Shown: positions 1 through 64,000 of the stretch, in pieces
Numbering within the stretch: the stretch's first letter is position 1
Layout: each line of letters starts with the position of its first letter
Origin: Vicinamibacteria bacterium
GTDB lineage: Bacteria > Acidobacteriota > Vicinamibacteria > Marinacidobacterales > Marinacidobacteraceae
NCBI GenBank assembly: GCA_963668695.2
Contig: CAXXLQ010000004.1
Coordinates: 256,001 to 320,000, forward strand
Length of the DNA stretch: 64,000 nucleotides
Direction of reading: 5' to 3'
Position numbers and translations under genes: made by a program
The notes under the pieces: model-generated
The model's input: the letters and a program-made list of their open reading frames with translations, nothing else
What the model was told of the DNA's origin: nothing
Database searches by the model: none

Positions 1-38
1 GCTCCGGCTCTACCGGGTTCACTACGACGGCGGCTCCT

Positions 39-760
39 TAGCAGCCTGTGGTGGAACTCTGAAGGCATCCATTCGCGGCGCGCAACGCCGCGGGGGTGGG
101 GTGTGGGGAGGGGTTTCCCCTCCCCACGAAAGACGGTGGAGTGAATCGCGCAGCGATTCGCACCGCCAACCTGTGGGGAAAGCGCCCTGCACGCACACAA
201 ACCGCCAGATTCGGCGCGCGGGACGTCCCGGGGCTCGTGCGGGGTGCTTTCACCACAGGCTGTTGGGCAAGCGCCACTCGCAACGCGCGGGCTGATAGGC
301 GTTGCGGGCGAAGGCTCCCGCCGTGCGGGCCTGCCCCGTCGCTGCGAGCAGCCGGTGGACAAAGTGAGGTGAGCGCCGCAAGTGGCCAGTGCTTCCGATG
401 CGTGAGGGAGGAATACCGGGTGTATTTCGACCGAAACGCAACGATGAGCGGCGCGCAGCGACGCGGTGAACAGCCGGGATGGATCGCCGGCCGTTTCCGG
501 AGCGGGGCGCAAGCACCGCGGAGACCCCGGAGCGGAAGGGACGGGGGGCGGGACCACCCGACCCCCATCCCTTCTTGGCTCGGGAACGCCGTGTGGGTTT
601 CATTACCGGCTGTTTTGGCAGGGATGCATCGACGCTCGTTTCCGGAGCGGGGCGCAAGCACCGCGGAGACCCCGGAGCAGAAGGGACGGGGGGCGGGGGC
701 TACCCGACCCCCATCCCTTCTGGCTCGGGAACGCCGCGTGACTTTGTCCACAGGCTGCTA
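39..760. mobile_element. Composite of two MITE-like family A elements (39-263 and 348-760)
   Basis: Outer ends TA-GCAGCCTGTGG ... CCACAGGCTGC-TA. The second element shares internal modules with other intergenic copies. The first has a distinct interior with hairpin GTGGGGAGGGG-TTT-CCCCTCCCCAC. Confidence 0.75.
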
Positions 761-773
761 AATTGGCTGGTCC

Positions 774-1544
774 GTGCCCGGGAGTTCCGCGACCTTCGAC
801 ATCGCTCCCGAGGAGGAAACCGCCGAGCTCCTCGCGCGAGTTGATCGCACCCGGCTGCCGCTTCATGTGGCGGCCATCATGGACGGAAACGGGCGCTGGG
901 CTGCCGCCCGGGGACTCCAGCGAGTGGAGGGACACGCGGCCGGGGTGGAGTCGGTCCGGGATACCGTGGAGGGCGCCGCCGGTCTCGGACTCGGGGCCCT
1001 CACCATGTTCGCCTTTTCCATCGAGAACTGGAGCCGGCCGGCCGAGGAGGTCGAGGTGCTCATGGAGCTGGTCAAGCGGTACCTCCGGCTCGAAACCGAG
1101 CATCTGATCGCCAACGACATCCGGTTCCGGCCGATCGGCCGATTGAGCGAGTTGCCTGCCGATGTCCAGGTCATGCTGCAGGAGACCTCCGAGGCCACCG
1201 CGAACTGCCAGGGGCTCAGCCTCAACATCGCCCTGAACTACGGGGGCCGGGCGGAGATCGTGGATGCGGCCCGGCGGATCGCGGAACGGGCGGCGCGCGA
1301 GGGCAGAGTGCCCGATTTCGACGAGCACACCTTCGGCGAATATCTCTACACCCGGGGCCTTCCCGATCCGGACCTCCTGATCCGCACCAGCGGCGAGGTG
1401 AGGGTCTCCAATTTCCTCCTCTTCCAGAGCGCCTATACGGAGTTTTGGACGACGCCTACTCTCTGGCCGGATTTCCGGCGGCGGCACCTCTTCGAGGCCA
1501 TCCTCGCCTACCAGTGCCGCAGCCGGAGGTACGGCGGCATCTGA
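774..1544 (+). CDS. uppS: Undecaprenyl/polyprenyl diphosphate synthase
   Basis: Motifs HVAAIMDGNGRWA, FSIENWSR, PDPDLLIRTSGEVRVSNFLL and RRYGG; upstream of cdsA. Confidence 0.96.
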   Translation: MPGSSATFDIAPEEETAELLARVDRTRLPLHVAAIMDGNGRWAAARGLQRVEGHAAGVESVRDTVEGAAGLGLGALTMFAFSIENWSRPAEEVEVLMELVKRYLRLETEHLIANDIRFRPIGRLSELPADVQVMLQETSEATANCQGLSLNIALNYGGRAEIVDAARRIAERAAREGRVPDFDEHTFGEYLYTRGLPDPDLLIRTSGEVRVSNFLLFQSAYTEFWTTPTLWPDFRRRHLFEAILAYQCRSRRYGGI

Positions 1545-1660
1545 CAGCCCGTGGACCAAGCGCCCCGCATCACGCCAAACCTGGCAAAACACGGGAAGTC
1601 TTGTCTTCTTCGCATGCGGGGCCCTCGGGACGGCGGCTGACCTTTCGCGACAGGTCGCTG
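1545..1660. repeat. Degenerate family A-like element directly after the uppS stop
   Basis: Begins TGA-CAGCCCGTGG; only a weak right end (GACAGGTCGCTG). Confidence 0.35.
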
Positions 1661-1679
1661 GGGATTCCCGGGGGGTGAC

Positions 1680-2513
1680 GTGCGGCGAGTGATCAGCGCG
1701 ACAGTGGTCGCCGCGGGCGTGCTGGCTCTTTGTTTGCTCGTGCCTCCCTGGGTTCGGCAGGCCGCCATCCTGTTCGCGGCGATCTACGCGTGCCGCGAAG
1801 CCGTCCGTTTCGCCGACGCCATTTTTCGGCCGCCAGAGGTACCGGGCACGGCAGGAACCCCTTCCATCCGGACTTCCGGGCTGCTCGTGACCGCGTTGTT
1901 GATGCTGGGGCTGGCCAGCCTTGGCCTGCCGGGCTCTCTCGATTGGTTGGACGCGGTGCCAGCACTCCTGATGGTCGGACTCGGGCTCTTCACACTCACC
2001 CTCCCGCAGACTCCCGCCGCACTTGGATCGCTTGGGGCCATGTTCCTCGCCGCCACTTGGATCGGGCTTCCGACGGCGGCGCTTCTCGCCCTCAGCGCCG
2101 GTGACAGCGGCGGGCGGGCCCTCCTCTTTCTCCTTACCACCGTGATGGTGGGAGAGGCCGGCGCCTTCTTCGGGGGCAAACTGGTTGGCGGCCCCCGGCT
2201 CGCGCCCTCGCTGAGCCCTGGCAAGACATGGGCCGGCTTCGTTTCCCAACTGACGGTGGGGGCGGCGGTCGGAGCGGCAGCCGCCCCCCTGCTTCCAGGT
2301 CAGCCGGACCTGGTCACGGCAGCCGTGCTTGGCGTTTGGCTCTCGGCGGCGGCAGCCCTTGGTGATCTCTTTGAGTCGTTCTGGAAGCGTGCCGCCGGGC
2401 GCAAGGACAGCGGGCGAATCATCCCCGGACACGGCGGCCTGCTCGACCGGATCGACGGCGTGCTGTTCGGGGCGCTCGCCCTGGCGGCGGCCACCGTCGT
2501 TGTTCCCATCTGA
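1680..2513 (+). CDS. cdsA: Phosphatidate cytidylyltransferase
   Basis: Polytopic membrane protein with SPGKTWAG and GDLFESFWKRAAGRKDSGRIIPGHGGLLDRIDG. Confidence 0.95.
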   Translation: MRRVISATVVAAGVLALCLLVPPWVRQAAILFAAIYACREAVRFADAIFRPPEVPGTAGTPSIRTSGLLVTALLMLGLASLGLPGSLDWLDAVPALLMVGLGLFTLTLPQTPAALGSLGAMFLAATWIGLPTAALLALSAGDSGGRALLFLLTTVMVGEAGAFFGGKLVGGPRLAPSLSPGKTWAGFVSQLTVGAAVGAAAAPLLPGQPDLVTAAVLGVWLSAAAALGDLFESFWKRAAGRKDSGRIIPGHGGLLDRIDGVLFGALALAAATVVVPI

Positions 2514-2561
2514 CGGTCCGGCATGCTCGGTCTGGAACCGGCGTCGGCGGACGCCGGCCAG

Positions 2562-3878
2562 TCAGCCCAGCAGACCGGTCTTCGAAAGGTCCAGGTAGAT
2601 CACCAGCACGAAGACCAGCAACATGAAAGCGGCGCCCGCGACCATCAGCCCCTTCCGCACGCCGAGGCTGAGATCGCGACGGGCCGCCGATTCAACGAGC
2701 AGCACGGCGATCTGCCCGCCGTCGAGGACAGGAATTGGCAGCAGGTTGAGCACTCCAAGGCTCAGGCTCAGGATCGCCATGAGCAACAGTACTTCCGTGG
2801 GACCGCGTCGGATGGCGTCGCCGGAGGCCTGCGCGATCCCGATGGGGCCCGAGAACTGGCGTGGTGAGCCCTGCCCCCGAATCACGCGGCCAAGCTGGCC
2901 AACCGTGAGGCTTCCCCAGCGCGCGGTCTCGGCGATCGCTTCCCGTAGCGCGTCCGGAATCGATTCCGCCCTCACTTTGCGGAAGGGCGGCCGAAAGTAC
3001 ACACCGACCTGGGGAGAAGGTTCGCCGCCGTCCGGATTCTCAGCGAGCTGCGGCGTGACCGGAACAACGATTTCCCTGCCGGCTCGCTCGATTCCAAGGG
3101 AGATCTCCCGGGTCCCGGCGGAGCGCACGAACGCCGCCACCTCGTTGGTACTTCCCACCCGGATGTCGTCCACCCGAACGATGAGATCGTCCGGACGAAT
3201 GCCGGCCGCCTCCGCGGGGCTGCCGGGTTTGACCGCATCGATGATTGGCGGCGCGGGAGGCCCGACCCCCGCGTAGCCCAACGCGTCGGGCCCCACGGAA
3301 GCCACCGTGACCGAGAACTGCGTGGGCGTTCCGCCTCGGTCCACCGCGAAGACGACCTCCTGGTCCGGCCGCACGATGATGTGCTCCATCGCGGTACGCC
3401 AGTCGGGAACCGGCTCACCGGCAATCGCCACGATCCGGTCTCCGGCCCGAACACCGGCAACGCTGGCCGGAGACCCCTCGGCGACGTAGGAAACGACCGG
3501 GGGATCGGAAAGGCCCACCCGCCGCTCCATCCCAAAATAGAAAAGCCCAGACAGGATCGCCACCGCCAGCACGAAATTCATGGCCGGGCCGGCGAAGAGG
3601 ATGGCGAGCCGTTCGCCGCGGGTCCGATTCTGGAGTTCGGCGGGGTCGCTCCCGCCCTGCCCCGGCGCGTCTCCTGCCATCTTGACGTAGCCGCCGAGCG
3701 GCAGCAGGCCGATGGTCCATTCGGTATCACCGACCCGCCGGCGGTAGATGTTGGGAGGGAATCCGATCGAGAAGGTCTCCACGCGGACTCCGATGAAGCG
3801 CGCCGCGAGGAAGTGGCCGAATTCGTGGACGACGACGAGCGTGCCCACCACGAGCACGAAAGCGAGGATGGTGAGCAT
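2562..3878 (-). CDS. rseP: RIP metalloprotease RseP with two PDZ domains
   Basis: HEFGH zinc motif, PLGGYVKM, AGPAMN and NLLPIPVLDGG. Confidence 0.96.
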   Translation of the reverse strand: MLTILAFVLVVGTLVVVHEFGHFLAARFIGVRVETFSIGFPPNIYRRRVGDTEWTIGLLPLGGYVKMAGDAPGQGGSDPAELQNRTRGERLAILFAGPAMNFVLAVAILSGLFYFGMERRVGLSDPPVVSYVAEGSPASVAGVRAGDRIVAIAGEPVPDWRTAMEHIIVRPDQEVVFAVDRGGTPTQFSVTVASVGPDALGYAGVGPPAPPIIDAVKPGSPAEAAGIRPDDLIVRVDDIRVGSTNEVAAFVRSAGTREISLGIERAGREIVVPVTPQLAENPDGGEPSPQVGVYFRPPFRKVRAESIPDALREAIAETARWGSLTVGQLGRVIRGQGSPRQFSGPIGIAQASGDAIRRGPTEVLLLMAILSLSLGVLNLLPIPVLDGGQIAVLLVESAARRDLSLGVRKGLMVAGAAFMLLVFVLVIYLDLSKTGLLG

Positions 3879-3887
3879 GGCCAGGAA

Positions 3888-5075
3888 CTAACCGGTAGCC
3901 GCCAGCGCCCGATCGGCGATGAGTTCCCGGGCGAAGGCGCGTGCCCAGGCATCGGCCCGGGCGACTCCTTCCAGGTCGTTCGGTTCTGTCGGCGAACGCG
4001 CGGCCAGTGTCTCAGCGACGACTGCGGGGATCCCGGGAAACGAAAGCCGGTGGTCCAGAAAAGCCTCCACCGCGGCCTCGTTCGCCGCGTTCAGTACCGC
4101 GGGCGCGTCACCTCCCGCAGCCAGCGCTTCGGCGGCGAGGCGGAGGCACGGAAAGCGATCCGGGTCGGGAGGTTCGAAGCGGAGATCGAGTGGCTGATCG
4201 AGCGGCAGTGGGGCGAGGCCTGTCGGAAGGCGCTCGGGCCAGGTCAGCGCATACTGCACCGGCGTGCGCATGTGGGTGACCCCGAGCTGGGCGAGGATCG
4301 AACCGTCCTCGAACTCGACCATGGAGTGCACCACGGACTGCGGATGCACCACTACGCGAATGGACTCCGGCGGCTGATCGAAGAGCCAGCGAGCCTCGAT
4401 CATCTCAAGGCCCTTGTTCATCATGGTGGCGGAATCGATAGTGATCTTGGGCCCCATCCGCCACGTCGGATGACGGAGCGCGGTTTCCGGAGTCGCTTCG
4501 GCGATCTCGAGGCTCGAGGCGGTACGGAACGGACCACCGGAAGCCGTCAGCCAGATGCGGCGGACGGGATCGCACCGGCCGGCGAGGCACTGGTGAATCG
4601 CCGCGTGCTCGCTATCCACGGGGATGAGCCGCGCCCCGGACGTTGCGGCGGCGCGGGTCATCACGGCCCCAGCGGCCACCAGGGATTCCTTGTTGGCGAG
4701 GCCCACCACCTTCCCACTGCGGAGCGCGGCCAGCGTCGGTCGAAGCCCGGCCGCGCCCACGATAGCCGACATGACGAATCCCGCATCCGGGAGAGTGGCT
4801 ACCCGCTCAAGGGCCGAGGGTCCGCCCTCAATTCCCAGGCCCGGCAGCCGGTGCCGATAGGCGCCCTCGAATTTTTCCGCCTCTTCCTCACTACCCAGCG
4901 CCACCAGGTCCGGCCGATAGCGCTCGCACAGGGATGCCAACCGCTCCGTCGAGCGGCCGGCGGCGAGGCCGGCAACCCGAAGCCGCTCGGGAAACCGGTC
5001 CACCACCTCGAGGGTCGTGGAACCGATCGAACCCGTCGCTCCCAGGATGGAGACGCCGCGGATTTCCGGGCTCAT
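3888..5075 (-). CDS. dxr: 1-deoxy-D-xylulose 5-phosphate reductoisomerase
   Basis: ILGATGSIG, LANKESL, PVDSEH and HPTWRMGPKITIDSATMMNKGLE; start trimmed to ATG 5075. Confidence 0.96.
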   Translation of the reverse strand: MSPEIRGVSILGATGSIGSTTLEVVDRFPERLRVAGLAAGRSTERLASLCERYRPDLVALGSEEEAEKFEGAYRHRLPGLGIEGGPSALERVATLPDAGFVMSAIVGAAGLRPTLAALRSGKVVGLANKESLVAAGAVMTRAAATSGARLIPVDSEHAAIHQCLAGRCDPVRRIWLTASGGPFRTASSLEIAEATPETALRHPTWRMGPKITIDSATMMNKGLEMIEARWLFDQPPESIRVVVHPQSVVHSMVEFEDGSILAQLGVTHMRTPVQYALTWPERLPTGLAPLPLDQPLDLRFEPPDPDRFPCLRLAAEALAAGGDAPAVLNAANEAAVEAFLDHRLSFPGIPAVVAETLAARSPTEPNDLEGVARADAWARAFARELIADRALAATG

Positions 5076-5236
5076 CGTTTCGTAGTCACCTGTGGCAGGT
5101 CTGTTTTCCGTCGGCTCGACGATTGTAGAGCGGCGAGGCAGCCCACACCGGCGGGTGTCGTCTGCGTTCTGCAGGCCTCGCTGACCCTTTACGGACATCT
5201 GGGCCGCCGTTGCCGCTTAACATTCGTGGCCGCCAA

Positions 5237-6346
5237 ATGAAGATTGAACAACTCACCATCCGGGAACTCCGGCTCGATCTGAAGTACCCCTTCGAGACCA
5301 GCTTCGCGCGGGTCACGACGCAGCAGTTCCTCCTCCTTGAAGCTCGGGTGGATGGCGTCAGCGGCCATTCCGAGTGCGTCGCCGACGCCGCGCCGGGTTA
5401 TTCGTACGAGACGGTCCGGACCGCCGAACACGTAATCCGCGATTTCCTCTGGCCGCTGGCCGCCGCGAGCGACTACTCGCATCCGGACGAGGTCGCCCCC
5501 TCCTTCGCCCGCGTGCGAGGTCACAACATGGCCAAAGCCGCGATCGAGATGGCCGTCTGGGACGCCTTTGCGCGCCTCGAGGGCAAACCGCTCGCGGGCG
5601 TCCTGGGAGGAACCCGCTCACGCACGGTCTCCGGGGTCTCGATCGGCATCCAGGACACCGTGGAGCAGCTCCTCGAAAAGATCGGTCTCGAACTCTCCCG
5701 CGGCTATCGGCGGATCAAGATCAAGATCAAGCCGGGTTGGGACCTCGAAGTCGTGAAGCGAGTGCGGGAGCGCTATCCCGACATGCCGCTCATGGTGGAC
5801 GCGAATAGCGCCTACACCCTTAAGGACGAGCCGCTCTTCCGGGAACTCGATCGCTTCGGGCTGATGATGATCGAGCAGCCGCTAGCACACGATGACATCC
5901 GGGACCACGCCATCCTCCAGCGCAAGATTTCGACGCCGATCTGTCTCGACGAATCGGTGCATTCCGTCGCGGACGCGCGGCTGGCGATCGAGATGGCGGC
6001 GTGCCGCATCATTAACGTCAAGGCGGGGCGGGTCGGAGGACTCAGCTCGGCGCGGGACATCGCCGCCCTGGCCGAAAGTCACGGGATTCCGGTGTGGTGC
6101 GGCGGGATGTTGGAGAGCGGCGTCGGCCGGGCCCACAACATCCATCTTTCCTCGCTGTCCGGCTTCTCGATGCCGGGAGATGTGGCCGCCTCCGAGCGCT
6201 ACTTCACCGAGGAAATCATCGAGCCCCCAGTAACCGTGGATCCCGACGGTTCGCTCCCGATACCCGAGGGCGAGGGCATCGGGTTCGCGCTTCGGGAAGA
6301 CGTCATCCGCCGCCACACCCTTTGCGAGACCACGCTTTCCCCCTGA
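5237..6346 (+). CDS. menC: o-succinylbenzoate synthase / N-acylamino acid racemase (enolase superfamily)
   Basis: KIKIKPG, DANSAY, EQP, DES and WCGGMLESG motifs. Confidence 0.88.
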   Translation: MKIEQLTIRELRLDLKYPFETSFARVTTQQFLLLEARVDGVSGHSECVADAAPGYSYETVRTAEHVIRDFLWPLAAASDYSHPDEVAPSFARVRGHNMAKAAIEMAVWDAFARLEGKPLAGVLGGTRSRTVSGVSIGIQDTVEQLLEKIGLELSRGYRRIKIKIKPGWDLEVVKRVRERYPDMPLMVDANSAYTLKDEPLFRELDRFGLMMIEQPLAHDDIRDHAILQRKISTPICLDESVHSVADARLAIEMAACRIINVKAGRVGGLSSARDIAALAESHGIPVWCGGMLESGVGRAHNIHLSSLSGFSMPGDVAASERYFTEEIIEPPVTVDPDGSLPIPEGEGIGFALREDVIRRHTLCETTLSP

Positions 6347-8478
6347 TCCGCCGATCCCCGGGGCTGCGGTCCCGACGGGCAGCGCTGCGCTTACTCGTCC
6401 TTCTTGGTCTGTCTCCGGTCCTCGGTCAGGCCTCTTCCGCGCAGGGCACGCGCGGGGAACAGCAGGCTCCCGCGCCGCCGGTCCTTCCTACCCCCGAGCG
6501 CCTCGCCCGCGTGCTCTCCCTCGAGGACGCGCGATCCTTCGGCGACGGATGGCTCCGTGACCGGGTTTACGACCCCGATCCCGAGGTCAGGCGCCGGGCG
6601 GTGCTTGCCCTCGGACGTATCGGCCGCCCTGAGGCCGTTGAACCCCTGGTCGCCGCCCTCGCCGCCGACGCAGCGGGCGCCGTTCGCTCCACCGCGGCTT
6701 TCGCACTGGGCATCGTCGAAGACCCGTTACCGGAGGAAGCCGTCTCGGCGCTGGAGGCGGCGCTGCTGGACGCCTCCGGACGAGTTCGCGAAAAGGCGAT
6801 CGAAGCGCTCGGCCGGCGGGGCGGAGAACGGGCCGGCGAAATCGTTACCGGCCACCTTGCCGAGCTGGTGGAGGCCTCCGGCTACTCCGACCGGCGCGAG
6901 GACGTGGAGGCGTTCCGCCGACGCACCTCCTGGGACGAAGCCAGACTTGGACTCTTCGCGCTGGCCCGAATCAGGGACGACGGGGGAGACCCTGGTGACA
7001 CTGCCGCAATCCTCGGTCGCGACGGATCGCCACGGACGCTCTGGTGGCCTTCTGCCTGGACCGCGGCCCGTCTCCGGGATCCTGCTCTCGTGTCGCTGCA
7101 TCGCGCCTACGCCGGCTCACCGGACCCGGTCATCCGGGCACTCGGCGTTCGCGGCCTCGGCTCGACGGGGCTGGCAGTGGCCGACGACCTCACCCCTGAG
7201 CTCAGCCACCCGAGCGACACGGTAACGATCGAAGCGATGCGCGCCATCCGCGCGCTGGCGGAGGCCGACTTGCCGGTAGGGTCCACGACCGCGGCGAGGC
7301 TGTTTTCGGCGCTCGACGACCCGGTTCCGGCAATCCGGCGTGAGGCCCTCGCGGGGCTGGCCAGGGTGCGCCACCCGGAAGCAATGGATGCCCTGATCCA
7401 GCGGATGCAATCTCCCGATCCAGAGGTGCGCGCCGGCGCCGTCCGAGCTCTTTACCCGCAGGACGAGGAGGGGTTCTTCCTGCTGCTCTCGGGGTGGTCT
7501 GATCGCGATCCCGTCGGGAAGATCGCCATGGCCCGGCGGCTCTCGGAGATTCGGGATGCGCGTATCCGCAATTTCCTGCTGCGGAACCTGCTCACCGACG
7601 AAGATCCCAGGGTGCGCGCGGTCGGACTCACCGGGCTCGGCGAACTCGAGGAAGCCCTGAGGAGTGCGGGAGACGGCAGTCCCGAAGTGGTCGCAGCACT
7701 CGTCCGGCACCTGGAAGCCGAGGATCCCTACGAGCGTGCCGCGGCGGCGTCCGCCCTGGGGCGCCTCGAGACCGGGGGCGGGAGGCTCCGGGAGGCCTAT
7801 GCCGCCGACACCGCCGCAATCCCCGACTTCCGGCTGGCCGCCCTGCGCGCGGGACTGGCCCAGGGGTCAGAAAACGACCGGATCGAGTTTGCCAGCGAAG
7901 CCCTGGCCGACCCGGCCTGGCCGGTCCGCCGCGAAGCTCATGAGTTCCTCCGCCGCTCGGGCGAAGCGCCGGAAGAACCAGCCGCGGCCGAAACTCTCGA
8001 CTCCGCCGAATACCGGGCCATGCTGCAGGCCCCCTTCAGCCCGTTGGCCTGGATCGAAACCGCGCGCGGGGAGATCGAGATCGAACTCTTCATCGGCGAT
8101 GCTCCCCGGACGGTCTCCAACTTCATTCGTCTCGCTCGCGAAGGCTTCTACGACGGGCTGCGCTTTCACCGGGTGGTACCGAACTTCGTCCTGCAGGCAG
8201 GGGATCCGCGGGGCGACTCCTCCGGAGGGCCCGGCTACACGATCCGTTGCGAGATCGGCGAAGGCTTCTACATGCGTGGAAGCGTCGGGATGGCTCTGGA
8301 CGGCAAGGACACCGGGGGCAGCCAGTTCTTCATCACCCTGCTTCCCCAGCCGCACCTCAACGGCCGTTACACGCTGTTCGGGCACGTCCGGGACGGATTC
8401 GCGGTTCTCGATCAGATCGAGCCGGGAGACCGGATCCGACGCATTCGCATCTGGGACGGCATTACCTCGCCCCACTAG
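6343..8478 (+). CDS. Secreted HEAT-repeat protein with C-terminal cyclophilin-type peptidyl-prolyl isomerase
   Basis: Signal-like N-terminus; HEAT repeats (DPDPEVRRRAVLALGRIG); C-terminal FHRVVPNFVLQAGDP and GGSQFFI; start uncertain. Confidence 0.85.
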   Translation: MIRRSPGLRSRRAALRLLVLLGLSPVLGQASSAQGTRGEQQAPAPPVLPTPERLARVLSLEDARSFGDGWLRDRVYDPDPEVRRRAVLALGRIGRPEAVEPLVAALAADAAGAVRSTAAFALGIVEDPLPEEAVSALEAALLDASGRVREKAIEALGRRGGERAGEIVTGHLAELVEASGYSDRREDVEAFRRRTSWDEARLGLFALARIRDDGGDPGDTAAILGRDGSPRTLWWPSAWTAARLRDPALVSLHRAYAGSPDPVIRALGVRGLGSTGLAVADDLTPELSHPSDTVTIEAMRAIRALAEADLPVGSTTAARLFSALDDPVPAIRREALAGLARVRHPEAMDALIQRMQSPDPEVRAGAVRALYPQDEEGFFLLLSGWSDRDPVGKIAMARRLSEIRDARIRNFLLRNLLTDEDPRVRAVGLTGLGELEEALRSAGDGSPEVVAALVRHLEAEDPYERAAAASALGRLETGGGRLREAYAADTAAIPDFRLAALRAGLAQGSENDRIEFASEALADPAWPVRREAHEFLRRSGEAPEEPAAAETLDSAEYRAMLQAPFSPLAWIETARGEIEIELFIGDAPRTVSNFIRLAREGFYDGLRFHRVVPNFVLQAGDPRGDSSGGPGYTIRCEIGEGFYMRGSVGMALDGKDTGGSQFFITLLPQPHLNGRYTLFGHVRDGFAVLDQIEPGDRIRRIRIWDGITSPH

Positions 8479-8575
8479 CAGCCCGTGGGAAAAGCACCGC
8501 GCACCGCACCGACGACGCAAGACAGGGAAGGGCCGTGGAAACCGGTGGATGCGGGGCACTTTCCCCACGGGTTGG
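8476..8575. repeat. Short family A-like element
   Basis: TAG-CAGCCCGTGGGAAAAG ... CTTTCCCCACGGGTTG inverted ends; the TAG is the upstream stop codon. Confidence 0.55.
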
Positions 8576-8633
8576 CGGCGCTCGCGCCGCAGACAGGCAC
8601 GAGCTGACTCTCGCCGCCGGCGGCTAGCAGGCC

Positions 8634-9524
8634 GTGGACGACGTTACGCGCCCCGGTTCTACCGGTGGCGGCTCGACCGGGGGCAACGCAGCCAGCTCAG
8701 CGCCCCGTTTCGGACTCCTTGCCGTTGACCTCGACGGTACCCTGCTGAACTCGCAGAAGGAGATCTCCGAACCTGACCGGGCGGCGCTCGCCCGCGCGGA
8801 ACAAGCGGGCGTGGTGGTCGCATTTATCTCAGGCCGGCGCTACGCGGAACTGGAAGTCCTGACTGCGACCCTTTCCGGGGCTGCCTTCCGGGTGGGGCAC
8901 GGAGGCGCGTTGATCCGGCGGTTCCACCAGACCATTGCGGAGATCCCCCTCCCGAAAGCGGCAGCGGAGCGAGCGGTCCGAACTGCGCTGCGCCTGGAAA
9001 TTCCTGCCCTGATCAGCGAGCGCGACGGCACCGTGCGGATCACGGCCCATTCGCCTGCAACGCCCCGGGTCACCCGTTACCTCAGAACCGTCCGCCCAAC
9101 GCCACGCTTCGACCCCGCTCCGACGTTTTCGGAGGATCCCCTGCACCTCGTGCTCGCCGGCACCCCCGAGGCCTGCCGCGAAGCCGAGCGGGACCTTTTG
9201 GAATCGCTTGGTGATTCGGTCAACCTCGAGCGCACCGAATACGCCGCCACCCGTCTCGGTCTGCTGGACGTTCTGGCAAGCACGGCGAACAAGGGAACCG
9301 CACTGAAACGGGTCGCCCGGGAAGCCGGTTTTCCGCTCAGCGCTACGCTCGCGATCGGAGACAACTGGAACGATCTGGAAATGCTCGAAGCCGCGGGGAT
9401 GGGGGTTCTCATGGAAAACGCCGAACCGGAGTTGAAGGCTCGAGGCTTCGAGATCACCTCGTCAAACGACGCGCACGGGGTGGCCGCCGCGATCGACCGG
9501 CTACTCCTGAACAGCCCGTGCTGA
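8634..9524 (+). CDS. Cof-type HAD-IIB hydrolase
   Basis: DLDGTLL, SGRR, NKG and GDNWNDLEML motifs. Confidence 0.9.
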   Translation: MDDVTRPGSTGGGSTGGNAASSAPRFGLLAVDLDGTLLNSQKEISEPDRAALARAEQAGVVVAFISGRRYAELEVLTATLSGAAFRVGHGGALIRRFHQTIAEIPLPKAAAERAVRTALRLEIPALISERDGTVRITAHSPATPRVTRYLRTVRPTPRFDPAPTFSEDPLHLVLAGTPEACREAERDLLESLGDSVNLERTEYAATRLGLLDVLASTANKGTALKRVAREAGFPLSATLAIGDNWNDLEMLEAAGMGVLMENAEPELKARGFEITSSNDAHGVAAAIDRLLLNSPC

Positions 9525-9763
9525 AACCCATGCGGCCCAGTTCTCCCGGTGGGGGCTCGAGCGGCGATCCATTCCGGCTGAAACCCTCCGCTTCGCATCG
9601 TTCGTCGTTGCGCTTCGGTCGAAATACACTCGGGCCAGTTCTCCCGGTGGGGGCTCCTCCCTCGCGCGTCTTGTCAGCCGGGCCCCCACCGGGAGAACTG
9701 GCCCCACCGGGAGAACTGGGCCTCGCCGCTCTCGGCGCTCACCCGGGTTCCACCACGGGCTGT
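9511..9763. mobile_element. MITE-like family A element
   Basis: ACAGCCCGTG ... CACGGGCTGT ends; four copies of the 19-bp module. Confidence 0.8.
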
Positions 9764-9769
9764 TGACCG

Positions 9770-10897
9770 GTGAGCTTCCAGATCCTCCAAAGAAGCGGGG
9801 GAGCCCGGCTGGGACAGCTCCTCACCGCCCACGGCCCGGTTGATACGCCCACCTTCATGCCGGTTGCGACCGGAGGCGCGATCCGGGGGCTGACCAGCGC
9901 CGGAGTGATCGCTACGGGGACGCGCATCCTGCTAAGCAACGCTTGGCATCTGATGTTGCAGCCGGGAGACGAGAGGATCGCCACGCTCGGCGGCCTGCAC
10001 CGCCTGATGGCTTGGGACCGGCCGATCCTCACCGACAGCGGCGGCTACCAGGTGGCAAGCCTTGAGACCCTCCGCAAGGTTTCGGAGACCGGAGTGCATC
10101 TGCGCTCCTATCGGGACGGGTCGCCCCACGACCTGACTCCGGAGAGAGCCATCGAGATCCAGCGGAACCTCGGATCCGACATCGCGATGGTGCTTGACGA
10201 ATGCCTCTCCCTACCTGCCCCGCCGGAAGAGGTCGAACGAGCGGCGGCCCGCAGCCTCCGGTGGGCGGAGCGCTCGCTCGTCCCGCGTCGGCCCCCGGGC
10301 CAACTCCTTTTCGGGATCGTCCAGGGCGGGACGCTGGCGAACGTGAGGCGGGACAACGCCCGGGCCCTCGTGTCGCTCGGCCCCCCCGGGGAAGGATTCG
10401 ATGGATTCGGAATCGGCGGGCTGTTGATGGGGGAAGCGGGCGAAGACACCCGCCGGATGACGGCGCTTTCCGCCGAAGTGCTCGGAGAAGAGCGACCTCG
10501 GTACCTCATGGGGGCTGGACTCCCGGCGGACCTGATCGAATCCGCCGGGCTCGGTATGGATCTCTTCGACAGCGTGATTCCTACGCGGCTTGCTCGACGG
10601 GGCATCGTCTTCACTTCGACCGGCCGGCTGAACGTTTCGCGGGCTCCGTACCGGGACGATGTCGCTCCGCTCGATGAGGAGTGCGAGTGCCTGGCCTGCC
10701 GTGACTACTGCCGCGCCTGGCTGCACCACCTGCTTCGAGCCAAGGAGCGAATTGCCGCCACCCTGCTGAGCGCCCACAACCTCACGTTCTACGCGGGACT
10801 CATGGAACGGTTGCGCGAGGCGATCGCCGCGGACTGCTTCTTCGAGTTCCACGAAGAGAACCGCCACCGCTGGAGGTCTGCCGGCAGCCCTGGCTAG
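9770..10897 (+). CDS. tgt: tRNA-guanine(34) transglycosylase
   Basis: TPTFMPV, LTDSGGYQV, GIVQGG, RYLMG and the CECLAC...H zinc site; precedes yajC-secD-secF. Confidence 0.95.
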   Translation: MSFQILQRSGGARLGQLLTAHGPVDTPTFMPVATGGAIRGLTSAGVIATGTRILLSNAWHLMLQPGDERIATLGGLHRLMAWDRPILTDSGGYQVASLETLRKVSETGVHLRSYRDGSPHDLTPERAIEIQRNLGSDIAMVLDECLSLPAPPEEVERAAARSLRWAERSLVPRRPPGQLLFGIVQGGTLANVRRDNARALVSLGPPGEGFDGFGIGGLLMGEAGEDTRRMTALSAEVLGEERPRYLMGAGLPADLIESAGLGMDLFDSVIPTRLARRGIVFTSTGRLNVSRAPYRDDVAPLDEECECLACRDYCRAWLHHLLRAKERIAATLLSAHNLTFYAGLMERLREAIAADCFFEFHEENRHRWRSAGSPG

Positions 10898-11657
10898 GTG
10901 GAAAGAGGCTCGCCCCCTTTCACAAAAGATAACGACGCATCGCGACTCGCCGCCGCGCGCCGGAGGCGCGCAAGGGAGTTGCGATACGCGGCGCGAAGCG
11001 CCGGGCGGTTCCCGGATGGGCCCCGACGGGATCAGCACTCACAATCCAGACCAACCTCGATTCCACCGCCCCATCCTCAAAACGGCTCGACCCGAGACAA
11101 GGGCCGCGCTGAACCCTCCCAGAAAAAACTAACGGCAGCGAACTCTGTTCGCTGCCCGCGAGTTCGGGGGAAAGTGTGAAAGGGGGTCCACCCCCTTTCA
11201 CAAGAAAGTAACGACGCATCGCGACTTGCCGCCGCGCGCCGGAGGCGCGCAAGGGAGTTGCGATGCCCGGCGCGAAGCGCCGGGCGGTTCCCGGATGGGG
11301 CCTCGACCGAAACTGCGTTCACAGTCCGGACCAACCGCGCCGCGTGGCCCCGTCCGGAAACCGCTCGACATCGCTTGAGGGTGGCGGAGACCCGTCCGGG
11401 CGAAAACTGATGGCAGCGAACTCTGTTCGCTGCCCGCGAGTTCGGGGGAAAGTGTGAAAGGGGGCTCGCCCCCGTTCACAAAAAAGTAACGACGAATCGG
11501 AACTCGCCGAAGCGCGCGCCAAGCGCGCGAGGGAGTTGCGGTTCCCGGCGCGAAGCGCCGGGCGGATTCCGGGCGGGGCTCAACCGAAACTGCGTTCACG
11601 GTCCGGACCAACCATGCCGCGTGGCCCCGTCCGGAAACCGCTCGACGTCGCTCGACG
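10898..11657. repeat. Structured repeat family B, about 2.7 tandem units of ~280 bp
   Basis: Recurrent GGCAGCGAAC-tct-GTTCGCTGCC and GTGAAAGGGGG...CCCC(T/G)TTCAC hairpins; same family at 39372-40383. Confidence 0.85.
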
Positions 11658-11666
11658 TGGTATCCT
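11658..11666 (+). promoter_or_regulatory. Putative extended -10 promoter for yajC
   Basis: TGgTATCCT about 85 bp upstream of the yajC start, at the edge of repeat B. Confidence 0.35.
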
Positions 11667-11751
11667 GCCGCGCGGTTCGGTGCCCGGCCCGCTCTCCCTA
11701 GGGGGATGCGGGTTTTTTCACATCAGCGCATCATAGAAACGGATTCTGACC

Positions 11752-12054
11752 ATGCTCCCCACACTGCTCCAGGCGGACCCGGGCGGCAGCCCATTCGGCA
11801 TGCAGATCGTCCTGTTCGCCGTCATCTTCGGAATCTTCTACTTCATCGTCTTTCGTCCCATGCGCAAACGCCAACGGGAAACGGAACAGATGTTGCGGAG
11901 CCTCGAACGCGGCGCCCGGGTCGTCACCTCCGGCGGGATTCACGGGACCATCGCCGGAATCCAGGGCGACATCGTGCAGCTAAAGGTCACCGACTCGGTC
12001 AAGCTCCAGGTCTCGAAGAGCGCAGTCGCCGGCGTGGTCGAGAAGAAGCACTGA
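11752..12054 (+). CDS. yajC: Preprotein translocase subunit YajC
   Basis: FYFIVFRPMRKRQ and VVTSGGIHGTI; tgt-yajC-secDF synteny. Confidence 0.95.
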   Translation: MLPTLLQADPGGSPFGMQIVLFAVIFGIFYFIVFRPMRKRQRETEQMLRSLERGARVVTSGGIHGTIAGIQGDIVQLKVTDSVKLQVSKSAVAGVVEKKH

Positions 12055-12085
12055 TCGGCTCGGCGGCACTTCCACCAGCGAGAGA

Positions 12086-13624
12086 ATGGCCAGAAGTCTT
12101 CGCCTCAAAGGGGTTCTGCTCCTTCTGCTGGTCGCGGGGCTGGTATATGTGATCAACCCGCCCCGGGACAGGATCGTGCTGGGGCTGGATCTCCAGGGCG
12201 GCATCCATCTCGTCATGCGGGTGCATACCGAGGACGCGGTGCGGGTCCTGACCGACGAGACTGCCGAGCAGTTCGCGGAACGCCTCGACAACGAGGAGAT
12301 TGACTTCGCAGACGTAGAGACGGAGGGACTCGGACGGCTCACCATCCTGAATCTGGACGATTCCCGCCTCCGCGAGGTCCGGGACATTGTCGCCTTCAGT
12401 TGGCCGGGCTGGGATCTCCGCAGCGCCGGCGGCGGCGACTGGTCGTTCAGCCTGCGCCCCAGCGAAGAAATCGTGGTCCGCGAACAGACCGTGGCTCAGG
12501 CGATGGAGACCATCCGGCGGCGCGTCGACGAGTTGGGTGTCGCGGAACCGGTCATCACGACCCACGGGAACACCGGCGACCAGATCCTGGTGCAGTTGCC
12601 CGGCTACGAGGACGTCGCGCGGGCAAAGGAGATCATCCGGGCAACGGCCCAGCTGGAACTCCGGCTCGTGCAGGCGGGGCCGGCCCTCGACGAAGCGGCG
12701 CTGCCTCCGCTGAACAGCGCGCTGGAGAACATCCCGACGGAACTGCCGACCGGCGCTACCGGTTACTACCAGGTGAACCGGGTCGCCGCCATCACCGGCC
12801 GTGATCTCAGGAACGCCCGGCAGGCGATCGACTTCCAGACGAATACGCCCAATGTGGAGTTCAGCCTGCATGCCGAGGGAGCTTCCCGGTTCCGCGAGTT
12901 TACGGGCGCCAACGTGGGCCGTCAGATGGCGATCGTCCTCGATGACCTTGCTGTCTCGGCTCCCGTCATCCAGAGCCCGATCTACGACCAGGGCCAGATC
13001 ACCGGAAATTTCACGATCGATGAAGCGGTCGATCTCGCGCTCGTCCTGCGCGCCGGAGCGCTACCGGCATCCCTCGAGTACCAGGAGGAACGCACCGTAG
13101 GGCCCTCCCTCGGCGCGGACTCGATCCGGAGCGGCGTAACCGCGTCGCTGGTGGGTCTGGCCGGCGTCTTGCTGTTCATCCTCTTCTACTACCGGCTCTC
13201 CGGGGTGAACGCCGTCATCGCCCTCACCCTGAACCTCCTCATCCTGCTCGGGGCGATGGCCTACTTCGCAGCCACGCTGACGCTTCCCGGAATCGCCGGG
13301 GTCATCCTGACGATCGGTATGGGAGTGGACGCAAACGTCCTCATCTTCGAGCGGATCAAGGAGGAAATGCGGACCGGCAAGCCCCCGCGGACCGCGATCT
13401 CGGTCGGGTTCTCCCGCGTCTTCTGGACGATCGTGGACGCGAACATGACCAGCCTGGTGGCCGCTGCGATCCTCTTCCAGTTCGGCACCGGACCGGTCCA
13501 GGGATTCGCGGTGACCCTCAGCATCGGACTCATCAGCAACGTCTTCACCGCCGTGTTCGTTTCGCGCTACATCTTCGACCTGGTGCTCTCCGGACGGCGC
13601 CAGGTCCCGGCGCTCAGCATTTAG
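12086..13624 (+). CDS. secD: Protein translocase subunit SecD
   Basis: LGLDLQGG, LRAGALPA, TVGPSLG and GMGVDANVLIFERIKEE. Confidence 0.97.
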   Translation: MARSLRLKGVLLLLLVAGLVYVINPPRDRIVLGLDLQGGIHLVMRVHTEDAVRVLTDETAEQFAERLDNEEIDFADVETEGLGRLTILNLDDSRLREVRDIVAFSWPGWDLRSAGGGDWSFSLRPSEEIVVREQTVAQAMETIRRRVDELGVAEPVITTHGNTGDQILVQLPGYEDVARAKEIIRATAQLELRLVQAGPALDEAALPPLNSALENIPTELPTGATGYYQVNRVAAITGRDLRNARQAIDFQTNTPNVEFSLHAEGASRFREFTGANVGRQMAIVLDDLAVSAPVIQSPIYDQGQITGNFTIDEAVDLALVLRAGALPASLEYQEERTVGPSLGADSIRSGVTASLVGLAGVLLFILFYYRLSGVNAVIALTLNLLILLGAMAYFAATLTLPGIAGVILTIGMGVDANVLIFERIKEEMRTGKPPRTAISVGFSRVFWTIVDANMTSLVAAAILFQFGTGPVQGFAVTLSIGLISNVFTAVFVSRYIFDLVLSGRRQVPALSI

Positions 13625-13634
13625 CAACCCCCTG

Positions 13635-14639
13635 ATGGACATCGTCGGCGACACCCGGATCAACTGGATCAAGTATCGGTGGTGGTTCGCCGCAGTCTCC
13701 CTCGTAGTGGTTGCCGCGGGGGTTTTGGACATCATCCGGAAGGACGGGCTCCGGTACGGCATCGACTTCTCCGAAGGCACCCTGGTGGTAGCCAAGTTCG
13801 CCGTGTCTCCGGAAATCGATGCCGTACGGGAGACCGTCAGCGCGCTCGGGTACGGAAGCGCCGTGATCCAGAGCTACGACCGGCCCGAGATGAACCAGGT
13901 CATGATCCGGGTCGAAAAAGAGCCAACGGACGAGCCCATGGCGGGGCAGGATCCGGGCGACGCGGCGCAGCCGGCACCCGAGGCTGGAATCGACGAGACG
14001 GCCAACCGCATTCTCGAAGCGCTCCGCGCTGGAGCTGCGGGAGAACTGGTATCCGTGAGCACCGAGATCGTGGGGCCGGTGGTCGGCGAAGAACTCCGGC
14101 GGCGGGCGCGGAACGCCACCATCTTGGCGCTCTTCGCGATGCTCATCTACATCGGCTTCCGATTCGAGCCGGTGTACGGGGTCGGCGCCACCATCGCGGT
14201 CATCCACGACGTCCTCGTAACGCTGGCTCTCGTTTCCCTCTTCGACTACGAGATCAGTCTGAACGTGATCGCCGCTTTCATGACACTCGTGGGTTACTCG
14301 GTCAACGACACGATCGTCATCTTCGATCGGATCCGCGAAAACCGTCATATCCACCGCCGACTGAGGCTCCCGGAGATCGTGAACCTGGCAATTAACCAGA
14401 CACTCCGCCGCACCATCCTCACGTCAGGGCTCACCCTGCTCGCGGTAGGGGCGCTGTTCGTCTGGGGCGGCGAGGTGCTCCGTGCTTTCTCCTTCGTGCT
14501 GGTAGCCGGGGTCGTCGTGGGCACCTACTCCTCGATCGCCATCGCTTCGCCGATTGTCTTGTGGTGGCGCTCGGTACGGGGCGGCACGGCGGCAACCGCG
14601 GAACAGCAACGGCCCCAGGCGCCTCCGGTCAGGGTCTGA
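13635..14639 (+). CDS. secF: Protein translocase subunit SecF
   Basis: GIDFSEG, VGPVVG and GYSVNDTIVIFDRIREN. Confidence 0.97.
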   Translation: MDIVGDTRINWIKYRWWFAAVSLVVVAAGVLDIIRKDGLRYGIDFSEGTLVVAKFAVSPEIDAVRETVSALGYGSAVIQSYDRPEMNQVMIRVEKEPTDEPMAGQDPGDAAQPAPEAGIDETANRILEALRAGAAGELVSVSTEIVGPVVGEELRRRARNATILALFAMLIYIGFRFEPVYGVGATIAVIHDVLVTLALVSLFDYEISLNVIAAFMTLVGYSVNDTIVIFDRIRENRHIHRRLRLPEIVNLAINQTLRRTILTSGLTLLAVGALFVWGGEVLRAFSFVLVAGVVVGTYSSIAIASPIVLWWRSVRGGTAATAEQQRPQAPPVRV

Positions 14640-14660
14640 TTCTCCCGGCGCTCAAGCCGG

Positions 14661-14836
14661 GTTTCCGGAGCGGTGCTTGCGCCCCGCTCCGGAAACGACC
14701 GGCGATGCAGCCCGGCTGAACCGCCCCCCCCAACCGGAGAATTGGCGCTCCGCGCTGCGCTTCGGTCCAAATACACCAAGGCCAGTTCTGCCGGTGGGGG
14801 TTTCGGCGCTCACGCCACTCTATCCACAGGCCGCTA
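14661..14836. repeat. Partial family A element
   Basis: Shared internal modules and right end CCACAGGCCGC-TA; no clear left end. Confidence 0.65.
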
Positions 14837-14907
14837 GACTCGCGCAGCGAGGTTCTTGCCAGGTGCCGTCTGGACTTTCCAGAGGAAGAACACGGATTCT
14901 CCTTGGC

Positions 14908-15636
14908 ATGCCGGACACCCCGTCGCCCGGGTTCGGGATTTCCCTGCCCCTCGGTTTGTCGCTGCACGGCGCTCTCCTGGTGCTGCTGCTGTATCCCTCC
15001 TTCGCGGTACACGAGGACGAGTTACCGACGATCGACGCGTACCGGATCCGCCTCTTCGCGCCTCCAGCAGCGGCGCTCCGCCAGGGGGATCCCATGGCGA
15101 GACCGGATCCCGAGGACCCGGCAACTACGGCTCGGGACACATCCCGAAGCCGACTCGCTGCCCCTCTCGCTCGCGCCGATCTGCTCCAGGTGCTCGAAGC
15201 GGCGGAGATTCCCATGACGTTCGGGGCCGAGAACGGCATTCCCGCGGGACTCTGGGACGGGTTGGAGTTCGGCAAACCGGAAGGTGTAGTCGGTGGCATT
15301 CCCGGTGGGGTTCAAGGTGGCCAGATCGGTGGCCTGCGCGAGGAGGCCGATCCGGTGCTCCCGCCCCCGGACGAGCCACCCGTCGCGCTTTCCATGCCGC
15401 GCCCCCGCTTCCCGAAGGAGGCGCTCCGAGACGGGATCCGCGGGCGCGTGGTGCTGCGAGCCCTGATAACGGAACGCGGGACGGTCGAGGTACTGCGGAT
15501 CCTGCGGTCCGTACCAGGACTCGATGCGGAAGCCATCAGGGTCGTAGAGTCGGAGTGGAGATTCCGCGCGGCCCAACGAAACGGCCGGCCGGTGGCCTCG
15601 CTCAGTGATCTGGTGATCCGCTTCTCGCTGCGCTAA
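14908..15636 (+). CDS. tonB: Energy transducer TonB-family protein
   Basis: N-terminal TM ending SLHG, Gly/Pro linker (GVVGGIPGGVQGG) and TonB C-terminal domain. Confidence 0.8.
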   Translation: MPDTPSPGFGISLPLGLSLHGALLVLLLYPSFAVHEDELPTIDAYRIRLFAPPAAALRQGDPMARPDPEDPATTARDTSRSRLAAPLARADLLQVLEAAEIPMTFGAENGIPAGLWDGLEFGKPEGVVGGIPGGVQGGQIGGLREEADPVLPPPDEPPVALSMPRPRFPKEALRDGIRGRVVLRALITERGTVEVLRILRSVPGLDAEAIRVVESEWRFRAAQRNGRPVASLSDLVIRFSLR

Positions 15637-15804
15637 ACCCGGCAGCCTCGCGGACCAACTGCGCAGCCCGGTTCTCCCGCCAAAAGGAGCTCGGTACTCG
15701 CTTGACTCCACCCACCGGGTGCCCGAGCAAACGAGCACGGCGCAGGTCGCCCGGCGAGTGAAACGCCAGCCCCCTGAGTGGTCCGTTACGGCATCTATTC
15801 TCTG

Positions 15805-15833
15805 TTGACATACCGGGGGCCGAGTGCTACTTT
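15805..15833 (+). promoter_or_regulatory. sigma70-type promoter for the tonB-exbB-exbD operon
   Basis: TTGACA, 17-bp spacer, TACTTT with an extended TG. Confidence 0.7.
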
Positions 15834-15955
15834 CTCCACCTTCCCCAGCAGCCTGGCAAGTCGCCTGCCGCTCTGTGCGGCCTCCGGAGATGGTGGCTCA
15901 CCGGGCTGTTCTCCGCTTCCGAGGACGGGCTGGATTCGGGGAGAAGGAGATCAAC

Positions 15956-16669
15956 GTGGCAGACTCGACAAGAGAACCAACATTCCGAGTGGCGGGAACC
16001 GGGAGCGCCGGGCGTTCCCTCGGCAGCTTCGCCTTCTCCTTCCTGCTCCAGGGGGGAGCCGTGCTGGCGTTCATCGTCATCCCCATCCTGACAATCAACC
16101 TCCCGACCCCCGAGGGCATCATGACCTTCATGGCGGCGGCGCCGCCCCCGCCACCGCCGCCGCCACCGCCGCCACCGAAGGCCCAGCGGCGAGCTGCCCC
16201 GAAGCCGGTGCTCAACACCACACCCCAATTCGTGGCTCCCGTGGACATTCCGGATGACATCGGTGACGGCGCTGTGGACTTTGGTGTTCCCGGTGGTGTC
16301 GAGGGCGGAGTCCCCGGTGGAATCATCGGCGGAATCGTCGGCGGCCTGCCATCCGGACCGCCGCCCCCGCCGCCCAAGGCCGCTCCCGTCCGCGTGGGTG
16401 GAGAAATCCGCGAGCCGACCCGCACGGTGTACGTACAGCCGATATATCCCGAAATCGCCAAGCAGGCGCGGGTTTCCGGCGTGGTGATTCTCGAGGCCAT
16501 CATCGATCCGAGCGGCAATGTGACAAATATCTCCGTGCTCCGCTCGATTCCACTCCTCGACCAATCGGCGATGGATGCCGTGCGGCAGTGGAGGTACCAA
16601 CCCACCCTGCTCAACGGAGTGCCGGTCCCCATCGTCATGACCGTCACGGTGACGTTCAACCTTGGCTGA
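15956..16669 (+). CDS. tonB: Energy transducer TonB
   Basis: AAGGAG RBS and GTG start; TM anchor, poly-Pro, GVPGGVEGG, and YPEIAKQARVSGVV C-domain. Confidence 0.92.
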   Translation: MADSTREPTFRVAGTGSAGRSLGSFAFSFLLQGGAVLAFIVIPILTINLPTPEGIMTFMAAAPPPPPPPPPPPPKAQRRAAPKPVLNTTPQFVAPVDIPDDIGDGAVDFGVPGGVEGGVPGGIIGGIVGGLPSGPPPPPPKAAPVRVGGEIREPTRTVYVQPIYPEIAKQARVSGVVILEAIIDPSGNVTNISVLRSIPLLDQSAMDAVRQWRYQPTLLNGVPVPIVMTVTVTFNLG

Positions 16670-16866
16670 CACCCGTCGGGAACGGATGTCCGGAAAGCCG
16701 ATTTCCTGACCCACAACAATCACTACGACTTTTTCAAGGCAGATTTCGCCCTGCCCCGCATTCGGATTGACCAGATCGCAGCGAATCGCTTCGTACCGAC
16801 CCTCAACCCAATCCGGGGCGGCGAAACCCCACCACTTTTCCCCTAGATCCCAGGAGGATTAACGGA

Positions 16867-17535
16867 ATGTCTTTTGACCTGCTTGAGATCTGGACCCACA
16901 TGGGGCCGGCCGCAAAGCTCATCAACGGCGTGATGGCCATCATGTCGGTTTACTCGCTCTCGATCATGATCGAGCGCTGGCTGACGTACCAGAAGGCCAA
17001 GGGCCAGTCCCGCAGCTACTCCGTGCGCATCGCCAAGGAGCTCAAGGCGGGCAACATCGACACCGCCATCAAGGTGAGCAAGGACAAGGAAGTCAGGAAC
17101 AGCCACCTCGCCAAAGTGCTGCTCGCCGGGCTTCAGGAAATCCAGTACCAGACAGAGGAAGGCGGCGCGGACAAGGACACGACGATGGAGGCCGCCCACC
17201 GGGCCATCCAGCGGGCCACCGCCATCAGCGCGATGGACCTGCGGCGCAACCTCTCCGGACTCGCCACCGTGGGCGCCACCGCCCCCTTCGTGGGTCTGCT
17301 GGGAACCGTGCTCGGCATCATCACCGCGTTCCGCGGGATGGCGCTGACCGGGTCCGGCGGAATCGGCGCGGTGTCGGCCGGAATCGCGGAGGCGCTTATC
17401 GCGACCGCGTTCGGGCTCTTCGTTGCCATTCCGGCCGTGTGGGCCTTCAACTACCTCACGAACCGGGCGGACGGCTTCGGCGTCGAGATGGACAACGGCG
17501 CCTCCGAACTCATCGACTTCATGGCGCGCCGCTAA
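16867..17535 (+). CDS. exbB: MotA/TolQ/ExbB proton channel protein
   Basis: APFVGLLGTVLGI and GIAEALIATAFGL. Confidence 0.92.
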   Translation: MSFDLLEIWTHMGPAAKLINGVMAIMSVYSLSIMIERWLTYQKAKGQSRSYSVRIAKELKAGNIDTAIKVSKDKEVRNSHLAKVLLAGLQEIQYQTEEGGADKDTTMEAAHRAIQRATAISAMDLRRNLSGLATVGATAPFVGLLGTVLGIITAFRGMALTGSGGIGAVSAGIAEALIATAFGLFVAIPAVWAFNYLTNRADGFGVEMDNGASELIDFMARR

Positions 17536-17682
17536 CGCGGATCGCCGGAGTCCCCCTTCATGCCTCCCCGCTGGCGCCGTTGCCCCAAAGCCTCTTCCGG
17601 CTATCGGGCGGCGGTGTCGGCGGGCCTCATTCCGCTGATGCCCGGAGCAGACGCGGACAGGGAAACCAAGGAGTAACGTGTC

Positions 17683-18099
17683 ATGGGAATGGCAAATCTT
17701 GGTAACAAGGACGTCAACGCCAACATCAACGTGACCCCCCTCGCGGATGTCATGCTGGTGTTGCTCATCATCTTCATGGTCGTGACGCCGCTTCTGCAGA
17801 AGGGAGTGGACGTCAAGCTTCCGATAGCCGATTACGGACTCGACCACCCCGATAGCGACGACGTTGTGAACGTCGCTATCCGCGAGGATGGGGCGATCTA
17901 TCTCGACCTCATCTCCACCACGCAGCAGGAGCTGCCTACCGCCCTTCTCGCGAAGTTCGCAGGCAAGTCGGAGAAGGTTCTCTTCCTGAAGGCTGACGAG
18001 CGGCTCGCGTACCACGAGGTGCTCGGCCTCATGTCGCTCTGCCGCGATGGCGGGGCCGAAGAGATCGGCCTCATCACCGAACGGGCGGAAGGGCAGTAA
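17683..18099 (+). CDS. exbD: ExbD/TolR biopolymer transport protein
   Basis: INVTPLADVMLVLLIIFMV and LKAD. Confidence 0.92.
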   Translation: MGMANLGNKDVNANINVTPLADVMLVLLIIFMVVTPLLQKGVDVKLPIADYGLDHPDSDDVVNVAIREDGAIYLDLISTTQQELPTALLAKFAGKSEKVLFLKADERLAYHEVLGLMSLCRDGGAEEIGLITERAEGQ

Positions 18100-18132
18100 C
18101 CCTCAACGGGTCAACACCCGGGAGAAAACATC

Positions 18133-18537
18133 ATGGGAATGGCAGGATTCGCCAAAGGCGGAGTCACTTCCGACATCAACATCACACCGCTCATCGACGT
18201 GCTCCTGGTAATCCTCATCATCTTCATGATCGTGACGCCGCTCACCCAGCAGGGTCACGACGTGGAGATGCCGGACAACCAGGATCAGGTCATCGATGCC
18301 GAGCCCGATCCGAACCAACTCGTGCTGAGTATCGACTCGAGCAGACAGGTAACCATCAACAAACAGGTTGTCGCGCGGGAGGAACTCCCCCTGCGCATCC
18401 GCGACATCTTCGAGACCCGCGCCGACAAGACAGTCTTTCTGAAAGCTGACCCCTTCCTGACCTACGGAGACGTGGTCGAGGTCTTGGACATCGTGAAGGG
18501 AAACGGCGTCGAGCGCGTGGGGATCGTCGCCCGGTAG
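18133..18537 (+). CDS. exbD: ExbD/TolR biopolymer transport protein (second copy)
   Basis: INITPLIDVLLVILIIFMI and LKAD. Confidence 0.92.
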   Translation: MGMAGFAKGGVTSDINITPLIDVLLVILIIFMIVTPLTQQGHDVEMPDNQDQVIDAEPDPNQLVLSIDSSRQVTINKQVVAREELPLRIRDIFETRADKTVFLKADPFLTYGDVVEVLDIVKGNGVERVGIVAR

Positions 18538-18568
18538 CCGCTCGCGCAGCCAGAGGAGATCACACGCC

Positions 18569-19651
18569 GTGAACGACAAACAGAAAAAGGTCGCCCGCAT
18601 CTCGGGCGGAGTCGCTTTGGCGCTCGTCATCGGGATCGCGGTGTCCCCGCTTCCCGGGTGGTTCGGCAACTACGTCGACATGCTGCAGGCCATGCGGGCC
18701 TTCGGTAAGGCCAACGAGGCCTACGGCAGGAGGGACTACGAGGACGCGATCCAGTATTACGCCGAGGCTACCGCAAGCGCGCCGGATGACAAACCGCTCA
18801 TCCAGACCACGCTGCGCTTCTTCAGCGCGAGCAGCCACCATCTGCTCTATAGCCCGAACACTTTCGACGATCCAGAGAACGAGGATTATCTCGACGCCGC
18901 ACTCGACGGTTACGAGGACACCCTCGACGTAGTCGCAGCCGCGCTCGCGGACCCGAACCTCGACGAAGCGTCGAGGGAGGGCATCGGGGTTTACGAACGC
19001 TACGCCTCCGAACAGCTCGCCGGAATCCACCGTGACCACCTCGACGACCTCGAGGGGGCGGAGCACTACTTCAATCGCCTGATCGAACTCGATCCGGAGA
19101 CTCCGGAGCGCTACTACGGGTTGGCCGACGTGTACGAGCGGTATCACGATCCCGACACGAATCCGCTCCTCGACAAAGCCATCGCCGCCTACCAGGTTCC
19201 CGTCGAGATGAATCCCGACGATCCGATCGGCTACCGGCAGGTCGCCAACCTGCTCAACAAGTACGGCCGTTTCGACGAGACGATGGAATGGCTCGGACGG
19301 GCTCGGGACGTGAACCCCGCTAACCCCGAGGGCTACTACCTCATCGCGACCTACTACTGGGACAAGGTCTACCGCGACCCCGACCTGAGCGAGCGGCAGC
19401 GTCGCGAATTCATCGACTTGGGGATAGAGCACCTCGACCTGGCCCTCGAGCGGAACGACGAATACGTGGACGCGCTGGTCTACAAGAACCTGCTCCTGCG
19501 GGAGTTGGCCAAGGTGGATCCCCGCAACGCGTCGGCTCTCGTTGCGGACGCCGACGAATACCGGAGCCGAGCGATCGCTATCCGCGATCGGCTGGCGGTG
19601 GAAGCGGTCGCCGCCGCTGTTGCCGCTGCGGAAGCCGCCGCGCAGCGCTAG
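18569..19651 (+). CDS. Membrane-anchored tetratricopeptide-repeat protein
   Basis: N-terminal hydrophobic helix and multiple TPR-like repeats. Confidence 0.8.
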   Translation: MNDKQKKVARISGGVALALVIGIAVSPLPGWFGNYVDMLQAMRAFGKANEAYGRRDYEDAIQYYAEATASAPDDKPLIQTTLRFFSASSHHLLYSPNTFDDPENEDYLDAALDGYEDTLDVVAAALADPNLDEASREGIGVYERYASEQLAGIHRDHLDDLEGAEHYFNRLIELDPETPERYYGLADVYERYHDPDTNPLLDKAIAAYQVPVEMNPDDPIGYRQVANLLNKYGRFDETMEWLGRARDVNPANPEGYYLIATYYWDKVYRDPDLSERQRREFIDLGIEHLDLALERNDEYVDALVYKNLLLRELAKVDPRNASALVADADEYRSRAIAIRDRLAVEAVAAAVAAAEAAAQR

Positions 19652-19676
19652 ACAGCGGAGCATCGATCAAGTCCAG

Positions 19677-19722
19677 GCCCCCGTCGGCCGCGCGCTTCGG
19701 CCGCGGCCGGCGGGGGTTTTTT
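19677..19722 (+). terminator. Rho-independent terminator
   Basis: GCCCCCGTCGGCCGCG / CGCGGCCGGCGGGGGT stem followed by a T run. Confidence 0.8.
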
Positions 19723-19812
19723 GACTCCAATCCGGGAACGAATGTCAAGGAGGCCGGCAGCCGCCGCAGATTTGGCGAAATCTCTCCAACCCAGTTGAGG
19801 CGGTTGCGCCGT

Positions 19813-20033
19813 TAGCAGCCTGTGAACAAAGTCATATGGCCCAGTTCTCCCGGTGGGGGCTCGAGTGGCGATGCATCCCGGCTGGTACCCACCTCGAGAA
19901 CTGGCCGCCCCGCTCCGCGTTGCTCATCGTTGCGCTGCGGTCGAAATACACCGGGTATTTCTCCCTCGCGCGCCTTGTCAGCCGGGCGCCTTACCACTCT
20001 CGGCACTAACGCCACTTTGTCCACCGGCTGCTA
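19813..20033. mobile_element. MITE-like family A element
   Basis: TA-GCAGCCTGTGAACAAAG ... CTTTGTCCACCGGCTGC-TA. Confidence 0.8.
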
Positions 20034-20059
20034 GGGTAAATTGGGAGATAGGGCCAACG

Positions 20060-22234
20060 ATGATTCGGTTCGAGACGATTCGGGACCGGGTCCGGACTTA
20101 TCAACCCAACGCTGACTTCGATCTGCTCCGGGCTGCCTACGTGGTGGCGGCCCAGGCGCATCAAGGACAGGTCCGCCGCTCGGGCGAGCCCTATCTGAGC
20201 CATCCGCTTGAGGTGGCTGGAATCCTCGCGGATCTGAGACTGGACATCGTCTCAGTGGCATGCGGCCTCCTCCATGACGTCGTGGAGGACACTCACGTCA
20301 CCAACGAGGACATCGAACGCCGTTTTGGGCGGGACGTGAGCCGGGTGATCGACGGGCTCACCAAGCTGAGCCGGGTGGACTTCAGTTCCGCGGAGGCCAA
20401 TCAGGCGGAGAACGTCCGCAAGATGATCATCGCGATGACGGATGACACCAGGGTCATCCTGATCAAACTCGCCGATCGACTGCACAACATGCGGACGCTC
20501 GACTTCCTCCGCGAAGAGAAGAGGCAGCGTATTGCCACGGAGACCCTGGACGTCTACGCCCCGATCGCGGGTCGGCTCGGCATCGGCCGCATCGAAGCAG
20601 AACTTCAGGATCTGGCGCTTCGTCACCTCGAGCCCCAGACCTACCGGGTCCTCGAAGCCCGGGTCAAAGCCAAAAAGCGATGGGCAGAGGACTTCATTCG
20701 GGATCTCAGCCGGACGCTGAAGCGCGAACTGCAGGCAGAGACAATCCCAGGCGAATTGTCGGGACGGACGAAGAGCATCTACTCCATCCACCGCAAGATG
20801 CATCGGCAACAGATCGAGCTCGACCAGATGTACGACTTCATCGCTCTGCGGTTGGTGACCGACACCGTGCCCCATTGCTACACAGCGCTGGGAGTAATTC
20901 ACAACGTCTGGACACCAATCCCGGGACGCATCAAGGACTTCATCGCCATGCCGCGGGCCAACGGCTATCAGTCGCTTCATACCAGCTTGGTGACCGAGTC
21001 CGGGACCCACTTTGAAGTCCAGATCCGCACCACCGACATGCACCGGGTAGCGGAAGAGGGCATCGCCGCTCATTGGAGTTACAAGTCGTCCGGAAGCTAC
21101 GGAGAGCAGGACATCAAGCGCTTCGCATGGCTTCGCCAGGTTCTGGAGTGGCAAAAGGAAGTCAAGGATCCCCACGAGTTCCTCAGCAGCCTGAAGATCG
21201 ATCTCTATCCGGACGAGGTGCACTGCTTCACCCCGCGTGGGGAGGTCAAAACACTACCCCGGGGCGCAACACCGATCGATTTTGCCTATGCAGTCCACAC
21301 CGAGGTCGGGCACGCCTGCATCGGAGCCCGCGTGAACGGAGCCATGGCGCCGCTCCGCTCTCAGCTCCGGAACGGGGACATCTGCGAAATCCTCACCCGC
21401 AAGAACCATCTGCCGAGTGAGGATTGGCTCAAGATTGCCCGCACCAACCGCGCCAAGAGCAAGATCCGGGCACGGTTGAACGCCGAGGCCAAACGGGAGA
21501 GCATTGAAATCGGCCGAAAGCTTCTCGAAAAGGAAGCGCGCGCTCACGGCCTGAGCCTCCGACGCGTCCGTTCCGCGCCCGGACTCGCCGATGCGCTGAA
21601 ACGCCACGGCGCCGCAAGCCTGGACGATTTCTTCGCCGTCATCGGCTACGGCAAGGTGTCGGCCGCGCGGGCGCTCGCCGACTCGGTCCCCGCCGAACAA
21701 CTCAAACACCCAACCGAGAAAGCCCCCCCCTCCGAGACGGGGTTCGCGGGCGCTGTCCGACGCATCATCGGGCGTGATCCGGGGCAGATCCTCGTCAGCG
21801 GGCAAAACGACATCCTGGTCCACCGGGCTCGGTGCTGTTCTCCGCTTCCTGGAGAAGCGATCGCCGGGTACATCACCAAGGGGAAAGGCGTCGCTGTCCA
21901 CGCGGCTAAGTGCCGCCACCTCGCGGACCTGGTGCGGGATCCGGAGCGTCAGGTTTCGGTGTCCTGGAAGTCAGTCACCGGCGCGCGGTACGACGCCGGT
22001 TTTGTCGTACGGGTCGAAAACCGCAAGGGGATGCTCGCGGATATCACGAAGATCATCGCCGAGGCCGACACTGACATCCGGGCCTTCAAAGGCACTGCCG
22101 ACGACGCTGAGCGCGGCGCTATCTACGTGACTGTTGCGGTTCAAAACGCCAAGGAAGTCGGCACCATCTCACGCCTCCTTCAGACCGTCCCCGGAGTAAT
22201 CGAAGTCCAGCGCGGATCCCCCGTGTCCCGCTAG
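20060..22234 (+). CDS. relA: Bifunctional (p)ppGpp synthetase/hydrolase (Rel/SpoT)
   Basis: RRSGEPY, LHDVVED hydrolase motif, NGYQSLHT, EVQIRT, and TGS and ACT domains. Confidence 0.96.
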   Translation: MIRFETIRDRVRTYQPNADFDLLRAAYVVAAQAHQGQVRRSGEPYLSHPLEVAGILADLRLDIVSVACGLLHDVVEDTHVTNEDIERRFGRDVSRVIDGLTKLSRVDFSSAEANQAENVRKMIIAMTDDTRVILIKLADRLHNMRTLDFLREEKRQRIATETLDVYAPIAGRLGIGRIEAELQDLALRHLEPQTYRVLEARVKAKKRWAEDFIRDLSRTLKRELQAETIPGELSGRTKSIYSIHRKMHRQQIELDQMYDFIALRLVTDTVPHCYTALGVIHNVWTPIPGRIKDFIAMPRANGYQSLHTSLVTESGTHFEVQIRTTDMHRVAEEGIAAHWSYKSSGSYGEQDIKRFAWLRQVLEWQKEVKDPHEFLSSLKIDLYPDEVHCFTPRGEVKTLPRGATPIDFAYAVHTEVGHACIGARVNGAMAPLRSQLRNGDICEILTRKNHLPSEDWLKIARTNRAKSKIRARLNAEAKRESIEIGRKLLEKEARAHGLSLRRVRSAPGLADALKRHGAASLDDFFAVIGYGKVSAARALADSVPAEQLKHPTEKAPPSETGFAGAVRRIIGRDPGQILVSGQNDILVHRARCCSPLPGEAIAGYITKGKGVAVHAAKCRHLADLVRDPERQVSVSWKSVTGARYDAGFVVRVENRKGMLADITKIIAEADTDIRAFKGTADDAERGAIYVTVAVQNAKEVGTISRLLQTVPGVIEVQRGSPVSR

Positions 22235-22370
22235 GTCGAGCGGTCCGGAAGGGGGGGAAGCCCCCAGCTTCGCCGCCATGTGTTGGCTCCCGCTCGGGGA
22301 TCGCCGCGGGAAGGGCATCCACGCTGCTGGACGCAACGGTAACCGGCGGGACGGGGCCGAGGCGCTTAGG

Positions 22371-23804
22371 TCAGCCGACGGGGCTCGTAACCTCTTCTTG
22401 CTGTCTTGCCAGCCGCCGGAGGAGGTGATGGCTGTAAATCCCGGTCTCATGCCCGTCGTTCCAGTGGATCTGGACACCGTAGTTGCCGACCGGGACGAGT
22501 TTCTTGGGAGCAAAGTTGGTGGGCAACAGGAGGGTGAGGGACCGGCGCTTGCCACTCCATTCGTCGACGCAGGTGGCGCAGGGACAGTGGTTCCGCAAGT
22601 GCTCGAAACCGAAACGATCCTCGCCGCCATCATGCCAGCGGACCACCACCGCGTCCCCCTCCACCCGAACCGATTCGGCCACCCCGCCACGCTCGGCCTG
22701 GTTGGAGCGCGCCACCTCAAGCGCGACTTTCCGGGCAATCTCCCGGAAGGCGACAGCGGCCGGAGTCCCAGGATCGCGCACAACGGTAGGCGTCCCCGCG
22801 TCTCCTGCAACGACCACCCGAGGATCGAGCGGTACGCCTCCCAGGAAAGGAAGTCCAAGGTCCTGCGCCACCTCTTCGCCTCCACCGGTGGAGAAGATGT
22901 TTGTCGTTTCCCCGCAATGCGGACAGGCAAAGGAACTCATGTTTTCGATCACGCCCAACACGGGAACGCGCACCGGTTGGAACATCCGGAGTCCCTTCTC
23001 GGCAATCGTCCGGGCCACCGCCTGAGGAGTAGTGACGATGACCGCCCCGGCGAGCGCCGCGGTTTGGGCGACCGTGAGCTGAACATCACCGGTACCCGGG
23101 GGAAGGTCCACCAGCAGGTAGTCCAACTCTCCCCAGACCACGCCCGAGAAGAATTGCTGGACGAGCCGCGAAGCCATCGGGCCCCGCCAGATCACCGGAG
23201 TCTCCTTGGAGGACAGCATCCCCATGGAGATGAACCGGACGCCATGAGCCTCATGTGGCAAGAGACGGCGGTGTTCATCGGTGTCGGGTCGGTCGTCCAT
23301 TCCGAACATGGTGGTCTGCGAAGGACCGTAGACGTCCGCATCCAGGAGGCCGACGCGCGCCCCGTCCGCCACCAGGGCAACCGCGAGGTTGGCCGAGACT
23401 GTGCTCTTCCCTACCCCGCCCTTCCCGGACGCGATGGCCACCACGTTCTGGACGCCGTCAGGTTTCGTAGGATCCGGCATTGGGGCACGCGGCCCGGGGG
23501 ACCCGGACGGCGGGCCGGCGTCCTGCTGCACCCGCGAAGTCGGGGAAGCGCTCACTTCGGTCCGGAGCGACACCTCCGCCCGTTCGACTCCCGGCAACCT
23601 GAGAAGAGCGTCACGGACCTGCTCCCGGATCTCACCGCCGACTTGACTCCCTACGTTCGGCAGCGCCACCGTAACGCTGACGATGGGCCGGCAGATGCGG
23701 ATGTCCGCGACCTGGCCCAGGGACACAATGCTGTCGCCTCCGAATTCCCGGTTTCGGATCGGGGCGAGGATTTCCAGAACCTGCTTTTGGTCGAGTTGGG
23801 ACAT
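22371..23804 (-). CDS. apbC: Mrp/NBP35 Fe-S carrier ATPase with N-terminal DUF59-like and C-terminal DUF971-like domains
   Basis: SGKGGVGKS, DLPPGTGD and CPHC; C-terminal LRNHCPCATC and GNYGVQIHWNDGHETGIYS. Confidence 0.9.
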   Translation of the reverse strand: MSQLDQKQVLEILAPIRNREFGGDSIVSLGQVADIRICRPIVSVTVALPNVGSQVGGEIREQVRDALLRLPGVERAEVSLRTEVSASPTSRVQQDAGPPSGSPGPRAPMPDPTKPDGVQNVVAIASGKGGVGKSTVSANLAVALVADGARVGLLDADVYGPSQTTMFGMDDRPDTDEHRRLLPHEAHGVRFISMGMLSSKETPVIWRGPMASRLVQQFFSGVVWGELDYLLVDLPPGTGDVQLTVAQTAALAGAVIVTTPQAVARTIAEKGLRMFQPVRVPVLGVIENMSSFACPHCGETTNIFSTGGGEEVAQDLGLPFLGGVPLDPRVVVAGDAGTPTVVRDPGTPAAVAFREIARKVALEVARSNQAERGGVAESVRVEGDAVVVRWHDGGEDRFGFEHLRNHCPCATCVDEWSGKRRSLTLLLPTNFAPKKLVPVGNYGVQIHWNDGHETGIYSHHLLRRLARQQEEVTSPVG

Positions 23805-24025
23805 GAGAGTAGAAGGAGCGCCTCCGGCAGGTGGTCCCGCCAACCCGGCGGTAAGGGGCACTTAGGATAGCCGCCGGAGCCGCACCCGGGCACCGCGCAT
23901 GAGGGCTCAACGGCCGGAAGACTTGGTAACTCTTCTCCCGCTACAATCGGTGGACCGGCGGCGCCGCCAGGCTGCTCTGGGTAGCCGGTAAGGTGACGCG
24001 GCACTGACACTCTAGGAGGCCTCTT

Positions 24026-26371
24026 GTGAACGTCGCTCGCGCGGCACTCAGCTACCGGTTGCCGTTCGCAACCGCCCTCGCTCTTCTTTTCGTCGCAGCC
24101 CAGTCCGCCGCCGCGCGGGCTGCCGTTCAGGAGCAGCAGGACCCGCCCCAGAAGACGGAAGAGCAAAAGGAACAGTCAGAAGAAACGGCCGAGCCGACGG
24201 ACATTCTCCTGCGCTTCAGCGACCAGGTGGTGGTTTCCGCGTCGCGGGTCGAGCAGCAAATCGTGAACGCCCCGGCCGCGATCGCGGTGATCACCCGCGA
24301 GGTGATCGAAGCCCAGGCAGCCAACAACTTCGGCGACCTCCTGCGCCAGGCGCCGGGGGTCAATGTCACCCAGCTGAGCAACACCAGCTACAGCGTCAAG
24401 AGTCGCGGATCTCCCGGTGCCCTCTCCACCTCACAACTCGTCCTGGTGGACGGGCGATCCGTCTATCAGGATTTCTTCGGCTTCACCGCCTGGGATTTCC
24501 TGTCGGTGGGCCTGCACGACCTGGAGCGCATCGAGGTGGTAAACGGCCCGGCCTCGGCGGTCTGGGGCGCGAACGCCATGAGCGGGGTGGTGAACCTGAT
24601 CACCAAGGCGCCGCGGGACGCTTTGGGGACGACGCTGAACCTCCGGTTCGGCACATTCGACCGCAACGTCACCGGCAACCCGATGGACGCGGGCAGCCAG
24701 CTCATGGGCTCCCTGACCCACGCGCAGGCGGTAAACGACCGTTTCGCCTATCGCGCCACCGTGAGCTTCACGCATCAGGACGCCCTCCCGCGGCCGTTCG
24801 GGGAGATCCCGAACGACACCGGAACCCCCTACCCGCCGGTGCCAGGCGTGACGGCCCGCATGCCCAAGTTCGATTTTCGAGCCGACTGGGATTCCCCCGA
24901 CCGCTCAAGCGGACTCCGGTTCTCCGGAGGCTACGCCGCGAGCCAGAGCGTCCTCCACTCCGGCATCGGCCCCTTCAACGTGAAGCCGGGGACGAACATG
25001 TCGTGGGGCCGAGTGCAGTACGTTCGCGGGTCCATGGAAATCGGCAGTTTCTTCAACCGTACCGCTGCCGGGTTCACTTCGATTCTGTCCCGCGATCCAT
25101 CCGGGCGACCGCTCGAGGGCCAGATGAACTCGAGTACCTACGACGTCAGCTTCAAGGACACAAGATTCCTTGGGGGCCGGCATCTCCTCAGTTATGGCGC
25201 CAGCTCCCGGTTCATCACCCTCGACTTCGCTCTCGCTCCCCTCGGCGACGGGCGGACCGAGCAGGGGCTCTACGTGAACGACGAGATCTTTCTCAGCGAC
25301 CGCTGGCGATGGATCGTCGGGACCCGCGCGGACCGGATCAGCGTGCTGGACAAAATCGCCGTGTCTCCCCGAACGACCCTCATCTTCAAACCGACGCCCA
25401 CCCAGTCCTTTCGCGTCTCGTACAACCGCGCCTTCCGCGCTCCATCGCTCACCGACAACTTCATTGACACCCTTATTTCCCAGGAAGCCACGTTCGACCT
25501 TCGTCCCGTTTTCCGCGGCTTCTTCGGTGCGCTGAACGTTCCGGATTCCGCTCTGCCCGCGCCCGTGACCTACCGGATCCCGATCGGTATCGTGGGAAAT
25601 GGCTCGCTGGTCCAGGAAAAGCTCACTGCGTACGAGGTGGGGTGGTCGGGAGCCCTCAACGACTGGATGGGCGCGAGCGCAGCCTTCTATGTCAATCAGA
25701 TGACCAACGCCATTGACTTCACCGATGACCAATTCTGGTCCGGCGCGAACCCGCCTCCCGGGTGGAACGAAGCCTTCTCCGAAGTCGCGCAGTTCATCGG
25801 GCGCCTGGGGGCGGTGCTTCCTCCGGGAACCCTGCCTCCCGCGATCGGCGCGATCGCCGTGAATCCAGGATACCTGATCGACGCTCTCGAAGGACTCGCG
25901 GGGGTCCAGCTTCCGGCCACCTTCACCTACGTCAATCGGGCCTCGGTCCGGAATTCCGGATTCGAAGTCGGCCTCACGGGCCGACGGGGCAACCTCGGGG
26001 GTTTCCTCAACTACTCGTGGCACGCCGACCCGGTAGTCGAAGGATTCGGCGAGGAGGATGCCGATGAAGTCAGCGTGCCGGCGGCCCACCGTATCAATGC
26101 CGGCGTCGACACCGGGTTGGGCGCTTTCGATGTCGCGCTGTCGCTGAACTACACCGATCGCGCCTATTGGACGGACGTGCTGACGGCCGAGTTCCACGGA
26201 TGGACCGAAGCCTTCACCATGGTCAATGCCACCCTGGCGTTAAACCTGATGGAGGGTCAATTCCAGCCCTCGGTCCGGGTGATCAACCTCCTCAACCAGG
26301 AAATCCAAAATCACATCTTCGGCGATGTGCTGCGGCGGCAGATCATCGGGGGGTTGCGCTACCGGTTCTGA
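24026..26371 (+). CDS. TonB-dependent receptor (copy 1)
   Basis: Signal peptide, QVVVSASR TonB box region, RIEVVNGPASAVWG plug motif, terminal Phe; AGGAGG RBS. Confidence 0.93.
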   Translation: MNVARAALSYRLPFATALALLFVAAQSAAARAAVQEQQDPPQKTEEQKEQSEETAEPTDILLRFSDQVVVSASRVEQQIVNAPAAIAVITREVIEAQAANNFGDLLRQAPGVNVTQLSNTSYSVKSRGSPGALSTSQLVLVDGRSVYQDFFGFTAWDFLSVGLHDLERIEVVNGPASAVWGANAMSGVVNLITKAPRDALGTTLNLRFGTFDRNVTGNPMDAGSQLMGSLTHAQAVNDRFAYRATVSFTHQDALPRPFGEIPNDTGTPYPPVPGVTARMPKFDFRADWDSPDRSSGLRFSGGYAASQSVLHSGIGPFNVKPGTNMSWGRVQYVRGSMEIGSFFNRTAAGFTSILSRDPSGRPLEGQMNSSTYDVSFKDTRFLGGRHLLSYGASSRFITLDFALAPLGDGRTEQGLYVNDEIFLSDRWRWIVGTRADRISVLDKIAVSPRTTLIFKPTPTQSFRVSYNRAFRAPSLTDNFIDTLISQEATFDLRPVFRGFFGALNVPDSALPAPVTYRIPIGIVGNGSLVQEKLTAYEVGWSGALNDWMGASAAFYVNQMTNAIDFTDDQFWSGANPPPGWNEAFSEVAQFIGRLGAVLPPGTLPPAIGAIAVNPGYLIDALEGLAGVQLPATFTYVNRASVRNSGFEVGLTGRRGNLGGFLNYSWHADPVVEGFGEEDADEVSVPAAHRINAGVDTGLGAFDVALSLNYTDRAYWTDVLTAEFHGWTEAFTMVNATLALNLMEGQFQPSVRVINLLNQEIQNHIFGDVLRRQIIGGLRYRF

Positions 26372-26652
26372 TCCGGGCGCAAGCAGATCGAGGAGCGGGC
26401 GCCGACGCTGGTCCCCGCCGGCCGTTCCCTTGTCGGAAAAATATGTTCGGTGGAGGGGCTTCGGACTTCAGAAACCGGTCGAACCGACCCGGCGGTACGA
26501 GGCGCTTGCTTGGGTAAGCCGCCGGGATCGGAATCCCGGCGCGGCGCCTCAGGGCCCATCAAGCAAACGCCTCCCCGCCGTTCTCCACCTACAATGGGCG
26601 TGGGTCGGCGGCAGCGCCACGGCGGCGTCGCATGGACTCAAGGAGGCCTCCG

Positions 26653-29007
26653 GTGAACGTGAACCGCGCCACCCGCAACTACCCGTTGCCCCTCGCAGCT
26701 GTCTTCGCTTTCGTCTTCCTCGTAACCCAGTCCGACGCTGCGCGGGCACCCGTTCAGGAGCAGCGGGATCCGACGCAGGAAACGGAACAACAGGAAGAAC
26801 AGGGAGAGCAGGAAGAAGAGGCTGCGCGGGCACCCGAAATCCTCCCGCGCTTCACCGACCAGGTGGTGGTGTCCGCGTCGCGCGTTGAGCAGGAGATCGT
26901 GAACGCCCCGGCGGCGATCGCGGTGATCTCCAGCGAGGTGATCGAAACGCAGGCCGCCAGCAACTTCGGCGACCTGCTCCGCCAGGCACCGGGGGTCAAT
27001 GTGACCCAGCTCTCCAACACCAACTACAGCGTCACGAGCCGCGGTTCCTCCGGGGCGCTTGCCACGGCACAGCTCGTCCTGGTCGATGGGCGCTCCGTCT
27101 ATCAGGACTTCTTCGGCTTCACCAGTTGGGATTTTCTCTCGGTGGGGCTCGACGATCTGGAGCGGATCGAGGTGGTGAACGGGCCGGCTTCGGCCGTCTG
27201 GGGCGCGAACGCCATGAGCGGCGTCGTGAACCTGATCACAAAAGCGCCGCAGGACGCCCTGGGGACCACGCTGAACCTCCGGTTCGGCGCATTCGATCGC
27301 GACGTCACCGGCAACCCGATGGACGCGGGTAGCCAGCTCATGGGCTCCCTGACCCACGCGCAGGCCGTGAACGACCGCTTCGCCTACCGCGCGACCGTCA
27401 GCTTTACCCATCAGGATCCGCTTCCCCGCCCGTTCGGTGAGATCCGGAACGGGACCGGCACGCTGTATCCCCCCATCCAGGGGGTGACGGCCCGGATGCC
27501 CAAGCTGGATTTCCGTGCCGACTGGGACGCTGCCGACGGCGAAAGCGGCTTCCGGTTCTCCGGCGGCTACGGGGGGAGCCAGGGCGTCCTCCACTCCGGG
27601 ATCGGCCCCTTCAATATCCAGCGCGGGACCAACATGTCATACGGCCGCGTCCAGTACCTGCGCGGCTCGCTGGAAATCGGCGCCTTCGTCAACCGCACCT
27701 CAGCGGGGTTCAGCTCGATCCTGTCCCGGGATCCCTCGGGGCGACTGCTCGAGGGCCAGATGAACTCGAGCACCTACGACATCGGCCTGAAGGACACGAG
27801 ATTTCTGGGTGGGCGGCACCTTTTGAGTTACGGCGCCAGCGCCCGCTACATCACCCTCGACTTCACCCTCGCCCCCGAGGGTGACGGCCGCAGCGAGCAG
27901 GGGTTCTACGTCAACGACGAGATCTTTCTGAGCGACCGCTGGCGCTGGATCGTCGGATCCCGAGCGGACCGGATCAGCGTGCTGGACAGGATCGTGCTGT
28001 CCCCCCGCACGACACTCATCTTCAAGCCGACGCCGACGCAAGCCTTTCGCGTCTCGTACAACCGCGCCTTCCGCGCCCCGTCGCTCACCAACAGCTTTAT
28101 CGACACCTTTGTTTCCCAGGAAGCCACTTTCGACCTTCGTCCCGTTTTCCGCGGCTTCTTCGGTGCGCTGAACATTCCGGATTCCGCCCTGCCCGCGCCG
28201 GTCACCTACACGATCCCCATCGGGGTCGTGGGCAACCCCTCACTGGTCCAGGAGTCCCTTACCGCATACGAGGTGGGCTGGTCGGGGGCGCTCAACGACT
28301 GGATCGGCGCGAGCGCCGCCTTCTACGTCAACGATATGCGGGACAGCATCGACTTCACCGATCACACATTCTGGTCCGGCGCGAACCCGCCCGCCGGATG
28401 GAACGAAGCTTTCTCCGAGGTCGCGCAGTTCATCGGGCGCCTGGGAACTGTCCTTCCGCCGGGAACTCTGCCTCCCGCGATCGCCGCGATCGCCCAGAAT
28501 CCGGCCTATCTGATCGACGCGCTCGGCCCGCTCGCAGGCGTCCAGCTTCCGGCCACCTTCACATACATCAACCGGACATCGGCCCGAAACTCCGGGGTTG
28601 AACTCGGGCTCAGCGGGCGCCGCGGCAACGTCGGTGGTTTCCTCAACTATTCGTGGCAGGCCGAACCGGTCGTCGAGGGGTTCGGCGAAGAAGACGCCGA
28701 TGAAATCAGCATCCCGGCGGCGCACCGCATCAATGTCGGCCTCGACGCCGGGATCGGGGCTTTCGATATCGGGCTGGCGCTGAACTACACCGATCGGGCC
28801 TACTGGACCGACGTGTTGACGGCGGAGTTCCACGGCTGGACCGAGGCCTTCACGATGGTCAATGCCACCCTGGCGGTAAACCTGATGGAGGGCCGCTTCC
28901 AGCCCTCCGTCCGGATGATCAACCTGCTCAACCGGGAAATCCAGAATCACATCTTCGGCGACGTGCTGCGGCGGCAGATCATCGGGGGGTTGCGCTACCG
29001 GTTCTGA
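26653..29007 (+). CDS. TonB-dependent receptor (copy 2, close tandem paralog)
   Basis: Same motifs; long stretches identical to copy 1; AGGAGG RBS and GTG start. Confidence 0.93.
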   Translation: MNVNRATRNYPLPLAAVFAFVFLVTQSDAARAPVQEQRDPTQETEQQEEQGEQEEEAARAPEILPRFTDQVVVSASRVEQEIVNAPAAIAVISSEVIETQAASNFGDLLRQAPGVNVTQLSNTNYSVTSRGSSGALATAQLVLVDGRSVYQDFFGFTSWDFLSVGLDDLERIEVVNGPASAVWGANAMSGVVNLITKAPQDALGTTLNLRFGAFDRDVTGNPMDAGSQLMGSLTHAQAVNDRFAYRATVSFTHQDPLPRPFGEIRNGTGTLYPPIQGVTARMPKLDFRADWDAADGESGFRFSGGYGGSQGVLHSGIGPFNIQRGTNMSYGRVQYLRGSLEIGAFVNRTSAGFSSILSRDPSGRLLEGQMNSSTYDIGLKDTRFLGGRHLLSYGASARYITLDFTLAPEGDGRSEQGFYVNDEIFLSDRWRWIVGSRADRISVLDRIVLSPRTTLIFKPTPTQAFRVSYNRAFRAPSLTNSFIDTFVSQEATFDLRPVFRGFFGALNIPDSALPAPVTYTIPIGVVGNPSLVQESLTAYEVGWSGALNDWIGASAAFYVNDMRDSIDFTDHTFWSGANPPAGWNEAFSEVAQFIGRLGTVLPPGTLPPAIAAIAQNPAYLIDALGPLAGVQLPATFTYINRTSARNSGVELGLSGRRGNVGGFLNYSWQAEPVVEGFGEEDADEISIPAAHRINVGLDAGIGAFDIGLALNYTDRAYWTDVLTAEFHGWTEAFTMVNATLAVNLMEGRFQPSVRMINLLNREIQNHIFGDVLRRQIIGGLRYRF

Positions 29008-29026
29008 TCCGGGCGCAAGGAGACGA

Positions 29027-29334
29027 ACAGCCGGTGGTGGAACCCAGGCGGCGTTCGAGCGGCGATGCATCCCGGCCAGACAGCCGGTAGTGAAACCCAC
29101 GCGGCCCAGTTCTCCCGGTGGGGGCTCGGCCGGCGATCCATCCCGGCTGAACCGCGTCGCTGCGCGCCGCTCATCGTTGCGTTTCGGTCGGAATACACCC
29201 GGGCCAGTTCTCCCGGTGGGGGCTCCTCCCTCACGCGCCTTGTCAGCCGGGCCCCCACCGGGAGGACTGGCCCCACCGGGAGAACTGGGCCTCGCCGCTC
29301 TCGGCGCTCACCCGGGTTCCACCACCGGCTGTTA
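29027..29334. mobile_element. MITE-like family A element
   Basis: ACAGCCGGTGGTGG ... CCACCACCGGCTGT-TA; absent from the paralogous site at 26381-26400. Confidence 0.88.
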
Positions 29335-29338
29335 AGGA

Positions 29339-29363
29339 GCGGGCGCCGGTTTACGGCGCCCGC
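29339..29363. terminator. Hairpin between convergent genes
   Basis: GCGGGCGCCG-gttta-CGGCGCCCGC perfect 10-bp stem. Confidence 0.55.
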
Positions 29364-29367
29364 CCCT

Positions 29368-31428
29368 TTATCGGGAACTCTGGTCGGTGGAAGAGGTTTC
29401 GGGCTTCAGAAACCGGTCGAACCAGTCCAGGTAGCGCTCGTACCGGTCCTTCTGGAACGAGGGAAGCCGGATCCCGTGGCTCTGACCCGGGTAGATGATC
29501 AACTGGGTGGGCACCCCCAGCCGCCTGAGGCTCTGGTAGAGGTTTTCCGACTGGCTCAGCGGCACGTTCCAGTCCTTCTCGCCACAGAGGACGAGCGTCG
29601 GCGTTGTCACCTGATGGATGCGTGAGATGGGGGACAGGCGGTCGTAGAGCTCGGGGTTCTCCCAGGGAAGTCCGAGCTCCAGTTCCCATTCGAGCTGGTA
29701 ATGGTCGTTTCCGTAGGCGGCGCGGTATTCGGTTTCACTGGCGCCGCTGACCGCGGCGTGGAACCGGGTCGTCTTGGTGATCACGTAATTGGTGAGGATG
29801 CCGCCGTAACTCCATCCCCCGACCCCTAGGCGGTCCGGATCGGCCCAGCCGAGCCCGATCACATGGTCAACCGCGGCATTCACGTCCTCGTAGTCCAGGT
29901 TTCCCCAATCCGCCCAGATGGCGTGGGAGAACGCCTCTCCCCGGCCCGAAGAGCCACGCGGGTTGGCTGCCACCACGAGGTAGCCGTTCGCCGCGAACAA
30001 CTGCCAGGTGGACTGGAAGGAGGTCGAGAACTGGGAGACCGGCCCGCCGTGGATCCACAGGATCGTGGGATAACGCGTCCCCTCCTCGAACCCGGGAGGC
30101 TTCGTGACGAAGCCCTGGACTTCGGTCCCATCCGAACTGGGGAAGCTGATCCTCTCCACCTCGGCAAGCTGCACCGCGGCGACCAAGGCGTCGTTCTCCC
30201 GAGTCAGCCGCTGCGGATCGCCCCCCCGCGTCCAGCCGATCACCTCGGGCGGGCGATCGGTAGTCGCGGCCACTGCGACCACCCGGTCCCCGACCACGTC
30301 GATGTCCCGAACCACCCTTTCGCCCGCGATCAGGCGGTCCGCCGTCGCCTCCTCGGACAGGGAGAACGACGCCAGGTGCTGGTTACCCGAATCCTCGAGC
30401 AGGGCAAACACCGCGCTCCCGTCGCCACCGAAGCGGGGACTCGAAAGGTTCCGGTCGAGCGCGGCGGCAACGTGGACGATCTCATCCGTGGCCCGGTTCA
30501 GGACGTACAGATGCTCGGTGGCGTACCAGATCAGTTCGGGCTTCCGGTTCCCGGTATGGGCGAGCCAGCGCCCGTCGGGGCTGAACACCGGAGAGCGGTC
30601 CGGTCCCGGATTGCTCGTCAGCCGTACCGGCTCCGTGGTCCGGTCCCCGTCCCGCGGAACCAGGAAGATGTCCGAATTGTCCGTGGCGTCCGGATCTCCC
30701 GCGGGCGGGCGGACGCTCACGAACGCGATCTCCGTACTGTCCGGCGAAAACACCGGGGAGCCATCATCGTACGGGCCGAAGGTCCGTTGCGCGTGCGAAC
30801 CGTCGGAGGCGTCCACCACGTATAGGTGACGGCGGCGGTTGTCGAGATACCCCCGTCCGTCGCGCTTGAACTGCCGGCGGTCAATGACCAGAGGGGCCGG
30901 TTCCGGATCCTCCCCCTCCTCGGGCTCGTTCGGATCCGGGTCCATGGAAACCGCGGCCAGCGCGGTCCCGTCCGGCGCCCAGGAGAAGGAGGACACGCCG
31001 CCGGGGAGGTTCGACAGGACGCGCGCTTCGCCACCCGTGAGCGGCAGAAGCCATACCTGGGACCTGTCTCCGTCGCCCGAACTCAGCAAGGCCAGGTACG
31101 AGCCGTCCGGGCTGAACCGCGGATGGGAAGCGGAACGCCCGGCTCGGGTCAGCGGCGCCGTATCACCGCCCGCGAAGGGAACACCGTGAATTCGGCTCTC
31201 GGACTTGTTCCCATCGAGATCGATTCGGGACACCACGTAGACAACGAACGCGCCGTCCGGCGCGAGCTGGGGGTCGGAGACGGAGGCAACCCTGAGAGCG
31301 TCGTCAATCGTGAAGCTGCGCTGGGCGAAGGACGGCGCTGCAAGGTGCGCGGCGATGCCGAGAGCACTCGACACGACCCACAGCCGCGCGCGGCCGCGTC
31401 GAGGGATGTACTGGCTGGATGGGGTCAT
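29368..31428 (-). CDS. S9 family peptidase (acylaminoacyl/dipeptidyl aminopeptidase), secreted
   Basis: PD40-like propeller repeats, IHGGP, GWSYGG nucleophile, DWNVP and SHG; AGGAGGT RBS. Confidence 0.93.
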   Translation of the reverse strand: MTPSSQYIPRRGRARLWVVSSALGIAAHLAAPSFAQRSFTIDDALRVASVSDPQLAPDGAFVVYVVSRIDLDGNKSESRIHGVPFAGGDTAPLTRAGRSASHPRFSPDGSYLALLSSGDGDRSQVWLLPLTGGEARVLSNLPGGVSSFSWAPDGTALAAVSMDPDPNEPEEGEDPEPAPLVIDRRQFKRDGRGYLDNRRRHLYVVDASDGSHAQRTFGPYDDGSPVFSPDSTEIAFVSVRPPAGDPDATDNSDIFLVPRDGDRTTEPVRLTSNPGPDRSPVFSPDGRWLAHTGNRKPELIWYATEHLYVLNRATDEIVHVAAALDRNLSSPRFGGDGSAVFALLEDSGNQHLASFSLSEEATADRLIAGERVVRDIDVVGDRVVAVAATTDRPPEVIGWTRGGDPQRLTRENDALVAAVQLAEVERISFPSSDGTEVQGFVTKPPGFEEGTRYPTILWIHGGPVSQFSTSFQSTWQLFAANGYLVVAANPRGSSGRGEAFSHAIWADWGNLDYEDVNAAVDHVIGLGWADPDRLGVGGWSYGGILTNYVITKTTRFHAAVSGASETEYRAAYGNDHYQLEWELELGLPWENPELYDRLSPISRIHQVTTPTLVLCGEKDWNVPLSQSENLYQSLRRLGVPTQLIIYPGQSHGIRLPSFQKDRYERYLDWFDRFLKPETSSTDQSSR

Positions 31429-31562
31429 GCCGGACCTCCTGCGGGCCTCACAACCCGCGGACAAAGTCGAGCGACGGCACCCCGTGTTCCGGTTGGGGCG
31501 CAAGCGCTCACGCTACTTTATTCGCGGCCTCCGACGGGATGCCCCGGGAGCGGCTCGGAACC

Positions 31563-32609
31563 CTAACGATACGAGGCGACGACCTCGTCGAGAACCTCGG
31601 GGGGCGGACGAAGTTGTTCCTCGTTGAGCAGCGCGAGCGGCTCGTCGCACATTTCAAGGCTGTCGAGGAAGGTGCGCTTGGTGGTGTCGAGATAGAGCAG
31701 TCCGGTCAGGAAAAGGTTGTTGTCGTCGGCCTCTAGCAGGAGTTCCCGGGCGGCGCGCCGATCCGTCGGATCGTACTCTCGCTCCAACTTCCTGAGCCGA
31801 ACCCAGGATCCGTCGTGGAGCTGGACCTCCTGATCGGTCCCTTCCTCGTATTCGACTTCGATCTCATCCATCGCGGGCACAAAATCCACGATGTGGATCG
31901 GCTCTTCGTTGTCCTTGCCCCAGGTGTAGCTCTTGGTCGAGCCCGCGTGGTTGTTGAACGTGACGCAAGGACTCAGGATGTCAAGTACCGCCGTGCCGTT
32001 GTGGGCGAGCGCTCCACGCAGCAGGGCGACGAGCTGTTTCGGATCCCCCGCGAAGGAGCGGGCCACGTAGGTGGCTCCGAGCTCGATTGCCATGCCGCAC
32101 AGATCGATGCTGGGCAGCTTGTTCACCTCACCGGAACGGAGCGCCGCGTCTTCGTCGGCGGTCGCCGAGAACTGCCCCTTGGTCAGGCCGTACACCCCGT
32201 TGTTCTCGACGATGTAGATCAGGGGCAGGTTTCGCCGAACCAGGTGCACGAACTGGCCAATCCCGATTGAGGCGGTGTCGCCATCGCCGGACACCCCGAT
32301 CGCCACCAACTGGCGGTTGGCAAGCACCGCCCCGGTCGCGACCGACGGCATGCGCCCGTGGACCGCGTTGAAGCCGTGACTGTGATTCAGGAAGTACGCC
32401 GGCGTCTTGGAGGAGCAGCCGATTCCCGAGAGCTTGGCAACCTGGTGGGGACGAACGTCGGACTCGAACAACGCGCGAATCAACTGGCTGGAAATCGCAT
32501 CGTGGCCGCATCCCTTGCACAGGGTGGACGGCTTGCCCTTGTAGTCGGACGGCGTGAGACCCAACCGATTGACCCGGCGCGGTCGTGAAGAGGCATCTGG
32601 AGTAGGCAT
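31563..32609 (-). CDS. korB: 2-oxoacid:ferredoxin oxidoreductase beta subunit
   Basis: LCKGCGH, SGIGCS, GDGD TPP motif and NNGVYGLTKGQ. Confidence 0.93.
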   Translation of the reverse strand: MPTPDASSRPRRVNRLGLTPSDYKGKPSTLCKGCGHDAISSQLIRALFESDVRPHQVAKLSGIGCSSKTPAYFLNHSHGFNAVHGRMPSVATGAVLANRQLVAIGVSGDGDTASIGIGQFVHLVRRNLPLIYIVENNGVYGLTKGQFSATADEDAALRSGEVNKLPSIDLCGMAIELGATYVARSFAGDPKQLVALLRGALAHNGTAVLDILSPCVTFNNHAGSTKSYTWGKDNEEPIHIVDFVPAMDEIEVEYEEGTDQEVQLHDGSWVRLRKLEREYDPTDRRAARELLLEADDNNLFLTGLLYLDTTKRTFLDSLEMCDEPLALLNEEQLRPPPEVLDEVVASYR

Positions 32610-32627
32610 CAGGGGACTCCCGGTGCT

Positions 32628-32848
32628 AAGTAGCCTATGGGCAAAGTCGCTTGAGCGCAGAGAGCGGTGAGGCGGCCGGCTGACAAGGCGCGCGAGGGAG
32701 GAGCCCCCACCGGGAGAACTGGCCCGAGTGTATTTCGACCGAAGCGCAACGATGAGCGAAGCGCAGCGCCAGTTCTCCCGGTGGGGGGGCGGTTCAGCCG
32801 GGATGCATCGCCGCTTGAACGCCGCGTGACTTTGTCCATAGGCTGCTA
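32628..32848. mobile_element. MITE-like family A element between korA and korB
   Basis: GTAGCCTATGGGCAAAGTC ... GACTTTGTCCATAGGCTGC-TA; right end overlaps the korA stop. Confidence 0.8.
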
Positions 32849-34699
32849 AACGGCGCCGATCTCCATCTCGGTCACGTAGTCCACAATGGTTTGCGCATCC
32901 ATGGGGTGGCCGCTGAAGTGACGCAGGGTCCGAAGCACTCCCCGCGGAATCCGGTCGCCGTATTCGGCGCGCAGAAGCTGGAACATCTGTCCATCACGGT
33001 TCTGATCCAGGACCACGACTCGCTGCCGCGAGGTAATGAAGTCCAGCACCGATGGGGAGAACGGTAGCGCCCGGAGACGCAGGTAGTCCATTTCGATGGC
33101 CGCATCGTCCCGGAGCCGGGTCCGGGCTTCCTCGATGGCCGGATCGGACGAACCAAAGCCGATGATGCCGAGCGGGCTCGCGGAATCCAGCTGGTCCACA
33201 ACGGGCGCTGGAACCATCTCTCGGGCCGTTTCGAACTTCCGGTCGAGCCGGGTCATGATCCGGACGTACGCCTCTTCGCTCTCGGTGTATTCCGCGCTCT
33301 CGTCGTGTCCACTGCCCCTCGTGAAGTACGCGGCACCGGGGTGGTCCGTGCCGGGAAGCGTCCGATACGGGATCGCGTCGCCGTCCACATCCGCGTAGCG
33401 CTGGAAGGATCCCAGGCGTTCCAGATCCTCGCGGGTGAGGACCTTGCCGCGGTCCATCGGACGATCCGGATACTCGAAGGGCTCGGTACCCCAGATGTTC
33501 ATCCCGAGGTCCAGATCGGAGAGCACGAAAACAGGCGTCTGGAGCCGCTCGGCGAGATCAAAGGCCTTCCAGCCGAACTCGAAGCATTCCCGAGTCGAGG
33601 CAGGAATCAGGCAGACGTGTTTCGTGTCTCCGTGGGAGAGGGTGTAGGTGGAGAGAATGTCTCCCTGGGCCGTTCGCGTCGGCAGACCGGTCGAGGGGCC
33701 CACCCGCTGGATGTTCCAGATGACCAGGGGAATCTCGGCGTAGTAGCCGAGCCCGACGAACTCGGACATCAGAGAGATCCCCGGGCCCGAAGTGGCGGTC
33801 ATGGCCCGGGTTCCGGCCCAGCCGGCGGCAAGCGCCATCCCGACGGCCGCCAATTCGTCCTCGGCCTGAACAACCGCGTACGTCGCCTTGCCGTCCGAGT
33901 CCTTCCGGTAACGCTTGAGGAATCCCGTGAGCTGTTCGACGACGCTGGAAGAGGGAGTGATGGGATACCAGGTCGCGACGCTCACTCCACCAAACATGGC
34001 GCCGAGCGCGGCTGCGGCGTTTCCGTCGATGAGGATCTTGCCGCGGTTCTTGTCCATGCGCTCGAGAGTGAAGCGATCCCGCTTGACCAGGTTCTCGCGG
34101 GCGTGGCGGATTCCAATCTCCACCGCCCGGCGGTTCAACTCGACCGCCGCCTTCTTGCGCCGGAACTGGCTGTCTATGGCTCCGAAAATCTCCTCGATGT
34201 CGATCGAAAGGAGTTCTGCCAGCAATCCGACATAAATCATGTTCGCGAGGAGCTTGCGCAATCGAACTTCGCGGGTCACTTCCGCGGCCAGCTCCTGAAA
34301 GGGCGCCGGGTAGAACACCAGGTCGTCGCGGCGGCGCTCCAGGCGCAGGCTTTGTTCGTAGACCACGGCGCTGCCAGGGCTCAGGGACTCGACATCCCGG
34401 ATAGCGGTCTGGGGATTGAGCGCGACCAGGTACTCCACGTTCCGCTTCCGGGCAATCCAGCCGTCCCGGTTCGCGCGAATCGTGAACCAGGTCGGCAATC
34501 CCGCGATGTTGGACGGGAACAGGTTCTTTCCGCCGACCGGAATTCCCATGCGGAACAGCGCCCTGAGCAGGACGAGGTTTGCCGACTGGCTTCCGGAGCC
34601 GTTTACGGTGGCGACCTGGATGGTCAGGTCGTTGACGATGCGCTCTGGCTCGACCTCGCTGGGAGCAACTTCTTCAGCGAGCGCCGTTTTATTGGACAT
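32846..34699 (-). CDS. korA: 2-oxoacid:ferredoxin oxidoreductase alpha subunit
   Basis: YPITPSS, QAEDE, TATSGPGISL and QRVGPSTGLPT. Confidence 0.94.
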   Translation of the reverse strand: MSNKTALAEEVAPSEVEPERIVNDLTIQVATVNGSGSQSANLVLLRALFRMGIPVGGKNLFPSNIAGLPTWFTIRANRDGWIARKRNVEYLVALNPQTAIRDVESLSPGSAVVYEQSLRLERRRDDLVFYPAPFQELAAEVTREVRLRKLLANMIYVGLLAELLSIDIEEIFGAIDSQFRRKKAAVELNRRAVEIGIRHARENLVKRDRFTLERMDKNRGKILIDGNAAAALGAMFGGVSVATWYPITPSSSVVEQLTGFLKRYRKDSDGKATYAVVQAEDELAAVGMALAAGWAGTRAMTATSGPGISLMSEFVGLGYYAEIPLVIWNIQRVGPSTGLPTRTAQGDILSTYTLSHGDTKHVCLIPASTRECFEFGWKAFDLAERLQTPVFVLSDLDLGMNIWGTEPFEYPDRPMDRGKVLTREDLERLGSFQRYADVDGDAIPYRTLPGTDHPGAAYFTRGSGHDESAEYTESEEAYVRIMTRLDRKFETAREMVPAPVVDQLDSASPLGIIGFGSSDPAIEEARTRLRDDAAIEMDYLRLRALPFSPSVLDFITSRQRVVVLDQNRDGQMFQLLRAEYGDRIPRGVLRTLRHFSGHPMDAQTIVDYVTEMEIGAV

Positions 34700-34954
34700 C
34701 AGGCGATTCTTCGGGACAAGAGCCGCTTCACGGTTCGGGCAGGGGGACGGCGAGACTTTGCTTTGGGGAATCCACGCAGGCTCCCGGGAAACCGAACAAC
34801 CAACGGGGTCGTGTGCCGGAGCGTTGCCGCATCCGGGCGCACCCCGGAGGTGCGGCAGTGTATCCCAATCTCAACCCTGAATTCAGAAAACTGGAGGCCG
34901 GGCGGACTGGAACTCTGAGGGGCACTAGACTTCCTTCTCCCGGGGAACGAACGG

Positions 34955-35779
34955 ATGCGACCCACCTGGCAGGGCAACCTCAAGTTGGCCCTCGTGCTCG
35001 TACCGGTGCGAGCCTACCCGGCGGCCCGCACGAGAACCGTCGCGATGAACCAGTTGCACAAGGAGTGCAAGGCTCGGGTGCGGTTGCAGAAGCGCTGCAC
35101 CTCCTGTGATCAGGATCTCGAACGGGACGAGATCGTTCGCGGTTATGAGTTCGCGAAGGACCAGTACGTGCTGATCCAGGAAGAGGACCTTTCCGCTCTG
35201 CAGCTCCCCTCACACAGAACCCTGGACATCGTCCAGTTCGTCGAGGAATCGGAGATCAATCCGCTCTACTACCACGGCTCCTACTACCTGGCGCCGGCGG
35301 GTGAGGTCGCGGCCGGGCCCTTCCACACCATCCTCAAAGCGATGCAGACGTCGAAGCGGGTAGCCATCGCCCAGGTCGTGCTCAGCGGCAAGGAAAAGGT
35401 GGTGGCGATTCGGCCCTCGGAAGGCGTGTTCGTGATGTCCTTCCTGCACTATGAGGACGAGGTGCGGCAGGTGCCTGATATCGACGACCTGCCGGCGGCG
35501 AGGGAACCAAACGGCGCGGAGACCGCGATGGCCCGGCAGCTGCTGGACTCCTATGCGCGGCCGTTTGACCTGAGCGCGTTCGAGGACGGCTATCGAAAGC
35601 GCTTCCTGGAGATCGTGGAGGCCAAGAGTCGCGGTCAGGAACTGGTCACCACTCCAAGCGTCGAGCCGCGTCGGGTTGTCAACCTCATGGATGCCTTGAA
35701 ATCGAGCCTCGCGAGGATCGAGGCCGAGGGATTGGGCGAAGGTGATCCGGCGCTCGGCGAGGAGCGGCGGGCAAGCTGA
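34955..35779 (+). CDS. ku: Non-homologous end-joining protein Ku
   Basis: MRPTWQGNLKLALV, EIVRGYE, SYYLAP and VNLMDALKSSL. Confidence 0.93.
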   Translation: MRPTWQGNLKLALVLVPVRAYPAARTRTVAMNQLHKECKARVRLQKRCTSCDQDLERDEIVRGYEFAKDQYVLIQEEDLSALQLPSHRTLDIVQFVEESEINPLYYHGSYYLAPAGEVAAGPFHTILKAMQTSKRVAIAQVVLSGKEKVVAIRPSEGVFVMSFLHYEDEVRQVPDIDDLPAAREPNGAETAMARQLLDSYARPFDLSAFEDGYRKRFLEIVEAKSRGQELVTTPSVEPRRVVNLMDALKSSLARIEAEGLGEGDPALGEERRAS

Positions 35780-35868
35780 CCGACTCGAATCCCGAAACCC
35801 GGGACGCGGATTGGCCCGCGCCCTCGGAAGGTCAGCCAATACTCCCGCCCGAATGGCTCGCGCGGGGA

Positions 35869-36810
35869 GTGAAGCCCATGCTCGCCGGTGTGGGCCGTCC
35901 GTTCGATTCGCCGGATCACCTCTTTGACGCCAAGTGGGATGGCCTACGTTCGATCGCGTTCTTCGGGCCGGTGGTCCGGCTCCAGGCGCGAAGTCTCCGG
36001 GACCAGACCCGACAGTTCCCGGAACTCGCGGCGGCCCTTTCCGAACTTCCCGGGGCCGGGGTCATCGACGGGGAGATCGTGGTCATGGACGGGGACCGCT
36101 CCAGCTTTCCGCTGGTCATGGAGCGCAATCGGCTGCGGTCGGAGACCGCGATTCGGCGCGCCGCGACAAATGCCCCCGCGTGGTTCGTCGCCTTCGATCT
36201 GCTCCATCGTGACGGCAGACGGCTTACCGCCGCCCCCCTTGTCGGACGACGGCGGGCCTTGCGCGCTCTGCTTCCCGGTGCCGGAGGGCGGATCTTCGCG
36301 AATCCGCTCGTGGTCGGCGACGGTCTCCGCTTCTTCGCCGCGATGCGCGAGCGGAGTATGGAAGGGATGGTCGCCAAGCGGCTCCAAAGTGCGTACCGCA
36401 TCGGCGAGCGCAGCGAAGACTGGCTGAAGATCAAGATCCGTCCGCGACTGAGTTGTGTGGTCTTCGGCACCCTGCACCGGACACCGGGAGGGCCGGTGCG
36501 TTCGCTGGTGGTGGGGGCGTTCGGGCCGGAGGGGCCGGTATGGCTCGGGAATGTGGGTAGCGGACTCGACGACGCTACCCGGATGGAGCTGGCGCGGCAG
36601 CTCGACAGCCTCGAATGCCCCCCTCCCCCTGGTTTCGATCCCACCGGGGAGGGGCACATCCGTTACGTGAGACCCCTCCTGGTGGCCTCAGTCGAGTACC
36701 TCGAGCTGACCCCGGCAGGGCACCTCCGCCATCCCGCCTTCATGGGGTTCGAAGATCGAGACCCGCGCTCGTGCCGCGTGCCGGTCACAGCACGTCCAGC
36801 AGATCCCTGA
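35869..36810 (+). CDS. ligD: ATP-dependent DNA ligase (LigD/LigC ligase domain only)
   Basis: KPMLA, KWDG adenylation motif, DGEIV, EGMVAKR, WLKIK and LRHP; adjacent to ku. Confidence 0.88.
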   Translation: MKPMLAGVGRPFDSPDHLFDAKWDGLRSIAFFGPVVRLQARSLRDQTRQFPELAAALSELPGAGVIDGEIVVMDGDRSSFPLVMERNRLRSETAIRRAATNAPAWFVAFDLLHRDGRRLTAAPLVGRRRALRALLPGAGGRIFANPLVVGDGLRFFAAMRERSMEGMVAKRLQSAYRIGERSEDWLKIKIRPRLSCVVFGTLHRTPGGPVRSLVVGAFGPEGPVWLGNVGSGLDDATRMELARQLDSLECPPPPGFDPTGEGHIRYVRPLLVASVEYLELTPAGHLRHPAFMGFEDRDPRSCRVPVTARPADP

Positions 36811-37372
36811 TGATGCGGGCCGTCAGGCCCCAGATGTCGTAGTCGCGGTAGTGGTACCGAAAGACAACACGGGATCTACCGACCGCACCCCCGACCATTG
36901 CAGTGCGCTGAACCTCGGTGGTCTCGCACCCGGGAAGCAGGAGCGTCCGTAACGGAACCTCGAAGACCGCGTCCACTTCGGGGCCAGTTCGAAGGACGGC
37001 CGAGGAAGGGATCGCGACTACGAAGGGGACCAGCCGAAACCCCTCCACGGTGAGTCGATCGTCGAGCCTGCCGAGAACCCGCACCTCGGCAGGATCGAGC
37101 CCGATTTCCTCACGCCCCTCCCGCAGGGCAGCCGCCAATTCGGATGGATCCTCGGGATCGATCATTCCTCCGGGGAACGCGATATCTCCCGGCTGGCGGC
37201 GAAGATCCGACGCGCGCCGGGTAAGCACCAGCCCGTAATCGCCTTCTCGGGGGACCAGCGGAACAAGCACCGCTGCCGCCCGCGACGTCCCTTCGAAGCG
37301 CCTCGGAGAACGAAGCGCGAGGCGGGAAGCGATCCGGTCGGGAAGGGTCTGGGTTTCGATTGTGGGGGGCAA
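36785..37372 (-). CDS. Nudix hydrolase, CoA pyrophosphatase-like
   Basis: AAVLVPL, FPGG...AALREGREEIG Nudix box and IWGLTA. Confidence 0.88.
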   Translation of the reverse strand: MPPTIETQTLPDRIASRLALRSPRRFEGTSRAAAVLVPLVPREGDYGLVLTRRASDLRRQPGDIAFPGGMIDPEDPSELAAALREGREEIGLDPAEVRVLGRLDDRLTVEGFRLVPFVVAIPSSAVLRTGPEVDAVFEVPLRTLLLPGCETTEVQRTAMVGGAVGRSRVVFRYHYRDYDIWGLTARIIRDLLDVL

Positions 37373-37415
37373 GCTTCCGCGCGGCGAGGCAGCGAGAGGT
37401 CAATATACTCGCCGC

Positions 37416-37898
37416 GTGTCGGAGCGTTTCCTGGTACGAGCGGCCATAGTCGCCAGCCTCCTGATCTTCGGCGGGACGGCCTACGGGCAACCCATGATCC
37501 AGGTCGGCTCGGGCGGAGAATCAAGGGGCGAGAGGGAGGAATGGGTTTTCGGCGCCGGCTACAACTTCGATTTCCCGCTGCTTCCCTTCGAAGTCGGTGG
37601 CCTGATTCAGAGCGGAACGGGTGTCGAAACCGAGGAGTCAGGCCGCGAATTCCCGGTGCGGGCCTTCGTCACGGGAAGAATGGGAATGCTGCCCCTTCCG
37701 GGATTCAGCGTCTACCTGGGCGGAGGAGCGGGAATCGCAATCCGGCTGGGCGGTGATGCCGAGACCGAAGCGGCGCCCGCCGGAATGGCGTTCGGCGGAT
37801 TCGAGGTCGGGAGGCTCCATCTGGAACTTCAACTACAAAGAGAGTTTCACGAGGAACCCGTGAACCGATGGGTTACGGCCATCGGGGTTACGTTCTGA
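37416..37898 (+). CDS. Hypothetical secreted protein, probable small outer-membrane beta-barrel
   Basis: Signal peptide, alternating beta-strand pattern and terminal GVTF; TATACT 6 nt upstream of the GTG suggests leaderless transcription. Confidence 0.65.
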   Translation: MSERFLVRAAIVASLLIFGGTAYGQPMIQVGSGGESRGEREEWVFGAGYNFDFPLLPFEVGGLIQSGTGVETEESGREFPVRAFVTGRMGMLPLPGFSVYLGGGAGIAIRLGGDAETEAAPAGMAFGGFEVGRLHLELQLQREFHEEPVNRWVTAIGVTF

Positions 37899-38902
37899 GC
37901 GAATCCGTCACGTTTTCCGCGCCGACGCGGGTGGATCTGGCGGGCGGCACTCTCGACATCTGGCCGGTGGGCCTGCTGGTGCCTCGCGCCGCAACCGTCA
38001 ACGTAGCCATCAGCCTCCGGGCTCGCGCCACGGTCACTCGGGGACCCCGATACCGGGTGGTGAACCAGCAGCGCGGACTTGAGCTGTCCGCCGATTCGCC
38101 AGAGGCGTTCTTTCGCCACCCGTTCGCTGCAGTGGCTGGCCGGCTCCTGGATTTCTTCCGGCATTCCGGTCCTTTCGAAGTCCATTTCGAGACCTCGGCT
38201 CCGCCGGGCTCGGGCCTCGGAGGATCATCCTCGCTGGGCATGGCGATCGCGGGCGCCCTGAACCGGATCTGCGATACCCGTTGGACCATCCCGCAACTCG
38301 TCCGGATCGTGATGGACGCCGAAGTCCGGATTCTGAGGACCGCCACCGGAGCCCAGGATCAGTTTGCCGCCGGGCTCGGAGGAGCGCGGGTGCATCACTG
38401 GGAGAGTCCGGAGCCCCGATCCGAACCCCTTCCCTGGCTCGACGGCGGAACCGATCCCCTCGAAGACCGGTTCGTCCTGGTGTTCACCGGCGAAGCGCAT
38501 TCTTCTGCAGATCCCAACGGAAGTGTGCTGGAACGAATCTTCGCCGGGGAGCCCGCCGCGGTCCGAGGCATCGAGGTGATCGCGGAAGCGGCCTTCGGAA
38601 TGCGGGCCGCACTGCTCAGGCGGGACTGGGACCAGGTCGCGGAAATGCTCGGCCTCGAGTGGGGCGCCCGGCGAGCACTGTCGGAAATGGTGACCACCGC
38701 GACGATCGAGCGTCTGAGCGGCGCGATGCTGCAAGCAGGAGCCCGAGCAGTCAAGGCATGCGGCGCCGGCGGCGGAGGAACCATGATCGCCATCGCTCCC
38801 CCCGAGAAACGGTCAGCCGTCGCGGCCGCTGCTCGCGCCGCCGGAGGTGAGGTTCTGAAGGCGGCCAGCGATCCCGTGGGACTGCGCTGTGAGTCGTCGT
38901 AA
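37868..38902 (+). CDS. GHMP kinase (HddA-like sugar kinase)
   Basis: APTRVDLAGGTLD, PPGSGLGGSS, GAQDQ and GAGGGG; start uncertain. Confidence 0.85.
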   Translation: MGYGHRGYVLSESVTFSAPTRVDLAGGTLDIWPVGLLVPRAATVNVAISLRARATVTRGPRYRVVNQQRGLELSADSPEAFFRHPFAAVAGRLLDFFRHSGPFEVHFETSAPPGSGLGGSSSLGMAIAGALNRICDTRWTIPQLVRIVMDAEVRILRTATGAQDQFAAGLGGARVHHWESPEPRSEPLPWLDGGTDPLEDRFVLVFTGEAHSSADPNGSVLERIFAGEPAAVRGIEVIAEAAFGMRAALLRRDWDQVAEMLGLEWGARRALSEMVTTATIERLSGAMLQAGARAVKACGAGGGGTMIAIAPPEKRSAVAAAARAAGGEVLKAASDPVGLRCESS

Positions 38903-39210
38903 TGGAACCTGCCGAACATGCCGTCTGCGGCCTCGCCGAGCTCAAGACGGAATCCGCGATCGCCGTCGATGTGGGCGACCAGCGGATCGCCGTCTACTGG
39001 TACGAGAACCGCATCTACGCTCTGAGCGAGACCTGTCCCCATCGGGGCGGCCCGCTTCACCTTGGCCGCGTCAAGAACGGCATCGTTATCTGCCCGTGGC
39101 ACCTGTGGCAGTTTGATCTCATCACCGGCTGCTCTCCGGTGAACCCGAACTCCTGCGTTCCCACCTACCCGGTCCGCATCGAGAACGGGATGGTGCTGGT
39201 GCAGGTCTAG
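38902..39210 (+). CDS. Rieske (2Fe-2S) ferredoxin
   Basis: CPH ... CPWH ligands. Confidence 0.9.
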   Translation: MEPAEHAVCGLAELKTESAIAVDVGDQRIAVYWYENRIYALSETCPHRGGPLHLGRVKNGIVICPWHLWQFDLITGCSPVNPNSCVPTYPVRIENGMVLVQV

Positions 39211-39371
39211 GACACCGAACCGCGGACACCGAACCGCGGACTCAACCGCGAGCCGGAAGCAGCGGGAACGATCCAGTCCGTCCCGGCGCCGTCCTCCGGT
39301 AGCGGACGAGACCTGGTTCACGCGTGGGCCTCGTGAAAGTCGCTCGAAGGCGCCCCCTGACGCGAGCAAGA

Positions 39372-40383
39372 AACAAACGGCAGCGAACTTGTTCGCTGCC
39401 CGCCTGACCGGGGGGAAAGTGTGAAAGGGGGGCCACTGCCCCCCGTTCACAAAAAGATACCGACGAATCGGAACTTGCCGCCGCACGACCGACAGTTGAA
39501 TGTCGACGCCCTGATCGAGCGAAAACCACACCAGCGAACTTGTTCGCTGCCCGCATGACCGGGGGGAAAGTGTGAAAGGGGGGCCCCTGCCCTCCGTTCA
39601 CAAAAAGATAACGACGAATCGGAACTTGCCGCCGCACGCCCGACAGTAGATGTCGATGCCCTGAACGAGCGAAAAAACGGCAGCGAACTCTGTTCGCTGC
39701 CCGCCTGACCGGGGGGAAAGGGTGAAAGGGGGGCCACTGCCCCCCGTTCACAAAAAGATACCGACGAATCGGAACTTGCCGCCGCGCGCCCGACAGTCGG
39801 ATGCCGACGCCCTGATCGAGCGAAAACCACACCAGCGAACTTGTTCGCTGCCCGCCTGACCGGGGGGAAAGTGTGAAAGGGGGGCATCCCCAGGGGCATC
39901 CCCCCTTTCACATAAAGGCAACTACGAATCGGAACTCGCCGCAGCACGCCCCACAGTGGGTGTCGATGCCCTGAACGAACAAAAACAACGGCAGCGAACT
40001 CGTTCGCTGCCCGCCTGACCGGGGGGAAAGCGTGAAAGGGGGGCCACTGCCCCCCGTTCACAAAAATGCAACGACGAATCGGAACTTGCCACCGCGCACC
40101 CGACAGTAGATGTCGACGCCCTGATCGAGCGAAAAAACCGGCAGCGAACTCGTTCGCTGCCCGCGTGACCGGGGGGAAAGTGTGAAAGGGGGGCCCCTGC
40201 CCCCCGTTCACAAAAATGCAACGACGAATCGGAACTTGCCGCCGCGCGCCGCAGGCGCGCAAGGAAGTTTCGAATCGCGGCGCGAAGCGCCGGGCGGTCC
40301 TCGGACGGGGCCCCAATCCAATTAGAGAAAGTGATCCGGAACTATTCCGGATCAAGGCCCCGTCCGGGGACCGCTCGACGTCA
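39372..40383. repeat. Structured repeat family B, six tandem ~150-bp units plus a long tail
   Basis: CAGCGAAC recurs at 39381, 39532, 39681, 39833, 39992 and 40142. Confidence 0.9.
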
Positions 40384-41218
40384 ACCCGGCGGCGGCGCGA
40401 AGCTCCTCGTAGCGCTCCGGCGGCAGATCCGAGCCGAAGCGCCTTCCATGCTTCGCCTCGTGGAAGTCCGAGCCGCCGCTCACCATCAGGCCCAGCGAGT
40501 CCGCCACCCTGAGATAGCGCTCGCGCTCGTCCTTGTCCTGCTCGACGTGGTACGCCTCGAGCGCCCGAACCCCGGTCTCCCGGAGCATGGCAGGAAGCGC
40601 GGATTGGTCCCGGAGGTATTTCGGGTGCGCGACGGAGCTGATTCCCCCCGCGGCGTGCAGCATCTTCGCCGCCTCCGCAACCTCGATTTTCCAGCCGTAC
40701 CGCACGTGCCCGATTTGCTCGTCACCGAGATACTTGTCGAACGCCTCCGCCCGGTTCCGGACCACCCCCTTCCGAATCAGCGCATCCGCCACGTGGGGAC
40801 GACCAAGCGAGCGACCCGTGGACATCGCCGCGACCTCCTCGAAGAGGAGCGGGACGCCCGCGGCCGTGAGCTGCTTGCACGTTTCGGAGATCCGGTCCTG
40901 GCGGCGGGCGCAAGCCTCCTCAAAGAGTGCGGTCAGCGTCCGATCCTCGGGATCCACAAAGAGACCCAACAGATGGACCGACTCGTCTCCCCACTGGCAA
41001 CTCACCTCGACCCCGGGAACCAACTCGATCCCACATTCCGCGGCGGCGACCCGGGCTGCCGGGATTCCCGTCATGGTGTCGTGGTCGGTCAGCGCCAGCA
41101 CGGTCACCCCATCCCGAGCCGCGGCTTCGACGGCTGAACGCGGTGAGAGGACTCCATCCGATTCGGTGGAGTGGGAGTGGAGATCGATGTTCGGGGCACG
41201 GATTGCAGGGAAGGTCAT
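40352..41218 (-). CDS. PHP domain phosphoesterase (TrpH/YciV-like)
   Basis: DLHSHSTESDG, LTDHDT, GVE, HLLG, GRPH, AHP and GGSDFH. Confidence 0.9.
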   Translation of the reverse strand: MTFPAIRAPNIDLHSHSTESDGVLSPRSAVEAAARDGVTVLALTDHDTMTGIPAARVAAAECGIELVPGVEVSCQWGDESVHLLGLFVDPEDRTLTALFEEACARRQDRISETCKQLTAAGVPLLFEEVAAMSTGRSLGRPHVADALIRKGVVRNRAEAFDKYLGDEQIGHVRYGWKIEVAEAAKMLHAAGGISSVAHPKYLRDQSALPAMLRETGVRALEAYHVEQDKDERERYLRVADSLGLMVSGGSDFHEAKHGRRFGSDLPPERYEELRAAAGLTSSGPRTGP

Positions 41219-41330
41219 TCGACGGGCAGAAAGTTTAGTCGCCAGCGTGACGGCTTCATCCCGGACCGCTAGAATCCGTAATGCTTGATCAGCCGCAACC
41301 AGGCTTGGAATCACCAAAGGAGCGAACCCC

Positions 41331-41654
41331 ATGCTTAACTTGACCGATGTCGCCGTTACCAAGGTCGCCGAGTTCCTCTCGAAGCACGGTCGTCCGAACG
41401 CCCTTCTACGGGTTCGCGTGGTCGGCGGAGGGTGCTCCGGCTTCCAGTACCAGTTGGCCCTCGACGATGAGTCCTCCACGGGGGACCAGGTCATCGAGCA
41501 GAACGGGGTCCGGATGCTGATCGACGAGCGCAGCCTGCCCTATCTGCAGGGAACCGAAATCGACTACGTCGAAGACATCATGGGGGCCGGGTTCCGCTTC
41601 AACAATCCCAACGCCGTCTCGAGTTGCGGCTGCGGAGAGTCCTTCCAGGTCTGA
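41331..41654 (+). CDS. iscA: A-type Fe-S cluster carrier (IscA/ErpA/HesB)
   Basis: GGGCSG and NPNA..SCGCGESF. Confidence 0.93.
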   Translation: MLNLTDVAVTKVAEFLSKHGRPNALLRVRVVGGGCSGFQYQLALDDESSTGDQVIEQNGVRMLIDERSLPYLQGTEIDYVEDIMGAGFRFNNPNAVSSCGCGESFQV

Positions 41655-41739
41655 GCTCCCCGCAGGGAAGCTGGCACTTGCCCCGCCCAGGTAGTCGGGG
41701 GGCGGGGGTGCTCTTCGGCGTCTCCTTGGGCGTCCCCTG

Positions 41740-42504
41740 GTGATCGGCGCCACCATCGCCGTTCTGACCGCGCGCCTCGCGGCGGGGAGCCTCCTGGTCG
41801 CGGGAATCATCCACGCGGCACATCGGGTTCCGGAGGGCTACCTCCGGCTGGTGGCGCGCGGAGCCGCGCTGGCAATGGCCCTCGGGCTGCTGGCCGGACG
41901 AAGCCGCCCGGAAGCCCCGTTCTGGGCGCTCCTGTTGGCCGGCGCCATCCTGCTGGCGTTCACCGTTCCCCGGTTCGGAGCCCGTCCCCGAACTCTCGCG
42001 GGCTGTATGGTGGGAATCGGTTTCCTTGGAGCCCTGCTGCCGCCTCTGCAGGCGCCGGATCTGCCTGGGTTGGCGCTCGCCGCCAACCTGTCGGGGGGCG
42101 CGCTCCTCGGGGGTGTCGTCGCCACGATGCTCCTCGGGCATTGGTATCTCGTGGAGACTTCACTCTCGATCCGACCGCTGTCGGTAGGATCCAGCCTCTT
42201 CAGCGGCGCTGTCGCACTTCGTATCGGTGTCGTAATCATCGCGCTGATCTACGGCGGAGTCGCGGCGTTACGCATCGCGGATCTCTCCGATCTGATCTAT
42301 TCGACCCCGGCTCTCTTCTTCGGGTTTCGGGTCCTGACCGGGCTGCTTTTCCCGGCTTTCCTGGCCGTCATGATTCGGAACACCGTGCGGATTCGGTCGA
42401 CGCAGTCGGCGACCGGACTACTCTACGTAGCGCTCATTCTGGTCCTCTTCGGCGAACTCACCGCAGCTTTCCTGGAGGTGGCGACCGGCGGCCGACTGGT
42501 CTGA
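41740..42504 (+). CDS. Hypothetical polytopic membrane protein
   Basis: About 7-8 hydrophobic segments; motifs MLLGHWYL and STQSATGLLYV. Confidence 0.75.
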   Translation: MIGATIAVLTARLAAGSLLVAGIIHAAHRVPEGYLRLVARGAALAMALGLLAGRSRPEAPFWALLLAGAILLAFTVPRFGARPRTLAGCMVGIGFLGALLPPLQAPDLPGLALAANLSGGALLGGVVATMLLGHWYLVETSLSIRPLSVGSSLFSGAVALRIGVVIIALIYGGVAALRIADLSDLIYSTPALFFGFRVLTGLLFPAFLAVMIRNTVRIRSTQSATGLLYVALILVLFGELTAAFLEVATGGRLV

Positions 42505-42517
42505 GGCGGAGGATGTA

Positions 42518-43840
42518 GTGGATACTCGAAGCGCCCTACCAACAAGGTCACCGACTCGAAGCCTTTCCCGCCGCCGCCTGTTGGCCGGCGTTCCCGGTCT
42601 CGCGCTGTTGCCCATTCTTCCGGTGGGTCGTCTCGCCGCCGGAGAACCGCCGGAACCCGGCGCCAGCGAGGAACTGCCGGATTGGGTGCGCCTGGCCCGG
42701 GAAGAAGTCCCGGCAGCCACCGCAAGTCCGTATTTTCAAACCGGCGGCATCGGCCCCTCACCACGTTCCGTGGTCGAGGATGTGGGGGCCCGGCTGAACT
42801 TTCAAAACCGAAGTCCCGCCGCCGCCGACATTGCCGAGGTGATGGGGCGGATCGAGCCGGATCTCCGGTCCCAGCTTGCACGGGTGTTCGGCGCGGGCGA
42901 CGACGAGGTAGCGCTCACTCATTCCACCTCGGAAGGGATTTCCATCGTCGCCTGGAGCCTTGATTGGCGTCCCGGAGACGAAGTCGTCATTTCGAACACC
43001 GAACACCCGGCGAACGTCTTTCCCTGGTACGTCCTTCGAGACCGCTTCGGGATCGTGATTCGGGAGATCGACCTCAGCCCCGGCACGGATGTCGTGGCCG
43101 AGGTTCGGGAACAGCTCTCTCCCAAGACCCGGGTGGTCAGCCTCAGCCACGTTTCCCGGAACAACGGCCGGACGCTCCGCACCGAAGATTCCGCGCGGCT
43201 CGCGGAGCTCCTCCGCGCCCGGGGTGTCCGTTATCACCTTGACGGGGCGCAGGGACCCGGCTGTGTGGCGACCGATTTCGCCGAGCTCGGCTGCGATTGC
43301 TACTCGACTTGCGGACACAAGTGGCTCCTCGGTCCCAAGGGCACCGGCGCGCTCTTCGTCCGGCGGGCCGTTCTGGACGAAGTTCAACTGAGTTGGGCAG
43401 GAGCGCACAGCCACGAAACCATGGACTACGAGGGCAACTACACCCTGCTGCCGAGCGCCGCCCGCTACGAGTTCGGGACCCGGGCACTGGCCGACTTCTA
43501 CGGCTTCGGGCAAGCCGTGCAGTGGATGGAAGACATCGGCCTCGAACGCATCCTCACCCGGATCCAGGACCTCATGAGCTATGGCATCGACGCCGTTCGA
43601 CGGACACGGGAACTCGAACTCGCTTCGCCCGCGGATCCGGCCGACCGCTCGGGGATCCTGGTGGTCCGGCTACCTGAAGGCTGCGACCCGATGGTCCTCT
43701 ATCGAGGTCTCGGCCGGGAGGATGGAATCCTGGCCTCGCCGGTCCGCGGCGAACGGGACTTTCGACTCTCGGTGCACTTCTTCAACACCCGGGAGGAGAT
43801 CTCCTCGGCGGTCGAGGCCATCGTCTCCCGGTGCGCCTGA
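42518..43840 (+). CDS. Class V PLP-dependent aminotransferase with Tat-like signal peptide
   Basis: SRRRLL signal; STSEG, EHPAN, DGAQ and GHKWLLGPKGTG. Confidence 0.88.
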   Translation: MDTRSALPTRSPTRSLSRRRLLAGVPGLALLPILPVGRLAAGEPPEPGASEELPDWVRLAREEVPAATASPYFQTGGIGPSPRSVVEDVGARLNFQNRSPAAADIAEVMGRIEPDLRSQLARVFGAGDDEVALTHSTSEGISIVAWSLDWRPGDEVVISNTEHPANVFPWYVLRDRFGIVIREIDLSPGTDVVAEVREQLSPKTRVVSLSHVSRNNGRTLRTEDSARLAELLRARGVRYHLDGAQGPGCVATDFAELGCDCYSTCGHKWLLGPKGTGALFVRRAVLDEVQLSWAGAHSHETMDYEGNYTLLPSAARYEFGTRALADFYGFGQAVQWMEDIGLERILTRIQDLMSYGIDAVRRTRELELASPADPADRSGILVVRLPEGCDPMVLYRGLGREDGILASPVRGERDFRLSVHFFNTREEISSAVEAIVSRCA

Positions 43841-43863
43841 GTAATCCGGGCCCGCAGAGAGCC

Positions 43864-44301
43864 TAACAGCCTGTGGCGAAACCCACGCGGCGTTCAACCG
43901 GCGATCCATCCCGGCCAAACAGCCTGTGATGAAACCCGCGCGGCGTTCAACCGGCGATCCATCCCGGCCAAACAGCCTGTGATGAAACCCGCGCGGCGTT
44001 CGGCCGGCGATCCATCCCGGCTGACCGCGTCGCTGCGCGCCGCTCATCGTTGCGTTTCGGTCGAAATACACCAGGTATTCCTCCCTCACGCGCCTTGTCA
44101 GCCAGGCGCCTCACCGGCCTCGGCGCTCACCCGGGTTCCACCACAGGCTGTTCACCACTCCGCTTCGCTGCGTTCTGCGTTGCGTTTCGGTCGAAATACA
44201 CCCGGGCCAGTTCTCCCGGTGGGGGCTCCTCCCTCACGCGCCTTGTCAGCCGGGCGCCTCACCGGCCTCGGCGCTCACGCGGGTTCCACCACAGGCTGCT
44301 A
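43864..44301. mobile_element. Composite MITE-like family A element
   Basis: TA-ACAGCCTGTGG ... CCACAGGCTGC-TA with internal ~52-bp tandem reiterations. Confidence 0.82.
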
Positions 44302-44316
44302 AGCGGGGCGACGAGA

Positions 44317-44775
44317 TTGGGCAAACGAGCGCCCGAGGTGGGCTTTTATTGTGACGCCTGCGACCGATACTCCACCTGGACACCACCCTTCGCGGAAGGC
44401 GACGACCGGTGCCGGCACTGCGGCCACCGGAATCCGCCTGCGGCGGCGGAGGGTTTCTCGGGCGGCGCCGCCTTTGCCTCCTGTCCGCAATGCGGGAATC
44501 CCGAGCTGTACCAGAAGAAGGACGTTCCCCAACAGATCGGTTGCGCAGTGGTCCTGAGCGCCATCGCACTCGCCACGATTGCCTACGCGCTCTGGGACTT
44601 TCCTGGAGCGTTCGTGGTCTTCGCCTCCGTCGCGCTCCTCGACTTCCTCATCTATCGCCGGTTGGGAAGCGTCACGGTCTGTTACCGCTGCCACGCGGAA
44701 TTCCGCAGGTTCCCGGCAAACCCCGCGCATGGAGACTTCGATATGCACCGCGCGGAAGAGTACGAAGCGGAATAG
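44317..44775 (+). CDS. Hypothetical membrane protein with four CxxC motifs
   Basis: CDAC, CRHC and CPQC, two TM helices, then CYRC; start uncertain. Confidence 0.7.
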   Translation: MGKRAPEVGFYCDACDRYSTWTPPFAEGDDRCRHCGHRNPPAAAEGFSGGAAFASCPQCGNPELYQKKDVPQQIGCAVVLSAIALATIAYALWDFPGAFVVFASVALLDFLIYRRLGSVTVCYRCHAEFRRFPANPAHGDFDMHRAEEYEAE

Positions 44776-44789
44776 ACGCAGGCGGGTGT

Positions 44790-45301
44790 TAACAGCCTGT
44801 GGTGAAACCCACGTGAGCGCCGAGACCGGTGAGGCGCCCGGCTGACAAGGCGCGTGAGGGAGGAATACCGGGTGTATTTCGACCGAAACGCAACGATGAG
44901 CGGCGCGAAGCGACGCGGTTCAGCCGGGATGGATCGCCGGTCGAACGCCGTGTGGGTTTTGCCACAGGCTGTTAACAGCCTGTGGTGAAACCCAAGCGGC
45001 GTTCCCGAGCCAGAAGCGACGGGGATCGGGTGCTCCCGCCCCCCGTCCCTTCCGCTCCGGGGTCTACGCGGTGCTTGCGCCCCGCTCCGGAAACGAGCGG
45101 CGATCCATCCCGGCTGAATCACTCCGCTTCGCTCCGTTCTGCGTTGCGTTTCGGTCGAAATACACTCGGGCCAGTTCTCCCGGTGGGGGCTCCTCCCTCA
45201 CGCGCCTTGTCAGCCGGACCCCCACCGGGAGAACTGGGCCTCGCCCCCACCGGGAGGACTGACCGCTCTCGGCGCTCACCCGGGTCCACCACAGGTTGTT
45301 A
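44790..45301. mobile_element. Two abutting family A elements sharing one TA at 44973-44974
   Basis: GGCTGT-TA-ACAGCC junction; outer ends are TA-flanked. Confidence 0.85.
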
Positions 45302-46468
45302 AAGATCCCCGACGCCCGCAAGGACCTTTCGGCTGAATGGCTGCGTGCCGCTCTCGTCGCGGGAGGCCGTCCGGACTGTCCGCCGATCCGGGAGCTGACC
45401 TGCGAGACCATCGGGGAAGGGATCGGACTGATCGGAGAAATCCTGCGCTGCGAACTGACCTTCGTCGAGGGCACCCGACCTTCCGACAGCGTGATCGTGA
45501 AACTCCCCAGCAGAAAACGCACGAACCGGAAACTCGGCCGCAGGTGGAGGCTGTACCGCCGCGAGTACAGCTTCTACCGCCACCTGGCGTCCGAACTACC
45601 GCTCCGCACCCCGGCGCTCCTCTACGGTGATTTCGAAGCTCGAAGCCACCGTTTCGTCCTCGTTCTCGAGGATCTCCGCGGCATGGCCCCAGCGGACCAG
45701 GTCGAGGGCGCGAACCCTCGACAGGTGAGGCGCGCCGTGCGGGCGGCGGCCCAACTCCACGCAAAATACTGGGACCGGGTCGAACCTCTGGCCGCCTCGG
45801 GTCTTGATGAGACGATGGCTCCGGGGGTCTGGCTGGGCGTGCAGATCCTGTATCTGTTGAGCCTGCCGCGGAGTCTGCCGCGCCTCTCGGCTTGGTGGTC
45901 CGAAGAGGTGCAGGATCTGGCGGAGGAGTACGGACTTCGGCTGGCAGACCACCTCGCTCACCTGGCTGGAGAACCGCTGACATTCGTTCATGGCGACTAC
46001 CGCCTCGACAACATGTTCTTCGGGGAAGACGGCAAGGACGACTTCGCGGTGGTGGACTGGCAAAACAGCGGGGTCTCGAGCGGCCTCTACGACGTGGCCT
46101 ACTTCCTCGCGGGCAGCGTCTCGACGGAGGTCCGCCGCGCGGTCGAAAAAGACGCGCTCCGGGAGTATCACGACATCGTTTGCAGTCTGGGCACGCGGGA
46201 CTTCACGTTCGAGCACTGCTGGCGGCTCTACCGCGAGACCCTGCTGGGCTGCCTGGTGTTGCCGGTGGTTGCCGCCGGCCAACTGCTGGAAGAGCCCCCG
46301 GAACGGCAACTGCGACTCGAGGACGCGATCGCGAAGCGGACCGCGGCAGCGGTCCAGGATCGAGATGCCGGCGCGTTCCTGCCCCCTCTCCCGCCACTGC
46401 TGAGCCGGGCAGGGCTCCGGCGCGCTCTCTGCCGGGGCGGTTACCGGGTCTATCGGGCGCTCCCCTAG
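45296..46468 (+). CDS. APH/choline-kinase-like phosphotransferase (EcKinase/DUF1679-like)
   Basis: VIVK, LVLEDL, HGDYRLDN and VVDWQ; start overlaps the repeat end. Confidence 0.85.
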   Translation: MLKIPDARKDLSAEWLRAALVAGGRPDCPPIRELTCETIGEGIGLIGEILRCELTFVEGTRPSDSVIVKLPSRKRTNRKLGRRWRLYRREYSFYRHLASELPLRTPALLYGDFEARSHRFVLVLEDLRGMAPADQVEGANPRQVRRAVRAAAQLHAKYWDRVEPLAASGLDETMAPGVWLGVQILYLLSLPRSLPRLSAWWSEEVQDLAEEYGLRLADHLAHLAGEPLTFVHGDYRLDNMFFGEDGKDDFAVVDWQNSGVSSGLYDVAYFLAGSVSTEVRRAVEKDALREYHDIVCSLGTRDFTFEHCWRLYRETLLGCLVLPVVAAGQLLEEPPERQLRLEDAIAKRTAAAVQDRDAGAFLPPLPPLLSRAGLRRALCRGGYRVYRALP

Positions 46469-46723
46469 CAGCCTGTGGATAAAGTGGCGTGAGCGCCGAG
46501 AGCGGCCAGTTCTCCCGGTGGGGGCGAGGCCCAGTTCTCCCGGTGGGGGTCCGGCTGACAAGGCGCGTGAGGGAGGAGCCCCCACCGGGAGAACTGGCCC
46601 GGGTGTATTCCGACCGAAACGCAACGATGAGCGACGCGAAGCGACGCGGTTCAGCCGGGATGCATCGCCGCTCGAGCCCCCACCGGGAGAACTGGGCCGC
46701 GTGACTTTGTCCACAGGCTGCTA
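46466..46723. mobile_element. MITE-like family A element
   Basis: TAG-CAGCCTGTGGATAAAG ... CTTTGTCCACAGGCTGC-TA. Confidence 0.85.
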
Positions 46724-46751
46724 ACAGCCCGTCGCCGGTCCAGCTTTTCCC

Positions 46752-48137
46752 ATGCCGCAAACCGAAGAAGGGCGGTTCACCACCGGCTCGACGATGCGCC
46801 ACGTGGTCGTCATGACCACGACCGCCTCCGTCGGGTTCATGTTCCTGTTCCTGGTGGACTTCCTTGCGCTGTTCTACATCTCGCTGCTCCGCGACGTACG
46901 TCTCGTAGCCGCCGTCGGACTCGCCTCCTTCGTCCAGCACGTCGTCAGTGCCGTGGCCATCGGCCTCGCCGTCGCCGCGACCGCGCTCGTCAGCCAGGCG
47001 CTGGGCGCGCGCAACCGGTCGCTGGCGCGCAGCCGGACCACCTCGTGCCTGACCGCTTCTTTCGTGACCCTCACCGTCATCGCCGGCGCGGTGTTCGTCT
47101 TTCGCCAGGAGGCCGTCGGCCTGCTCATCGAAGCCGGGCCGGTCACGGAGGTGGCCAGCCGCTACCTGGCGTGGATCCTTCCGTCGCTGCCACTACTGGG
47201 TATTGGAATAAGCACCGCGGCGATTCTCAGAGCCGAGGGCGACGCCCGGCGGGCCCTGATCGTCACGATGGTCGCCGGCGGGGTGGCGTTCGTGCTGGAT
47301 CCGCTGGTGATCCTGGGGCTGGGACTCGGGGTGGACGGCGCGGCCTGGGTGGTGATTCTCGCCAGGCTCGTCACCGCGCTGGTGGGACTCCACTTCTTGA
47401 TCGGTGTCCATGGCCTGGCCGCTCCGCTCCGGGTAGCCGGAGTGTCACGCGACCTCCGTGCGATCTTCGCGGTGGGCGGACCGGCGGTGCTGGCCCAACT
47501 GTCGACACCTTCCGGCTTCCTGTTGCTGACCGCCTGGGTCGGGCGCTTCGGAGAAAGCGCCGTCGCGGGCTGGTCCGTGGTGACGCGACTGGTCGTGCTC
47601 GGGTTCTCCGGCATCATCGCACTGTCGGTAGCGGTGGGAGGCATCTTCGGCCAGAACTACGGCGCCCGAAAGCTGGAGCGGGTAGTGGCCACCTTTCGGG
47701 ACAGCCTGGTCTTCGGTGTCCTCTACGCGCTGGCGGCGTGGGCGGTGCTTTGGATCGGGACCGACGCCGTCGTCTGGGCGTTCGGGATGTCCGGCGAGGG
47801 CGCCAGGATCGTCCGGGCCTTCTGCCGGATCGGGGCCGGCGGGTTCGTCCTCGCGGGGGCGGCCTACGTGGCGACGGCGGCCTTCAACAATCTGGGCCGT
47901 CCGCTCTGGGCCACGATGCTCAACTGGTCGAGGGCCGGGCTGGCGATTCCTGCCATGCTGCTGCTAGCGGTGGGCACGCTGGAAGGCAGGGTGATCCTGT
48001 TCGCGCTCGACGGCCCCGGCGTGGTCTACGCCCAGGCCCTCGGGAGCAGTCTGGTCGGGGTGATCGGCGCCGGGGTGGGATGGCGCTTCGTGAAGGCCGT
48101 GGCGAGAGAGCGTCTGTCGGCGGGTTCGGATCCCTAG
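46752..48137 (+). CDS. MATE family efflux transporter
   Basis: About 12 TM segments; LRAEGDARR, LDPLVI and GQNYGA. Confidence 0.9.
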   Translation: MPQTEEGRFTTGSTMRHVVVMTTTASVGFMFLFLVDFLALFYISLLRDVRLVAAVGLASFVQHVVSAVAIGLAVAATALVSQALGARNRSLARSRTTSCLTASFVTLTVIAGAVFVFRQEAVGLLIEAGPVTEVASRYLAWILPSLPLLGIGISTAAILRAEGDARRALIVTMVAGGVAFVLDPLVILGLGLGVDGAAWVVILARLVTALVGLHFLIGVHGLAAPLRVAGVSRDLRAIFAVGGPAVLAQLSTPSGFLLLTAWVGRFGESAVAGWSVVTRLVVLGFSGIIALSVAVGGIFGQNYGARKLERVVATFRDSLVFGVLYALAAWAVLWIGTDAVVWAFGMSGEGARIVRAFCRIGAGGFVLAGAAYVATAAFNNLGRPLWATMLNWSRAGLAIPAMLLLAVGTLEGRVILFALDGPGVVYAQALGSSLVGVIGAGVGWRFVKAVARERLSAGSDP

Positions 48138-48603
48138 CAGCCGGTGGTGGGACCCGGGTCAGCGCCGAGCCCGGCCAGTCCTCCCGGTGGGGGCGAGGCC
48201 CAGTTCTCCCGGTGGGGGTCCGGCTGACAAGGCGCGTGAGGGAGGAGCCCCCACCGGGAGAACTGGCCCGGGTGTACTCCGACCGAAACGCAACGATGAG
48301 CGGCGCGCAGCGACGCGGTTCAGCCGGGATGGATCGCCGGCCGAGCCCCCACCGGGAGAACTGGGCCGCGTGGGTTTCACTACCGGTTGTTTCGCCGGGA
48401 TGGATCGCCGGGCGAGCCCCCACCGGGAGAACTGGGCCGCGCGAGTTTCATTACAGGCTGTTTCGCCGGGATGGATCGCCGGGCGAGCCCCCACCGGGAG
48501 AACTGGGCCGCGCGAGTTTCATTACAGGCTGTTTCGCCGGGATGGATCGCCGGGCGAGCCCCCACCGGGAGAACTGGGCCGCGTGGGTTCCACCACCGGC
48601 TGC
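48135..48603. mobile_element. Composite MITE-like family A element
   Basis: TAG-CAGCCGGTGGTGG ... CCACCACCGGCTGC with internal ~71-bp tandem units. Confidence 0.85.
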
Positions 48604-48614
48604 CGGCAGCCCCC

Positions 48615-51236
48615 TCAGGCCGGAACCAGCTCGGCTCTGTCCGCCACCCCGCGCGGAGCGACCTCAATCGTTCCGCCGGCATCGCTCCGCACCTCGACCA
48701 AGGCTCCGGGCGGAAGCACCCCGCCAACGATCATCCGCGCGACCGGTGTCTCGACCCGGTGCTGGATGACCCGCCGAACGGGACGGGCGCCATAGAGCGG
48801 GTCGTACCCCTCGGCGGCAAGGACTCTGAGGGCGTCCTCGGTCACCTCGAGCGTGAGGTCTTGCTCGCGGACCCGTTCACGGAGCCGGTCCAGCTGGAGG
48901 TTCACGATTTCGGTCACCTGGTCCCGGGTGAGGCTCCGGAACACGACGGTTTCGTCCACCCGGTTCAGGAACTCGGGCGGGAACTCGCGCCGAAGCTCCG
49001 AAATCACTTCGCGCTTCATCTCGTCATATCCGCGTCCCGCCTCGGCAAGCGCCAGCACCCGCTCACTCCCGACGTTCGACGTCATGATGAGTACCGTGTT
49101 GCGGAAGTTGACCAGCCGGCCGTGCGAGTCGGTGAGCCGGCCGTCGTCGAGCACCTGAAGCAGCACGGTCCGCACCTGTGGGTGGGCCTTTTCGATTTCA
49201 TCCAGCAGGACAACCGCGAACGGCCGGCGGCGCACCGCCTCCGTCAACTGGCCACCCTCTTCGAAGCCGACATATCCGGGGGGCGCCCCGGTCAGCCGGG
49301 ACACCGAGTGCTTCTCGGTGTACTCGGACATGTCCAGGCGCACCACGGCGTGCTCGTCATCGAAGAGTTCGGCGGCGAGCGCGCGGGCGAGTTCGGTCTT
49401 TCCCACCCCGGTGGGGCCGGCGAACAGGAAGGCGCCGAGCGGCCGATCCGGATCCTGGACGCCGGCGCGAGCGCGGACCACCGCGTCGGCCACCGCCCGT
49501 ACCCCTTCGTCCTGTCCGATGACCCGGCGGTGGAGCAGGTCTCCCAGCCGCAGCAGTTTTTCCCGCTCGCCTTCGAGCAGCCGGTCCACCGGGATACCCG
49601 TCGACCGCGCAACCACCGAGGCTACGTCGGAGGCGTCCACCTCCTCACGAAGGAGACGACCGTCCTGCCCACCGAGCCGCGTCTCCGCGGCCGTCAGTTC
49701 GCGTTTCAGTTCCTCGATGGTCCCGTACCGGAGTTCGGCCGCCCGGCCGAGGTCCTGCTCGCGTTCAGCCCGCTCCATCTGGAGGTTCGCCTCTTCGATC
49801 CGCTCGCGAAGCCTCCGCACCCCAAGGAGCTGCGCTTTCTCGCCCTGCCACTGGGTGCGGAGGGCTCGCGCCTCCTCTTCGAGGTCGGCGATCCGCCGTT
49901 CGAGTTCCGTGAGTCGCTTGCGCGAAGCGTCGTCCTTTTCCTTCTTCAGCGCCTCACGCTCGATCTGAAGCGACAGGAGCCTCCGCTCCACCTCGTCGAG
50001 ACTGGTGGGAACACTGTCCATCTCGGTCCGCAGGCGGGCGCCCGCCTCGTCCACCAGATCGATGGCCTTGTCGGGCAGGAAGCGGCCGGAGATGTAACGG
50101 CTGGACATGGACGCCGCGGCCAGGAGCGCGCCGTCCTGGATCCGGACGCCGTGGTGGACCTCGTAGCGCTCCTTGAGGCCGCGCAGGATGGTCACGGTGT
50201 CCGGGACGGAGGGCTCATCAACCACCACGGTCTGGAACCGCCGTTCGAGCGCGGCATCCTTTTCGATGTACTGGCGGTATTCGTCCAGGGTGGTCGCCCC
50301 GATGCAGTGCAGGTCCCCCCGGGCGAGCGCCGGCTTCAGCAGGTTGGAGGCATCCATCGCGCCGTCGGTTCGGCCGGCGCCGACGACGGTATGCAACTCG
50401 TCGACGAAGAGAATGACCCTTCCGTCCGACTCCTGCACGGCGCCAAGCACCGCCCTGAGCCGCTCTTCGAACTCGCCCCGGAACTTCGCACCGGCGATGA
50501 GCGCCCCCATATCGAGCGCCACGACCTGCCGGTCGCGGAGCCCTTCGGGTACGTCACCCTTCACGATCCGGAGCGCCAGCCCCTCCGCGATGGCCGTCTT
50601 GCCGACTCCCGGTTCCCCGAGCAGCACCGGGTTGTTCTTGGTACGCCGAGACAGGATCTGCATGACCCGCCGGATCTCATCGTCACGACCGATGACCGGG
50701 TCCAGTTTGTCGGCACGGGCGAGGGACGTCAGGTCCCGCCCGTATTTCTGGAGTGGCTCGTAGGCGCTCTCGGGGTTGGGGCTTGAGGCGCGTGCGGGAC
50801 CGCGCACCGCCTTGATCGCTCCTTCGAGCCTCTTCCGGTCCACTCCGACGGCGCGGAGAGCATGGCTGGCCGCCGACTTCTGCAAGACCAGAGCGAGGAG
50901 GAGATGTTCCACGCTCAGGAACTCGTCCCCGAGCCTTCGCGCCTCCTCCGACGCGGTGTGAATCACCTTGGCGAGCCCCTGGGATGCGGAAGGCGAGCCC
51001 TCGGCTGCGTAGTGCTGCACCGGCAGCGCACCAAGGGCCGTGTCCAGGTTGCGACCCAGAGCGGAGGGTTCGACGTCCAGCCGGCGAAGGAGCCGGAGAG
51101 CAAGCCCATCGGGCGCATCGTCGAGCAAGGCGGCGAGCAGGTGCTCGGGAGTGGTTTCCGGGTTTGGGCGCCCTCCTGCGAGGCTTGCAGCCCGCGACAG
51201 TGCAGCGCCAGCACGTTCGGTAGCGGAAAGAGACAT
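48615..51236 (-). CDS. clpB: ATP-dependent chaperone ClpB
   Basis: Clp-N repeats, GEPGVGKT, coiled-coil M domain and GPTGVGKT. Confidence 0.96.
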
Positions 51237-51399
51237 GATCTATCTACTCCATACTCATTAAATCTGATGTGTAGTATAGCCGATTCTCCTGACAAAGCAC
51301 ACAGAACCGAGGGAACAAGGACCGGCGGGCTCGCCCCGGCGCGCCGGCTCCGCTCGCTGGGGCACTCCAGCCGGGTGGCGGGGGCTAACGGCCAGGCGC

Positions 51400-51854
51400 T
51401 AACAGCCGGTGGTGGAACCCGCGTGAGCGCCGAGGCCGGCGAGGCCCAGTTCTCCCGGTGGGGGTCCGGCTGACAAGGCGCGTGAGGAAGGAATACCGGG
51501 TGTATTTCGACCGAAACGCAACGATGAGCGGCACGCAGCGACGCGGTCAACAGCCGGTGGTGGAACCCGCGTGAGCGCCGAGGCCGGCGAGGCCCAGTTC
51601 TCCCGGTGGGGGTCCGGCTGACAAGGCGCGTGAGGGAGGAATACCGAGTGTATTTCGACCGAAACGCAACGCTGAGCGACGCGAAGCGACGCGGTTCAGC
51701 CGGGATGGATCGCCGGTCGAACGCCGCGCGAGTTTCATTACAGGCTGTTTCGCCGGGATGGATCGCCGGCCGAACGCCGCGCGGGTTTCATTACAGGCTG
51801 TTTCGCCGGGATGGATCGCCGGCCGAACGCCGCCTAGGTTTCACAACCGGCTGT
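51400..51854. mobile_element. Composite MITE-like family A element
   Basis: TA-ACAGCCGGTGGTGG start duplicated at about 51550; ~52-bp reiterations; end ACCGGCTGT. Confidence 0.82.
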
Positions 51855-52064
51855 TTCGGGACCCTCGCGTCCGGACGCACCGACGAAACCAGAACAGGTC
51901 AGGACCGGCAGGCGCGGGTAGCGGGGATAGCGCGCGTCCGAGAACGAACGCTCGCAAAGGGTGAAACGGGTGCGGCGCGACGCCACGATCCGGGCGTGGC
52001 AGCAGGTCTCGCAGAGCCCGGCGAGATGGCCCGCAGACACGACCGGTTCGCGCGGCTGGCTCAT
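51834..52064 (-). CDS. Small cysteine-rich hypothetical protein
   Basis: GLCETCCHAR...LCERS...YPRYPRLPVLTC; GGGAAGGGG RBS-like sequence; directly downstream of kbl. Confidence 0.65.
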   Translation of the reverse strand: MSQPREPVVSAGHLAGLCETCCHARIVASRRTRFTLCERSFSDARYPRYPRLPVLTCSGFVGASGREGPETAGCET

Positions 52065-52086
52065 CCCCCCTTCCCGACGCAGCCGC

Positions 52087-53277
52087 TCAGATGATGCCGC
52101 GGGCCCGGCCGCATTCCGCAAACGCGGCGACCGCCCGGTCCACCTGCTCGTCGTCATGGGCGGCAGACAACTGCACCCGGATCCGGGCCTTTCCGCGCGC
52201 GACCACGGGAAAGCTGAACCCGATGACGTAGATCCCGCGTTCGAGCAGATCGTCCGCCATGCCGCTCGCGAGACGGGCGTCGCCGAGCATGACGGGGACG
52301 ATGGGGTGCTCGCCCGCCGGAATTGTGAACCCGGCGGCCGTCATGGCTTCGCGAAACCGCCGGGTGTTCCGACGGAGCCGCTGTCTGGGCTCTTCGGTGG
52401 CCGAAAGGAGCGAAACGACCTCGATCGCAGCCGAGACGATGGCCGGGGCCAGGGTGTTCGAGAAGAGATAGGGGCGGCTCCGCTGGCGGAGCAGCGCGAC
52501 GATCTCGCCGCGTCCCGACGTGAACCCGCCAGCAGCTCCGCCGAGGGCCTTCCCGAGCGTGGAGGTGATGATGTCCACCCGCTCGGAGACCCCGAACCGC
52601 TCCGGCGTTCCGCGCCCGGTTTCTCCGATGAAGCCGGTGGCGTGCGAGTCGTCCACCATGACGAGCGCCTGGTGACGGTCGGCGAGGTCGCAGATCGCAT
52701 CGAGCGGCGCCAGGGTTCCGTCCATGCTGAAGACCCCGTCGGTCGCGATCAGTTTGCGCCGCGCGCCGGAGCACTCATCGAGTTTGGCGGCGAGGTCGTC
52801 CATGTCGCGGTTCCGGTAGCGGAAGCGCTGGGCCCGGCAAAGGCGCACGCCGTCGATGATGCTGGCGTGGTTCAGTTCGTCGCTGAGGATGGCGTCATCG
52901 GGACCGAGAATGGTCTCGAAGAGGCCACCGTTCGCATCAAAGCACGAGCTGTAGAGGATGGTGTCCTCGGTGCCCAGAAACTCGGCAATCCGCCGCTCCA
53001 ACTCGCGGTGAATGTCCTGGGTGCCGCAGATGAAGCGGACCGAGCTGAGCCCGAACCCGCGCTCGTCGAGCCCCCGGCGGGCGGCGGCGAGCACCCGCGG
53101 ATCGTTCCCGAGACCGAGGTAGTTGTTGGCGCAGAAGTTGAGGACTTCACGTCCCCCGACCCGGATCAGGGCTCCCTGAGGGGAGGCGATCAGGCGTTCC
53201 CGTTTCTCCAGACCCGCGTCCTGGATCGCGGTCACCTCGCCGCGGATGGAAGAAAGGACTTCAGCGTTCATGGGCAT
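52087..53277 (-). CDS. kbl: Glycine C-acetyltransferase (2-amino-3-ketobutyrate CoA ligase)
   Basis: [35 protein letters not shown] and [11 protein letters not shown]. Confidence 0.96.
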
Positions 53278-53334
53278 GATTCCTCGGGGGCGAGACTCTA
53301 TCCGGTGGCAGGCGGCGTCAGGGAGGGCGACGCG

Positions 53335-53445
53335 CCGACCAGGGACCGCCGGCCAGGGACGGCGGCGCATCGGCCAGGGACCGCCGGCCAGTTCTCCCGG
53401 TGGGGGAGTCCAGACCGGCATCGCGGCCCGCCGGGCCGCGAAACT
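53335..53445. repeat. REP-like GC palindrome cluster carrying one 19-bp module (empty paralog of the IS110 target)
   Basis: Reverse strand reads GATGCCGGTCTGGACTCCCCCACCGGGAGAACTGGCCGGCGGTCCC. Confidence 0.65.
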
Positions 53446-54035
53446 CAGGTCGCAGTAGCAGGACTGGCGGGACGCCAACATGTCGCACTAGCCGGTTCCG
53501 CCGGATATACATGTCGCACTAGCGGGATCGGCGGGACGCCAACATGTCGCACTAGCCGGATCTGCCGGGCGAACATGTCGCACTAGCGGGATCGGCGGAA
53601 CGCGAACATGTCGCACTAGCCGGATCTGCCGGGCGAACATGTCGCACTAGCGGGATCGGCGGGACGCCAACATGTCGCACTAGCCGGTTCCGCCGGATGT
53701 ACATGTCGCACTAGCGGGATCGGCGGGACGCCAACATGTCGCACTAGCCGGTTCCGCCGGATGTACATGTCGCACTAGCGGGATCGGCGGGACGCCAACA
53801 TGTCGCACTAGCCGGTTCCGCCGGGCGAACATGTCGGCCTAGCAGGACCGGCAGGACGCCAACATGTCGCACTAGCCGGATCTGCCGCGCGAACATGTCG
53901 CAATAGCAGGGTCGGCGGAACGCGAACATGTCGCACTAGCCGGATCTGCCGCGCGAACATGTCGCACTACCGGGATCAGCGGGACGCCAACATGTCGCAG
54001 TAGCCGGATCTGCCGGGCGAACATGTCGCTCTAGC
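53446..54035. repeat. Tandem array: 18 copies (plus 1 degenerate) of ACATGTCGCACTAGC with alternating 16- and 18-bp linkers
   Basis: Cores run from 53478 to 54021 at alternating 31/33-bp spacing (64-bp dimer). Confidence 0.95.
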
Positions 54036-54087
54036 GATTCGACAAACCCTGATTCGAAATCTCGGGGGGCTCCGGTAGGCTGTCGCC

Positions 54088-54663
54088 GTGGCCGACGACG
54101 GGAGACAGCGGGCAGAGCTGCGGGGCGCGATCCGGGAAGAGGGATTCCGTCTCGGGTTCTCCGCGGTCGGATTCGCCCCACCTCGGATGCCCGAAGCCGG
54201 CCGGCAGTTCGAAAAGTGGCTGGACGATGGGAACCACGGGACCATGCACTGGATGGCCACGGATCCCGGCCGGCGGAGCGACGCCACGAGGACACGGGTT
54301 CGCGACGGGAACGATTCGGCCGCATTGCCAGAGCGGACCGTCGTGGCCTGCGGACTCAACTACTACCAGGGGGGTCCGGCCTCCGCGCCCTCCGGCGGCG
54401 GGGTGGTTTCCCAATACGCTCAAGGCGAGGACTACCACCGGGTGCTGGATTCGAAGCTCCGCGCCCTTGCGGCGTTCGCCCAAGCCCGCGCCATCAAAGC
54501 CGGCCTGCTGCCCGAGCGCTCGCCGGGCGCGCGCCGGCGCATCCCGACCCTCGTGGATCACGGACCGCTGCTTGAGAAGGCGTTCGCGGAACGGGCTGGC
54601 CTGGGATGGATCGGCAAGCACTCGAACGTGATCGCCACCCGGGGCAGCTCGTGGTTCTTCCTC
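54088..54663 (+). pseudogene. queG: Truncated epoxyqueuosine reductase (N-terminal part only)
   Basis: GNHGTMHWM, YAQGEDYH, LEKAFAERAGLGWIGK and SSWFFL, after which homology is lost; no 4Fe-4S CxxCxxC motifs follow. Confidence 0.8.
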
Positions 54664-54867
54664 CGGCGGACGGGTGCGCCCCTACGGGAAGCCGCCCGGT
54701 CGGACCAAGCCCATCACCGCTGCGCGTTTCGCGGCCCTGCGGGCCGCGATGCCGACCGGAGGTCGGCGGTCCCCTCACTCCCCGCGCTTGCCGCCGTTCA
54801 GCACTCCGCCTTTCACCAGCCTTCGGCTGGCAGTGCCGGTCTTCAGGCCCCCTATAGGATCACGGGC

Positions 54868-55053
54868 GTTGTGTAGGAGGCGGTTTCGCCTCCTACTTCA
54901 TCAACTTCGGTTGGCCGATCCGCCGGGAGTACCAAGAGGCCCCGGTGCCGCAAGCACCTGTGGTGGACCAGTACCCCGACGGATGGCCGTGATGGGACAC
55001 CCTGTGGAGAGTTGTGCCGATCGAGCACCAATATAGGGCTTGACTGCCATCGC
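54868..55053 (+). ncRNA. Putative IS110 bridge RNA (5' stem-loop, target-binding loop, donor-binding loop)
   Basis: Hairpin 54873-54896; stem 54913-54932/54971-54988 enclosing AGAGGCCCC and GGTGG around GGTGC/GCACC; stem 54989-54995/55047-55053 enclosing GGAGAGT and TATAGGG around GTGC/GCAC. Confidence 0.8.
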
Positions 55054-55071
55054 GGCAAGGCGGACCGCTCG

Positions 55072-55769
55072 ACACCGGCGACGGCGCGGAAGGTGCGGTG
55101 CTCCACCTGGGAGAAGCTGCTGCGGCACTACGGGGTGACCCGGATCAGCGCGGACCGGGTGGTTGCGTTGTTTCGTGAGGAGGCGCTGACGGTGGCGCCC
55201 GGGGCCACCGCCGCGGCGGTGGAGACGATTCGGACGGCGTTGGCCCTGCTGGAGGTTGTGAACGCGGAGATCGCGCGTGCGGAGAAGCAGATGACGCAGT
55301 TCCTGGATGCGCTGTCGGAGACGGAAGCGGTGGGAGGCGGCGCGGGCGCGACGGCTCCGGATCCGGTCACCATCCTGCGGTCTCGGAAGGGGTTGGGAGA
55401 CAAGGCGCTGGCGCGGCTGTTCGCCTGGGGATTCGAGGCGGTGTGCGCCGGGGACCACGGCCGGTTGCGAGCGGCCTCCGGGGCGGCCCCCCCGTCCGGG
55501 TGCAGTCCGGAGAGCGCGACACGGCCCGGATGCGGCGTGCGGTGCCCTACTCGCTGCAGCAGGCCGCCTACCTCCTGGCACGCGGGGTGTTGCGCTGGGA
55601 CGAGGACGTGAAGGCATACAGCCGGAAGCTGAAGGACGCGGGGAAGACGACGGCCCGGCGGCATCGCGCCATCGCCGACCAGCAGTTCCGGGTGTTATGC
55701 GCGATGGCGCGACACCGCACCTTCTTCGACCCGAACTTCGCCGCCAGGAGCCCAAAATCCGCCGCCTGA
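55072..55769 (+). pseudogene. IS110 recombinase remnant: C-terminal half, frameshifted, RuvC-like DEDD domain missing
   Basis: TILRSRKGLG..., GAAP/VRVQSG (frameshift in the C7 run 55487-55493) and RAIADQQFRVLCAMARHRTFFDP. Confidence 0.85.
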
Positions 55770-55771
55770 CT

Positions 55772-55956
55772 TAACAGCCTGTGGCGAAACCCACGCGGCG
55801 TTCAACCGGCGATCCATCCCGGCTGAACCACTCCGCTTCGCTGCGTTCTGCGTTGCGTTTCGGTCGAAATACACCCGGTATTCCTCCCTCACGCGCCTTG
55901 TCAGCCGGGCGCCTCACCGGCCTCGGCGCTCACGCGGGTTCCACCACAGGCTGTTA
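55772..55956. mobile_element. Minimal 185-bp family A element inserted in the IS110 right end
   Basis: TA-ACAGCCTGTGG ... CCACAGGCTGT-TA; lacks the 19-bp module. Confidence 0.88.
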
Positions 55957-56038
55957 ACCCTCCCTTCCTCCTTGCATTCTCCAGGAGAGTCCACCGGGAG
56001 AACTGGCCGGCGGTCCCTGCCGGACGGATCCTCGGCGC

Positions 56039-57436
56039 CTAGCGAATCGCGGCCTGCATCTCCTCGACGCTCACGAACTTCACCCGCGGACGGCCCTCGG
56101 CCTTGCCGCGCGCCACCTCGAGGGCGTCCAGCGCCTTCCAGTCGGCGAACGAGAAGTAGGTGGGAACGCGCTCGGCCACGAAGCGCTCCGCCGACTCGGC
56201 GGACGGGGATTCCGGGTGCCAGTGCTTGCCGGCCGCGACGTCCTCGAGCAGCACCCGCACGGTCTCCAGGGCGTCGGGCTTGTTGGTGCCGATCACCCCG
56301 GTGGGACCGCGCTTGATCCAACCGGCGCAGTACTGGCCTTCCTGGTGCTCCCCGTCCGGGGAGTCGAGCACCCGGCCGACCGCGTGCGGGATGACTCCCC
56401 AGTCATCGCGGAACGGCACGTCGGGTAGCGCGACCCCCCGGTAGCCGACCGAACGGAACACCAGACCGGCAGCGAGATCCTCGAAATGATCGGTGGCGCG
56501 CGGGCGGACCGTGCCCCGTTCGTTGCGGTAGAGCTCGTTCTTCACGAGCTTGACCCGGGTAACCGCACCATCTTCGCCGGCAATCAGTTCCACTGGGGAA
56601 ACGAGGAACCGGACGGTCAGCGTTCGCAGTTTGCCGGACCGTTTTTCGGCGGCGTACTGCTGGAGGATCTCGACCTTCCTCGGGGCCGACCTGTCGGCGC
56701 CGGAATCCACCCATTCCTGGCTCACCGCATCAAGCGCCGCTTCTTCTTCGAAGACCCGGATGTCGGCGCCCGCGAGTTCCCCGAGCTCCTTGATCTCGGG
56801 ATTGCTGAACGCAGCCTGCGCCGGACCCCGCCGGCCGAGCATGTGGATCTCGCGAATCCGGCTCTCCGCGAGCTGCTCCAGCGCGTAATCAGCGATGTCG
56901 GTCGTTTTCAGCTCGTCCACGGAACGGGCCAGCACCCGGCAGACATCCACTGCCACATTGCCGACCCCGACGACCGCGACCGATTCCTGGGAAAGGTCGA
57001 ACTCCCGATCCCGGTAGTCCGGGTGACCGTTGTACCAGGCCACGAACTCGGTCGCCGCGTGGCTCCTGCCGAGGGACTCGCCGGGAATCCGCATGGCCCG
57101 GTCCACCTGCGCCCCCACGCAATAGAGGACCGCGTGGTAGTGGCGCCGGACATCGGCCAGCCGGATGTCGCTCCCGAACTCGACGCCCCCGTAGAAGCGG
57201 AAGCGCGGGTTCTGCGCGGTGCGCTCGTAGGCGCGGGTCACCGACTTGATCTTCTGGTGATCGGGAGCCACCCCGCCGCGCACCAGACCGTAGGGGGTCG
57301 GCAGGCGGTCGTAGAGGTCCACCTCCACGGTGACCCCAGCGGCCTTGAAGAGATGATCGGTTGCGTAGAAGCCGGTCGGGCCGGATCCGAAGACCGCGAC
57401 CCGCAGCGGGTGTTCGGGGGTGCCGGGTTTCGTCAC
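56039..57436 (-). CDS. fprA: Ferredoxin-NADP+ reductase, adrenodoxin-reductase/FprA-like
   Basis: GSGPTG, PYGLVRGGVAPDH, GVGNVAVD, GRRGPAQAAF and GWIKRGPTGVIG. Confidence 0.9.
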   Translation of the reverse strand: MTKPGTPEHPLRVAVFGSGPTGFYATDHLFKAAGVTVEVDLYDRLPTPYGLVRGGVAPDHQKIKSVTRAYERTAQNPRFRFYGGVEFGSDIRLADVRRHYHAVLYCVGAQVDRAMRIPGESLGRSHAATEFVAWYNGHPDYRDREFDLSQESVAVVGVGNVAVDVCRVLARSVDELKTTDIADYALEQLAESRIREIHMLGRRGPAQAAFSNPEIKELGELAGADIRVFEEEAALDAVSQEWVDSGADRSAPRKVEILQQYAAEKRSGKLRTLTVRFLVSPVELIAGEDGAVTRVKLVKNELYRNERGTVRPRATDHFEDLAAGLVFRSVGYRGVALPDVPFRDDWGVIPHAVGRVLDSPDGEHQEGQYCAGWIKRGPTGVIGTNKPDALETVRVLLEDVAAGKHWHPESPSAESAERFVAERVPTYFSFADWKALDALEVARGKAEGRPRVKFVSVEEMQAAIR

Positions 57437-57524
57437 TTGGGCGCGGAGTATAGGGCGACCGAGAGCCGCTCTTCGGCGGCTATCACGGCGCGTTGCCGCC
57501 GGAACGGTTCGGCGCCTCCGGGTG

Positions 57525-58328
57525 TCAGCGCTGGCGGAGAAGCGCGAGTATTTCATCGCGGGTGACGATCGTCCGGCCTTCCTCCAGAAAGGGAAGCACA
57601 TCCTTCACGACCTGTTCCCAGGCAACGGTTTCCAGACGGCGCGCCGCGTCATCGCGCCATGCTTTGGCCGTCGGCTGAAGACCCCGGGAGGCGCAACTCC
57701 GGCGCAGCGCCGCATCGAGCAACGCAAAGTTGGGCGCGGGCCATTCCGGATCCGCCAGGTACCAGGCAAGGTCGTAGACATCCCGCCCCTTCGCGTAGGG
57801 GCGGCACAGGATCGCATGCAGTTTGCCCGCAAGGAGCGATGCTCGATCGTGGTGACGGAGCCGGAGGCTGACGTGCCGCCGGATCGTTCGCGTCTCGGTG
57901 ACCGCGCCCGCTGGCGGATTCGTGTCCACTTCCATCTTGATCGCCAGCTTCTGGGTGGGATGCGGAGCGAGGCGCGCCTCATACAAGAGACCCGGGAAGC
58001 GCAGCCAGGCGGCATGGACCGCGCCGCGGTCGCGGAGTGCGGCTTCGACCTCATAGCCCTCGCGGCGGAATTGGCGAGCGACCTCCGTCTGCCAGCCCTC
58101 GATGTCATAGGCATCGCGGTCACCCTCGAGCGCGAAGTCGAGATCCTCGGAGTAGCGCGGAAGCCGGAAGAGGAAACGGAGGGCGGTACCGCCGCAGAAG
58201 GCGAGCGGGCCGGTCGCGCCGAGGCGCTGCAACGTCTCCAGGACGCGGGCCTGCAGGTATTCGCGCATTACGTTGCGGCCGTGGGCCAGTCCCGCTTCGC
58301 GCGCAAGCTGGAGCGCGTGGTCCTTCAC
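57525..58328 (-). CDS. abiEii: Type IV TA toxin, AbiEii/AbiGii nucleotidyltransferase
   Basis: FCGGTALR, RYSEDLDF, KLHA and KGRDVYDL; GTGA overlap with the antitoxin stop. Confidence 0.92.
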   Translation of the reverse strand: MKDHALQLAREAGLAHGRNVMREYLQARVLETLQRLGATGPLAFCGGTALRFLFRLPRYSEDLDFALEGDRDAYDIEGWQTEVARQFRREGYEVEAALRDRGAVHAAWLRFPGLLYEARLAPHPTQKLAIKMEVDTNPPAGAVTETRTIRRHVSLRLRHHDRASLLAGKLHAILCRPYAKGRDVYDLAWYLADPEWPAPNFALLDAALRRSCASRGLQPTAKAWRDDAARRLETVAWEQVVKDVLPFLEEGRTIVTRDEILALLRQR

Positions 58329-58969
58329 AGACGCAATTCCCGAAACTTCAGGGCGGGATCGTCAACCCGCGAGCCCAGCACCCGGGCCGCTCTCCCGAGT
58401 TTCGGACTCCCGGCAGCGTTCGCGAGCCGCATCAACTCTACGGAGGAAAACGCCTCCAGATCCAGCCGGAGTTCGTCAATCCAGGCCGGGTCATCGCCGT
58501 CGGGGTGGAACCAGGCGAGATCCAGGAACGCCTTTTCCGGGGTGGCGACGAACGCCCATTGGTCCCGAACGAACTCCAGCCGACGATAGCCGGTCCGCAG
58601 CGAAGGCTTCAGGAACCGGAAGGAGAAACGCCCGAGAGGGGTCTCGCGGAGGCAGGGCCTGCCCGGGCCGCAACTGGTGACCTCGAAGACGGCCTCGGGG
58701 ATTGCGCCGTAGTGGGCGAGCGCCGCCACCCCGCTGACATAGCTGCCGGGAGAGATCCGGTTGGCGACGAGGAAAGGCTCGGGATGCGCCTTTTGGTACG
58801 GGGGCGCGAGCGCGTAGAGCCCCCGGCGGAGTTGAAGGATTTTGCCGCTCCGCCGCCAGCGGTCGAGCTGCCCGGCGAGGCTGAACCGTCGCCGCTCGTC
58901 GGCCGCGAGCAGGCCGGTCTCGAACACCGGTTCGTCGCCGACGATCTGGAGAAGCTCCTCGAATGACAT
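58325..58969 (-). CDS. abiEi: Type IV TA antitoxin AbiEi-like (wHTH)
   Basis: LRRGLY, SYVSGVAALAHYGAIPE and ATPEKAFLD; coupled to abiEii. Confidence 0.88.
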   Translation of the reverse strand: MSFEELLQIVGDEPVFETGLLAADERRRFSLAGQLDRWRRSGKILQLRRGLYALAPPYQKAHPEPFLVANRISPGSYVSGVAALAHYGAIPEAVFEVTSCGPGRPCLRETPLGRFSFRFLKPSLRTGYRRLEFVRDQWAFVATPEKAFLDLAWFHPDGDDPAWIDELRLDLEAFSSVELMRLANAAGSPKLGRAARVLGSRVDDPALKFRELRL

Positions 58970-59004
58970 TGCCGTAAATATACGGTAATGCTGAGTTATT
59001 GCAA
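58967..59004 (-). promoter_or_regulatory. abiE promoter with overlapping operator inverted repeat
   Basis: Minus strand TTGCAA-16-TATATT-7-ATG; inverted repeat CATTGCCGTA-aata-TACGGTAATG. Confidence 0.65.
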
Positions 59005-59148
59005 CATATCGATCATCGGAAGGCAGCCATCATTCCGAAGGTTCAGCATCGTCCCTCTCGCTGTCCTCTCGCGCCGCGATGCCGGCCGGATGCCAGCGTT
59101 CCCTGTCCTGCCGCGCCGCCCTCCGCGAGCCGCGTTCCCCGAGCGGGA

Positions 59149-62100
59149 CTACCTTCCGATGACGCGATAGACGGCCGGGATAACGAGCAGGGTCAGAGCG
59201 GTGGAAAGGACCAGGCCGCCGATCACCGCGATCGCCATCGGAGTCCGCAGCTCGCTGCCCTCCCCGAGGCCGATAGCCATGGGAAGAAGACCCAGGACGG
59301 TGGTCGAGGTGGTCATCAGGATCGGTCGGAGTCGGACCTTCCCCGCCTCCCGCAGCGCGTCCAACTTCGCCATGCCGCCGCGACGGAGGCGGTTGGTGGT
59401 GTCGAGCAGCAGGATGGCGTTGTTCACCACGATGCCCGCCAGCATGATGACCCCGATCAGCACCACCACACTCACCGTCACCGAGAACAGCTTGAGGGCG
59501 AAGATCACCCCGACGAGGGAAAACGGAACGGAGAAAAGGATCACGAACGGATGGAGCAGCGACTCGAACTGCGAGGCCATCACCAGGTAGACCATGAACA
59601 CCGCGAGCAGGATCGCGAACTGCATGCTCGCAAAGGAGGTCTCCATCTCCTCCTGCTGGCCGCCGAGCCGCCAACTGAAGCTGGCGGGCATCCCAATGCC
59701 CGCCATCAGGGCCTCGATGTCGGTGGCCACGCTTCCGAGATCCCGCCCGAGGATGTTCGCGGTGATCGTGGCCACCCGCTCGCCGTCGGCGCGGCGGATT
59801 TCCGCGGGGCCGATCACTTCGTCCACATCGGCCACGCTCGAAAGCGGGATCGTGGCGGCGGCATCGTCGGAGATGTTCAGATTCCGCAGATCCTCAATGC
59901 TGTCGCGGAAGGATTCGTCGCTGCGGAGACGGATGTCGATGGAACGGTCGTCCCGCTGGATGTCGGTGGCTACATCGCCAAGCACCTTGGTGCGGATGAG
60001 GTTGCCGAGCTGGTTCACGTTGTATCCAAGCGACGCCACCCGGTCGCGGTGGAACCGGATCTGTAGTTCGGGGTTCCCACCCTCGGTGGACGACTTGACG
60101 TCCACGAGCCCCGGAATCTGCCGGAGGCCGGCGACCGCCTCGTCGGCGGTCCGTTCCAGCTGAGTGAGGTTGAAGCCGCGGATCTCGAGTTCCACCGGGG
60201 TTCGGAAGCTGAAGTAGGACGGCCGCCCGAAGATGTAGAGCAAATCCGGGTCTGCCTCGAGCTGCGGGCGGAGCTCCGCAATCGCCGCCTCTTCCCGGTC
60301 GCGGTCCACCGGAGGATCCAGCACCACGGTAATCTGGCCGATGTTCTCCCGGAGTTCTCCGGCTGCCCCGCCCTGCTGGCTGCTGGTCCCCACCGTTGCG
60401 TAGACCGTGCGTACTCCGGGGATCTCACGGGCCGCTTGCTCAAGATGCATAAGGCGCCGGGAATTGAGATCCAGGTGGGTGCCGGCGGGAAGCTCGGTGT
60501 CCACGAAGAACTCTCCCTGGACCAACTCGGGCACGAGTTCCGTCCCGAGCGAAGGGACCACGTAGAGCGCCCCGGCGAAGAGCACGATGGCAGGGGTTCC
60601 CACCCGGAACGGATGATTGAGGGCCCCGTTCAGAACCGGCGGATAGGCGCGGACGACGCCGTTGTACGCCAACTGGAAGAGCCGGCTCGGCAGCCAGAGG
60701 ATCCCCTTGATGACGAGATCGACACCCTTGAAGATCCCGAAGACGACCCACATCACACCCCGGCTCACCGCTGAAACGACCCGCCCGAAAAGGCGGCCGG
60801 CCGCGGTCCTGAAAATCGCGGCTTCCGTCGCGGGGGCCGGACGGAATTCGCGCGAGGCGAGCATCGGGATCAGCGTGAGCGCGACGAGCAGCGAAACCGC
60901 GAGCGAGAAGGTCACCGTGAGCGCCTGGTCTCCGAACAACTGCCCCGCGATCCCCTCGACGAACACGATCGGCACGAAAACGCAGACCGTCGTCATCGTG
61001 CTGGCGATCACCGCCTGTCCGACCTCGCCGGTTCCGGCCCGGGAAGCCTCGACGAGACCAAGTCCCTCATGCCGTTTCCGCTTGATCGCTTCGAGCACCA
61101 CGATCGAGTTGTCCACCAGCAGCCCGATGCCCAGGGTGATGCCGCCGAGCGACATGATGTTGAGCGAGACGCCCGACACATACATCAGGAAGAAGGTTCC
61201 GATGACGGAAATCGGAATGGAGATCCCGATGATCGCAGTGGACCGAAGTTCCCCGAGGAAGAGGATCAGTACCAAGATCGCGAGGATGCCCCCGAACACC
61301 GCGGTCTGGAGCACCTCGGACACCGACTGGCGGATGTAGCGCGCCTGGTCGGTGACCAGGGTCAGCGCGAGATCCTCGCCCACCCGGCCCAGGCGCTCCT
61401 GAAGTTCTTCGACGCGGGCCATGACGTCGTCCGCCACGGTGACGGTGTTCGTCCCCCCCTCCTTGTACACGGCGATCTCGATCGATTCGAGGCCGTCGAT
61501 GCGGGTGATGACCTCCCGTTCCTTGGCGCCCCGGCTAATGGTGGCTATGTCGTCGAGCCGGATCACGGTGCGCTCGGCATCCACCACGATGTCCCGCATG
61601 TCCTCGGGACGCTCGAATTCGTTGATCGTTCGGACCAGGTACTCGGTTCCACCGTCGAGCAGGCGCCCGGCGGTCAGGTTGACATTCTCCTGAGCGAGCC
61701 GGTTCACCACTGCGGGAATCGAGAGCCCGAGGCTCGCCACCTTCCGCTCGTCGATTTCGACGTGGATTTCCTCTTCCAGGCCGCCGCTGACGAGCACCGC
61801 CGCCACCCCTTCGACGCGCTCGAGGTTGCGCTGGATCTCCTGTTCCGCAATGAGCCTGAGTCGGACGAGGTCCTCGCTTCCGGTCAGCCCGAAGCGGAGG
61901 ATCGGGTCCAGCGAAGGATCGAAACGCAGGAGCGTCGGTCGCGGCGCGTCAAGCGGGAGCCGCACCACGTCGAGCCGTTCGCGCACGTCCAGCGCGGCCA
62001 TGTCCATGTCCGTTCCCCAACCGAACTCCAAAGTGACTTCGCTGACGTCGGGCCGGGAGGAAGAAACGACCCGATTCACGTTGTTGACCACCCCGACCGC

Positions 62101-62307
62101 GTTTTCGATGGGCCTGGTGATCAGGTTTTCGATCTCGCTGGGCGCGGCGCCCTCGTACTCGGTGCGGACGTTCAGCGACGGGTAGGTAATGTCCGGCAGC
62201 AGATCCACGGACAGGCGGTCGAAACCGACCACCCCGAACACCACGATGGCGATGAACAGCACCACGACGGTGACGGGCCGCCGGATGGAAAAGTCGACGA
62301 TGCGCAT
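59149..62307 (-). CDS. RND efflux permease, AcrB/AcrD/AcrF family
   Basis: MRIVDFSIRRPVT, LLPDITYP, GLLVDNSIVVLE, GIVVNNAILL and RLRPILMT. Confidence 0.95.
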   Translation of the reverse strand: MRIVDFSIRRPVTVVVLFIAIVVFGVVGFDRLSVDLLPDITYPSLNVRTEYEGAAPSEIENLITRPIENAVGVVNNVNRVVSSSRPDVSEVTLEFGWGTDMDMAALDVRERLDVVRLPLDAPRPTLLRFDPSLDPILRFGLTGSEDLVRLRLIAEQEIQRNLERVEGVAAVLVSGGLEEEIHVEIDERKVASLGLSIPAVVNRLAQENVNLTAGRLLDGGTEYLVRTINEFERPEDMRDIVVDAERTVIRLDDIATISRGAKEREVITRIDGLESIEIAVYKEGGTNTVTVADDVMARVEELQERLGRVGEDLALTLVTDQARYIRQSVSEVLQTAVFGGILAILVLILFLGELRSTAIIGISIPISVIGTFFLMYVSGVSLNIMSLGGITLGIGLLVDNSIVVLEAIKRKRHEGLGLVEASRAGTGEVGQAVIASTMTTVCVFVPIVFVEGIAGQLFGDQALTVTFSLAVSLLVALTLIPMLASREFRPAPATEAAIFRTAAGRLFGRVVSAVSRGVMWVVFGIFKGVDLVIKGILWLPSRLFQLAYNGVVRAYPPVLNGALNHPFRVGTPAIVLFAGALYVVPSLGTELVPELVQGEFFVDTELPAGTHLDLNSRRLMHLEQAAREIPGVRTVYATVGTSSQQGGAAGELRENIGQITVVLDPPVDRDREEAAIAELRPQLEADPDLLYIFGRPSYFSFRTPVELEIRGFNLTQLERTADEAVAGLRQIPGLVDVKSSTEGGNPELQIRFHRDRVASLGYNVNQLGNLIRTKVLGDVATDIQRDDRSIDIRLRSDESFRDSIEDLRNLNISDDAAATIPLSSVADVDEVIGPAEIRRADGERVATITANILGRDLGSVATDIEALMAGIGMPASFSWRLGGQQEEMETSFASMQFAILLAVFMVYLVMASQFESLLHPFVILFSVPFSLVGVIFALKLFSVTVSVVVLIGVIMLAGIVVNNAILLLDTTNRLRRGGMAKLDALREAGKVRLRPILMTTSTTVLGLLPMAIGLGEGSELRTPMAIAVIGGLVLSTALTLLVIPAVYRVIGR

Positions 62308-64000
62308 CGGTCGGGGCTGTCCGTGAGGAGGTGCGGCTGGGCTAGCGCGGACGGCGGCGGCGGCGCGCCGGGCGATGATCTCCTCGATCTGTTCTTCCGT
62401 CATTCCCCGGCTACGGAGTTGTTCGCGCAAAGCTTCAAGCTGCTCGGGTGTTGGTTCGGCGTCCCGGGACGCTCCCTCAGCTGAGGGCAACCCCCAACCG
62501 CGGCGGACCCGCTCCTCGATCTGCTCGTCGGTCAAACCCATGGAGCGCAGGCGAGCGCGAATCGCTTCCTGGGTTTCGGGCGGGAGGCTCTCGAAGGAAT
62601 CCGGTGCAGTGCCTTCTCCCGGCCCGGCGGCCGTCGCGGTCCCGGCGCGCCCGGCCCGTGAACCGGCAGCACGACCCGTCCGCCGCGGTGAGGTGGACGC
62701 CGCGCCCGATCCTGGCGATCCCGGCGGTCCTGGCAGTCCTGGCGGTTCCGCCGCAGTCACCGGCGCGGCCGCCGGAACGGGCGCCGCCGGTGCCGAGGGC
62801 TCCTCGCTGTCTGCCGGAGCGGGAGTTGCCCTCGGGGCTCGGTCCGGGGTGGTCGAACCCGGCGGTGTTGCGGGAGCTTCCCGGGACGTTCGGGCCGCCG
62901 GGGTTTGGTCCGCTACCGGCCGCTCTTCGGCCGGGGAAGCGGTAGGCGCCCCTCCGCCACGCGATTGGGCACCACGCGACGGGACGCCTCCCCCCGGAGG
63001 GCCTCCGCCCGTTTCCATGGCCGCGAGCCGGGTGTCGATTTGCTCGTCGGTCATACCGCGCTCACGCATCCGCTCGCGCATCGCAGCGCGACGCTCCTCG
63101 GACATTCCGGATCCACCCGGCGGGCTCGCGGCGTCCGCCGTGCGGCTCCTGGGCTCCTCCGCCCCCGGGCCGACGAGGATCTGAACCGGAGTGGCATCGG
63201 TCAAACCGTCCTGGCCGACCACGATCACCCGGTCGTTCGCGCTGAGCCCGGCGGTCACCTCAACCCGATCATCCTCTTCATAGCCGAGGGTCACGTTGCG
63301 GCGGTAGGCAACCCCATCCTCCACGACGAAGACCGAGTCGGCGAGGCTCTCCAGGGAGAGGGCGCGTTTGGGCATGATCAGCGCGTTCTGGCGCACGTCG
63401 GTCACGAGCCGCACTCCGGCGAACATCCCGGGGCTGAGCCGTCCGCGCCGGTCCACTTCCAGGGTCACCCGGATCGTCCCGGTCGCGGAGTCCACCACCG
63501 GGCTGATTCGCAGCACCCGGCCCCGGAACAGCTCGCCCGGAAAAGCTTCCACTTCCAGAATCGCCGGCTGGCCGATCGAGAGCCGGGTCAGGTCCCGCTC
63601 GGGCACTCCGATGGTGCAGAGGAGTGGATCGAAGTCGGAGATGCGGAAGAGTTGCTGCCCCACCGCCACTGTTTCCCCAAACTTCACGGCGCGCTGGATG
63701 ATCAGCCCGTCGAAGGGCGCCGCGATTTGGGTATAACTCAGCTGGATCTCGTTTCCGACCAACTGCGCCCGCGCCGATTCCAGACCAGAGCGCGCGCTGT
63801 CGTACACCTCCTGGCTCACGACCGCATTCTCGAGCGACGCCTTCGCCCGGTTGTGGACAAGTTCCGCGTCCTGCAGCGCTACCTTGGCGATCTCCACCTG
63901 CGCGCGCGCCTCAGCTTCATCAATCTGGGCAAGCAACTCGCCCGCCTTCACCTGCATTCCCTCTTCGGTATTGAGAGCCACCAGCGGGCCGCCGGCGCGG
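62308..64000 (-). CDS. RND periplasmic adaptor (MFP) with long low-complexity C-terminal tail; 5' end outside the window; runs in frame into the permease
   Basis: VKAGELLAQID, IAAPFDG, ISPVVDSATGT, LSPGMFA and GLSANDRVIVVGQ; no in-frame stop before ATG 62307. Confidence 0.88.

Follow-up and report, generated by a model that had tools for sequence, protein, structure and literature searches.

The window, as we call the whole 64,000-nt stretch analysed here from a marine acidobacterium with a 4.1-Mb genome (G000; other G numbers denote related genomes), contains many copies of a 19-base sequence, designated M, that appear to lie inside other repeats. This raises the question of whether so short a sequence is an inserted unit and, if so, by what process its copies arose.

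M is a constant and sharply bounded unit

Unless stated otherwise, M was counted with up to three mismatches. The initial annotation had reported about 30 copies in both orientations; 33 were found in the window, on both strands (24 exact copies, and 5, 1 and 3 with one, two and three mismatches), against 0.08 expected, and 33 was reached in 0 of 100 shuffles. The genome-wide count, proposed at that time as a check, gave 1,655 copies, again on both strands (1,123 exact and 403, 87 and 42 with one, two and three mismatches), or about 1 per 2.5 kb. Across 1,612 copies, positions 1-18 are 98-100% invariant, and conservation collapses 1-3 nt beyond the unit. M has a minor-allele frequency of 0.00-0.01 per site, while adjoining host DNA averages 0.13-0.22. 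The inserted unit is usually G plus the 19-mer, and the length gain at filled sites is 18 nt at most sites and 19 nt at two. M occurs without target duplication and without inverted ends. Classification of M as a MITE was rejected, since it has neither terminal inverted repeats nor a target-site duplication and its main host has both; its size, far below that of a MITE, had been described correctly. A lone M folds at -1.4 kcal/mol (z = 0.41; 129 of 200 shuffles fold as well or better) and is no self-folding unit. Inverted pairs of M, of which 144 are spaced at 48 nt and 60 at 55 nt, fold strongly (z = -6.2), and direct arrangements are numerous too.

The copies were originally held to be all non-coding, and this stands almost entirely: 1,478 of 1,613 lie outside a crude ORF call that takes in 67% of the genome. 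Of the 130 copies assigned to ORFs, most fall in the first few hundred nucleotides of over-extended ORFs, only 8 lie deep within an ORF, and one locus, represented in two haplotype contigs, is the exception that is genuinely coding in G000.

Several other descriptions of M were discarded. The sequences between M copies form a few repeated families (e.g. 52 nt, 109 cases; 79 nt, 84 cases), in contrast to the unique spacers between the repeats of a CRISPR array. Replacement of a palindrome loop by M was rejected, as complementary flanks of at least 4 bp accompany 2% of copies and 5% of context classes, compared with 5-11% in controls. Replichore polarity was rejected with equal numbers on both strands in every 200-kb bin of the genome; an apparent strand polarity was seen in the M listing of G018. 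Rfam at gathering thresholds gave no match in the window, and no exact M was present in viral contigs. During examination of truncated M copies as a clue to direction, we met a separate repeat that starts with the first 15 nt of M (25 copies); its length of ~190 nt is approximate, the right border not being fixed.

M occupies fixed sites in two unrelated host families

The main host is one 179-nt palindromic, TA-flanked MITE that has a TA duplication and inverted ends and shares its terminal core with an IS630-family element of G000. Its all-empty copies fold as one long 179-nt hairpin (dG of -54 to -59 kcal/mol, as single-stranded DNA). M is found at five fixed sites of this MITE. About half of the ~620 copies hold M at any given site, except at one site that is rarely filled; filled and empty versions, as noted earlier, are present at each. 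Among 623 composites, nearly every combination of filled and empty states occurs. On the chromosome, site P2 reads G-M-C in 299 copies versus ATA in 280, and site P3 reads G-M in 248 versus AC in 193. At the module junctions the two states, ATA or G-M-C, recur exactly every time. The junctions quoted before were all read back and are correct (cacgcggc-gt-tcaacc at 55792 versus cacgcggc-(M)c-tcggcc at 29098; acccgg-tat-tcctcc at 55873 versus acccgg-g(M)c-tcctcc at 44200), and so are a tandem pair at 9683-9719, with a 1-nt overlap and an 18-nt period, and a copy in a REP-like hairpin at 53388. Filled copies carry the host variants about as often as empty ones do; the M state is independent of nearby host variants.

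M also lies in a REP-like, GC-rich hairpin family, R, unrelated to the MITE. R hairpins number ~50-118 filled versus ~87 empty in G000, and at most 13 filled versus ~347 empty in G010. Of the two unrelated host repeats proposed at first, a second host is real, namely R, but the pair actually quoted consists of modules of one composite palindromic MITE. At ~12 different host sites the borders of the inserted block agree within 1-2 nt, with no donor flank carried. The original idea of a discrete unit inserted into other repeats is borne out. The copies in the window are listed in Table 1.

Table 1. M copies, their hosts in the window and the state of the same loci in related genomes (M< and M>, orientation of M)
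Feature	Position	Strand	Details	Related genomes
Degenerate M (3 mismatches) in decayed MITE arm	8653..8671	-		Orthologous copy in G001 and G004; element absent in G008
Composite MITE	9510..9764	.	M 9537-9555(-), 9635-9653(-), 9683-9701(+), 9701-9719(+)	G001: no tandem pair, but an additional M elsewhere; G004: a single M in place of the two in G000
Decayed composite, two M-like	14727..14800	.	14727(+), 3 mismatches; 14782(-), 1 mismatch	
M at b2/T' junction (P3), composite otherwise empty	19841..19859	-		
Composite	29106..29288	.	M at 29106(-), 29204(-), 29252(+), 29270(+)	G004: all-empty composite
Composite	32704..32787	.	M at P2 (32704, +) and P5 (32769, -)	G004: ATA at P2, no M at P5, flanks around P2 identical to G000; element absent in G001
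M at P2 of composite	44207..44225	-	Tandem M-less units upstream, ~43890-44060	
Composite	45171..45262	.	M 45171(-), 45219(+), 45244(+, 2 mismatches)	
Complete TA-flanked MITE	46468..46721	.	TA at 46466-67 and 46722-23; T arm 46468-46505; M< 46506-46524; cgaggc 46525-46530; M< 46531-46549; module a 46550-46578; M> 46579-46597; module b 46598-46676; M> 46677-46695; T' arm 46696-46721	G008: empty target ...CTCCCC-TA-ACAGCC...
Enlarged composite, ~467 nt, 7 M	48137..48603	.	M< 48175, 48200; M> 48248, 48346, 48417, 48488, 48559; last four M at 71-nt spacing = M + 52-nt unit c (e.g. 48365-48416)	G008: 52-nt T-T' hairpin only; G001: short T-M-stub
Two composite units	51446..51612	-	One M each at P1 (51446, 51594); P2, P3 empty	Whole element absent in G001
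M inside REP-like hairpin R	53388..53406	-	Unrelated to MITE	
All-empty reference MITE	55774..55953	.	gt 55800-01 at P3; tat 55879-81 at P2	
M-like, 3 mismatches at 5' end, R-type context	55988..56006	+		

M changes in place, and the filled state is derived

In-place differences in M exist both among haplotypes and among species. In haplotype contigs 97.6-99.7% identical to the chromosome, two sites show ATA versus G-M-C with flanks unchanged for at least ~35 nt on each side, and two further sites differ by an 18-nt M indel. M-to-M rearrangements occur as well: just one haplotype contains a 211-nt segment with M copies at its borders, and the haplotypes have 4 versus 1 of the 71-nt units.

The exact 19-mer was detected in 21 of 41 related genomes belonging to 5 genera, with 1 to 1,526 copies (7 to 1,526 within one genus), and in many named MAG records; it is identical across the five genera although the hosts differ. 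The a-module, its ATA form and M number 642, 301 and 1,526 in G000, 104, 97 and 13 in G010, 55, 52 and 10 in G007, and 34, 35 and 7 in G012; short-read MAGs may under-assemble repeats, but G010, G009 and G014, in 1-2 contigs each, are still low in M. The low-copy relatives carry the same MITE almost solely in empty form.

Only two insertion events into unique DNA were found, both in conserved genes. In an RND transporter gene, M lies in frame (+18 nt) in G000 and G001, while the remaining 22 of the 24 aligned family genomes lack it; its target is a 10-bp palindrome, and no donor with longer homology to this site was found in the genome. In a second gene, a full copy is in frame (+18 nt) in G012, G010 retains a degenerate remnant of 12 nt in the corresponding place, and M is missing from 7 of 9 genomes. 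M is thus inserted as a block and the filled state is derived. At the best-sampled site and in both genes the empty state is ancestral; the alternative named at the outset as a refutation, an ancestral segment that was later deleted, does not hold. In our reading, both coding targets loosely resemble a known host site, which would make homology-assisted copying possible even in genes.

How M may spread

The interpretation towards which we lean is that M is a very small non-autonomous insertion module that combines block insertion, spread in its hosts and recombination at M joints. In a first, rare step, an M copy would be written as a block into a new DNA site, overwriting 1-4 target bases with a net gain of 18 (sometimes 19) nt and no target duplication. 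In a second, common step, M at a multi-copy host site would spread to the same site of paralogous copies by short-tract homologous copying, MITE transposition and tandem amplification. Identical M copies would then act as 19-bp recombination joints, and the modules between them would be shuffled, deleted and multiplied into mosaic arrays. We infer copy-and-paste rather than cut-and-paste movement, and likewise the conversion step. Since M rose lineage-wide in two unrelated host families, a trans-acting, M-specific activity is suggested. A sequence-specific "copy and patch" activity, which writes an 18-20-nt block over a few bases without reverse transcriptase, RAYT or TnpB, is a possible form of it that we put forward tentatively. 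The oligo-, RNA- or recombinase-mediated process proposed at first likewise stands as a tentative idea.

The A13G variant of M is frequent at P1 but scarcely seen at P2 and P3; given this site specificity, most copies descend from copies at the same host site, a pattern that ordinary gene conversion without M-specific machinery could explain, and copying between paralogous hosts, as opposed to fresh insertion, can account for much of the filled/empty pattern. We think it rather unlikely that general DNA repair accounts for M alone, with no dedicated machinery. According to this explanation, hairpin repeats break or stall replication, the patch is copied via microhomology-mediated template switching or short-tract gene conversion, and M occupancy goes up through a bias for the longer allele. 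As it assumes, the hosts are long hairpins, and the same locus holds quite different inner modules in G000, G001 and G008, which demonstrates heavy copying from one copy to another; the site-specific alleles, the exactly reproduced junctions, the host-like coding targets and the failure to find a candidate enzyme in G000 agree with it too. It accounts poorly for constant block borders at ~12 host sites without a donor flank, for the RND site without an extended-homology donor in the genome, for the joint rise of occupancy in two unrelated host families, and for the same 19-mer in five genera with differing hosts.

It seems improbable that M is a recognition site kept and multiplied by drive or selection, perhaps a DNA uptake signal or the site of a nucleoid- or RNA-binding protein. 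New copies would be accidental and then favoured, M-bearing fragments being preferentially taken up and recombined. The spread of the exact 19-mer over 21 genomes, its density, its two orientations with frequent strongly folding inverted pairs, and the filled/empty differences between strains, a substrate for biased uptake, would suit such a role. However, M is nearly excluded from genes and seen only as block indels, the copy inside the G010 gene has decayed, and M shows no polarity of strand on the chromosome. Genes for ComEC and DprA were found, but matches in 10/14 and 11/14 control genomes, respectively, make them hardly informative.

A REP element moved by a RAYT, as in REPIN systems, is very improbable as an account of M, and for G000 this reading is largely refuted. 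Inverted M pairs resemble REPIN doublets, and RAYT-like genes with HUH and Y motifs occur in 13/15 other genomes of the genus, but lone M does not fold, and the Y1_Tnp match is absent from G000, the genome richest in copies, and from G004. No RAYT was found in G000; tblastn with the RAYT-like protein of G008 gave nothing there (best E 2.3). Within 3-4 kb of the RAYT-like genes in G008, G010 and G001 there is no M, exact or near-exact, and downstream of the G014 gene lies one copy with one mismatch. Other machinery sought in G000 was likewise missing: no match to RVT_1 and no reverse transcriptase, no TnpB over cut-off, and, in the set of long multi-copy repeats, no IS element whose ends carry M. 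Of the reverse transcriptases, RAYTs and IS110 elements that had been suggested for a search, the first two were not found in G000, and the third are represented by one single-copy IS110-family gene.

Finally, constant short repeats can in principle derive from library oligonucleotides, but an adapter, primer or assembly artefact, which found no actual support, has practically no probability left and is already refuted by M in 21 of 41 independently assembled relatives and many named MAG records, at fixed sites of structured repeats and in frame in genes, and by contigs of three public DNA runs from three studies that match the unique flanks; the artefact check raised at the outset therefore came out negative. 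Among the pieces listed, these contigs differ from the unique flanks by 0-7 letters per piece (none in X5), and word depth over the repeats is ~400-3,600x flank depth. Short-read contigs end inside repeats, which puts within-population M-only indels beyond their reach. Contigs of the RNA run X17 cover the repeats, with source copy and DNA carry-over not distinguishable.

Significance

To our knowledge, the multiplication of very short dispersed repeats has been an unsolved question ever since the discovery of REPs. M offers a constant 19-mer with hundreds of filled and empty copies of the same sites in one genome, close relatives spanning 7 to 1,526 copies, in-frame insertions in two conserved genes whose empty alleles are clear, and haplotype differences in one assembly. 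This material allows rates and direction of gain and loss to be measured, and the factor to be sought by comparative genomics. M also reshapes intergenic DNA by supplying 19-bp perfect inverted repeats and recombination joints, which remodel the same locus differently in sister species. If the "copy and patch" proposal were true, M would be smaller than any other mobile DNA unit documented and would give tractable access to the movement of very short dispersed repeats.

Comparison with known systems

M was not recognised at first as a described element. A literature text search found the motif in no paper, and titles and opening lines of abstracts on this taxon and repeats showed nothing relevant, but a similar kind of repeat is known, as set out below. 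DNA uptake signals (DUS/USS) are motifs of 9-12 nt that arise by substitution and are common in genes. M resembles them as a short exact motif across a family, with at least 1,000 copies, often in inverted pairs, but exceeds them in length, is hardly ever found in genes and arises by insertion of a block. Rickettsia palindromic elements (100-150 bp) lie in frame in conserved protein genes, as M does, but M adds just 6 codons. In Neisseria, 20-bp dRS3 repeats flank RS units in intergenic mosaic elements; M, too, is a constant unit of ~20 bp that bounds several 50-150-bp unit families and acts as a recombination joint, but dRS3 has inverted ends and a phage attachment role, neither of which was seen for M.

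REP/BIME sequences of enterobacteria are reported to be high-copy, extragenic, in both orientations and joined by a few linker motifs in mosaic clusters (PMC3116915; REPIN-RAYT, PMC3733652). A REP unit folds by itself as an imperfect palindrome, and REPs usually lie beside the cognate RAYT gene. M is similar in being high-copy, extragenic, in both orientations and arranged in mosaic clusters and tandem arrays, with inverted doublets at fixed spacing (48 and 55 nt). In contrast, M lacks palindromic structure, a GTAG or CGTC head and, in the genome richest in it, a cognate RAYT, and it is inserted into other repeats without being itself the hairpin.

By description, the small dispersed repeats SDR4-6 of Nostocaceae are the closest known analogue. 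These cyanobacterial repeats of 21-27 nt were reportedly described by Elhai et al. in 2008 (Genome Res 18:1484). SDRs reach hundreds of copies in certain genomes but are few in close relatives, are nested in other repeats, differ in presence or absence at orthologous sites and encode no protein; we know of no mechanism for them. M shares each of these features: a length in the tens of bases with 7 to 1,526 copies within one genus, nesting in repeats, presence/absence differences at orthologous sites and no encoded protein. A later paper citing that work reports no SDR-like repeat outside Nostocaceae among the HIP1-rich cyanobacteria examined (PMC5861425). M differs from SDRs in belonging to Acidobacteriota (Vicinamibacteria) and not to cyanobacteria, in its length (18-20 versus 21-27 nt), and in the in-frame gene insertions and strain-level differences that are documented for it.

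Copy number, conservation and coding status of M

At a threshold of ≤3 mismatches, the 19-bp module M (usual unit, G followed by the 19-mer) had 33 matches in the window, 24 of them exact (0.08 expected from shuffles), and 1,655 copies in the whole source genome (G000), of which 1,123 were exact. The assembly is 4.10 Mb long with 67.5% G+C, and the window belongs to its 3.91-Mb contig. Across 1,612 copies, positions 1-18 were 98-100% invariant except position 13 (A in 89%, G in 11%); position 0 was C in 87% and G in 12%, and the base upstream of it was G in 88%. Sequence conservation disappeared beyond about 3 nt outside M on either side, indicating sharp borders. No strand polarity of M was seen along the chromosome. 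By a crude, GC3-based ORF calling that covered 67% of the genome, 1,478 of 1,613 copies lay outside ORFs, and nearly all copies scored as inside lay in over-extended ORFs, within a few hundred nt of the start. The initial annotation had described about 30 copies in the window, all non-coding; the number and, for nearly all copies, the location outside real genes hold, but an in-frame coding copy occurs elsewhere in the genome. The junctions that it quoted were all correct when re-read from the window.

M itself does not fold, and inverted pairs of M fold very strongly. As had been stated from the sequence, M has no terminal inverted repeats, and no target duplication was found for it. An adapter or assembly artefact was dismissed: M occurs in independent assemblies, and public contigs from three DNA runs, each of a different study, match the unique flanks with few or no other letters. 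In these contigs, word depth over the repeats was about 400-3,600 times the flank depth.

Host elements of M

The sequences separating neighboring M copies belong to a few families and, together with their flanks, make up one composite element. Without M, this composite is 179 nt long and forms a single long imperfect hairpin (dG −54 to −59 kcal/mol, ssDNA fold). One composite in the window has TA on both sides, and its orthologous position in the related genome G008 is an unoccupied target with a single TA. The composite host of M is a MITE, and the two host repeats previously regarded as unrelated are both arms of it. The MITE ends contain a core very similar to the inverted ends of an IS630-family (DDE_3) element, which has 11-bp inverted ends, is flanked by TA and sits directly between two host MITEs, abutting both. 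Because the ends of this element share the core with the MITE ends, the MITE is probably mobilised by it or by one related to it.

A truly unrelated host is R, a REP-like hairpin family with compensatory stem variants, and the M copy reported inside a REP-like hairpin indeed sits in R. About 87 unfilled R copies were found in G000 and about 347 in the related genome G010. A variable hairpin lies upstream in this family. Genes resembling RAYT, the IS200-like tyrosine transposase, are present in 13 of the 15 other genomes of the genus and absent from G000 and G004; R rather than M may be the RAYT partner.

Several other repeats were observed. A 52-nt MITE unit forms tandem arrays without M, and since the unit number of these arrays varies between haplotypes, tandem growth is independent of M. 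A separate repeat of about 190 nt (25 copies) starts with the first 15 nt of M and occupies the same kind of R-hairpin junction; M may derive from it as a minimal form, or the two may have a recognised end in common. Several high-copy short repeats unrelated to M (14-mer counts of 96-142 genome-wide) and a CRISPR-like repeat (count of 46 genome-wide) are also present.

Coordinates of M-associated features and other elements discussed in the text
Feature	Coordinates	Remark
M-free composite MITE, example	window 55774-55953	
TA-flanked composite	window 46468-46721	
M copy inside R hairpin	window 53388	
R with upstream variable hairpin, example	window 53360-53430	
52-nt tandem arrays without M	window 43890-44060 and 51700-51860	
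Site differing between G000 and G004	window 32704	
Array of M copies	window 48137-48603	
Four-M composite	window 29046-29314	
Haplotype contigs C1 and C3	C4:304184-421223 and C4:3505137-3538141	first overlaps window 48184-64000
Haplotype-specific insertion	C1:119730-121948 vs C4:326894-327958	
Repeat of about 190 nt, examples	C4:327508, 383614, 605106	
M in RND transporter gene	contig position 394433	outside window
IS110-family gene	C4:482336-483619	outside window
IS630-family element	C4:~667045-668195	outside window

Filled and empty sites

Five fixed sites of the MITE (P1-P5) take M, each with two sharply defined states, in agreement with the filled and empty versions first noticed in the window. 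Counted on both strands of the chromosome only, P2 was filled as G-M-C in 299 cases and empty as ATA in 280, and P3 was filled as G-M in 248 and empty as AC in 193. P1 contains either M or a tandem pair when filled and one base when empty, P4 contains M-C or one base, and P5 contains M-G, which is rare, or AC. Filling lengthened most sites by 18 nt net, and P4 and R sites by 19 nt; tandem pairs had an 18-nt period. Nearly all combinations of the P4, P1, P2 and P3 states occurred among 623 composites.

When filled sites were defined by insert length alone, the minor-allele frequency at each position of M was 0.00-0.01, and the adjacent 20-32 nt of host DNA had a mean of 0.13-0.22; common host variants were similarly frequent in filled and empty copies. 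Therefore, M is far more uniform than its hosts and is unlinked from variants a few bases away. Many M copies at P1, but hardly any at P2 or P3, carried the A13G allele.

Differences between haplotypes and sister species

Two small contigs, C1 (144.5 kb) and C3 (31.2 kb), are not plasmids but alternative haplotypes. Each matches a segment of the chromosome (contig C4) at 97.6-99.7% identity, with kb-scale insertions and deletions, and their presence probably accounts for the 9.3% 'contamination' figure of the assembly. Four kinds of difference separate the haplotypes from the chromosome. Two neighboring sites show ATA versus G-M-C, the flanks being identical over about 35 nt or more to either side; two P1 sites differ by an 18-nt M indel; a 211-nt segment with M copies at its ends differs; and the 71-nt repeats of M plus a unit number four versus one. 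An insertion of about 1.15 kb with another G/C-run hairpin repeat at its borders is also specific to one haplotype.

Between species, one P2 site was ATA in G004 and G-M-C in G000, the copy otherwise matching. Where G000 has a 467-nt array that includes seven M copies, G008 has a 52-nt bare hairpin and G001 a short M-bearing stub. At a further locus, G000 has a four-M composite and G004 an all-empty composite in the opposite orientation; the palindromic element there was apparently either replaced or inverted in situ.

M is the derived state

In genomes with few M copies, the same MITE occurs almost only in the ATA form. The low counts in G010, G009 and G014 do not result from collapsed repeats, since these assemblies consist of 1-2 contigs.

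Counts of one MITE module (a-module), its ATA form and M in related genomes
Genome	a-module	ATA form	M
G000	642	301	1,526
G004	434	228	740
G001	299	154	710
G008	391	271	665
G015	21	21	14
G010	104	97	13
G007	55	52	10
G012	34	35	7

Two conserved genes were also informative. In both haplotypes of G000 and in G001, an RND (AcrB-like) transporter gene carries an exact in-frame M that the other 22 of the 24 family genomes aligned lack; here G-M stands in place of two target bases, with a net gain of 18 nt. In the second gene, G012 has an exact in-frame M (+18) and G010 a decayed M remnant of 12 nt at that position; seven of nine genomes have nothing there, and one of these seven, G007, shares 91% identity with G012 over this stretch. 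M is derived, not ancestral: the empty MITEs of low-copy genomes and the M-free alleles of the two genes uphold the earlier suggestion that M was inserted rather than ancestral and deleted.

Distribution of M and search for enzymes

Of 41 related genomes, 21 contain M at ≤1 mismatch. Among them are all 15 remaining genomes of the genus (7 to 740 copies versus 1,526 in G000) and members of four more genera in the family, where some M copies occupy different contexts, such as a sixth MITE site and other hairpins. None of 16 genomes from two sister families had M at this threshold, and no viral contig searched carried an exact copy. In a species-collection scan, the matches listed were Acidobacteriota or Vicinamibacteria MAG records and two single-copy exceptions.

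Of the enzymes that the initial annotation had named as possible companions, G000 gave no RVT_1 match for a reverse transcriptase and no RAYT, and contained one single-copy IS110-family transposase gene (428 aa), which adjoins R hairpins that carry M. The non-coding region upstream of this gene has a stretch resembling the middle of M. A TnpB search of G000 gave nothing over the cut-off, no multi-copy IS with M at its ends was found, and the RAYT-like genes of relatives had no flanking M.

Discussion

Most likely, M is a non-autonomous insertion module of very small size that multiplies in three ways. The first would be rare block insertion into new sites, with 1-4 bases overwritten; block insertion is shown by the two gene cases and by about 12 host sites with borders common to within 1-2 nt. 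The second would be frequent homologous copying between paralogous hosts, combined with MITE transposition and tandem amplification, and such copying fits because M alleles are site-specific and junction states are reproduced exactly. Recombination between M copies may constitute the third.

About half of the MITE sites are filled in G000 versus ≤7% in G010, and about 36-58% of the R hairpins versus ≤4%. Such a joint rise of occupancy in two host families that are unrelated to each other argues for an M-specific factor acting in trans, as a candidate only. A serious rival is spread by repair alone, with hairpin repeats exchanging sequence by template switching and biased gene conversion. That M is a recognition site or uptake signal would explain the conservation across genera, but fits poorly with the near absence of M from genes and its origin by block indels. 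As classes for M, REP/RAYT, MITE, uptake sequence and CRISPR all failed their defining tests.

No paper containing the motif was found in the literature searched. Among described phenomena, M comes nearest to the small dispersed repeats of Nostocaceae reported by Elhai et al. (2008), for which we know of no mechanism. These repeats are reportedly 21-27 nt long and nested in other repeats, with copy numbers that reach the hundreds in some genomes but stay low in related ones. M occurs in another phylum and has a different size, and its sequence probably differs too. The architecture of M arrays also resembles BIME and NIME mosaics.

What the first reader, a model, noticed from the sequence alone, without database searches (positions are those of the whole stretch)
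54845..55998. IS110 bridge RNA whose guides can be read directly: CC core, targeting the genome's abundant 19-bp module
Seen: the ~185-nt non-coding left end folds into a 5' hairpin and two stem/internal-loop/hairpin domains. Loop 1 contains AGAGGCCCC (54935-54943), matching the left flank AGGCC-CC, and GGTGG (54962-54966), complementary to the right flank CC-ACC. Loop 2 contains GGAGAGT (55006-55012), identical to the element's right end (55984-55990), and TATAGGG (55032-55038), complementary to CC-CTATA at the left end. Established: this is the target-loop/donor-loop logic of IS110 bridge recombinases such as IS621, which has a CT core and targets REP repeats. Inference: a new bridge system with a CC core whose target guide GAGGCCCCACC matches the common module context GAGCCCCCACC at 10 of 11 positions. 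The system class is known; this instance, core and target appear new to me.
Basis: partly seen in the sequence, partly recalled or inferred. Interest (0 to 1): 0.9.

Follow-up and report, generated by a model that had tools for sequence, protein, structure and literature searches.

The report
Decayed IS110 element with intact bridge RNA
This is a broken copy of an IS110-type jumping gene that still carries a complete guide ("bridge") RNA whose loops spell out both its own ends and the very common short repeat it landed in; the class is known, so it is a well-documented new member and not a new kind of system.

Summary
54853-55990 is an IS110-group insertion sequence flanked by a CC core (54851-2 and 55991-2). 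Its left end folds into a 5' hairpin plus two stem/internal-loop/hairpin domains. That fold is kept in 19 relatives from several phyla: 95% of cells paired, and 21 of 33 pairs show compensatory change.

The loop strands match the left flank, right flank, right end and left end by 7, 5, 7 and 6 bases; 1 of 100,000 loop shuffles does as well. In six sister families of the same genus the target guides and the left donor guide change together with the flanks and ends.

It lies in a 19-bp module present about 1,085 times.

This copy is dead. About 190 N-terminal codons (the catalytic domain) are deleted, the remainder is frameshifted, and a 187-bp MITE is nested in the right end. Intact 423-aa orthologues exist in a sister genome. 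Verdict: a new member of a known kind, of moderate interest.

The parts
54835..54852 (+). Left half of the target. It comprises the REP-like arm GCCGG, the left target AGGCCC (54845-54850) and the left copy of the CC core (54851-54852).
   Evidence: Read. The same left junction (five C before TATA) occurs in 14 of 15 A/B/C insertions. The empty orthologous site has five C.
54853..55990 (+). The IS110-group element proper, 1138 bp, running from TATAGG to GGAGAGT.
   Evidence: The ends were defined with an intact relative of 1986 bp. Bases 1-217 are 93% identical to that relative and bases 218-918 are 82% identical.
54855..54860 (+). A -10-like hexamer, TAGGAT. It would sit 17 nt after the right-end -35 only when the right end is joined to the left end.
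   Evidence: Read by eye. A TAnnnT at this distance is kept in families A-E; for F only the left-end half was seen, because its right end was not reached. No promoter tool was run on the junction.
54873..54896 (+). 5' stem-loop of the bridge RNA (10-bp stem, GUUU loop).
   Evidence: Fold.
54918..54984 (+). Target-binding domain. Outer stem 54918-54931/54972-54984; inner hairpin 54945-54957.
   Evidence: In the outer helix, 9 of 13 pairs show compensatory change across 19 sequences.
54937..54943 (+). Left target guide AGGCCCC. It is identical to 54845-54851 (six flank bases plus the first core C).
   Evidence: It covaries with the flank in families A, A2, B/C, D and E; family F's match was read by eye.
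54962..54968 (+). Right target guide GGUGG, complementary to CC-ACC at 55991-55995. It is followed by AC, which is complementary to the donor's last GT (55989-55990): a handshake guide.
   Evidence: The handshake rule comes from passages of PMC11208158.
54986..55056 (+). Donor-binding domain. Outer stem 54986-54994/55048-55056; inner hairpin 55014-55028.
   Evidence: Population variants 55015 T>C and 55027 A>G occur together in three runs and keep the pair.
55006..55012 (+). Left donor guide GGAGAGU, identical to the right end at 55984-55990.
55032..55038 (+). Right donor guide UAUAGG, complementary to CC-TATA at 54851-54856. G55038 is complementary to the target's last C (54850): a handshake guide.
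55070..55769 (+). Recombinase remnant covering only residues about 171-401 of the relative, in two reading frames. The frame breaks in the G/C run at 55480-55493. The DEDD domain is absent.
   Evidence: tblastn (74% and 68% identity to the G004 protein). Pfam finds only a weak PF02371 hit. The deletion corresponds to bases 219-824 of the relative.
55771..55957 (.). A nested 187-bp MITE-like repeat with 25-nt imperfect terminal inverted repeats. It is not part of the IS.
   Evidence: It is absent from the right ends of the relatives.
55972..55977 (+). A -35-like hexamer, TTGCAT, in the right end.
   Evidence: Read by eye. TTGCAT, TTGCAC, TTGCGT, TTGACA or TTGCAA sits at the same distance from the end in families A-E.
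55991..56011 (+). Right copy of the CC core (55991-2), the right target and rest of the module ACCGGGAGAACTGG (55993-56006), and the REP-like arm CCGGC (56007-56011).
   Evidence: CC-ACC[G/A]GG follows the right end in 15 of 15 A/B/C insertions.

Best explanation
54853-55990 is a decayed copy of an IS110-group insertion sequence, in a Vicinamibacteria-type acidobacterial genome.

While active, the element would have worked as IS621 does. Excision joins the right end to the left end across a CC core. That join puts a -35 (TTGCAT) 17 nt from a -10-like TAGGAT and drives a bridge RNA of about 190 nt from the left end.

The first internal loop of that RNA reads the target. [quoted passage not shown] The second internal loop reads the donor. 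[quoted passage not shown] Two handshake positions (AC after GGUGG, G after UAUAGG) fit the other partner's strand after the first strand exchange.

A DEDD/serine recombinase then exchanges strands at CC. This places the element inside the loop of a REP-like hairpin that holds the 19-bp module CCCCCACCGGGAGAACTGG.

Shown here: the anatomy, the guide-to-flank matches, their covariation in sister families, the core, the target, and the decay of this copy.

Inferred by homology with IS621: transcription, RNA binding, and the chemistry.

This copy keeps a structurally intact bridge RNA gene and both ends. It has lost about 190 N-terminal codons of the recombinase, is frameshifted, and carries a nested MITE. 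It is therefore not autonomous and most likely inert.
For: Motifs and coordinates were read.

Chance control: 1 of 100,000 shuffles reaches the observed match total.

Fold: z = -3.14 for the single sequence. In 15 genus sequences, 92.7% of cells pair against 28-48% when the partner is slid, though only 4 of 30 pairs show compensatory change. In 19 sequences from several phyla, 95.0% pair against at most 45.3% when slid, 21 of 33 pairs show compensatory change, and 0 of 500 shuffles reach any of the five measures.

Guide/flank covariation, left guide against left flank:
- A: AGGCCCC
- A2: GCCGG.CCCC
- B and C: GAGCCCC
- D: ACCGGAGG
- E: GGCGTTCC
- F: ATGGAGCGC (read by eye; not a row of the matrix)

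Right guide against right flank: CCACC(G) in A-C, TCCGGCGT in D, CCAAGC in E.

Left donor guide against right end: GGAGAGT, GTAGAAGG, AGAGAGTC.

In the cross-family matrix, own-family matches are 6-8 (left target guide), 5-8 (right target guide) and 7-10 (left donor guide, except family B). Against other specificity classes they are mostly 0-5.

Core and register: the empty orthologous site has five C. Family E has the unambiguous junctions GTT-CC-TATAGG and GAGT-CC-AAGC.

Family membership: intact relatives carry PF01548 plus PF02371. One also gives a sub-threshold match to the NCBIfam model named 'IS110 family RNA-guided transposase' (124.5 bits, cut-off 140).

Decay of this copy.

Target abundance.

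Published rules: passages of PMC11208160 and PMC11208158.
Against: No direct evidence of the RNA. The one RNA-library contig over 54571-55014 (depth 5.2) runs in from the flank. It stops where the DNA contigs of three runs also stop, and it could be DNA carry-over.

No circle junction was seen in the contigs, and contigs cannot show rare forms.

Rfam 15 gave no relevant match (best E = 0.37, to an unrelated lncRNA model).

Within the genus most stem pairs never vary, so the fold's covariation support comes mainly from distant relatives. The tested structure was itself predicted from the same alignment.

The right donor guide cannot be tested for covariation, because all families start with (core)-TATA; matches are 5-7 everywhere.

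Pairing differs from IS621. The left target guide covers only the first core base. The left donor guide has U then G opposite the core CC, which is at best a wobble. In this copy the right target guide is only 5 nt; the G004 copies have 6.

Family B's left donor guide matches its own right end by only 5 contiguous bases (one G opposite A), and it fits family A's end better.

There is one off-diagonal 7-base match (A2 guide against a family E flank).

The empty site comes from another species' paralogue/orthologue comparison, not from this locus. The relatives lack the repeat at the window's own locus.
Confidence: 0.9

Rival explanations
1. The relic is still mobile, or still drives rearrangements, as a non-autonomous element. 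Its intact bridge RNA and ends would be used in trans, either by the one intact IS110 recombinase of this genome (family D, C4:482 kb, 415 aa) or by a cognate recombinase in a co-resident strain.
For: The bridge RNA gene has no broken helix, and both ends and both core copies are intact. The scaffold stems are almost invariant between families A-E of the genus (15 of 26 outer- and inner-stem pairs never vary). G000 has one intact IS110 gene (Pfam). According to the outline of a 2026 bioRxiv preprint, trans action of a recombinase on split donors was tested for ISPpu10 (I saw the abstract and section list only).
Against: G000 holds only one copy with a left end. The C1 copy is an assembly duplicate, and the other copy (L003) is 5'-truncated. 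So there is no sign of multiplication. The family D protein is only 43% identical to family B, and A is 64% identical to B. Deletion derivatives in G001 and G014 are also single and differently broken, which looks like decay. No excision or circle joint appears in four runs.
Confidence: 0.07
2. The loop-to-flank matches are coincidences of a G+C-rich, C-run-rich sequence, and the left end is merely a structured 5' leader of the transposase gene.
For: The genome is 67.5% G+C. The matched words are short (5-7 nt) and rich in C and G. A crude longest-match test over 130-nt flanks did not separate own pairs from foreign pairs.
Against: Only 1 of 100,000 shuffles equals the four matches. The matches sit exactly at the junctions. 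They change in step with the flanks in six families while the stems stay fixed. The strand polarity is the published one.
Confidence: 0.02
3. The target has four C and the element begins with C54852. This is the reader's register: donor junction with three C, and insertion only into the rarer four-C modules.
For: With four C, the left target guide would pair with both core bases, as in IS621, and TATAGGG would pair fully with CC-CTATA. The A2 copy (L064) fits its guide at 8 of 9 positions in this register. Four-C modules do exist (182 of 1,354).
Against: The orthologous empty site has five C. Every left junction equals a common five-C context: CTTCAGG, CTGAAGG or GAG followed by CCCCC. L064's junction equals an existing GGG+CCCC context. 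Family E has unambiguous junctions and starts at TATAGG. The -35 to TATA spacing then equals that of families D and E. The extra G or GG after UAUAGG is explained as a handshake guide.
Confidence: 0.08

Closest known systems
IS621 of Escherichia coli (IS110 group), the founding bridge RNA system (Durrant et al. 2024, PMC11208160; Hiraizumi et al. 2024, PMC11208158; passages read)
   Same: [quoted passage not shown] The first loop reads the target and the second reads the donor, with the same strand polarity. There is a dinucleotide core and no other duplication. A promoter is split between the right and left ends. Handshake positions are present. The target is a repeated extragenic element.
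   Different: The core is CC, not CT. The left target guide pairs with six flank bases plus one core base (IS621: seven plus two). The left donor guide does not pair canonically with the core. The RNA is about 190 nt rather than 177 nt. The host is an acidobacterial lineage. This copy lacks the catalytic domain.
ISPpu10 of Pseudomonas putida (IS110 group; bioRxiv 10.64898/2026.03.19.712850; abstract and outline seen)
   Same: It inserts into many copies of one conserved intergenic repeat that forms a GC-rich stem-loop.
   Different: Here the site lies inside the loop of the hairpin, within an extra 19-bp module. Whether the hairpin contributes to recognition was not tested.
IS1111 group elements with a right-end bridge or seek RNA (as described in PMC11208160)
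   Same: They have a DEDD recombinase and an RNA-guided choice of target.
   Different: In IS1111 the RNA is in the right end, and there are long subterminal inverted repeats. Here the RNA is in the left end and the native right end is short. It is about 30 nt in family B; the window's is lengthened by a MITE.
Sister families B-F in the same genus and family (loci L064-L092) and relatives 38-42% identical in Longimicrobiales, Rhodothermales, Alphaproteobacteria and other MAGs
   Same: They share the same scaffold. For example, the GGGAG...GAGCACC...GGAC...CCCCG frame is kept.
   Different: Their guide words, targets and copy numbers differ. The element is present in up to 14 copies per genome among the 80 loci returned.

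Membership tests
IS110 family, IS110 group | A recombinase with an N-terminal DEDD (RuvC-like) domain and a C-terminal Tnp domain | tested here: not met
   In this copy only the C-terminal part remains. Pfam gives a weak PF02371 hit (E = 0.039) and no PF01548. tblastn covers residues about 171-401 only. Intact relatives of the same element do meet the feature: PF01548 plus PF02371 in L067, L062 and L084, and 423-aa ORFs in L063 and L064. The element is therefore a degraded member.
IS110 family, IS110 group | Long non-coding left end and short right end; no terminal inverted repeats; insertion without duplication beyond the core | tested here: met
   In the relative the left end runs about 250 bp before the ORF. 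The native right end is about 30 nt in family B. Comparing the empty site with the occupied site shows that only CC is shared.
Bridge RNA (IS621 type) | [quoted passage not shown] | tested here: met
   Across 19 sequences 95% of cells pair and 21 of 33 pairs show compensatory change.
Bridge RNA (IS621 type) | In the first loop, the 5' strand is identical to the left target's top strand and the 3' strand is complementary to the right target's top strand, and both covary with the targets | tested here: met
   There are six specificity classes for the left guide (five in the matrix; F read by eye) and three for the right guide.
Bridge RNA (IS621 type) | The second loop matches the right end and the left end of the element | tested here: met
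   The left donor guide matches in A, C, D and E, with one G-opposite-A in B. The right donor guide matches CC-TATA, but it cannot be tested for covariation because the left ends are alike.
Bridge RNA (IS621 type) | [quoted passage not shown] | tested here: not met
   The right target and right donor guides include both core bases. The left target guide includes only the first. The left donor guide has U and G opposite CC. This is a difference of detail and does not affect the logic.
Bridge RNA (IS621 type) | Handshake guides that fit the non-cognate partner and not the cognate one | tested here: met
   A54967 and C54968 fit the donor's GT and not the target's CC. G55038 fits the target's C; against the donor's T it would form only a wobble. 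C55039, however, fits the donor's own G, which is a cognate match (read; rule).
Bridge RNA (IS621 type) | A sigma-70 promoter reconstituted across the right-end/left-end junction | tested here: inconclusive
   The motifs are present at a fixed distance in families A-E (-35-like hexamer, 17 nt, TAnnnT; read by eye); family F's right end was not reached. No tool was run on the joined sequence and there is no transcript data.
Bridge RNA (IS621 type) | The RNA is made and binds the recombinase | not testable with these tools
   There is only one low-depth RNA-library contig, which also covers the flank.
Rfam families | A match to a curated covariance model | tested here: not met
   One search gave four matches with E between 0.37 and 7.6, all to unrelated families and far below their gathering scores.

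The most novel reading that the evidence does not exclude
The recombinase-less relic is not inert. The bridge RNA scaffold is almost invariant across the genus's IS110 families. The genome's one intact IS110 recombinase (family D) could therefore load this orphan RNA. It would then be re-aimed at the 86 AGGCCCCCACC sites, mobilising the relic or recombining between module copies. On this reading, orphan bridge RNAs would act as exchangeable guide cassettes shared among co-resident IS110 lineages.
Probability: 0.06. Interest if true: 0.65.

Novelty: new member of a known kind. Interest (0 to 1): 0.33.

Why it matters
The finding shows that a bridge RNA's four guides, its core and even its handshake bases can be read from raw sequence in an uncultured acidobacterial lineage. 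The reading survives tests against sister elements and an empty site.

It supplies a natural set of closely related IS110 elements with a CC core (A, A2, B, C, E) or a TC core (D). Their target guides have been re-written in nature while the scaffold stayed fixed. Intact 423-aa recombinases are available in a sister genome for testing.

It also links these elements to an unusually abundant 19-bp module, about one copy per 3.6 kb, whose own origin is unexplained.

None of this changes the known mechanism. The value lies in a well-characterised new member and in one refinement: the left guides need not pair with the whole core.

Tried and rejected
- **Rfam scan of 54400-56400 at E up to 10.** It returned nothing relevant.

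- **Empty site at the window's own locus.** Fourteen relatives hold the right-flank gene. None has the repeat or module at this place, so no empty site could be read there. In those relatives queG runs on to its end.

- **Empty site for a G014 insertion.** The flank proved to be a repeat with hundreds of matches and was useless.

- **Automated longest-match test of left guides against 130-nt flanks.** It covered 76 of 80 loci and 21 distinct guide windows. The own and foreign distributions overlap (own 4-11, foreign 3-9), so the test is inconclusive. One row (L133) was mis-anchored. By eye, at least 10 of the 21 have a match of 7 or more bases abutting the left end.

- **Laying four runs.** No contig joins 55990 back to 54853. 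The listed 'skips' from about 54750 to 55991 have sides of 18-27 letters, and some carry other letters in between. I read them as other REP/module copies, not excision. The RNA-library contig says nothing firm about transcription. The runs found were otherwise not used, and I draw no habitat from them.

- **Family F right end and family D2 left end.** Neither was reached within the fetched stretches, so those rows are missing from the right-flank and donor tables.

- **Rows dropped from alignment A1.** Of 32 left ends (the window plus 31 loci), 19 were distinct. I left out L065, L066 and L091 (truncated) and L076 (same RNA as L072), and aligned 15.

- **Rows chosen for alignment A3.** I aligned the window plus 18 rows picked by eye from 55 distinct upstream regions. 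The other 37 were not used. Four loci (L147, L203, L206, L207) showed no left end in the stretch. Two rows were cut short at the 5' side by my choice of coordinates.

- **Supplements.** Supplements of the cited papers were closed. Durrant et al.'s supplementary catalogue of IS110 elements might already list this family, and I could not check.
Full report
**1. What is at the coordinates**

- AGAGGCCCC at 54935-54943
- GGTGG at 54962-54966
- GGAGAGT at 55006-55012 and again at 55984-55990
- TATAGGG at 55032-55038

The left junction reads TTCAGG, five C (54848-54852), then TATAGG. The right junction reads GGAGAGT, CC, then ACCGGGAGAAC.

Folding 54850-55060 alone gives -93.2 kcal/mol, z = -3.14, and 1 of 200 shuffles folds as well. 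The fold shows a 5' hairpin and the first stem/internal-loop/hairpin domain. In that single-sequence MFE the loop-2 region pairs instead with the first bases of the folded stretch; the second domain comes from the alignment folds in section 4.

I compared the four loop strands with the four junction words. The longest exact matches are 7, 5, 7 and 6 bases. Only 1 of 100,000 composition-preserving shuffles of the loops reaches that total.

**2. What the element is**

The open frames inside give only a weak hit to the C-terminal IS110 domain and none to the DEDD domain.

The window's genome (G000; the window is C4:256001-320000) holds the element three times:
- The window copy.
- An identical copy on contig C1. 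This belongs to a 99.9% duplicate of the whole region, so it is an assembly duplicate.
- A 5'-truncated copy at C4:792954, which lacks the left end.

Query positions about 913-1119 match 37 further places at 90-98% identity. Only 40 of 600 candidates were scored, so this is a lower bound. That stretch (55771-55957) is a separate 187-bp MITE-like repeat with 25-nt imperfect terminal inverted repeats, nested in the right end.

A search with the left end found matches in 12 of 61 related genomes, G000 included. I fetched 32 loci.

Intact relatives encode recombinases of 415-423 aa with PF01548 plus PF02371. One also gives a sub-threshold match to the NCBIfam model named 'IS110 family RNA-guided transposase' (124.5 bits, cut-off 140).

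Measured against the intact G004 element (1986 bp), the window element (1138 bp) compares as follows:
- Its first 217 bases are kept at 93% identity.
- The counterpart of bases 219-824 is missing. That stretch holds the start codon and about 190 codons, which is the whole catalytic domain.
- The rest is kept at 82% identity.

tblastn covers residues about 171-401 in two frames. The break lies in the G/C run at 55480-55493. The truncated second copy is out of frame at the same run, but in the other direction.

The copy is therefore a relic with an intact left end, both ends and both core copies, but no working recombinase. G000 has one intact IS110 gene of a different family at C4:482 kb.

**3. 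Do the guides covary with the flanks and ends?**

The relatives fall into families with nearly the same scaffold but different loop words.

| Family | Where found | Left flank + core | 5' strand of loop 1 | Notes |
|---|---|---|---|---|
| A | window; two copies in G004 | AGGCCC-CC | AGGCCCC | |
| A2 | one copy in G004; left end 84% identical | GCCGGGCC-CC | GCCGGCCCC | |
| B | five copies in G009 | GAGCCC-CC | GAGCCCC | |
| C | six copies in G014 | GAGCCC-CC | GAGCCCC | one C copy has AAGCCC-CC |
| D | G000, G004 | ACCGGAGG-TC | ACCGGAGG | |
| E | G004, G007, G008, G010 | GGCGTT-CC | GGCGUUCC | |
| F | three copies in G018 | ATGGAGCG-CC | AUGGAGCGC | read by eye; not in the matrix |

The 3' strand of loop 1 is complementary to CC-ACC(G) in A-C, to TC-CGGCGT in D and to CC-AAGC in E. 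These are the right flanks found.

The 5' strand of loop 2 equals the right end: GGAGAGT in A, GTGGAAAGT in C, GTAGAAGG in D and AGAGAGTC in E. Family B is the exception. Its guide has G where its own end has A.

In the cross-family matrix, own-family matches are 6-8 for the left target guide, 5-8 for the right target guide and 7-10 for the left donor guide (5 in B). Matches to other specificity classes are mostly 0-5. There is one off-diagonal 7 (A2 guide against a family E flank).

The right donor guide matches core-TATA in every family, so it carries no covariation information.

All 15 A/B/C insertions examined lie at the same point of the same repeat.

**4. Is the fold conserved?**

In 15 genus sequences, 92.7% of cells pair, against 28-48% when the partner is slid. 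Most pairs never vary, however, and only 4 of 30 show change on both sides.

A protein-guided scan of species-representative genomes returned 80 loci. They include elements only 38-42% identical in protein, from MAGs titled Longimicrobiales, Rhodothermales, Alphaproteobacteria and others. Their upstream regions carry the same frame.

In an alignment of the window plus 18 of these, RNAalifold recovers five helices: the outer and inner helices of both domains, plus a short middle helix in the second domain.

On that structure:
- 95.0% of cells pair, against at most 45.3% when slid.
- 21 of 33 pairs change on both sides.
- 0 of 500 shuffles reach any of the five measures.

Two caveats apply. The structure was predicted from the same alignment, and I picked the rows by eye.

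The window sequence forms four of the five helices. The middle helix of the second domain pairs at only one of its three positions in the window sequence.

In three metagenome runs the variants 55015 T>C and 55027 A>G occur together at equal depth, which preserves a pair of the inner donor hairpin.

**5. Core, register and target**

The right flank of one intact G004 insertion (L063) matches G000 at 98% identity. At that place G000 has the unoccupied site: GCCGGTCTTCAGG, five C, then ACCGGGAGAACTGG.

The occupied site has five C before TATAGG and two C after GGAGAGT. The donor junction therefore carries two C. The element starts at TATAGG (T54853 in the window) and ends at GGAGAGT (55990). The only bases shared by donor (T-CC-T) and target (C-CC-A) are CC.

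Family E has junctions with no ambiguity and gives the same ends.

Several things follow:
- The left target guide AGGCCCC pairs with six flank bases and the first core base. The next RNA base already belongs to the inner stem.
- The right target guide pairs with both core bases plus ACC.
- The G after UAUAGG (GG in families B and C) is complementary to the last C (CC) of the left target. The AC after GGUGG is complementary to the last GT of the right end.
- That is the arrangement published as handshake guides, which fit the other partner's top strand after the first exchange (passages of PMC11208158).
- One blemish: C55039 would fit the donor's own G.

**6. The repeat that is hit**

- The word ACC[G/A]GGAGAAC occurs 1,415 times in the four contigs and 1,354 times in C4. 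Of those 1,354, it is preceded by five C in 1,040 cases and by four C in 182.
- The exact 19-mer CCCCCACCGGGAGAACTGG occurs 1,085 times in C2-C4.
- It shows no strand bias and has preferred spacings to its neighbours.
- AGGCCCCCACC, the word the window's guides specify, occurs 86 times, against about 12 expected from base composition.
- GAGCCCCCACC, the word for families B and C, occurs 649 times.
- The AGG contexts are mostly modules sitting in the loop of a REP-like hairpin: GCCGGTCT[TC/GA]AGG, the module, then CCGGC.

The claim that the element targets the abundant module is therefore right. It targets a minority context of that module, not the commonest one.

**7. Promoter**

I read this by eye only. 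In families A-E a -35-like hexamer (TTGCAT in the window, 55972-55977) lies 13 bases from the right end. Family F's right end was not reached. With the two core bases and the first two bases of the left end, this puts it 17 nt from a TAnnnT (TAGGAT, 54855-54860). Such a promoter exists only when the ends are joined, as published for IS621.

In the integrated state the corresponding upstream hexamer is AGTGCC, a poor -35.

**8. Expression and mobility**

One metatranscriptome contig (444 nt, depth 5.2) covers 54571-55014. It runs in from the flank and ends where the DNA contigs of three runs also end, so it shows nothing firm.

No contig shows a circle or an empty site at this locus. Contigs would miss rare forms.

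**9. Comparison with what is known**

The anatomy and logic are those of IS621-type bridge RNAs (PMC11208160; passages). That paper reports predicted bridge RNAs in 85.7% of IS110 elements catalogued in ISfinder, and covariation across thousands of orthologues.

The differences here are:
- a CC core (TC in family D) instead of CT
- a left target guide that covers only one core base
- a left donor guide that does not pair canonically with the core
- a target inside a hairpin loop, which recalls ISPpu10's stem-loop target (abstract only)

A full-text search for the genus label of the relatives found no paper. I made no other search for prior description of this family, and the supplements were closed.

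**10. Verdict**

- **Observation:** confirmed.
- **Interpretation:** supported, with four corrections: the register, the exact target context, the dead state of this copy, and the novelty.
- **Novelty:** a new member of a known kind.
- **Interest:** moderate. It rests mainly on a clean natural series of re-written guides on a fixed scaffold, and on the link to an unexplained hyper-abundant 19-bp module.

Noticed in passing
window, both strands, e.g. 9537, 9684, 29271, 46580, 48249-48560, 53388; genome-wide: A 19-20-bp module, GCCCCCACCGGGAGAACTGG, has 1,085 exact copies of the 19-mer in about 3.95 Mb. It shows no strand bias (614 against 618) and has preferred neighbour spacings of 71, 49, 98, 18 and 25 bp. 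It is present or absent at A-CCGG sites inside REP-like hairpins, and at two or more sites inside the 187-bp MITE. How so short a unit spreads is unexplained.
   Followed up: partly
window 55771-55957: A 187-bp MITE-like repeat with 25-nt imperfect terminal inverted repeats beginning TTAA. G000 holds at least 37 further copies at 90-98% identity. Summed contig depth over it is several hundred to about two thousand times that of the flanks in four runs.
   Followed up: partly
window 53449-54036: A tandem array of a 64-bp unit, 9.2 copies at 90% matches. Similar arrays lie at C4 at about 574 kb, 977 kb, 2,555 kb and 2,888 kb.
   Followed up: no
window 54088-54876: The queG frame matches only positions 1-163 of the 337-position QueG model. 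Relatives keep the full gene up to the convergent oxidoreductase gene. In this genome the 3' half seems to be replaced by REP/module repeats and the IS.
   Followed up: partly
L003 (G000:C4:791454-795385), locus positions about 1229-2548: A second, 5'-truncated copy of the same IS, carrying the same nested MITE. It is bracketed by a direct repeat of about 70 bp. An unoccupied five-C module lies about 170 bp downstream.
   Followed up: no
L079-L083 (G004) and L141-L146: Family D2 copies are identical for more than 260 bp upstream of the bridge RNA. The repeated unit is therefore larger than a simple IS, or the left end is much longer.
   Followed up: no
L088-L090 (G018): Family F elements carry more than 1.2 kb after the recombinase gene, including an internal duplication of about 300 bp. 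The right end was not reached, so they may carry cargo.
   Followed up: no
G000 contig C1 (132851-142687) against C4 (306001-316000): Contig C1 repeats the window region at 98.7-99.9% identity. This is assembly redundancy or a second strain, consistent with the 9.3% contamination estimate.
   Followed up: partly
L084 flanks; L086, L087 and L092 flanks; L104: Families D and E insert into, or just after, the plain REP-like hairpin GCCGACCGGAGGTCGGCG. D inserts at GG-TC-CGGCG and E at GCGTT-CC-AAGCC. An apparently empty E-type site was seen in G006. Different IS110 lineages of this genus thus partition different parts of the same repeat system.
   Followed up: partly
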